Notes: generated from the sequence alone by a model not told the origin. A stretch of DNA of 36,787 nt from Reclinomonas americana ATCC 50394 (GCA_048213135.1 PS015042.1:54242-91028), one strand, 5' to 3'; numbered from the stretch's first letter, positions 1 through 36,787 are shown. Numbers and translations: made by a program.

Positions 1-56
1 TCTCTCTCTCTCTCTCTCTCTCTCTCCCCGGCTAATCGTGATTGTTGCGCCTGCAG

Positions 57-899
57 ACCGTCACCAACAGTACCTTTACCTCCAACCTTGCCGGTTTTAA
101 TGGCAACGGAGGTGCTGTCCTTGCCCCATCCGGCAGTGTCATTCTACGCTCACATGCCGTGCACCGCAGGTCATGGTGCGAGCAACACCCTCAGCGCAAG
201 CTCATACTCTGGAGGTGGCGCGGTATGGACATTTATGCAGGCTGGTGGAAACCAGGTTTGACCACTGTGCTGCATTTGTCTCCTTTCTCTTCGTGCCTGA
301 GAAACTCTCTGTGCGGCAGACATTCACCGGCTGTACGTACTCCAAAAACGTGGCAAACAACAACGGCGTCGGTGGTACGTGGTGCTGTCGTGTGCTCTCT
401 CCTGCACTTGGCCGGTGACCGCTTCGTGCAGGCAATTCGCCAACTACGGGATCGAGTTCTGCCAACAATATAGGTGGTGGTGCCGTATGGTCGTACTTCC
501 TGCATGGAATCGGGCTTCAGGTGCTGTGTTTTGTACATGATTGCCGTGTATACTTTCTGTGTCGTGTGCTGACAACGTCGTAAACAGGCGGTGGGCAACT
601 GTACGTTCACCGACAACACTGCAAGCTACAACGCCGGCGGGGGTGAGGAAACTCGTGTCCATTGTGGCGACTGTGCAACTCATCTTTCGTTCCAGGCGTT
701 GCCGACAATGCCAATAGTTCCGGATTTGCTGTGGGCGGTGGAGCGCTGTGGTCCAATTTTGAGGTGGACGGCAGCAGTCAGGTGAGTTCGCTGTCGACTT
801 GGATGACATGCGCGCTCCAATCACCTTACTGTGTGCGTACAGACGCTCGGCACCTGCGTTTTCTCCAACAACGCGGCAAGCAGCAACACGAATGGAGGT
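57..899 (+). CDS. Micro-exon segment of a Pmp-like GGA/FxxN repeat protein; probably the continuation of the minus-strand gene at 1050-6512 on a flipped contig
   Basis: Short AG|exon|GT exons encode TVTNSTFTSNLAGFNGNG, GGGAVWSY, AVGNCTFTDNTASYNAG, GGGALWSNF and TLGTCVFSNNAASSNTNG. No start or stop; runs into the N gap at 900. Confidence 0.75.
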
Positions 900-1049
900 N
901 NNNNNNNNNNNNNNNNNNNNNNNNNNNNNNNNNNNNNNNNNNNNNNNNNNNNNNNNNNNNNNNNNNNNNNNNNNNNNNNNNNNNNNNNNNNNNNAGGCAG
1001 TAAGAATCCCATCTCACGCGCGCACAAAGAAAGGGCCACAGCATCTTAC

Positions 1050-4000
1050 CTGCGAACCGCCATTGATGATGGCTAAATACACTGCACCGCCTCCATTCAT
1101 GCCGCCGCTGGCATTCGCCGTCACACCAGATCCGCCTGCAACAAGTTACATCACAAGCATCAGCGGGCACGCACAGAATAACAAAGGAAGGCGAAGGAGA
1201 ATAACACGAAACCGCCGTTTGCATTGCTGTTGGCCGAGTTGGCAGTAAATGTACAATTGGTCATTGTCTGCGAGGAACGCATTAGCGAAGGGGGTATGCT
1301 TCAATCATGCCAAATGGACGAGTCGACGCACCTGACTGCCGCCGCTGCCGACTACTGCCCACAATGCGCCGCCTCCAGTGCTGCTACCGGAGCTGCTGGA
1401 ATCACCGGACGCTACGTGCATGGCAGTTTCCTTCATTCAACAAATCCACTAACTGTGCAGGAGAAGGACAATGAACGAACCTCCTGCAGCGCCGCCCTTG
1501 CCGTTACCGTTGGCAGAGTTGCTCGCAAAACTGCAACTCGACATGGCCTGCTTGCGGTGAGCCACCATTTCATCACACAAACATGGGAGTGAAGGCGGGA
1601 ACTCACCAGCGTGCCGGAACCGCTTACAAAGGTCCACATTGCTCCGCCACCCATGTTGGTTGCGGAGCTCGGTGACGCGCTGCTACCGGCTCCTGCAGGG
1701 CGGTGAGTATGCCGTCACCCGCGTGAGTTTCTTTTCACATTGACGCATACCTGCACATCCGTTGCCATTGGCCACGTTGCTCGTGAACGCATTCCCGCTG
1801 AGCGACTGCATACAACAGAATGTGAACTAAAGCTGGAGAGGGAGAAAAAGGGGGAAGATAGTAATCACCTGACTTCCGCCGCTCGCGTAAAACACCCACG
1901 CGGCACCACCACCAGCATTACTGCCGCGGCTAGCAGCAGAACCTCCAGCCGTGCCTTCAATGTATAAGTGAGCGAGGGGATGAGGCGGAGGGAGAGGGAG
2001 GGAAAGAGAGAGGGAGGGGGTGAAAGGGAAGGACGGGAAAGAGAGAGAGAGGAGGGGGGGAGGGAGGGAAGGGACGGGGGGAAAGAGAGAGGAGGGGGAG
2101 GGAAGAGAGAGGAAGAGAGAGAGGGACAGGGAAGAAGACGGACAGAGGCAGAAAANNNNNNNNNNNNNNNNNNNNNNNNNNNNNNNNNNNNNNNNNNNNN
2201 NNNNNNNNNNNNNNNNNNNNNNNNNNNNNNNNNNNNNNNNNNNNNNNNNNNNNNNNNNNNNNNNNNNNNNNNNNNNNNNNNNNNNNNNNNNNNNNGACGA
2301 CGAGAGAGGGAGGAGACGACGACGAACGAAGAGAGAGAGTAGTAGAAGAGAGAGAGAGAGAGAGAGAGAGAGGGATGGAGAGGGAAGCAAACAGACAGAC
2401 AGCCTGAAAAGATACACGTCTGCAGATTAGCACACGCAGCGTCCTCCGATATGTGCACGCGAGAGAAAGAGAGAGTAAGAGGACGCACCTCCATTGGCAT
2501 TGCTGCTGGCCATATTATTCGCAAACGTGCAATTGGTGATTGACTGCAGACAGCGAGAGTCAATCGCAGTCTGGCAAGTCGACAGCAACACTCGCACACA
2601 CTCACGCACCTGGGTGCTGCCATTGGCGGTGAAATAAACTGACAAGGCGCCGCCGCCGTTGTTGCCTCCCGCACTGTCAGCGACGCCACTTGGCAAGTCT
2701 GGGCCATTACTGTCAACTCCCAAGTTATATATCGGTGACACGCATTCCAACTCAACTGGCTGCGACCGATCCTCCATTTCCATTGCTACTGGCGGTGTTG
2801 CTATTGAACAGCGAATTGCTAACCATCTGCCTCGATGGAGAGTGCACATGAGCGCTCGCATCTTTCAATCCACAACGCCCACGCATGCACACACACGGAC
2901 CTGCGAGCCGGTAGCAGAATACGACACCCAGATGGCTCCTCCGCCGCTGTACGCTCCGGCGCTGGTGGCGCTGGTGGTGCTCGTCCCTGCTTGCAGTGGT
3001 CAGTAACTGTGCCGGCGATGAAATATGCTATGCGCAATCACCTCCACTCGCATTCCCATTAGCCGTGTTGCTGGCAAACGATGAGCCTCCCACGGTCTGT
3101 GCAGTCGTCAGCGAGAGATGAATTAAGGAAGAGAGGGAGCAGGAGAGAGACCTGAACGCCATTTCCGTTGAACCACACCCACAACGCGCCGCCACCCATG
3201 TTTGTGGCCTGACTGACAGCCGCCACCCCATTTCCTACAACCGCTGTCAGCACGCGAACGATGAAACCAACACAATTGAGCACACAGTCCACCTCCATTG
3301 CCATTTCCGTTTGCTGCATTGCCGGTAAACACGCTGTTGCTAATCGTCTGCGACCGTCGTGAGAATAAAGCAAAAGCGTGAGCAGAGAGACACCTATCAA
3401 AACGCATCGCACCTGCTGTGCATTGCCGCCAAAATAGGCCAGCAGCGCACCGCCACCAGCGCCATTCGCGGACGACAGCGCACTCTGTGATACAGCGTTG
3501 CCACTGCCACCACATGCATTCCCAGAGGCGGCGTTGCCGACAAACGTGGAATTCGTGACCTTTGGCGCGGTCAGAAAGAGTGGAAACAATGCGGGCGATC
3601 TTTGTCACTCACCGATTGAGAGGCAGCGGCTGCAAACGGTGCAAACGAGACCCAGATGGCGCCACCGCCCGACGGACTGGTCGGCACGAGCATGGTCCCC
3701 ACGGCGTCGCCCGATGCGGCGTTCGAATTGCCGCCCAGGGCATTGCCATGAGCGACATTGCTGCGAAACGTGCTGCCGGTGATCTGCAGCATGATATTGA
3801 AGAGTGAGAACTGCCCCACAAGTATGCCCATGATCGAGACGGAAACACAACAAGCACCCGGCAAGACACACCTGCATCGAAGCCACGCCATTCACCCACA
3901 CGCCACCACCACCGCAGCTGAACCCTGAGTCGCCGGTGCCCGTGGTGCCACTGCCGCCTATGCAGCAATCGCTGGCCGCATTGTTCACAAACGTGGAATA

Positions 4001-6512
4001 CAGAACCTACAACCACGACACTCAGCACCGCAAACACTCCCTCCGACTCCACCACCACCGTCTCCCGCACACGCAACATCCAGCGCGGCACTGGTGACCG
4101 AGATCGGAGCCGAGATCCACACGGCACCACCGCCCGCAAACTGCCCTCCATTGGCGCTGGTGGCTCCGCCCAGCAGCGCGCACGGCTGACCACTGCATTG
4201 CACTCCGGAGGCGCTCAACGTCACCATGTTGCCGACAAACGTCGAATTCGACAACGTGACACCGCTGGCGTTCAAGATAAACATGGCTCCGCCGCCGACA
4301 TTGCTGGCGCCGTTGGGAGACACCGACAAGTCTCCGTTGCCGCACTGCGAGACGGTGTTGTTGGTCCACGTGCCGAGCGTGTCGCTCACCGTGGCTGCGC
4401 CGACCGAGGAAATGTACACGGCGCCGCCACCAGTGTTCGCGTTCGCCAAGAGCGATGCCACGTTGCGCAGAAACACGCAGCGAGAGGCGGTGAAGCCGAG
4501 GTTTCCGCTGGACGACACAAACACTGCACCGCCGCCGGCCTTGCCGCTGGAGAGTGCCGTCGAGCCGGATCCGACCACCATATTGTCGGTGAAGTTGGAC
4601 GAGGAGAGCGACACGAGAGCGTCGGCCGGCAGTTGCGCCAGCGACACGGCGGCACCGGACGCATCGGTGCCGCGCTTCACGCAGTCGGAGAACGCAGAGC
4701 CACTGACACTGACGGCAGCGAATCGACCGACTACCGAGAGTGCCGACGAGGCCACCGAGCGCACGTGCGAAAACGTACTGCCGGTCACCGTCAGCGAGGC
4801 GGGAGCGGTGGTGGCGGCGGCCGTGGCATCCAACAGCACGGTGCTGTTGGTGAACTGGCAGTCGGCAATCGAAACCTGCGCCGACGCCATTGTCGTCGAT
4901 GTCCAGGATACGACGGGCACGGCGGCCGAGGTGCTGGTGAAAGTGAGACCGCTGAGCGACAGCTGCGACGATTGTTGCACGGAGAGCGCGCCAAAGGTGG
5001 AGGCGGAGAGCGTGGCCGAGGCGGTGGTGGATTGGATGGTTACGTTGTGGCCTGTGAGTAGGGAGAAGGGAGGGGGAGGGAAGGGAGGGGAGATAGAAGG
5101 GAAGGGAGAATGATGAGGGAGAGAGAGGGGGGAGGGAAAGGGAGGGCAAAAGGGGGAAGCGAGAAGGAGGAGAGGGGAAGGGAGGGGAAGGGAGAGGAAG
5201 GAAGGGAAGAAAGGAAGGAAGCGGAAGGAACAAGATGACACGAGAGAGAGCGATAGAGAGGAGGAGGAGGAGGAGGAGGAAGATGAGAAAGAGGACAAGA
5301 ACGAGACAAGATGAGACGGGAGGAGGTGGTGTTGGTAGTGGGTGAAAGAGAGAGTGGCGAAAAGAAGGAGAGAGCAGGATGACGAAGGGATTGAGAGCGG
5401 GGAGACACTGATCGACAGGGTAGGAGAGCAGCGAATGAGGAAAAGGAAGAGGACAAGGAGAGGAGGAGGAGGAGAAGGAGCAGGAGGATGACAAGGATGT
5501 AAGGCAGCATGACAGGAATACTGCATACATGGAGACAGAAAGTGCCGGTATTGGTGGTGGGTGAAAGAGAGAGCGATGGATGAGAATGTAGGAGAGAGAA
5601 GGATGAAGAAGGGAGTGAGAGAGAGCGGGGAGAGACTGAGCGGCAGGAATGGAGAGCAGCGAATGAGGAGAGGAAGTGGAGGAGGAGGAGTCGAGGAAGA
5701 GGAAGGCGATGACTCAAGACGTGATGGCGACAAGATTGGAATGCATACATGGAGACAGGAGGCGGAGGTGTCGGTGGTACAGGGTGGCGAGAGAGAAGGA
5801 GAGAGCAGGAACCCAGATGATAGAGAATGCGCGCGGCCTTGAGAGGGATGATGAGGAAAAATGAGAAGAAGGAGAGAAGAAAGATGAGGAGGAAGGGGAA
5901 GATAATGGAAATGGAGACGACGAGACGGAAACATGAGAGAGAGAAAGAGATCGCGATCGCAAACACCCAGAGGAACGCAAAATACACGTGCCGTGCGTGA
6001 ATAAGCAACAAAGACGAAAGCGCGTGACACATAATCACGCACGAAAACCAACAGCGCAATTCACGAACAGAACACACGCCCGGAATGACACAATCAATCA
6101 TTCCCGCCTCACACTCACCAGTGACCACCAGCTGTCGTCCACTCAGCGTCACATCATACACCCCCGCCTGCATTGTCACCAACAGCGACCACGTCGGTGA
6201 ATCGGCCGCAAATCCGCGCTGAACACACGACGCCATTGCCGCAGAGAATGCACATGCAGGGTCGCTCGTTGCCGGGTCACCGCATGGAGTGCTAGTGGTG
6301 CCTGCGGGTGCCACAAGCACTGATGCACGTGCAAGCGAGTTAGACAATGATGCATGCTCTTGCTCTCTCTTGCTCTCTCGTTCACTCTGTGTACCTTCAC
6401 ACACTGTGCTGGCGGTGAGCGGTGATGGTGGCCGCCTCTGTGCGTCGACACTGAGCATGCACACTGTGGCGCAGGCGAGGAGGGCCAGGAGAAGAGAGGT
6501 GAGTGGCCTCAT
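1050..6512 (-). CDS. Secreted or surface protein with polymorphic-membrane-protein-like GGA[VIL]/FxxN repeats (predicted right-handed beta-helix); multi-exon, 3' part incomplete
   Basis: ATG at 6512 opens a signal-peptide-like MRPLTSLLLALLACATVCMLSVDA. A large exon (~5050-4078) has FTDN..GGGAVF, FLRN..GGGAVY and FVGN..GGGAVW. Many ~50-100 nt exons follow with the same motifs, the last ending GGGAVYLAIINGGSQ|gt at 1050. Confidence 0.8.
5290..5770. repeat. Degenerate ~220-bp purine-rich direct repeat in a Pmp-like gene intron
   Basis: GTGGGTGAAAGAGAGAG at ~5338/5558, GGAGAGCAGCGAATGAGG twice, GCATACATGGAGACAG at ~5523/5743. Confidence 0.7.
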
Positions 6513-7280
6513 CTTTACCCCGTTGCCGCTGCCTGTGCGCGGAGAGTGTGTGCGTGAGTGTGTGTTGCGATGCGCGCGATCACAGAGGGTGTGCACTGTG
6601 CGCACACACACACACGGAGGGTTGTGATGACGTTCAGAGATGAATTTTACGCGCTTTATGAATACTGGGCGTGATGCATGTCGTTCACCACCACTATTGG
6701 GTGTCTGTGCTTGTGCAGCAAGGAGGTGATGATTGCTCGCTTGCGTGGAGACGGCGGCCTCTCAGTTCTTTGGAGAAATGTTCGGGTATGTTACTCAATA
6801 TTACGAGCGAGTATATTCGTGTGTATTGGCAGCAGAAAGCCATTGTCTGGGTATGCTACACAGTGAGCGCGGACTCTCCAAGGCAGTGGCTGTTATCCGG
6901 TGAAGGCGTGAGGCTGTTTATTGAGGATCGATAAATCCAATATCAGCGCTGCGTTCGACAGGCTGCTCAAAAAGGGACAATGTTGGGCTGCGTTAGAATG
7001 CGCCAGGACTCGGCTAACCAGCTGTTCTGGCAGTGGCCGTTTCTCGTGCCTGAGGATCCTTTTCCCATGCGTCGATGTGCGCATGCCCAGAATTTGAGTG
7101 ATCGAAAGACAATTCAAAAGCAGCTGTGCCTTCGGTATGGAAGGTGTACCCGGGCTTTCCTCGCGAGCTGCTGTGACTTCTTGACAACTGCAAGGCCGTA
7201 TAGGGCTGCAGATCCGGATCGATATCAATCGAGTAACATGCAATTGCAAATGCGGAATTACTAAAGTATACATCACAGAT

Positions 7281-7305
7281 CACACAAGCAGATGCTGCTT
7301 GTGTG
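7281..7305. promoter_or_regulatory. Perfect 11-bp stem hairpin ~110 nt upstream of the NAA10 ATG (function unknown)
   Basis: CACACAAGCAG-ATG-CTGCTTGTGTG. Confidence 0.35.
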
Positions 7306-7415
7306 GAGAGTTACAAAGTACGTGCAGTGGAAGGCGACATCCGACCTCTTCCATGCTGTCTCTCTGGTGAATTTTCATTCTGCCTTGACTTTTTTTCGAG
7401 TTCAGTGTGTGAAAC

Positions 7416-7545
7416 ATGGTCAACATTCGTCGCGCTGTGGTCTCCGACCTGATTGACATGCAAGACTGCAACTTGAGCTGCTTGCCTGAGAACTACCATC
7501 TCAAGTACTACATGTTGCGTGAAGGAGAGAATGAGTGTTTGTGTG

Positions 7546-7592
<47 letters not shown>

Positions 7593-9438
7593 TCTGTGCT
7601 GTGTCTCTCTCTCTCTTCTGCACTATTCCTACCTTGTCTGTCTTGTACGGCCAAGGCGGATGGTACGGTACAGCGAGGGGAGGGGGGAAGGGAAAGGGAC
7701 GGGACGAAAAGGGGAAGCGAAGGAAGGAGGNNNNNNNNNNNNNNNNNNNNNNNNNNNNNNNNNNNNNNNNNNNNNNNNNNNNNNNNNNNNNNNNNNNNNN
7801 NNNNNNNNNNNNNNNNNNNNNNNNNNNNNNNNNNNNNNNNNNNNNNNNNNNNNNNNNNNNNNNNNNNNNNNNNNNNNNNNNNNNNNNNNNNNNNNNNNNN
7901 NNNNNNNNNNNNNNNNNNNNNNNNNNNNNNNNNNNNNNNNNNNNNNNNNNNNNNNNNNNNNNNNNNNNNNNNNNNNNNNNNNNNNNNNNNNNNNNNNNNN
8001 NNNNNNNGAGAGAGAGAGATGTCTGTGCTGTGTCTCTCTCTCTCTCTTGCACATTCACCTTGTCTGCTTGTGTGAGAGAGAAGGGAGATGAACGTGCACT
8101 CGTGTGTGCATTGCATCATCACATTGTGATTGTCGGAGTCCACAGTCAATCACACACTCTCTTCTTCCTTCTCTTCCTCTCTCTACCTCTCTCTCTCTCT
8201 TCTGCCTCTCTCGCACTTCGCCTTCCTCTCTCTTTGTCTCTCAAGTACGCACTCTCACTCTTCAACTTGCATGATGCGCCTCTTCTTTCTCGCATTCTTG
8301 CCGTTGCCCTGTTCCATCCCGTCCCTCTCTCTTAAACACACACACACACGTACTCTCTCTCTCTCTCTCGCCCGCTCTCTCAAGCACACTCACCCTGCAA
8401 GTTGCACAAGCCTGTGCTGTCCTGCTCTTCTCCACTTTCTTTCTTTCTCTCTCTCTCTCAAGCACACGCCAGTCATCTTCACCTTCCACGATTCTCCTCC
8501 TCCTCCTCCTCCTCCTCCTCCTCCTCCTCCTCCTCCTCTCTCTCTCTCTCTCTCTCTCTCAAGCACACGCGCGGTCACCTTCACCTTCCATGATTCTCCT
8601 CCCTTTGTCTCGCCCTTGCTCTCATTCCCTCGCCCCTCTCCTTCTCTCTCACACACTCTCCCTCCTCCTCCCTCCCCTTCCCTCCCTCCCACCCAGGTAC
8701 CACACCCTCTCCTGGCCGCAGCTCGGCTACGTGGCCGAGGAAGAGGACGGCCGCATTGTCGGCTACGTGCTGGCCAAGATGTTGCGCCACTCCCCCTCCT
8801 CCTCCTCCACTCCCCTCTCGTTCTCCTCCTCACACTTCTCGCTTCACAGGGACGAGGAGTCGGCGAGTCCGCCCCACGGCCACATCACCTCACTCTCGGT
8901 GCTGCGTTCGCACCGCAAGCTGGGTCTGGCGCGTTCGTTGATGACGAATGCGGAGCGCGAGATGCGCGACGGCTTCGAGTCGCTGTATGTGTCGCTTCAT
9001 GTGCGCGAGTCGAACCGCGCTGCAGTGCATCTGTACTCGCAGACACTTGGATTCCAGTTGCGTGTGAGGGAGGGGGTAGTATAGAGAAGGTGTCGCAGAA
9101 CAGAAGGGTTGTGGGTCGCACACCATGTTCTCACTTGTCATATATAGAGTGGAGGACGTGGAGAAGAAGTACTACGCCGACGGCGAGGACGCGTACGACA
9201 TGCGCAAGCGACTGGCGTTGCGTGCCATCCACCCCGCTCGTCTCTACCTCCTCTTCAAACTCACTCGCATTCCCTGTGTGCGTCAAACAGAGCAAGCGCC
9301 GCGTTTACTCGTCGGCATCCAGACAAGGCGCGAGAGATTGAGGAGCACATCACGTCCGCGTTACCGGGCATCAAGGCGAAGACGAGGGAGTTCCTGGCCG
9401 GTAGTACGGAACGCACGCGGCACTTTATAACTACCTGA
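7416..9438 (+). CDS. NAA10: N-alpha-acetyltransferase 10 (NatA catalytic subunit, ARD1), 5 exons
   Basis: Spliced translation [101 protein letters not shown]. Introns start at 7514, 8781, 9057 and 9217; TGA at 9436-9438. Confidence 0.95.
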
Positions 9439-9706
9439 ACACGTACCACACCGTGAACAGCAGGCAGAGCGCGACCACGGTGGCTATGACAATGAGGTCG
9501 CGCTTCTTGTAGCGGCGAATGCGCTCTAGAACTTTTCCAATGGACGGCATACTTGCTGCGATGCGAGGGGGAATTGAGGGGAAATGAGGGAGGGAGGGGG
9601 TGAGGGAGGGGAGAAGGGATATAGGAGAGAAGAGGTGCCTGCCACTGCTCTTGCTGACAGAGAGAGACCAATTGCAGTCAGAGCGGACGAGCGAGCGTGC
9701 TAGCGA

Positions 9707-9738
<32 letters not shown>

Positions 9739-12700
9739 CAAGAAGGACACAAGTAGGCAGACNNNNNNNNNNNNNNNNNNNNNNNNNNNNNNNNNNNNNN
9801 NNNNNNNNNNNNNNNNNNNNNNNNNNNNNNNNNNNNNNNNNNNNNNNNNNNNNNNNNNNNNNNNNNNNNNNNNNNNNNNNNNNNNNNNNNNNNNNNNNNN
9901 NNNNNNNNNNNNNNNNNNNNNNNNNNNNNNNNNNNNNNNNNNNNNNNNNNNNNNNNNNNNNNNNNNNNNNNNNNNNNNNNNNNNNNNNNNNNNNNNNNNN
10001 NNNNNNNNNNNNNNNNNNNNNNNNNNNNNNNNNNNNNNNNNNNNNNNNNNNNNNNNNNNNNNNNNNNNNNNNNNNNNNNNNNNNNNNNNNNNNNNNNNNN
10101 NNNNNNNNNNNNNNNNNNNNNNNNNNNNNNNNNNNNNNNNNNNNNNNNNNNNNNNNNNNNNNNNNNNNNNNNNNNNNNNNNNNNNNNNNNNNNNNNNNNN
10201 NNNNNNNNNNNNNNNNNNNNNNNNNNNNNNNNNNNNNNNNNNNNNNNNNNNNNNNNNNNNNNNNNNNNNNNNNNNNNNNNNNNNNNNNNNNNNNNNNNNN
10301 NNNNNNNNNNNNNNNNNNNNNNNNNNNNNNNNNNNNNNNNNNNNNNNNNNNNNNNNNNNNNNNNNNNNNNNNNNNNNNNNNNNNNNNNNNNNNNNNNNNN
10401 NNNNNNNNNNNNNNNNNNNNNNNNNNNNNNNNNNNNNNNNNNNNNNNNNNNNNNNNNNNNNNNNNNNNNNNNNNNNNNNNNNNNNNNNNNNNNNNNNNNN
10501 NNNNNNNNNNNNNNNNNNNNNNNNNNNNNNNNNNNNNNNNNNNNNNNACATTCACGCACGTACACAAAGAGAAAGAGTGCCAGGAAAAATTCTACAACTG
10601 CGCGTGTGTGTAACACAGAGACAGAAAGACAGACAGAGGGAGGGAGAGAGAGAGAGAGAGAGAGAGCGAGAGCGAGAGCGAGCGACTATCGGCAAGCAGA
10701 CAGGAAGGACACAAGCAGGCAGACACATAGACACACGACAATTGTGCGTGCGTGTGAGAGACAGAGAGTGAGATCGCGCTGTCTGTCTGTCTTGCTGTCT
10801 ATCTAGCACACACGCACAGTTGTCTGTCTGTCTGTCAGGTCTCTCGCTGTCTCTAGCTTTCTGTCTCTCTCTCTCTCTCTCTCTGTCTGTCTGTCTGTGT
10901 CTGTGTCTGTCTGTCTCTCGATCTCTCTCCGACTCGTCCTCTCTGTCTTTTTCTGTCTGACTGCTTGTTTGTCTGTCTGTCTGTCTGTCTGTCTCTTTCT
11001 CTCTCTCTTCCCCTTTCCCCTCTCCTCCCTTTTCCCCTCTCCCTCTCTCTTCCTCTCCCTCCCCTTCCCCTTCAATCACCTTGAATATTAGACAGCGTGG
11101 TCTGCGTGTGCTGCATCGTGTTGCCCTGCTGCAACAACCGCGTCCGCACATCCTCCGCCTCGTTGTGGATCGTATTCATCAAGTTGCTGGAGTCACTGAT
11201 CGACGAGCGCTCGCGCAGNNNNNNNNNNNNNNNNNNNNNNNNNNNNNNNNNNNNNNNNNNNNNNNNNNNNNNNNNNNNNNNNNNNNNNNNNNNNNNNNNN
11301 NNNNNNNNNNNNNNNNNNNNNNNNNNNNNNNNNNNNNNNNNNNNNNNNNNNNNNNNNNNNNNNNNNNNNNNNNNNNNNNNNNNNNNNNNNNNNNNNNNNN
11401 NNNNNNNNNNNNNNNNNNNNNNNNNNNNNNNNNNNNNNNNNNNNNNNNNNNNNNNNNNNNNNNNNNNNNNNNNNNNNNNNNNNNNNNNNNNNNNNNNNNN
11501 NNNNNNNNNNNNNNNNNNNNNNNNNNNNNNNNNNNNNNNNNNNNNNNNNNNNNNNNNNNNNNNNNNNNNNNNNNNNNNNNNNNNNNNNNNNNNNNNNNNN
11601 NNNNNNNNNNNNNNNNNNNNNNNNNNNNNNNNNNNNNNNNNNNNNNNNNNNNNNNNNNNNNNNNNNNNNNNNNNNNNNNNNNNNNNNNNNNNNNNNNNNN
11701 NNNNNNNNNNNNNNNNNNNNNNNNNNNNNNNNNNNGTTGCAGCTCAGCGTGGCCTACGAGCAAGTGACCCGCGTTCTCCGCGAATCGACGGCCACCAACC
11801 CACAGCAGCGCATGTTTGCCCGGCGGTGCTTTGAGCAGATGAAGCATCTGCAGCGGGAGTACGGCAACGTGGAGCTGCTGGTGTACGATTCACGGCAGCG
11901 ATCGCAGCTGCTGGGCGACGGCGGCAGCGGCAGCATGGGCGGCGGCAGCGGCGGTGGCGGCGGGCTGACCACGACGCTGTCGTCGCGCGGTGACACGCTG
12001 NNNNNNNNNNNNNNNNNNNNNNNNNNNNNNNNNNNNNNNNNNNNNNNNNNNNNNNNNNNNNNNNNNNNNNNNNNNNNNNNNNNNNNNNNNNNNNNNNNNN
12101 NNNNNNNNNNNNNNNNNNNNNNNNNNNNNNNNNNNNNNNNNNNNNNNNNNNNNNNNNNNNNNNNNNNNNNNNNNNNNNNNNNNNNNNNNNNNNNNNNNNN
12201 NNNNNNNNNNNNNNNNNNNNNNNNNNNNNNNNNNNNNNNNNNNNNNNNNNNNNNNNNNNNNNNNNNNNNNNNNNGGGGGGGGAAGAGAGAGAGGGGGGAG
12301 GGAAAGAGTGAGTGGCGAGGAGAGAGGAGACGGATGCGGAGCAGGTGACAACTTGTCTCTCTAGCCTCGTGCTTGCGTCAGCTCGACTCTCAGTGATGAG
12401 ACAGAACAGGCAGGCTCACAAGGATGCAGAGCAGCTAACGACTTGTCTCTCTGCGTCGAGCCTGCGTCAGCTCGACTCTCAGTGATGAGACGGAGCAGGC
12501 AGGCTCACAAGGATGCAAAGTAGCTGACAACTAGTCTCTCTGCGCCGTGCTTGCGTCAGCTCGACTCTCAGTGATGAGACGGAGCAGGCAGGCTCATGAA
12601 CTTGCAGAAGCTGACGACTTGTCACTCTGGCCTCGTGCTGCTCACAGCAATCTCTCGATGGTCTCTATGAACTCTCCTTGGTTGCACAGTTGTCTGCCCC

Positions 12701-12879
12701 TCAACCACCTCCATTCCACGTGCTATGCTTTCTTTACAGAGAAAGAGAGAAGAGAGAGGGCGGGAAGGATGCGAAGATTGAAGCAGACAGCCAGCACGTG
12801 GAAAGGATGTGGTTCTGTCTCTCTCCTACACACACACGTACACACTCTCTGGCTGCCTGTCAGTCTCACTGTCTGTCTA

Positions 12880-12916
<37 letters not shown>

Positions 12917-13212
12917 ACTCTCACCAATCTCAGCTCCTCCCTCGTGCGCGCAGCCTGCGCATCCCACACTCCCGAGCGCGCTGCCACCTCCTCATCCACG
13001 CCCGACATCTTACGCGTCGTGACTGTCGCTGACGATGTCGGCGAGTCACCCTGCAATCCCAACAGCGCCGCACTCAACCCGCTGCTCCCGCCATTGTTCA
13101 TCTCGCCCACTGTAGCCGCCGCAGCTGCATCGACTACAGCGCGCGCGCAGGCGGCCTCCCGTGTGCGCCACTCTTTGACAACTGCCGCCCACGTGTCGCT
13201 CCCGTCGCCCAT
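9431..13212 (-). CDS. GOS1: Golgi Qb-SNARE GOS1/GOSR1-like tail-anchored protein
   Basis: Exon 13212-12925 MGDGSDTWAAVVKEWRTRE..; exon 11218-11080 LRERSSISDSSNLMNTIHNEAEDVRTRLLQQ (SNARE motif); exon 9555-9431 [40 protein letters not shown] (basic KKRD patch plus C-terminal TM, typical of GOS1). Splice phases agree. Confidence 0.85.
11737..12000 (+). CDS. GOS1: Internal exon of the GOS1 gene lying in inverted orientation between two N gaps
   Basis: The contig starts with one g, then phase-0 LQLSVAYEQVTRVLRE..HLQREYGNVELLVYDSRQRSQLLG..RGDTL. This fits between exon 1 (..EELRL, phase 0) and LRERSS.. Confidence 0.75.
12341..12640. repeat. 89-bp tandem minisatellite, about 3.3 copies, in GOS1 intron 1
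   Basis: The core GCGTCAGCTCGACTCTCAGTGATGAGAC recurs at 12375, 12464 and 12553 (period 89). Confidence 0.9.
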
Positions 13213-13378
13213 TTTATTTCGCGTGTCACTCAATGCATCGATGCGCAATCGAACGGATGAAGCGCTGAATTGGAACGGAATCCGAGGAGACGGTGAAGCG
13301 CGAGAGCTATTGTACTGCAGAGGGCTGGGCCGGCCTGGCGCGTGCGTACAGGTAAGAATTCGAATTGTGCATCGATCG

Positions 13379-13404
13379 CGAAATCGAATTCGAATTCGAT
13401 TTCG
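13379..13404. repeat. Perfect 26-bp palindrome upstream of GOS1
   Basis: CGAAATCGAATTCGAATTCGATTTCG equals its own reverse complement. Confidence 0.9.
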
Positions 13405-13826
13405 TGTGCGGTTTGCTGTTGCTCGGGCACGAAACCAAGGCGCTGGCACCACTCGCTGCAGTCACTACACTGTGTAACTCTGGATTCGGCTGCAAAGGCA
13501 CCGATCCGATGCGGTGCAAGTAAATCAAAACCGGAATCGATTTCGCTGCGTTCGTCAATGGTCCGGATTGACAGCGTTGGGAACCCCACCAAGGATGCAA
13601 GCTTAGCACTTACATGCACTTTTTGAAAGATGGAATGGTGGCTGCCTTCGGTTTCGAGAAAACCATCGAGAAACATCAAGACAGCTGTTGCTTGTTTGTT
13701 GGTAAATGAATTGTTGTTGGTTTCGACGTCGACACTCTTCGAATTCTCGACTTGCAGCTCAATTGAGGCCGTTCTGCAAGTGGCTTCTGCTGCAGGGCAG
13801 CAGGCCTAGAACCATCTGCCCGGGTT

Positions 13827-14131
13827 GTACCACAGTCGGTCAAGGCGAGCGCTCAAGGTGCAAGGATCCGCAGCGGATCCGATACGCTTGCAATATCGAT
13901 ATCGATATCGATCGCGCGCTTGCGCTGAGCAAGAAACGACTGCTGCACATGCAGGCAGGTCCAAGGGGCCAAGCCGCTTGTACGTGTATATGCTTTTTCC
14001 CTGGCCTGCACGCGATCGATCATGTCGGATCCGGAGCGATATCCGCAGCGGACGTCGACGTCGCGATTGTCAGATCCGGATCCTTGCGCCTTGAGCGCTC
14101 GCCATGGTTACAGAGGCACCGACTGCGGTGC
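13827..14131. mobile_element. Foldback or MITE-like element with nested inverted repeats
   Basis: 27-bp inverted repeat at 13844-13870 / 14077-14103 (1 mismatch); outer 14-bp arm at 13827-13840 / 14118-14131 (2 mismatches); inner arms and palindromes; no clear TSD. Confidence 0.45.
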
Positions 14132-14354
14132 TTCCGTAGCCGCCCACGTATGCATCTGTGTCGCAGTGTGCACGGCTTCTTGCTCTCCTCGCGAGCGCGT
14201 ACGCAACGTTGACTTCTCTCGCTGCGGCTCATGTCTTTCTTCAAACGCCGAACCACGCCACGGTCCTCTTTGCTTGCCACCTGCCACATATTGTTCTCTT
14301 CGCTGCACCAATGCATGTGTTCATGTCCTGCGACTGCTGTTTGCACCTCCACTC

Positions 14355-16528
14355 ATGACGGATTGGAGCAGATCGTCGCCCGGTCTGTACTCCGGTCTGT
14401 ACTCCGCGCGATCGCGCGTCACCGAAGGCTACGCCGAGTACCTCAAGTCATTCAAGCCGAGTTGCGCCACTCTCCATCTCTCTCTCCCTCTCTCCACACA
14501 CACTCATCGCCCGCGCGCGCGCACATCAGAGAGCTTCAGAGACGCCGATCTCATCCCCTCGCCCGCCGACGATCACGGCCGCGTGCCACGCACACGCTTT
14601 CTCTCGTTTGGCGCGCAAGTCTCTCTGATCTCCACCGAGCTCAATGGATTTTGTGCAGGCGAAGGGTGCGCTCGAACATACACTCATCTCTCGTTCTCTC
14701 TCTCTCACGCCTCACGCCTCACTCCCACCAGTGTCAACTGCAACTATGTGGGTGTGCTGGAGAACTCGGCCAGAGACATGACGACTCTGCCACGCACCTT
14801 CAGCGGTGAGTTCCGGACCTGCTCTTCGAATATTTGTTTGATAGCTCTCACAGTTCATCTAGATTGCGTCTTCCAAATCGTGCCCGCACAACGACAAGAG
14901 GCGCAGCGGAAGCTGCAGAAGCGCCTGCTCGATCTCAACCTGCCTGACTTTGATCCAGAGCTGCCGCCTGCCGGCTTGTCCGCAGATCTGGTCGAGGAAC
15001 TGCGTGGATTGGTGGTCCGTCCGTTTCTTCTTCTTCTTGCTTTCTATGTCCCCACTTCTCAGCCGAGGTTCGCGCAGGCCGATGCTCGTCGCGAGATTCG
15101 CGAGAATGCGTTGGAGGAGCGACGATCGGCGACGCGCACGGTCAAGTACGGCGACACGCTGCAGTTGCGACATGTGCGCAGTGGCAAGTACGTGACGGTC
15201 CTCCGCGATGTGTCGGTGTCGGATCCCGATGCGAGTGCGGTGCTGCTGTCGGCGTACTCGACCACCGGGTCGGCGCTGGTGGTGGTGCCGGCGTCGCAGA
15301 CACGCATGCACGGTGACAAGGTGCGCGTGCAGGATGTGGTCAGCTTTATGGGCATGCGATCGCGTCTCTATCTGCACGTCTCCGCCGATCGCCTGCCCAA
15401 CGATCCACGACACGAGATCAACGCGTCGCTGGCGAGCAGTGATATTCAGCTGCGGCACTACGCCTCGTCGGCCTCGTTGACCGACGAGGCCGACCTGTTT
15501 CAGTTTGGTGAGTGCGGGAGTTGTGTTGTGTGAAGGAAATCCGTTGCTCACCGTGCGCTGTGCTCCATTCAGGGTCGGTGTATCGCCTCACACACATGCA
15601 CCGCACTGCGCAATTGTGCGTGGCGCCTGTGAACTTCCAGACCATGCGTTGCGTTGTTTTTGAGGATACGAACGAGGAGACGTTCTCGTTCAAATTTCTT
15701 CTGCCTCATTGCTGCAGCATTCGCACGCTCCAATGTGGGCGACACGCTCCATTGTTGGTTTGAGTTGGAACGCGAGGATCCCACCGTCGGTTCGTATCGT
15801 TGTGCCGCGACATGACGCACGTGAATCTCACTTGGCGTCTACAGGCGGCTCGATGCAAGCGGGTCTCAAGTTCCGCATGCGCTGCTACGCCTCGAATCTG
15901 TTCCTCGCGGCCACCCCGGTGCAGGCCTCTGGTGCGTGTTGTGGTCGCACCGCTTGCGAGTCGCAGTCGCTCACTGTCCTCTGCAGATCCATCACCCGCG
16001 CGACTGCGTGCCGCCAGTTATTTTGCTGCGTCAGGTGCGTGCTAAGAGAGAGGGAAGCCCGGTAGAGAGTGTGTCACACCTTCCTTTCACTCTGGTTCTG
16101 TCGTGTTTCCTGCATTCGTGGCGGGTTCTCGCTTTCTCTTCCGCCCTCGTGGTTCATGTGAAAAGAGTATGCTGTGCGCCTCTCTTCCCTTCCGTCGTAT
16201 CCTCGCTCTCCGTCCGAGTGTTCTCAGCTGTTGGCCAGCTATCTGCTGTGCAAATGTGTGTTGTGCCTTACTTCCCATCCTTCGTATGTTCGCCTCCTTT
16301 CCTGCACTCTCCGTCCGTGTGGTTCGCCTATCTTGCGTGCAAAAAAGTGTCTTCTGCGTCTTTCATCCCTTTCGTCATGTCCTCGCTCTCCGTCCGAGAG
16401 TAGGCAGCTATCTGCGTGCGAGAAAGTTCGTTGTGCGCCTTGCTCTCCGTCGCCCTTTGCACCTGTTCATGCGTGCGTGGTCCCTCTCACTCTCCCTCCC
16501 TCTCGTCCCTCTCCTCCCTGTCCTCCCT

Positions 16529-16575
<47 letters not shown>

Positions 16576-17126
16576 TCGTCTCGTACGACGACGACGACGA
16601 CGGNNNNNNNNNNNNNNNNNNNNNNNNNNNNNNNNNNNNNNNNNNNNNNNNNNNNNNNNNNNNNNNNNNNNNNNNNNNNNNNNNNNNNNNNNNNNNNNNN
16701 NNNNNNNNNNNNNNNNNNNNNNNNNNNNNNNNNNNNNNNNNNNNNNNNNNNNNNNNNNNNNNNNNNNNNNNNNNNNNNNNNNNNNNNNNNNNNNNNNNNN
16801 NNNNNNNNNNNNNNNNNNNNNNNNNNNNNNNNNNNNNNNNNNNNNNNNNNNNNNNNNNNNNNNNNNNNNNNNNNNNNNNNNNNNNNNNNNNNNNNNNNNN
16901 NNNNNNNNNNNNNNNNNNNNNNNNNNNNNNNNNNNNNNNNNNNNNNNNNNNNNNNNNNNNNNNNNNNNNNNNNNNNNNGTACGTCGTCTCGTCGTCGCGT
17001 ACGTACGTTACGTTCGTCGTCGTCGTCGTCTCCGTCCGTCCCGTTCCGTTCCGTCCTCGTTCGTCGTCGTCGTCGTCGTCGTCCGTCCTCCTCCTCCTCC
17101 TCCTCCTCCTCCTCCTCCTCCTCCTC

Positions 17127-17188
<62 letters not shown>

Positions 17189-20100
17189 CTCTCTCCCTCT
17201 CTCATCCTTCTTCTCCCTTTCTCCCTTCTCCCTCAATCCCTCTTCTCCCTTTCCCCCTCTCCTCCCTCCCTTCTCCCTCAATCCCTCTTCCAGTTGGCGT
17301 GCGCAACTTCGAGGCGGCCGATCCCAGCCTCTATGTTGGTGAGTCCCACTGCTGCTCGTTTGCGTATTGCTTCTGTGCCCATCGTTGAAGCACCAGGTAT
17401 CGACCCGCTTGTGCACGAACGCTTGCGTGCGGTCGATGAATCCGTCAACGACATTACGGTGTCGTACGTGAATCCTCTCCGCGAGCATCGGCCAAGTGTG
17501 AGCGCCGGAGCCACGCCCTCCTCCCTCACGCCGTTTGTTCGGAGTGCTCCCACTCCCGCCACTGCTGCTGCTGCGGCACCACCTGCCAGCGGTTCACCCA
17601 CGTCGAAGGAAAGCGACGCACCACCACCGCCGCACGGCTACTTGTTGTACCTGTCTCCTGATCGCACCGATCCCAACACGCTGTTTGAGTTCACGCTGTC
17701 GGAGATTGGAGTACGTGGATCCAAGCAGACGTGACCACTTTCTCGTGTTGAGTGCTCACTTGCACGTTTTCAGACGTTCCTCGACACCAAGGTCGTGGTG
17801 CGGCCTCGCGATTCGGTAAGCTGCTGTCGCCAAGGCTGCTGTTAGACACTGCCTGATTGCGCTCTGCTCAGGTGTGCATCCGGCACTGTACCACCGGTCG
17901 GTATCTCGTCTCGCTTCCACCGCCACCTGCCACCGATTATGAGGCGGAGTCATTCTCGATTGTGACTTCCGAGTGCCCGCCGTCGCATCGTGGTCAGGTA
18001 GGACCTCGAACTCTCCATGTCTCTCTTTCCTCCGTAGTGGATTGGCCACTGACCTTCTTTTGTCCTTCGCGATCTCGGCAGTTGACACTCATCGACAACC
18101 CCACCTTCGCCACTGCGCTGTGGATGATCCAGCAAGCCTCGGACGAGCTGGTGAAGCAGGCCTTTGCGGTGCTCGTGTCGCTGCCGGTGAGACACATTCA
18201 TTGCTTTCGTCGGCTCCCGTCTGAGCTCATTCCCTTCTCACCATCCCAGGATGTGGCCACTCTGCTGGTGCAACTCTCGCGCGGGCGTGTGCCGGCCAGT
18301 TCGCCGCTACTTGCTACCGCGCGCTGGTCGATTGAACGCATGATTGTGTCATGCGTCAAGTCGAGCAATCCGGACCCGTTGACACGCGAAGGCACTCCCG
18401 TCCGCTCGTATCAGGAGCTGCTGCGTCAATCGCAGGTGCTTTATGTGATTACCGAGATTGTCAAGATATTCCCGCGGGTGTGCTACCGTGCAAATATGGA
18501 GACTACTCCGTTTTTTTCATGGGATTTCTTATCGCTCTCCTTGCAGCTGTATGCTGGACGCGAGGTTCTGCAACCGGAGAATGCGCACATGACGTCGCTT
18601 TACGAGTTGGTGTGGCGACTACTACGGCTGTCGGTGCTCGGTTACCCGTTGAATCAGGACTACATACACGACAGTAACGGCGAGTCGGTGTCGCATCACT
18701 TTGGCATATTCGAGAACGCCGTATCGTTTGCCACCGAAGTGTGCGTCGCGATGTCATCGTCTCTTGTTGGCCTTCCCTGTCACTGAGTGTCTGTCGCAGA
18801 GTGCGCAACAACCGACGCCTTCTCACACTACGGGTGTNNNNNNNNNNNNNNNNNNNNNNNNNNNNNNNNNNNNNNNNNNNNNNNNNNNNNNNNNNNNNNN
18901 NNNNNNNNNNNNNNNNNNNNNNNNNNNNNNNNNNNNNNNNNNNNNNNNNNNNNNNNNNNNNNNNNNNNNNNNNNNNNNNNNNNNNNNNNNNNNNNNNNNN
19001 NNNNNNNNNCCTCTCTCTCTCTCCCCGTGCTGATTTTGCGACTGCACAGTGGCTTCGAGGCGATGCGGGTGGCGTGCGAGTTTGATGGTCAAATTCTGCC
19101 CGACAAGCAGATGATGCTGCTGCGACAAGTGCAACGTCTGCAACACGTGTTCTACAAGCTGAAGGTGAGCGCGTGCGCATGAGCCTCTGTCTCCAATCCT
19201 TCACCTGCCACTAACGAGACAGAGCAGATGCACACGGACGGCGTTGTGCACCTGACGGAGGTCGATGACAGGCAGCAGTTGTTGGTGGATGTGCCACTGC
19301 ACGAGTGGGCACAAACGGCCCCGGCTCAGCATGTGCAGTACTTGACGAAGCAAATATCCGTGATGGCAGTACTGGCAAAGGTAGGCGGTGTTTGCTGTGT
19401 GTGCCGCTCTGTGATCCAAGGAGTCTAACACGCCGAGGCAGGGTCGCAATGCACACGCGCCAGTTACATTGTCGCATTTCGCGCCGATTCAAGTGGCGCT
19501 GCATTGGTCTGGACCCTCAGCTTGCTCTGAGAGCACGGAGGACGATATCTAACTCACCTTTGTGTATTGCACGCAGCACGTTTGACGCGAATCTGCCGGC
19601 TGGCTTGCGTGCGGCCGTCTGTGATTTCCTGAGTGCAGTGTTTGTCAACCAGCCGCCGTTCCACCCGTCGCCACTGATTCGCATCGTTCGAGTTTCGTGC
19701 CGTCCGCTCATTGATAGTTCACGCGCACGCTCACTTGACGATGCGCAGGTGTGGCAAGACGTGTCAAGTCGCGTGGATCGAGACTTGTCAACGTTATCGT
19801 TCGCGGAGCGCGAGAGCACGCACGCACGCCACGGCATGAACCAGCATCCGTTCATGGTCAGCTTTCCCACCGTCTTGCAGAACATTCGCGCGGTGCTGGT
19901 GGGCCGTGCATCGCTGCCTGCTGTCGTGCTCTGTACGTGCTCATTGTCTCTCTATAGACGGCGCGCACTGAGGCCGACTGGGAGCAATTTGATGAAAACA
20001 CATATCTGGTGCAGGTCAGGATGTTTATTGTCATGTCAGCATCACTTTGCCATTGTCGACACAAGTTTGCTCACGGGCTTTGCTTCTCCTCCCTCGTTCC

Positions 20101-23100
20101 GCAGATACTCTCCTTGCTGCAGTCGTTGATTGTGCAAGGCTTCTTGTCTCAGTCGGAGCTGGCGCCGCTGGTCAGCATTCTGTGGGACATTGCCGACGGA
20201 CGCACAGATCGCTACGGAGGTGTGTGCTTCTCTCTTTGCATGTTCACTCAGTGTGTACTCTCTCTGAGCTGGTGATCTCTTCTGGCATTTTGCAGGCACC
20301 GTCGGCAACCTGTCGCTGCGCTTCAGCTCCAACGAGAACAATCACGTTATCATGGAGAGCAAGCTGTTGAGTCTGCGAATCCTGTCGGCAGTGTTGGATG
20401 TGGAGGTCGACCGACGACAGCAGATGCTGCTGGAGTACTTTAAGACCAACGCCACTGTGAATGATCTGGAGGCCTTTTTGCATGTTTCGTTGATGCACAC
20501 TACTTGTGATGGTGTCATGTCATCTCTCGTGTGTTGCTTACTGTCGTCGTAATACGCCAGATGTCTGGATTGAGTGCGCATCCGGACGATGCCGCCGAGG
20601 TGCTCGTCGATCTGCTGCAGTATCCCATGCCCGAACTGAATCTGGAGGCGTGGGTCATGCTGCACAAGTACCACTCGTGCGTAGTGCATCACCGCTCACT
20701 TTTTCGTGGACGTGTGTTTGCGCACACTCACGTGTCTGTCTGTCGCAGCGTGCTCATGGCCACGCTCGCGCACTGTCGGCAGCAGCTGCACATTTTCGTG
20801 TCTCCATCTGTCCTGCAAACGACGTCGACCATCAACATGCTGGTGGACCAGCTGCATATTCTCGCCAGCGACAATCCCACATGGATGGATCACGACGATG
20901 TGATGACGCAAATGGCTGACGTGATTGACAGGCTGTCGATTGGTGCGTGCGAAGGGCAGAGCGGTTGTGGGAAAGATCCCTAACGTCATGCTTTGCATTG
21001 CAGAAATGGAGGCACTGCATGGCGAAGAGCTGCGCTGTGCACAGGCTGCGATTCGCATGCGTGGCGCGCAACTGCTGGTCATTTTGCGCTTTGTGCGCCC
21101 CTTGAGGTCTCGTCGCTCAGTATCCTGCTTTGTATTTTCGCTGTTCTCTCGCTCACTCCCTGCTCAGCGGTCAAGAATTCTTGCCGCTGATCGAGCAGGG
21201 CAATGCCAAGCACAAGCTCCTGGTCACCATCTATCGCTTCCTCGGCAGGGTTTGTACTTGTTAGATTGCATTTGCCATCAGCAGGCGACTATTCCGCTGA
21301 CTTTCTCGATTGATTCTACAGTATGTGGCCGACAATGTGGAGGCTCAGCTGGCCCTGTTTGCACCATTCTTCAACATGTTCTACCAGCATCGAAGGTATG
21401 TCTCCTATTGCACAGGTGCCCCCCGGTCTCCTCGACATTGTACTCACCTTGTGAGTGTCTGACTGACAGCCTGCAAGTGGGCTTTGAGGAGTTCGCCACG
21501 ACCGCGTTCAAGGACAATTATCGCCTCATCACTGAAGTCGTACCGCAATCGCTGCTGAATGACTGCACTGCCGCCATGGCGCATGTGCACGGTCACGGAG
21601 CCTCAGACATGATCCGGCTGCTTCGCATGCTGGTCGCTGCCAGTGGTGTCCCTGTGTACGAGAACCAGCTGACGATTGTTCAGCGCCTGCGCTCGGTCAG
21701 CGATCACTTGATTCTGTTCCGCACGCCGGCGGAGCGCGAACGGCGGTACGATCAGTACCTTGCACTGATGCACGCGCGCAGCTGTGTCTTATCGTGTCGT
21801 GTGAGCAGGCGGCGACTTATGGAGGCCGTGCGACGCGGTGAACCGCCACCAGACCCGAAGGACGAGGGCATTCTGGAATACCATGTGGAGTTGCTGCGTC
21901 TCATTGCCGGATGCGGCACTGGCGTCACGTATGCAGTGCGTCTCAAGATCTCAAGTTGCATGCATGCAGCTCGTGACATGTTTCTGACTGTTCATGCACA
22001 GACGGAGGGACTGTGCCAACAAATGCTTCCGTTTGGTGCGGTGAAAATGAGGACCATCTGCCGGAAAGAGTTGATCGCTCACAAACTTGCCTGCTTGTAG
22101 AGGAGGCCGTGGACATGTTTCTGGAGGACGGCACGCTGCTGTACATTCGCAGCGCGTTGCTCGAGTTCATTGATGAGGTACGCGCTGGTGCACTGTGTTA
22201 TCTTTGTTTTCTTGCAAGCGTCCAACTTGCACATGTAGGTGTACGTGCGCACTGAGTTCCAAGTCCCCAACGCCAACTTCTCGGCACCAATGTGCCGACT
22301 GCTGGAGGTGCTTGGCTCGCACCTTACGAGGTTTGAGGAGCGTCGAGCCCGAGCCCGTACGCTCGCTACGCGAACACCACCACGCTCGCCTATCGGGTAC
22401 TCGGCGCAAGAGACTGCTTCACCCACTGGCATGCACGATGAGTTTCGTGTTCTTTGTTTTCAACCAGCACTGGCAGTCTACCCTCACTGCCCGCTTACGA
22501 TTTTTGCACAACCAAACAGCGAGTACTTGCTGGCCCGACCACCCAGCGCCGACAATGTGGGCGCTGCGGAGGGCAGCAGTGAGGATTCGACTGACACGAG
22601 CGACGTGCTCGGTACCGATACCGAACTGCGGTCGTATGTGTTTGGTCGAGTGGTGCCGCTGCTGGAGCATTTCTTTGAGAAGCCGCGCGTGTCTGGCCGG
22701 CCGCTGCCGTTGCGTGCTGAGAAAAAATGGGGGAATGCATCGATGATTTTTCTCATCCGTGACTGAACAGTCACCAAGTTGTTATTGTGGACATGCTGGC
22801 GACGCATCTGCTGCGACTAAGGAGGTTGGCGAAAAAGAGCAGCGAAATTTGCTGCGTACGGCGAGCCTTGCGGCACTTGGCTACGCGTGGCTGGTCGACA
22901 CTGTCGTTGGACGGCGCCTCGGGGGTACGTCCCCCATCGAGGTTCATTTCTTCACTGTGCGTGATTACTGAGGTGGGCTTCTGCAGGATATTGATGTCGA
23001 AGATGGCGCTTTTGCGAGGGTGGCGAGCAGCACGTCCCTCGATTTCTCTGAGATCGGTCACAAGCCGCAGTCGTCGGAGGAACTGATGCGGGAGCGATGG

Positions 23101-26100
23101 CACTACTTCTTGGACACGATGTTGAGGGAAGCGCTGGTTGCGTGCTCCGTGATTCACGCTCTCTCACGATCTTGTATTCGTAGTGTGGAGGGCCGTGAAG
23201 AGCAATGCGTGACGGATTATGCGCGACTACAGCAGGTGTTTGCGGATCGGAGAGCCTTGAATGCATTGCTAGGTGTCATCAGGTTTGGAATAAGATGCTC
23301 CTTGGTCTCCCTACCTCTCATGCTTCTCAATGTCTTGTCTCGATGCAGTGCGCAGGCCAACCAGGCGGCGCACATGGTGACAGCGCTGGAGCTGCTCAAG
23401 AGGATCGCAGAGTCGGGCGATGAGCAACGGGGAGCACTGCTCGCCCAGGGCGCAGTGGAAATGGTGCTGCGCATGTTGACATCGACGCTGGTGGATGATG
23501 TATTGGTGGCGGTTCTCGATTTCGCCATTGCGCTGCTGGGCGACGGCTATCGGCCGTGCCAGGTCAGAGTGCTTTTCTGTTTGGTAGGAGGCGCTAAGGT
23601 GAAGGACACTCACCTTGCTGATGCACAGGAGCGCTTCTTCCGCGTGTGTGCCGCTACCAATATGTATGAGTTACTGTTTGTGAATCTGCGACATGGTCTC
23701 GACAAGACGGCGCAACAGTTTGCGGAGCGGCGGCAGCTTGAATTGTACCAGGCGCTGTTGCTGGACGATGTGGATGAGGATGAAAGGTGCCGCTTGAGAG
23801 ATAGAAGGGAAGAGAGAGAGAGGGAGAGAGGGAGAGAGGGAGGGAGGGAGGGAGGGAGGGAGGGAGGGAGAGGGAGAGGGAGGGCGAGCGAAAGAGGGAG
23901 AAGAAAAGAGGGAGAGAGAGGGAGAGAGAGACGGAATGGAAGGCAGGCAGACTGACAGACAGACAGACACACACACACACACACAGACACACAGACACAC
24001 AGAGAGGGAGAGAGACACACATGTAGAAGAAAGAACGAAAGAGAGAGAGAGAGAGAGACATACAGACAGACAGACTGACAGAGAGAGATTCAGAGGCCGA
24101 GCCAGCGAGACAGCAAGGATGAAAGTGTGACAGAGACAGGGAGATGGAGTGCTTGTCTATGAATATCCTCAAGTGCCTGACACGCACGGGCGCGCAGTGA
24201 TCGCCTGGATCTGGCGTCGTGGGAGCGCAAGCACAGGTCGTTTGCGCTGCAGATTTTGCGATTCTTGCAGTTGCTCGTGGAGGGTCATTACACCGACATG
24301 CAGAGGTTCTATTCGCATCAGGGCGAGTGGCAAGTCAACGTTGCGCTGGAATGTCGGTTGTGGGGCTGTCGTGGCGAGTTCTGACGAGAGCCACGCAGAC
24401 CTACATGATGGAGATGCTCGGCCAGTTTTTGGCGTCAATTGAGCCATTCCGCGGTGTCGATGCGTACCCTCTCTTTGTGCAGGCACTGGCCACCGCCACC
24501 GAATGTGTACAGGGTTTGTGTGTGTGTGTGTGGCAATTGGGTTGACATCTGCTCACTTTTACTCTTGTTTCCACACCCAGGTCCATGTGCAGCCAATCAG
24601 GTAATGTCATGTGCTTTTGGTTGTCCTTCTTGCTATTCTCACCTTGTGTGCAGGATGGCGCACTTAATTCCGAACTGCCGTACATTATCGACCGTGTGCT
24701 GTGCGATGTGGCGGATTGGGAACACCCGGAGCTCGCGCTTGTGCAGGTTGGACATCAAATTCCATGCATGCACAGGTTGGAGTCATACATTGCTTATGCT
24801 CTGTCCTCAGGTGGAATCCCTCAAGTTTTTGATGGCGTTGCTCGAGGGCGACAATGAGGGCCATGCTGTGCGCCTGGCACAGTCGATTGATCTGGTGGCG
24901 TTGGTGCGTATGCGTGACTCCAAGCGTGTTGTTGATAAAGTGACGACCTGAACGCGAGTGATGCAGTTGCACACTGGATGTCGCATTCACGAGTTGCTTG
25001 ACACCAAGCCGTCGAAGCGCGACAAGATGGAGATGGCGGTGATGGAACGCGATGCACTGCGCCAGCATGCACAGGAACTGCATCAGATTGGCGTGTACAC
25101 GTTTATGTTGCTGGTGAAGTTGAAGGACTTTGTGCCGAGCCTGGTCCAGGGTGCAGAGGTGAGCGAATGGCCTTAATAGGGTCGCATACACGGAATCTCA
25201 CGTTGTATCAATTCACAGTGCACTGTGGCCAGCAGTGGCAAGTTCAACGAGCGTGCTCTACAACTGGCGCTGTTTATGCAAGCGGTGGAGTCTGTAGAAA
25301 TCATCCGAGACGGCGAGCTGTCGAGGGTGCGACAGATTACTTCCACCTCTCATCCCGGCTGGAGTTGCTGATCGTCATTTGCAGGTGTACTTTGAGGTGC
25401 CATCCATCTGCAAGCACCTGTCCAATCGCACCTTCCAGCGCTGGGAGGACACGGTTGACCGCGACACCTCAACTGCCAAGGTGGAGGGCCTGATTAATGA
25501 GATTTCACCGTTTGTGCGAGAGATGCGGCATCGAGTTGCGTCGTCGCGTGGCAGTGTTTCGTGTCGTCTGTTTCTCCTGTCGCTTATGCATTCCGTGCTT
25601 TTGCGCAGCGGCGCATTGAAAGACGCCCGTTCCTCAAGGTGCTGGTGGCTCGTCGAGTCGTGCTGAACCGTGTCTGTTACGGCCTGTGCGTGTTGATCAA
25701 CCTGCTGGTCCTCTTCGGCTATCAAGTGAATCAGTACAATGACGACAGCACGCCAGAGTTGCGTGCTTGGAGGAAGGGGAATTATTGTTGGATGTCGACG
25801 AGGCTCACTTCCTGCCACACTGTGCAGTATCATCGACTACCGTGCGGCGGGTATCGATGTGCTGGTCACGGTGCTGGGGGCGGTGCTGATGCTTGGTGGC
25901 GTGTTGATGCTGCTGGTGTATTTGGTGTACGAGGGCTGTCTGCTGCAGTTGTCGAGGTGGACGCCGCCGTTGGGACCGGTGAGTGATAAAAGGGAAAGGC
26001 AGAGGGAAAGGGGAAGAAGGGGAAGGGGGAAAGGGGGAAAGAGGAGAAGAGAGAAGGGAAAGGGGAGAGGAGAGAAGGGAAAGGGGAGAAGAGAGAAGGG

Positions 26101-28983
26101 AAAGGGGAGGAAGGAAAGGAGGAGCGGAACGAAGCGGGCGAAAAGGAGAGGGAGAGCGCGCCATCTGGCAAAAAGAGAGGAGTGCGGCAGCGCCGGGGTC
26201 AATTTGGAAGTTCGATGAAGGCGCTTGCCATGTGCCTCTCTCGACCGGGTATTAGAGTTGCCGGAAAGGCTATTTGTGTCCATTTCCGATTTGTCACGAC
26301 GACTTGTGGGTCAACTATAGTTTTTTTCGTTGTGGTGGCGGTGATGAGAGAGGAAAGGGGAAAGTGAGAGGACGGGGCAGCGGGAGGGAAAATGAAAAAA
26401 AGGGTGAATATGGGAACGGGGGAGGAGAGAGGAGAGAGAAAAGAAGAAAGGGCGATGAGGAAGATGGAGAGAGGGCAAGGGATAGGGGGAGTACAAGAAA
26501 GTCGGGGGCATAGTGCAAGGGCGTGGGCGGAAAGGAGGAAGGGAAAGAAGAGGGCGAAAGAAAAGAGAAGGGAGAGGAGGGGAAGGGGGAGGGAGAAAAG
26601 GGGAAGGGAGAGGATGGTGCAGTGGGAGGGACAAAGAAGGGTGAATATGAGAACGGGGGAAGGCGAGAAGGGGATAGGGGAAAGTTCGCAAGGGAGAATA
26701 TGGGAAAGGAGAATGGGAGAGAAAAGGGACTGTGGGAGGGGAATGGGAAGGGGGGTCGGGAAAGGAGGTGGTTGATGGCGGCAAGAACCCAAGAAGAAGG
26801 GGAAGAGTTGAATATGATTGTAACTGAGGATCCGTTGATGTCTTGCAGAACACGCTGGAGGATGTTGACCACGACACGAAGTTCTTCATGCGCGTATTCT
26901 ACCTCTACGGAACCGATCCACAGACGTTGTACAGAGTTACGGGTGCTCTTGCGAAAGCATCCCCTGGAGAGTTCCTAATCTTCACGTGATCACGCAGATT
27001 GTTTATTTGGTGTTTGTTGGCCTCGGACTGGGCGTGTCGCCGCTGTTCTACTCGCCATTGCTGTTTGTTGCGTATAGTCGTGTTTGCCAGCTGCGACGCA
27101 TTTGCTGACTTGAAAAGTGAACACAGGAACTGATCAGCATGACGCCGGTGCTGTATCAAGTCATCCGGAGTATCACGCTGAACAAGTACTCGCTTTTGAT
27201 GACTGTTGCGTGGAGAGCAGCGGGCGAGATAAGAGATAATGCACGGCGACTCATTCGTGCTGGTTGTGCAGGGAATTCTGGCGTTCATTTTGTTGTATGT
27301 GTTTGGCATTTTTGCCTTTGGTGAGTGTCGCGCACTCACCGCTCTCAACTTTGTGCGACAGTTGCTCACTCACGTCTCCGCGCATGCAGTGTTTTTCAAT
27401 GACATTTTCATCCCGACGGTGGACATGGACCGCAAGTTGTGCAGCACGCTGTTCGACTGCACCATCACTCTGCTCAATCTCGGGTTCGCTAGTGTTCATC
27501 TCCTTGTCCACCCGGTTGAGGCCACTCACTGTCCGTTGCCATTGACGCAGGTTGCGACGTGGAGCCGACTTTGAGGGCTTTTTGAATCTCAATCTCAACG
27601 CCGGTGTGTGCTGCGGCTGTGATCCTGTCTGAGTGTCGCTCTATTTGTTGACTCTGCACACCACACAGGCTACATTATCTTCCAGCTGCTGTTCTTCATT
27701 GTGCTGGTGGTGCTGCTGCTCAAGTACGTTCTCACTCACAGCAGTGCCCTCGTGTCATTCTGTTTCTCGCTGCTGACTCTTCGCCGGGCAGCTTGATCTT
27801 TGGTCAAATCCTCGACACATTCGGCCAGCTGCGTGCTGCGCGTGACGAGGTGCTACGCGACAAGCTGGGCAAATGTTGCGGCGCTGTGTGCGAGAGAGAA
27901 TGTGGGTTGTGTGTGCTCATCGTGATGGTGGCAGGCTTCATCTGCAATTTGGATCGCGCGGTGCTCGATCGAAAGGGGGCAGGGTTCACGGAGCATGTAA
28001 CGAATGAGCATAGGGTGAGCGAAAGGGGGCGGAAAGGGAAAGGGGTAAAGGGGAAAGGGTGTGAGAGAGGAGAGAAGAGGAGAAGGAATTGAGATGAGAG
28101 AGAGAGAGAGGAGAAGGAAGGCGTTTTGTCAAGGAAGGGTGAAATTTGAATGGTGGGAGAGAAATGGGTTGAACTGGGAAGGGAGACCGGAGCAGGATCG
28201 ACGAGGGGAAGGCTGGAATGAGAGAATGGTGTGAGAGGTAAGAGAGACAAGAGCAGGATCGAGTAGGGGAAGGCTGGAATGAGAGAATGGCGTCAGCGGT
28301 TAGAGAGAGATAGACAGAGAGGAGAAGGGCAGAAGGGGGCGCTCCACCAAGGAGGGGTGAAATTGGACTGGCGGGTGAGAGGAATGGTGGGAGACAGGAA
28401 GTTTGAACTGGGAAGAGAGACAAGAGCAGGATCGACGAGGGGAAGGCTGAAATGAGAGAGCGAAGAGAGGGCCGAAGGAAGACGCTTTATGAAGAAGGGT
28501 GACGTCTGAGTGTGGAAGGGCGATAGTGCGCACGAGATTGATAAAGTGGGGAAGTCTTCGAGCAGCGAGCGCGGGATGTTGGAGAGACAGAGAGAAGAGG
28601 GAATGAGTTGAAGCGAGAAGAGAAAAGGCAGCAGAAAGTGTCATTGGTTTCCTAACCATCGTCGCCTGTGACAGGTGCACTCGTACGTCAACTTTTTGAC
28701 CTGCGTCACGGTGAAGCCGAAGACGGAGATGGACGGCATGGAGTACTATGTGCTGCGCTGTGCGTTGAGCGAGTGTGTACACTCCGCATCCACTTCCTTG
28801 TACTTAACTGTGTCGTGATCAGCGCTCGAGCAAGGCGACTTGTCGTTCATCCCGCAAGGTCGCAGCATCTCGCTGGAGCGACGCACTGTCAAGACCGTCA
28901 GCACACAGGAGCAGGGGGCGCAGTCGTTGCTGACATTGCGACGGCGGCGTGGCAATGCAGCAGCGGCGCAGGATGACGACTGA
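14355..28983 (+). CDS. ITPR: Inositol 1,4,5-trisphosphate receptor family (IP3R/RyR superfamily) intracellular channel, about 60 introns, divergent
   Basis: Suppressor/MIR motifs (FLSFGAQVSL..NGF, DCVFQIVP, VKYGDTLQLRHVRSGKYVTV, IRHCTTGRYL); RIH motifs (NLPAGLRAAVCDFL, YHVELLRLIAGCGTG..TEGLCQQMLP); RIH-associated ILRFLQLLVEGHYTDMQ and TECVQGPCAANQ; SVEIIRDG..VYFEVPSICKHLS; six TM helices; LLNLIFGQILDTFGQLR and C2H2 CFICNLDR..HVTNEH; TGA at 28981-28983. The start codon is tentative. Confidence 0.93.
16170..16450. repeat. Degenerate ~180-bp direct repeat in an IP3R intron
   Basis: TCCTCGCTCTCCGTCCGAG at ~16200 and ~16380, each followed by CAGCTATCTGC. Confidence 0.65.
28120..28500. repeat. Purine-rich degenerate tandem repeats in an IP3R intron
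   Basis: GAGCAGGATCGAnnAGGGGAAGGCTGrAATGAGAGA at ~28190, ~28251 and ~28423. Confidence 0.75.
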
Positions 28984-29660
28984 GCTCGAGGGCGGGGGAG
29001 GGGTGGAGGCGAAATCGGAGGGTAGAGTTCAATAATAATGCACAGAATCGATCGACTTTGGATGGCGATGTGGACTGGTTGCCATTGTTACAAATTCGAA
29101 TGAGTGTTTCCGACTCTCTCCTAGCAGTTCCCGACGTGCTCGAAACACGGAGAGCAACACAGAGAGCTGTCGTCACGACTGGCGACAATCGTTGGACGTG
29201 GTCACCTTTCCAATATCACGTTCGAATTCGCTGCTGGTCACGCGCAGCTCGACGTGTACATTCGGAACCGGTCGCAGCCACTCATTGTAACACATGCCGT
29301 CCCCACACAAGCTCCGCTGCACTTCCACAATCCACTAACCACCAAACGCAGTTACCAACGCCGCACGTGCGCTGGAAACGCAAAACCCCGGCGCAAACTG
29401 CGGCGGGGTCGAGAGTTTTTAGCGCGATCAATTCTCAGACGCACGCACGGAGAGCAAGCGCCACCAACGCATGTTCCACGGCCACGCGTTCGTTCACCAC
29501 ACGCACATGTCAGTCACACAAACAAGCGAGAGAGAGACTTGCGACCACTGACTGTGGAATTTTCTCTTGTCTGCGGCACAGGCATCATGACGAGGACATT
29601 GTCAGTGCGTTGGATCGACTCATTCCCTCCTCCTCCTCCGCTGCGTCTGCGAGAAGGCCT

Positions 29661-29879
29661 ATGTCTGCGCGAGCGGGGTCGTCTGCGGGCTCCTCTGCAG
29701 CTGCGGCAGTCATGTCGGAGGCGTGCAAGTTTCTTGATCCGGAGCTCGTCGATGAGGTCAAGAAGAAGTATACGAATTTCGAGACCAAGTACACGAATAA
29801 GGGCAGCATTGGGCAGGGGTGAGTGTGGGGAGAGGGAGGGAGGGAGAAGGGTGAGGGAGNNNNNNNNNNNNNNNNNNNN

Positions 29880-29958
<79 letters not shown>

Positions 29959-31717
29959 ATCATCACATCTGACAGCATCATGCATTCAAACACGAACTCG
30001 ACCTGCCTCTCTCTCTCACGCACACACACACACCACGCAGTCTCTCTCTCTCTCTCTCTGTGCATCATCACATCCAGCGTGCATTTCGCACTATCCTCTT
30101 TGCCCTCTCTTTCTCATGTTCTCTCTTTCTTCTTCTTCTTCTCTCCTCTCTCTCTCCTCTCTCCTCTAGAGAGTGCGAGAGAGAGAGAGGGGAGAGCGCG
30201 AGGAGAGAAGAAGGATAAGTGGGGGTAAAGACGACAGCGAGACAGTGTGCTGAGACAGAGAGAGAAAGAGAAGAGATCTCGCGCGCGCGCGCTCTCTACT
30301 CTCTTACCTCTCTCTCTCTATGCAGCATCGCATCTGGCAGGGTTGCTTTCAAATACTCTCTTCTTCGTCTTCTTCTTCTCCTCCTTCGTCATCTCCTACT
30401 TTTTCTTCTTCTTCTTCTTGTCTCTCTCTCTCTCTCTTGCTCTCCCCTCATTCACCCGTTACTTTCTTCTCGCGTGCAGCACGTATGGCGACGTGTACAA
30501 GGGCTCTGAGAAGTCGACCAANNNNNNNNNNNNNNNNNNNNCAAGGCCGTGGCTGTGAAGATGGGAAAGCGAGGCGGTGGCGGTGGGGCGGCTGATACAG
30601 AGGGCATTCCATTGTCGGTGTGCCGAGAGGTGTCGGTAAGTGTTCATTGGCGTGTTTTTCTCTCTGGGTTGAGAAGTGTTGTTGACCGACGACACGAAGC
30701 CTTTCTTGTCGTCAGCGTGTTGATGGCCTCCTTCTTCCCTCTCGCTCTCAATTTGTGATTTGAAGCGAGACATTCATGGCTCTTTCCGCGTGCAGCATGT
30801 GTCCTCCTCTCTCTCCGTCTCTTTTGACTGATCTGAGCAACGACAAGAAGTGGCTTGCGCAGTTGGTTCACCTTCTTTTCATCGTTGTCTGCTTGTGGAT
30901 GGCCTCCTCGTTCCCTCTTTGTGTCGGCACATGCAACCGTTGCGCTTTTGTTCTCTTCCTCTCGCCCTCTCTATTGACTGAGCTGAGCAACGGCAAGAAG
31001 CAGGCAGTGCGTTGATAGATTGTTCCTTTCCTCTCGCTCCCTCTGCGTATCGAATCTTCCGAGCCGCCTTTTCCTCTTCTCTCTCATTTTGACTGGGCTG
31101 NNNNNNNNNNNNNNNNNNNNNNNNNNNNNNNNNNNNNNNNNNNNNNNNNNNNNNNNNNNNNNNNNNNNNNNNNNNNNNNNNNNNNNNNNNNNNNNNNNNN
31201 NNNNNNNNNNNNNNNNNNNNNNNNNNNNNNNNNNNNNNNNNNNNNNNNNNNNNNNNNNNNNNNNNNNNNNNNNNNNNNNNNNNNNNNNNNNNNNNNNNNN
31301 NNNNNNNNNNNNNNNNNNNNNNNNNNNNNNNNNNNNNNNNNNNNNNNNNNNNNNNNNNNNNNNNNNNNNNNNNNNNNNNNNNNNNNNNNNNNNNNNNNNN
31401 NNNNNNAGCAACGGCAACAAGCAGGCAGCACGTTGATAGATTCTCCCTTCCCTCTCGCTCCTTCTGTGTGTCAAATGAGTGCAAGTGTGCATCTTCCTGA
31501 ACTCTTCCTGTCTCTTTCTCTCACCGCCCTCTCACTCCTTCTCCCCCGTCGCAGCTCCTCCGCGAACTCAGCCACCCCAACGTCATCAGCATCGACGAGG
31601 TGGTGCTGAAGCCCGAGAAAGACAATCCTGTGTGGGTCGTGTTCGAGTTCGCCAGCCACGTGCTGGATGTTGCGTGGGAGGAATCCGAGATTGTCGCACC
31701 TCGCTCTCCCTCCCTCA

Positions 31718-31751
<34 letters not shown>

Positions 31752-33367
31752 CGTTCTCCCCTGCCCGCCGCAGACCTACATTTTGAAGCAAAAGGGCCAG
31801 CAGTGGCCGGAGATGGGCATTGTCAAGTCGATCGCGTATCAGCTGCTGTCCGGCGTCGCGTACCTGCACAGCCACTGGATCATCCACCGCGACCTGAAGC
31901 CACAGAACATTCTCATTTTCGACGGCGAGCGCCTGGGCGACGAGAAGGGCGTGGTGAAGATTGCCGATTTTGGTCTCGCTCGCGATTTCATGGATCCGCT
32001 GCGCCCGCTGTCGCGCGACGGTGTGGTGGTGACACCGTGGTACCGCGCCCCCGAAATCATGCTCGGCGCGCATCACTACACGCCGGNNNNNNNNNNNNNN
32101 NNNNNNNNNNNNNNNNNNNNNNNNNNNNNNNNNNNNNNNNNNNNNNNNNNNNNNNNNNNNNNNNNNNNNNNNNNNNNNNNNNNNNNNNNNNNNNNNNNNN
32201 NNNNNNNNNNNNNNNNNNNNNNNNNNNNNNNNNNNNNNNNNNNNNNNNNNNNNNNNNNNNNNNNNNNNNNNNNCCATTGATATGTGGGCCGTCGGCGCCA
32301 TTATTGTCGAGCTGATCACCACCGATTATCTGTTTGCCATTCAGAATGTGTCGGCGCATGAGCCGACCGATGATCAGCATCGGAGGCAGCTCGGGCGCAT
32401 TTTTGAGGTGAGTGGTGGGAAAGGGGAAGGGGGAGGGAAGGGGGGAAGGGGAAGGGGGGAGGGCAGGGGAAGGGGGACGGGGGAAAGGGGAGAAGGACGA
32501 TGAAGAGAGAGAGAGAGAGGAGGACGCGAAAGTGAAGGGAAAGAATACAGTGGGGAACTTGCAAGAATGGAAATTTGATTTGCATTCGAATTCCATCTCC
32601 ATTGGGTTGCTGCGCCGTGGATTTAGTTGCACTGTCCCTTCCTCTCTCGCTCTCTTTCTCCCTCTCTCTCTCTCTCTCAGTCTCTCTGTCTCTCTTTCTC
32701 CACCGTTTCTGTGCTCTCTTTTCTTCGTGCCTGCGTCGCTCAGCTTGCCGGCTGCCTGCAACTGTTGCATGCCCCCTTCTCGCCACTTCCTCTCCTATCT
32801 CTTTCCCACTTCTCCCTCCTCTCTCGCTTGCTCTGTCTGTCTGTCTCTCTCTATCTCTCTGTCTCTCTCTCCTTTCTTTCTCTCTCGTGCTCTCTAAGTA
32901 TGCTTTCTTCTTGTCCCTCACCCGCTTTTCCTTCCTTTCTCTTCCCTACTCCGTTTCCCTCAATCTCTTGTCCCACAGGTGCGCGGCAAACCCACCGTGC
33001 AAGAGTGGCCCGACCTGGAGCGCATGCCGCTGTGGTCGCGGTTTTGCGAGCTGCCCGGTGACACGTGAGTGCCGCCGCTTTCCTCGATCCGTCCTTTTCC
33101 TTTCTCACTCCCTCGCAGCCGCCCGTTCAACTCACGACCATTCGCCTTTGTGCAACGGCACATTTCGCGCGCCGGCTTTGACCTCATTATGCAGCTGCTG
33201 CACTACGATCCGACGCAGCGCATGACGGCGGCCAAGGCACTTGAGCACGACTGGTTCAAGGAGCATCCGCTGCCTGCGGCAAAGTTGCGTTTCATCGCCC
33301 GCACGTTCCATTGTTTTCTGTTGCTCATCGTTGGTGCGGGCGCAGCGTGTTCGAGGGCGGAAAATGA
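29661..33367 (+). CDS. CDK8: Cyclin-dependent kinase, CDK8/CDKE (Mediator kinase) type
   Basis: IGQG|TYGDVYKG, VAVK, GIPLSVCREVS|LLRELSHPNV, WIIHRDLKPQNIL, VKIADFGLARDFMDPLRPLSRDGVVVTPWYRAPEIMLGAHHYT (CDK8-like activation segment), LLHYDPTQRMTAAKALEHDWF..PLPAAN-VFEGGK*. ATG at 29661 or 29712. Confidence 0.85.
29880..29957. repeat. (TG)n microsatellite in CDK8 intron 1, one of many GA/CT/CCT/GT microsatellites in long introns
   Basis: Perfect TG run beside an N gap. Confidence 0.95.
30815..31470. repeat. Degenerate tandem repeat in a CDK8 intron, interrupted by an N gap
   Basis: TTGACTGnnCTG(AGCAACG..AAG) recurs at ~30823, ~30974 and ~31089; AAGCAGGCAG..CGTTGATAGATT lies on both sides of the gap. 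Confidence 0.7.
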
Positions 33368-33516
33368 TGAATTATTTGTTAGGAAAAATTGTATGTTTCA
33401 GGAATTGTGTGCTTGTAATATTCGAGGGGTTGAGATGGAAAAGAGAGAGAGGAAAGAACAAACGCGCCATCATCCACGAGTCGCGAGACAAAGAGGCGCA
33501 GCGAGTCGGTGCGCAA

Positions 33517-33996
33517 TTACTGGCAGCCGGCCGGCTTGGGAGCAGTGAACAGCTTGCAGACGTAGCCGAGCATGTCGTCGAGCACGGCATCGTTCATGCT
33601 CTCGGTGTGGACACCGTTGACGACGACCCACGGCTGTCGGGCAGTGCAGGTGAGCACACAAAGGGAGAGGAAGAGACGGGGAAGGAGAGACGGGAAGCAG
33701 ACAGACAGACAGACAGAGAGATAGAGACGGAGAGAGTTGGGAGGCAGGGGAAGCAGGCCTAAAGAACACACACGCACATGCACAAACAGACAAACAGATA
33801 GATACGAAAGAGACAGGAGGCACGGGAAGCAGGTTTCAGCAATACGCACGCACGCGCACATACACACAAACAGATAGACACATAGACAGACAGAGAGAAA
33901 GCGACGAAGAGGTATTGGAGGCACGGGCAGCGATACACGTACTTACACAGAAACGTACACACAGCGAGAGTGAGTGTGTGAGTGTGAGTGTGTGAT

Positions 33997-34033
<37 letters not shown>

Positions 34034-34796
34034 CATGTATTCGATGCACAAGGACGGGTCAACGAACCACGTACTGGTGAGCCGGGCGCAGGGCGCTGGT
34101 CTTCTGTGCCATCTCGTGCTCCCACTGATTGCCCTGCAGAGGAGGTGAGATGGATGTAGAGGGAACGGGGGAAGGGACACCACCGACACGCACCTGAGCC
34201 GAGGTCATGCACGAGGAGATGCTGCTCCAGTTCAGGCCGTACTTTTGCGCGCACACAGAGCCGACCTGCTCACAACAAGGATGGGCACGGAGACGACTCT
34301 GCTGATGGAGGAGGCTTGTGTGTGTGTGTGTGGACGCAACGGTGGCGGGGCTGTCACCCTTCTCGGCGCACAGAATGAAGTTGAGGGCCGTGTTGAAGGG
34401 GTTCAGCTTGAGGGCGCAGGTCTGGCAAATAGAGAGAATGAATGCGTGTGGCGGCGATGACGTACGAGCGAGAGAAGAGGTACCTCCATGATGTTGCCCT
34501 GGCACTCCGACGGACCGTGCTGGCAGTTAAACGACCAGCTTCCGCTGCGCGAGGGCAAAGGAATGCGTGAGAGGGAGAGAAAGGAAGGAGGCACAGGCGG
34601 GACAGGTGCAGGCTCACCTCGAGTCACGGTACTCCTGGGCATTGCCTGTAATGGTTGAACAATGGGAGATGAGTGCAAGAGGAGAAAGACGTTGAGGGGT
34701 GCGAGGTGCACAGTCAACAAAGCGAGAACGAGGGACACATTTTCATGCACAAGAAGGAATGAATCCTCACCGTATGGCACCAGGGTGATGTTCAGG
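33517..34796 (-). CDS. IFI30: Gamma-interferon-inducible lysosomal thiol reductase (GILT/IFI30) homologue, C-terminal exons
   Basis: Exons give LNITLVPYG|NAQ, FNCQHGPSECQGNIME (GILT signature CQHGxxECxxN), |TCA..FILCAE, CAQKYGLNWSSISSC, GNQWEHEMAQKTSALRPAHQYV|PWVVVNG..VCKLF..GCQ*. Confidence 0.9.
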
Positions 34797-36008
34797 CTGC
34801 ACAAGACAAAGCAAGCATGAGACCATGATTCGAGGCTCAGAAGACGAAGCACTGCATATGCCTTTCCAGCGCATTTCCCCACTGTCACTCACACCCACTC
34901 CATGCAGCACTCATACTCCGCTCCCACAGCACTNNNNNNNNNNNNNNNNNNNNNNNNNNNNNNNNNNNNNNNNNNNNNNNNNNNNNNNNNNNNNNNNNNN
35001 NNNNNNNNNNNNNNNNNNNNNNNNNNNNNNNNNNNNNNNNNNNNNNNNNNNNNNNNNNNNNNNNNNNNNNNNNNNNNNNNNNNNNNNNNNNNNNNNNNNN
35101 NNNNNNNNNNNNNNNNNNNNNNNNNNNNNNNNNNNNNNNNNNNNNNNNNNNNNNNNNNNNNNNNNNNNNNNNNNNNNNNNNNNNNNNNNNNNNNNNNNNN
35201 NNNNNNNNNNNNNNNNNNNNNNNNNNNNNNNNNNNNNNNNNNNNNNNNNNNNNNNNNNNNNNNNNNNNNNNNNNNNNNNNNNNNNNNNNNNNNNNNNNNN
35301 NNNNNNNNNNNNNNNNNNNNNNNNNNNNNNNNNNNNNNNNNNNNNNNNNNNNNNNNNNNNNNNNNNNNNNNNNNNNNNNNNNNNNNNNNNNNNNNNNNNN
35401 NNNNNNNNNNNNNNNNNNNNNNNNNNNNNNNNNNNNNNNNNNNNNNNNNNNNNNNNNNNNNNNNNNNNNNNNNNNNNNNNNNNNNNNNNNNNNNNNNNNN
35501 NNNNNNNNNNNNNNNNNNNNNNNNNNNNNNNNNNNNNNNNNNNNNNNNNNNNNNNNNNNNNNNNNNNNNNNNNNNNNNNNNNNNNNNNNNNNNNNNNNNN
35601 NNNNNNNNNNNNNNNNNNNNNNNNNNNNNNNNNNNNNNNNNNNNNNNNNNNNNNNNNNNNNNNNNNNNNNNNNNNNNNNNNNNNNNNNNNNNNNNNNNNN
35701 NNNNNNNNNNNNNNNNNNNNNNNNNNNNNNNNNNNNNNNNNNNNNNNNNNNNNNNNNNNNNNNNNNNNNNNNNNNNNNNNNNNNNNNNNNNNNNNNNNNN
35801 NNNNNNNNNNNNNNNNNNNNNNNNNNNNNNNNNNNCACACACACAAAGAGAGACAGAGGCACATGTGCGCGTTGTGTCTGTGTCTTTGTTAGAGAGAGAG
35901 AGCGTGTGTGTGATTTGTGTCGGGGGGTCAATGTTTGCATTTATGAATGATGATTTCTCCGCTCATTCATTGTTGCATTCTCTCTTATTCTCTCTCTCTC
36001 TCTTGTAG

Positions 36009-36094
36009 TACTATGAGTCGCGATGCCCGGATTGCCAGCAATTCATTACCAGTGGATTTGCGGAGACTGTGGCGGCTGATGGCGTGTTGCCGCG
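36009..36094 (+). CDS. IFI30: GILT active-site (CXXC) exon in inverted orientation relative to the rest of the gene
   Basis: ttgtag|YYESRCPDCQQFITSGFAETVAADGVLP(R)|gtgagt. It ends in phase 2, matching the phase-2 start of the minus-strand exon at 34796. Confidence 0.85.
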
Positions 36095-36164
36095 GTGAGT
36101 GAGCAGAGGAGAGCAGAGGGAGAGCAGAGAGCACAGAGAGAGAGAGAGAGAGAGAGAGATGAGA

Positions 36165-36283
36165 GAGAAGGGCTGTGTAGGGGAGTGTGACTGCTGATTC
36201 TGTGCGGAAGAGTGCTGTGGGAAGAAGAGAAAGGCTGCGGAACAACAGAAAGAGTGCGAGAATGGGTTCGGAGTGTGTTTGTG

Positions 36284-36323
<40 letters not shown>

Positions 36324-36560
36324 CTGTGTAGGAGAAGGAGAGTGCGAGAGAGGGCAAGTGAAAAGGGGAGCTGATTCTACGGAGAAAGGGCGTGGATATT
36401 CAACGAGGGGAAGATAAGAGAATGAGAAGTGATAGAGAGAGAGAGAGAGAGAGACTGTGACTGCGACTGTAAGAGGGCTGTGTAAGGGAGTGTGACTGCT
36501 GATTCTGTGCGGAAGAGTGCTTTGGGGGAGAAGGGAAGGCTGCGGAAGAACGGTGGATTG
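36165..36560. repeat. ~300-bp-period direct repeat in the GILT intron
   Basis: AGGGCTGTGTArGGGAGTGTGACTGCTGATTCTGTGCGGAAGAGTGCT at ~36170 and ~36474. Confidence 0.8.
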
Positions 36561-36787
36561 AGATACGAGGGAAAGAATGCGAGAGTGGGTCGGAGTGATT
36601 TGTCAGTGCGTGTGTGAGGTGGAGGGTGTGTGTGAGAGAGAGGCGGGAGGTGAGGATGTGAGCCGATTCTGCAAACAAGAGAGCTCCGAGGAGCATAAAA
36701 GCGTGCGGAAATACGTCGGATTGAGAAAGCAGGAAAGAATGAGAGCGAGCGTTGAGGGGAGGGTTTTGCGTTGATTTATTGTTGAAG

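Follow-up and report, generated by a model that had tools for sequence, protein, structure and literature searches.

A stretch of 36,787 nucleotides from Reclinomonas americana ATCC 50394 (GCA_048213135.1 PS015042.1:54242-91028; analysed whole and termed the window below) raises the question of why so many of its introns begin with GTTGCG, one T longer than the ordinary local donor GTGCG, and why the exon preceding such a donor never ends in G. The observation itself is real: the sites are present, they are used as donors, and they are linked to a non-G base at exon position -1. The reading favoured here, at a probability of roughly 45%, is that these are U2-type introns with an abundant, intron-defined donor class, H/GUUGCGU(G), where H would be any base but G and the donor footprint is read one base further into the intron. 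Such a class is apparently new, undescribed before, and known so far from 36.8 kb. The wider proposition, that one quarter of the spliceosomal introns of R. americana use /GUUGCGU, read at a one-nucleotide shift relative to the other donors, is advanced tentatively, as something short of an even bet.

An earlier note on this DNA had listed 17 GTTGCG donors, described most of them as fixed by frame and conserved motifs, put their share at about one-fifth of introns, and held that the last exonic base is never G. All 17 were verified with correct coordinates and strands; the last exonic base is T in seven, A in five, C in five and G in none; a frameshift or in-frame stop demands an intron at 11 of the 15 plus-strand sites; and the share comes to 17/66 in a merged donor list (curated by hand, with some entries being that note's own calls) or 10/59 in a trained gene-structure parse. 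The data comprise a single 36.8-kb window with five genes. Over-representation of the hexamer across the window was not found, with 31 copies on both strands vs 23.0 +/- 4.6 in 100 shuffles, eight of which reach 31. Of the copies inside plus-strand gene spans (three, totalling 17,607 nt), 18 are sense and 4 antisense (binomial p = 0.004), and called exon-intron boundaries hold 15 of the 18 sense copies. GTTGCG was also the commonest donor hexamer in a donor-agnostic parse, given only 'GT' as donor, where it starts 5/54 introns vs 0.43 expected (P = 7e-5); both parses are crude, being exact for 1/4 (agnostic) and 3/4 (trained) of the EST-proven introns.

Those EST-proven introns lie in a plus-strand Naa10/ARD1-like N-acetyltransferase gene, where the EST-derived protein P0004 (EukProt label Reclinomonas americana) agrees at 200 of 201 residues with a model of five exons. 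All four introns demanded by the match start with GTTGCG (7514, 8781, 9057 and 9217), and each GT-AG pair is the only one within +/-15 nt that is compatible with P0004. Intron 1 (7514..8696; donor cat/GTTGCGTG, phase 2) corresponds to the P0004 junction KYYM/YHT; intron 2 (8781..8849; gat/GTTGCGCC, 69 nt) is in frame and stop-free, its 23 read-through residues being missing from P0004 at the junction LAKM/DEES; intron 3 (9057..9147; cca/GTTGCGTG, 91 nt; junction GFQ/VED) was recovered by the donor-agnostic parse too; and intron 4 (9217..9290; ggc/GTTGCGTG, 74 nt) yields the junction RLA/ASAA. This evidence is at the protein level and, the codons at the junctions being synonymous or identical, would also allow boundaries displaced by one base, with ends other than GT-AG. 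A run of N lies inside intron 1.

In the IP3-receptor-like gene, also on the plus strand, stops on read-through mark the introns at 22709..22770 (gcc/GTTGCGTG, 62 nt; trained parse), 24340..24398 (aac/GTTGCGCT, 59 nt) and 27067..27126 (ttt/GTTGCGTA, 60 nt), the latter two returned by the donor-agnostic parse, as were the frameshifting introns at 25758..25827 (aga/GTTGCGTG, 70 nt) and 27205..27271 (act/GTTGCGTG, 67 nt). A frameshift likewise demands an intron at 25535..25608 (cga/GTTGCGTC, 74 nt), where a GTTTCG donor (GTTTCGTG) at 25556, in phase 21 nt downstream and also with non-G at -1, is an alternative indistinguishable by frame. Frame logic places the frameshifting intron at 15648..15717 (tgc/GTTGCGTT, 70 nt), around which an in-phase alternative GT is absent within +/-45 nt; the parse chose a rival model, 15735-15844, instead, and homology tools found no support for the intron at 15648. 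In the C-terminal channel region, read-through of the in-frame intron at 27875..27934 (aat/GTTGCGGC, 60 nt) leaves exactly 20 surplus residues between two blocks aligned with solved ITPR2 chains, and collinearity is restored once the intron is removed, in an alignment that is weak (E = 0.16) with the best 12 matches all IP3 receptors at the identical place. The putative first intron (14461..14529; cga/GTTGCGCC, 69 nt), open and in frame, is placed solely by its splice signals, namely the donor, a CTCAT motif resembling a branch site and a CAG acceptor, and is the weakest of the plus-strand cases.

Homologue spacing supports an in-frame intron at 31669..31773 (gat/GTTGCGTG, 105 nt) in a plus-strand CDK8-like kinase gene: by hand count, the distance to HRDLKP is 46 residues with the intron removed, 44 in the homologue P0124 and 81 with read-through. 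The last intron of this gene (33284..33345; aaa/GTTGCGTT, 62 nt) is indicated by a frameshift and by its spliced product PLPAAN-VF, which matches PLPGINVF of the homologue P0169, a match given by 1 of 120 homologues, most of them shortened by a length filter. On the minus strand, a donor at 4077 (gat/GTTGCGTG) opens an intron of uncertain acceptor (3784..4077) after a beta-helix-repeat exon; it was placed by a model trained on the plus strand, and the upstream exon is a weak Pfam Beta_helix match. A putative in-frame intron in a small minus-strand gene (34266..34340; acc/GTTGCGTC, 75 nt) is placed by splice signals only and was read through, not spliced, by the parse; a Pfam search of this gene gave no match.

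Donors apart, these introns are ordinary (59-105 nt, with a CTSAY branch-like motif and a CAG or TAG end). Among 15 GTTGCG intron sequences, all start with GT and end with AG, and a CTCAY- or CTGAC-like branch motif is visible in 12, the U2-type GT-AG pattern of GT start, AG end and YTNAY branch-like motif near the acceptor; the 34340(-) intron and the ends of the 7514 intron were inspected alongside these 15. Removal from the mRNA, also expected of U2-type introns, is borne out by P0004, which is without the residues of 4/17; for the other 13 the basis is frame or homology or, at 14461 and 34340(-), splice signals only. Minor, U12-type introns have donors of the RTATCCTT type, and this assignment is rejected for 17/17, all of which start with GTTGCG. 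An introner or mobile intron family is rejected as well, the introns being mutually unrelated in sequence: outside the splice signals the best local score between two introns is 18.5 (14461 vs 31669, both with CT-rich runs), and other pairs score at most 12.0 vs a shuffle maximum of 14.0 (20 shuffles).

Ordinary donors had been said to follow mostly G, and 16 of 24 GTRMG donors do so, a G to non-G ratio of 16/8 from which the 0/17 of GTTGCG differs at p = 9e-6. Against all other donors of the merged list of 66 (31 with G and 18 without) the difference gives p = 1.9e-6, and in the unedited trained parse it persists (G at -1 in 0/10 vs 21/42 for the others, p = 0.003). G at -1 is thus strongly enriched in each of the other donor classes. 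With neutral exonic GT context as the background, the lack of G before GTTGCG is only modest (P = 0.015); 7 of the 16 phased GTTGCG sites are in phase 2, where G precedes GT only 8% of the time. With uncertain parse calls excluded, weak-motif donors (6/6) and other GTT donors (4/4) follow G, and G at -1 is anti-correlated with intron-side motif strength, as expected of two donor classes. Among donors after non-G, GTTGCG numbers 17 vs 6-8 for ordinary GTRMG, and GTGAGT and GTAAGC donors are also in use in the window.

Parallel GTT[T/A]CG and GTTGAG forms had also been said to follow non-G, one case at 1212(-) excepted; the count is five after non-G and one after G, the latter being 1212(-), which is without a gene model behind it. 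On the plus strand, GTTTCG opens introns at 19692..19748 (cga/GTTTCGTG, 57 nt, in frame; trained parse, signals only), 20484..20560 (cat/GTTTCGTT, 77 nt; stop on read-through, trained parse) and 22442..22519 (tga/GTTTCGTG, 78 nt; trained parse, weak coding score upstream), and GTTACG opens 26936..26997 (aga/GTTACGGG, 62 nt; stop on read-through), where the parse chose instead a 1019-nt intron with the identical acceptor. The GTTGAG form at 23121..23183 (gat/GTTGAGGG, 63 nt, in frame, open; signals only) is doubtful, read-through being equally possible.

Inside that interval, at 23137, lies a G-preceded GTTGCGTG copy, which was considered as a donor and set aside, its use with the only good acceptor (23183) giving an immediate stop. 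Two further G-preceded GTTGCG copies of the plus strand were likewise set aside, at 27551, directly 3' of an acceptor-like CAG, and at 1659, in surroundings without clear coding signal on either strand.

The shifted-register reading of the earlier note is partly supported: the two classes superimpose at a one-base slide, but the predicted duplex with canonical U1 is weak. Slid by one base, G/GTGCGT(G) and /GTTGCGT(G) have the common footprint G-K-T-G-C-G-T. T stands at +7 in 13/17 GTTGCG donors and at +6 in 14/22 ordinary donors (6/6 after non-G, 8/16 after G), and C at +5 in 17/17 and at +4 in 13/22, a position at which canonical U1 offers no partner. Donors with G at -1 have G at -2 in only 3/27 cases, so that if position -1 of the GTTGCG class equals the ordinary -2, the 0/17 becomes unremarkable (P = 0.135). 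With the canonical U1 5' end AUACUUACCUG (PMC4856993), from which the organism's own U1 may differ, the class averages 4.3 counted pairs in the canonical register, 6.1 in the shifted and 6.6 in the bulged register; more pairs are thus gained by sliding one base, assuming canonical U1. Nearest-neighbour energies nevertheless predict a very weak canonical-U1 duplex for GTTGCG in every register, with a mean of -1.0 kcal/mol, compared with -6.8 among ordinary donors and -7.0 where a weak-motif donor follows G. A preference for bases that pair in the shifted register was not found at exon positions -1 and -2 of GTTGCG donors, and Rfam searches for U1, U5 and U6 genes gave no match within the window.

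Under the favoured reading, a donor would need either an exon ending in G, the intron side then being allowed to degenerate, or a strong GCGU-type motif in the intron, which after non-G would usually take the form GUUGCGU. A seven-base footprint, G-K-U-G-C-G-U, would be read in both classes, its first G being the last exon base in G/GUGCGU and the first intron base in /GUUGCGU; since the footprint starts at intron G+1 in the latter, the recognising RNA would lie one position further into the intron. Cleavage would occur at the first GU as before, despite the shifted recognition. U1 would do this reading first, and U6 would later take over the GCGU block at a one-base offset. Both the shared footprint and the snRNA that would read the class are what we infer from sequence.

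A different route to the same donors, which we consider unlikely, is a U1 (or U6), either co-evolved or a second one, whose binding sequence directly complements GUUGCGU or its GCGU block, such that GUUGCGU would be the canonical best match and G/GUGCGU a near match needing the exon G. The very poor pairing of the commonest donor hexamer with canonical U1, the invariant C at +5, frequent also at the ordinary +4, and the excess of GTTGCG over GTRMG among non-G donors, which a weaker-site model does not predict, all point this way. Few eukaryotic RNA sequences, however, are as conserved as the U1 5' end and the U6 ACAGAGA box, and the GTGAGT and GTAAGC donors used here as well speak against the proposal.

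Improbable too is a bulged register, in which G+1 and U+2 would pair normally, the additional U would bulge at +3 (or +2), and GCGU would pair as +3 to +6. Its bulge has been proven experimentally in human cells, as described in PMC4856993, and its canonical-U1 pair count is no lower than that of the shifted register (6.6 vs 6.1); yet G at -1 would then contribute a further pair and should be favoured as in ordinary donors (16/24 GTRMG), whereas none of the 17 has it, and the predicted stability of the canonical-U1 duplex is still near zero. An explanation with no special register is comparably improbable: the pattern would be this lineage's version of the exon-G/U5-type and intron-motif/U6-type classes, with the extra U tolerated and the -1 bias reflecting compensation plus codon context. 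Two donor classes of opposed strength are described across eukaryotes (PMC9803359, PMC11732430), weak intron motifs occur here only after G, ordinary donors favour T at +6 after non-G, and the neutral-background test reached only P = 0.015. The exactness of the motif (GTTGCG invariant in 17, T at +7 in 13), the exact one-base displacement of the GCGT block, and the contrast between strong ordinary donors, often after G (16/24), and GTTGCG, never after G, would all go unexplained. Artefact or chance, with the sites being no donors or the true donors lying a few bases off, is largely refuted and scarcely credible: hexamer counts over the entire window do not rise above those of shuffled sequence, another in-phase GT lies within +/-45 nt at 12/15 plus-strand sites and many sites have a second GT at +6/+7, but P0004 fixes four sites, homologue collinearity backs three (31669, 33284 and 27875), the enrichment in the donor-blind parse and the sense bias of 18 to 4 stand against it, and the GT at +6 lies 5 nt out of phase.

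If H/GUUGCGU donors are indeed read in this way, a non-canonical register, or a co-evolved U1/U6, would be mainstream intron recognition in one deep-branching eukaryotic lineage and no rare exception. An organism with GTTGCG as its commonest donor hexamer would offer a natural system for the division of donor reading among U1, U5 and U6, for the co-evolution of the U1 5' end or U6 ACAGAGA box with splice sites, and for the origin of exon-defined and intron-defined donor classes. Gene finders with a single donor weight matrix would misplace boundaries in jakobid genomes, as the donor-blind parse did for all but one of the four EST-proven introns.

Among known systems, the shifted-register mammalian 5' splice sites (Roca and Krainer 2009, via PMC4856993) share with the GTTGCG class a U after GU, a consensus block displaced by one base and cleavage at GU, with complementarity that is poor canonically and better when slid by one. 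They differ in frequency, the human class being rare (all validated non-canonical registers combined are estimated at 1.5% of human 5' splice sites in PMC4856993) vs 17/66 donors in the Reclinomonas window, and in the helix, which is described there as long and stable and is predicted here to be near 0 kcal/mol with canonical U1. The bulge +3 (or +2) register (Roca et al. 2012, via PMC4856993) similarly inserts a single nucleotide between GU and the +5G equivalent, with a pair count matching the shifted register; the benefit from G at -1 expected in that account is absent here (0/17). The two major 5' splice site classes set out in PMC9803359 and PMC11732430, U5-loop-1 type AG//GU and U6-ACAGA type //GURAG, likewise show G at -1 anti-correlated with intron-side strength, in keeping with weak motifs occurring here only after G, whereas GU-U-GCGU is one base longer than the GURAG type and excludes G at -1, beyond the mere lower dependence described for that scheme. 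In Andalucia godoyi, also a jakobid (the same protist order), the nuclear introns reported in PMC7050145 (134 introns in 864 curated genes) are all GT...AG, as in the Reclinomonas window, although its genome is described as intron-poor and the window is intron-dense.

Seventeen 5′ splice sites in the window begin GTTGCG (4077(-), 7514, 8781, 9057, 9217, 14461, 15648, 22709, 24340, 25535, 25758, 27067, 27205, 27875, 31669, 33284 and 34340(-)), and the unusual feature of this hexamer is its location, not its window-wide abundance. All 17 positions and strands proposed in the earlier note were recovered among 31 copies (24 plus, 7 minus), and its claim that no G precedes these donors held, the last exon base (-1) being T in seven, A in five, C in five and G in none. 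The 31 copies compare with 23.0 ± 4.6 in shuffles, 8 of 100 of which reach 31, indicating no window-wide excess. Across the spans of three plus-strand genes (17,607 nt in all), 18 copies are sense and 4 antisense (p = 0.004), with 15 of the 18 sense copies at called exon–intron boundaries; the comparison hexamer GTGCGT occurs 12 times in sense (six being called donors) and 10 times in antisense. The only G-preceded GTTGCGTG within a gene, at 23137, lies 16 nt into a doubtful in-frame intron of the earlier note (23121-23183, +), and was rejected as a counter-example because joining it to the acceptor at 23183 gives an immediate stop. At 1659, GTTGCGGA after G was likewise rejected as a donor, the coding signal in 1000-2156 never exceeding ~11 bits on either strand.

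The strongest support for GTTGCG as a donor comes from P0004, an EST-derived EukProt protein of 201 residues labelled Reclinomonas americana, which is the best match of the acetyltransferase ORF in a Naa10/ARD1-type N-acetyltransferase gene (~7416-9438, +). A five-exon model with introns at 7514-8696, 8781-8849, 9057-9147 and 9217-9290 (+) reproduces this protein at 200/201 residues, the sole difference being K/E at residue 137, a match that places the window in this jakobid or in one very closely related. The EST support for these junctions is at the protein level. No other GT-AG pair within ±15 nt of each junction reproduces P0004, and all four introns therefore begin GTTGCG, their respective -1 bases being T, T, A and C. 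A one-base offset at all four junctions gives an identical protein, and was rejected only because it requires introns with TT...GG or TT...GA ends.

Beyond this gene, a frameshift or in-frame stop makes the intron necessary at 11 of the 15 plus-strand GTTGCG sites. The remaining four introns are in frame and open, and are backed by the EST protein at 8781, by homology at 27875 and 31669, and by splice signals only at 14461. The CDK8-like kinase gene (~31.5-33.4 kb, +) was compared with homologues at 35–70% identity, a search for a same-species EST protein having found none. Without the 105-nt in-frame intron at 31669, the distance from the FE motif to HRDLKP is 46 residues, against 44 in the homologue P0124 and 81 on read-through (counted by eye); at 33284, the spliced end PLPAAN-VF... 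resembles PLPGINVF of P0169, the sole match to the C-terminal PLP..VF pattern among 120 homologues, which a length filter limited to ≤312 residues. Read-through at 27875, aligned to solved ITPR2 chains, gives two blocks separated by exactly 20 surplus residues, and removal of 60 nt restores collinearity; the alignment is weak (E = 0.16), but each of the best 12 matches is an IP3 receptor aligned at this one C-terminal position. The site at 15648 (+) is favoured over a rival parse of 15735-15844 by frame and by a presumed resemblance to IP3-receptor sequence; searches of short exons against Pfam and PDB gave no IP3-receptor support for 15648 or 15790. A second in-phase donor, GTTTCG, lies 21 nt downstream of 25535 (+) and is compatible with the frame; the two, GTTGCGTC at 25535 and GTTTCGTG at 25556, both follow non-G and are possibly a pair of alternative 5′ splice sites seven codons apart. 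On the minus strand, 34340 has splice signals only, and the assignment of an acceptor to 4077 is uncertain.

The window is eukaryotic DNA with short introns and a G+C content of ~50% over its full length, N included (4,070 N in 13 runs whose lengths range from 20 to 902 bases); microsatellites of the types (CT)n, (GA)n and (CA)n are numerous, several within introns, and Rfam returned 0 families at threshold. The plus strand carries a very intron-rich IP3/ryanodine-receptor-like gene (~14.4-28.1 kb, ~14372-28100; Pfam Ins145_P3_rec, E = 1.7e-20), to which solved IP3 receptors align; this jakobid gene is very divergent and has roughly 50 short introns. Alignment to solved receptors is limited to the ligand-binding exon at the N terminus and a short block in the C-terminal part, and when the whole frame was read through, with stops written as X, and compared with Pfam and PDB, only the former was detected. 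HMMER, run in full on a 309-residue RIH-like ORF, gave two weak matches among 1.84 billion representatives, one of them a repeat protein, and IP3-receptor homologues are therefore unusable for exon mapping; a homologue search with a MIR-type exon, for longer lengths, gave none at E ≤ 0.001. A likely extra in-frame intron, absent from the earlier note's list, lies at 15017-15082 (+), where read-through leaves ~31 residues in excess of the solved ITPR3 N-terminal domain; its candidate donors, GTGGTCCG and GTCCGTCC, both come after G with a weak motif, and it ends GCGCAG. Long purine-rich, low-complexity stretches of repeated GGGAGG/GAGAGG-like units at 23750-24150 and 25980-26870 (+) give open E/G/K/R-rich frames and were parsed as introns of 411 and 1019 nt, and may be intron or coding. 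On the minus strand, a beta-helix-repeat protein gene (~2.4-6.2 kb, 2427-6236, probably continuing towards position 1; weak Pfam Beta_helix match) is rich in GGGA(V/M)-type repeats; antisense to it runs another long open frame, also scoring highly on codon usage, which shows that ORF length alone is misleading in this genome. A small gene of ~6 exons (34.06-34.90 kb, 34059-34903, -) encodes a CQHGPSECQGN motif reminiscent of GILT-type thiol reductases; a short exon searched against Pfam and PDB gave no GILT support for 34340(-).

The class also emerges from a gene-structure parse in which the donor was specified as GT alone. The parser, a dynamic programme that scores codon log-odds, GT and AG dinucleotides and the length of each intron, and rewards a branch motif and a YAG acceptor, returned GTTGCG as the commonest plus-strand donor hexamer in this blind pass (5 of 54 introns against 0.43 expected; P = 7e-5), and 10 of 59 once a hexamer table had been learned; the same procedure called 11 introns on the minus strand, one of them GTTGCG. 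Measured against the EST truth the parser is crude, recovering one of four introns exactly when blind and three of four when trained, with in-frame introns missed. A fully self-training version ran away to ~100 introns across both strands and was discarded.

Association with the last exon base was assessed on a merged list of 66 donors, comprising the 33 named in the earlier note and the trained parse, from which 9404 (past a stop codon), 15735, 15919, 25556 and 28775 (in conflict with better-supported alternatives) and six parse calls at 28.1-31.5 kb, where a supported gene model is absent, were dropped; long-intron parse calls were excluded except 7514, 23787, 25979 and 32040, and 16035 was added by hand reading. 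Possible donors outside this list include GTGAGT after G at 17339, 27321 and 32408, and GTGCGT after T at 16473, 18741, 22957 and 25686. G and non-G at -1 number 0 and 17 for GTTGCG, 1 and 5 for the parallel forms GTT[G/T/A][C/A]G, 4 and 1 for other GTT donors, 16 and 8 for 'ordinary' GTRMG donors, and 10 and 4 for weak motifs, a contrast significant for GTTGCG against all other donors (p = 1.9e-6) and against GTRMG (p = 9e-6). With 11 uncertain parse calls removed the counts are 0/17 versus 27/11 (p = 4e-7), and the trained parse, taken by itself and without editing, yields 0/10 versus 21/21 (p = 0.003); false parse calls are mostly non-G, making these tests conservative. The size of the contrast arises mainly because G at -1 is strongly enriched in all other classes. 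With exonic GT dinucleotides as the baseline, split by codon position and preceded by G in 31%, 8% and 34% of cases at positions 1, 2 and 3 (phase 2 accounting for 7 of the 16 phased sites), the probability of zero G in 16 phased GTTGCG sites is 0.015, and the -1 position of this class thus looks unselected or mildly G-depleted, not dramatically purged.

Uncertain calls aside, G occupies -1 in 6/6 weak-motif and 4/4 other GTT donors, and T occupies +6 of ordinary donors in 6/6 after non-G versus 8/16 after G. Weak motifs only after G, together with T at +6 after non-G, are the known exon-side versus intron-side trade-off of 'two major classes' of 5′ splice site, described in sections of PMC9803359 and PMC11732430; the new part is the shape that the intron-defined donors take here, GT-T-GCGT. 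GTTGCG donors have T at +7 in 13/17 and G at +8 in 8/17, mirroring +6 and +7 of ordinary donors. Anchored on GCGT, GTGCGT with its preceding exonic G and GTTGCGT would form one seven-base footprint cut before the first GT, the shifted register put forward in the earlier note and attractive as a proposal. G at -2 of donors with -1G is rare (3/27), so that, matching this position to -1 of the GTTGCG class, 0/17 G is expected (P = 0.135), a small point for the shifted register.

Pairing was counted against canonical U1, with the 5′ end as in a section of PMC4856993 and pseudouridines as U, a sequence that may differ from R. americana's own U1. The mean predicted duplex energy is -1.0 kcal/mol for GTTGCG donors, against -6.8 for ordinary donors and -7.0 for weak-motif donors preceded by G, and exon bases -1 and -2 of the class are without bias to shifted-register pairing bases. 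GTTGCG also holds a majority among non-G donors (17 versus 6-8 ordinary GTRMG), which is odd for a merely weaker site. On these grounds, U1, a second U1 or U6 with an altered binding sequence stays a candidate and may read this class. A bulged-U register in its simple form may also apply; a section of PMC4856993 describes it in human cells, and counted pairs for the class are 6.6 bulged, 6.1 shifted and 4.3 canonical. However, a bulged U predicts an advantage from G at -1, which 0/17 GTTGCG donors have. The introns are otherwise ordinary (all but two, which are long, measure 59-105 nt; their branch motifs are CTSAY-like, and they end in CAG or TAG); U12-type introns were rejected on motif, and an introner or repeat family was rejected since the only pair above shuffles, 14461 and 31669, share CT-rich runs. 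The introns at 8781-8849 and 14461-14529 (+), in different genes, are both CT-rich and exactly 69 nt with identical first 12 bases, similarity past base 12 being at the level of low-complexity composition.

In the literature searched, the nuclear splice sites of R. americana are the subject of no paper, and, judged by titles and abstracts, none of the listed papers that contain GTTGCG/GUUGCG (or GTTGCGT/GUUGCGU) uses it as a splice motif. As an observation from 36.8 kb, the GTTGCG donor class is well supported. In the related jakobid Andalucia godoyi, a section of PMC7050145 describes an intron-poor genome in which every intron is GT...AG. Human cells are established to use shifted and bulged 5′ splice site/U1 registers, and a section of PMC4856993 puts the validated non-canonical registers there at an estimated 1.5% of sites, whereas GTTGCG here accounts for 17/66 donors, and for 23/66 with its parallels.
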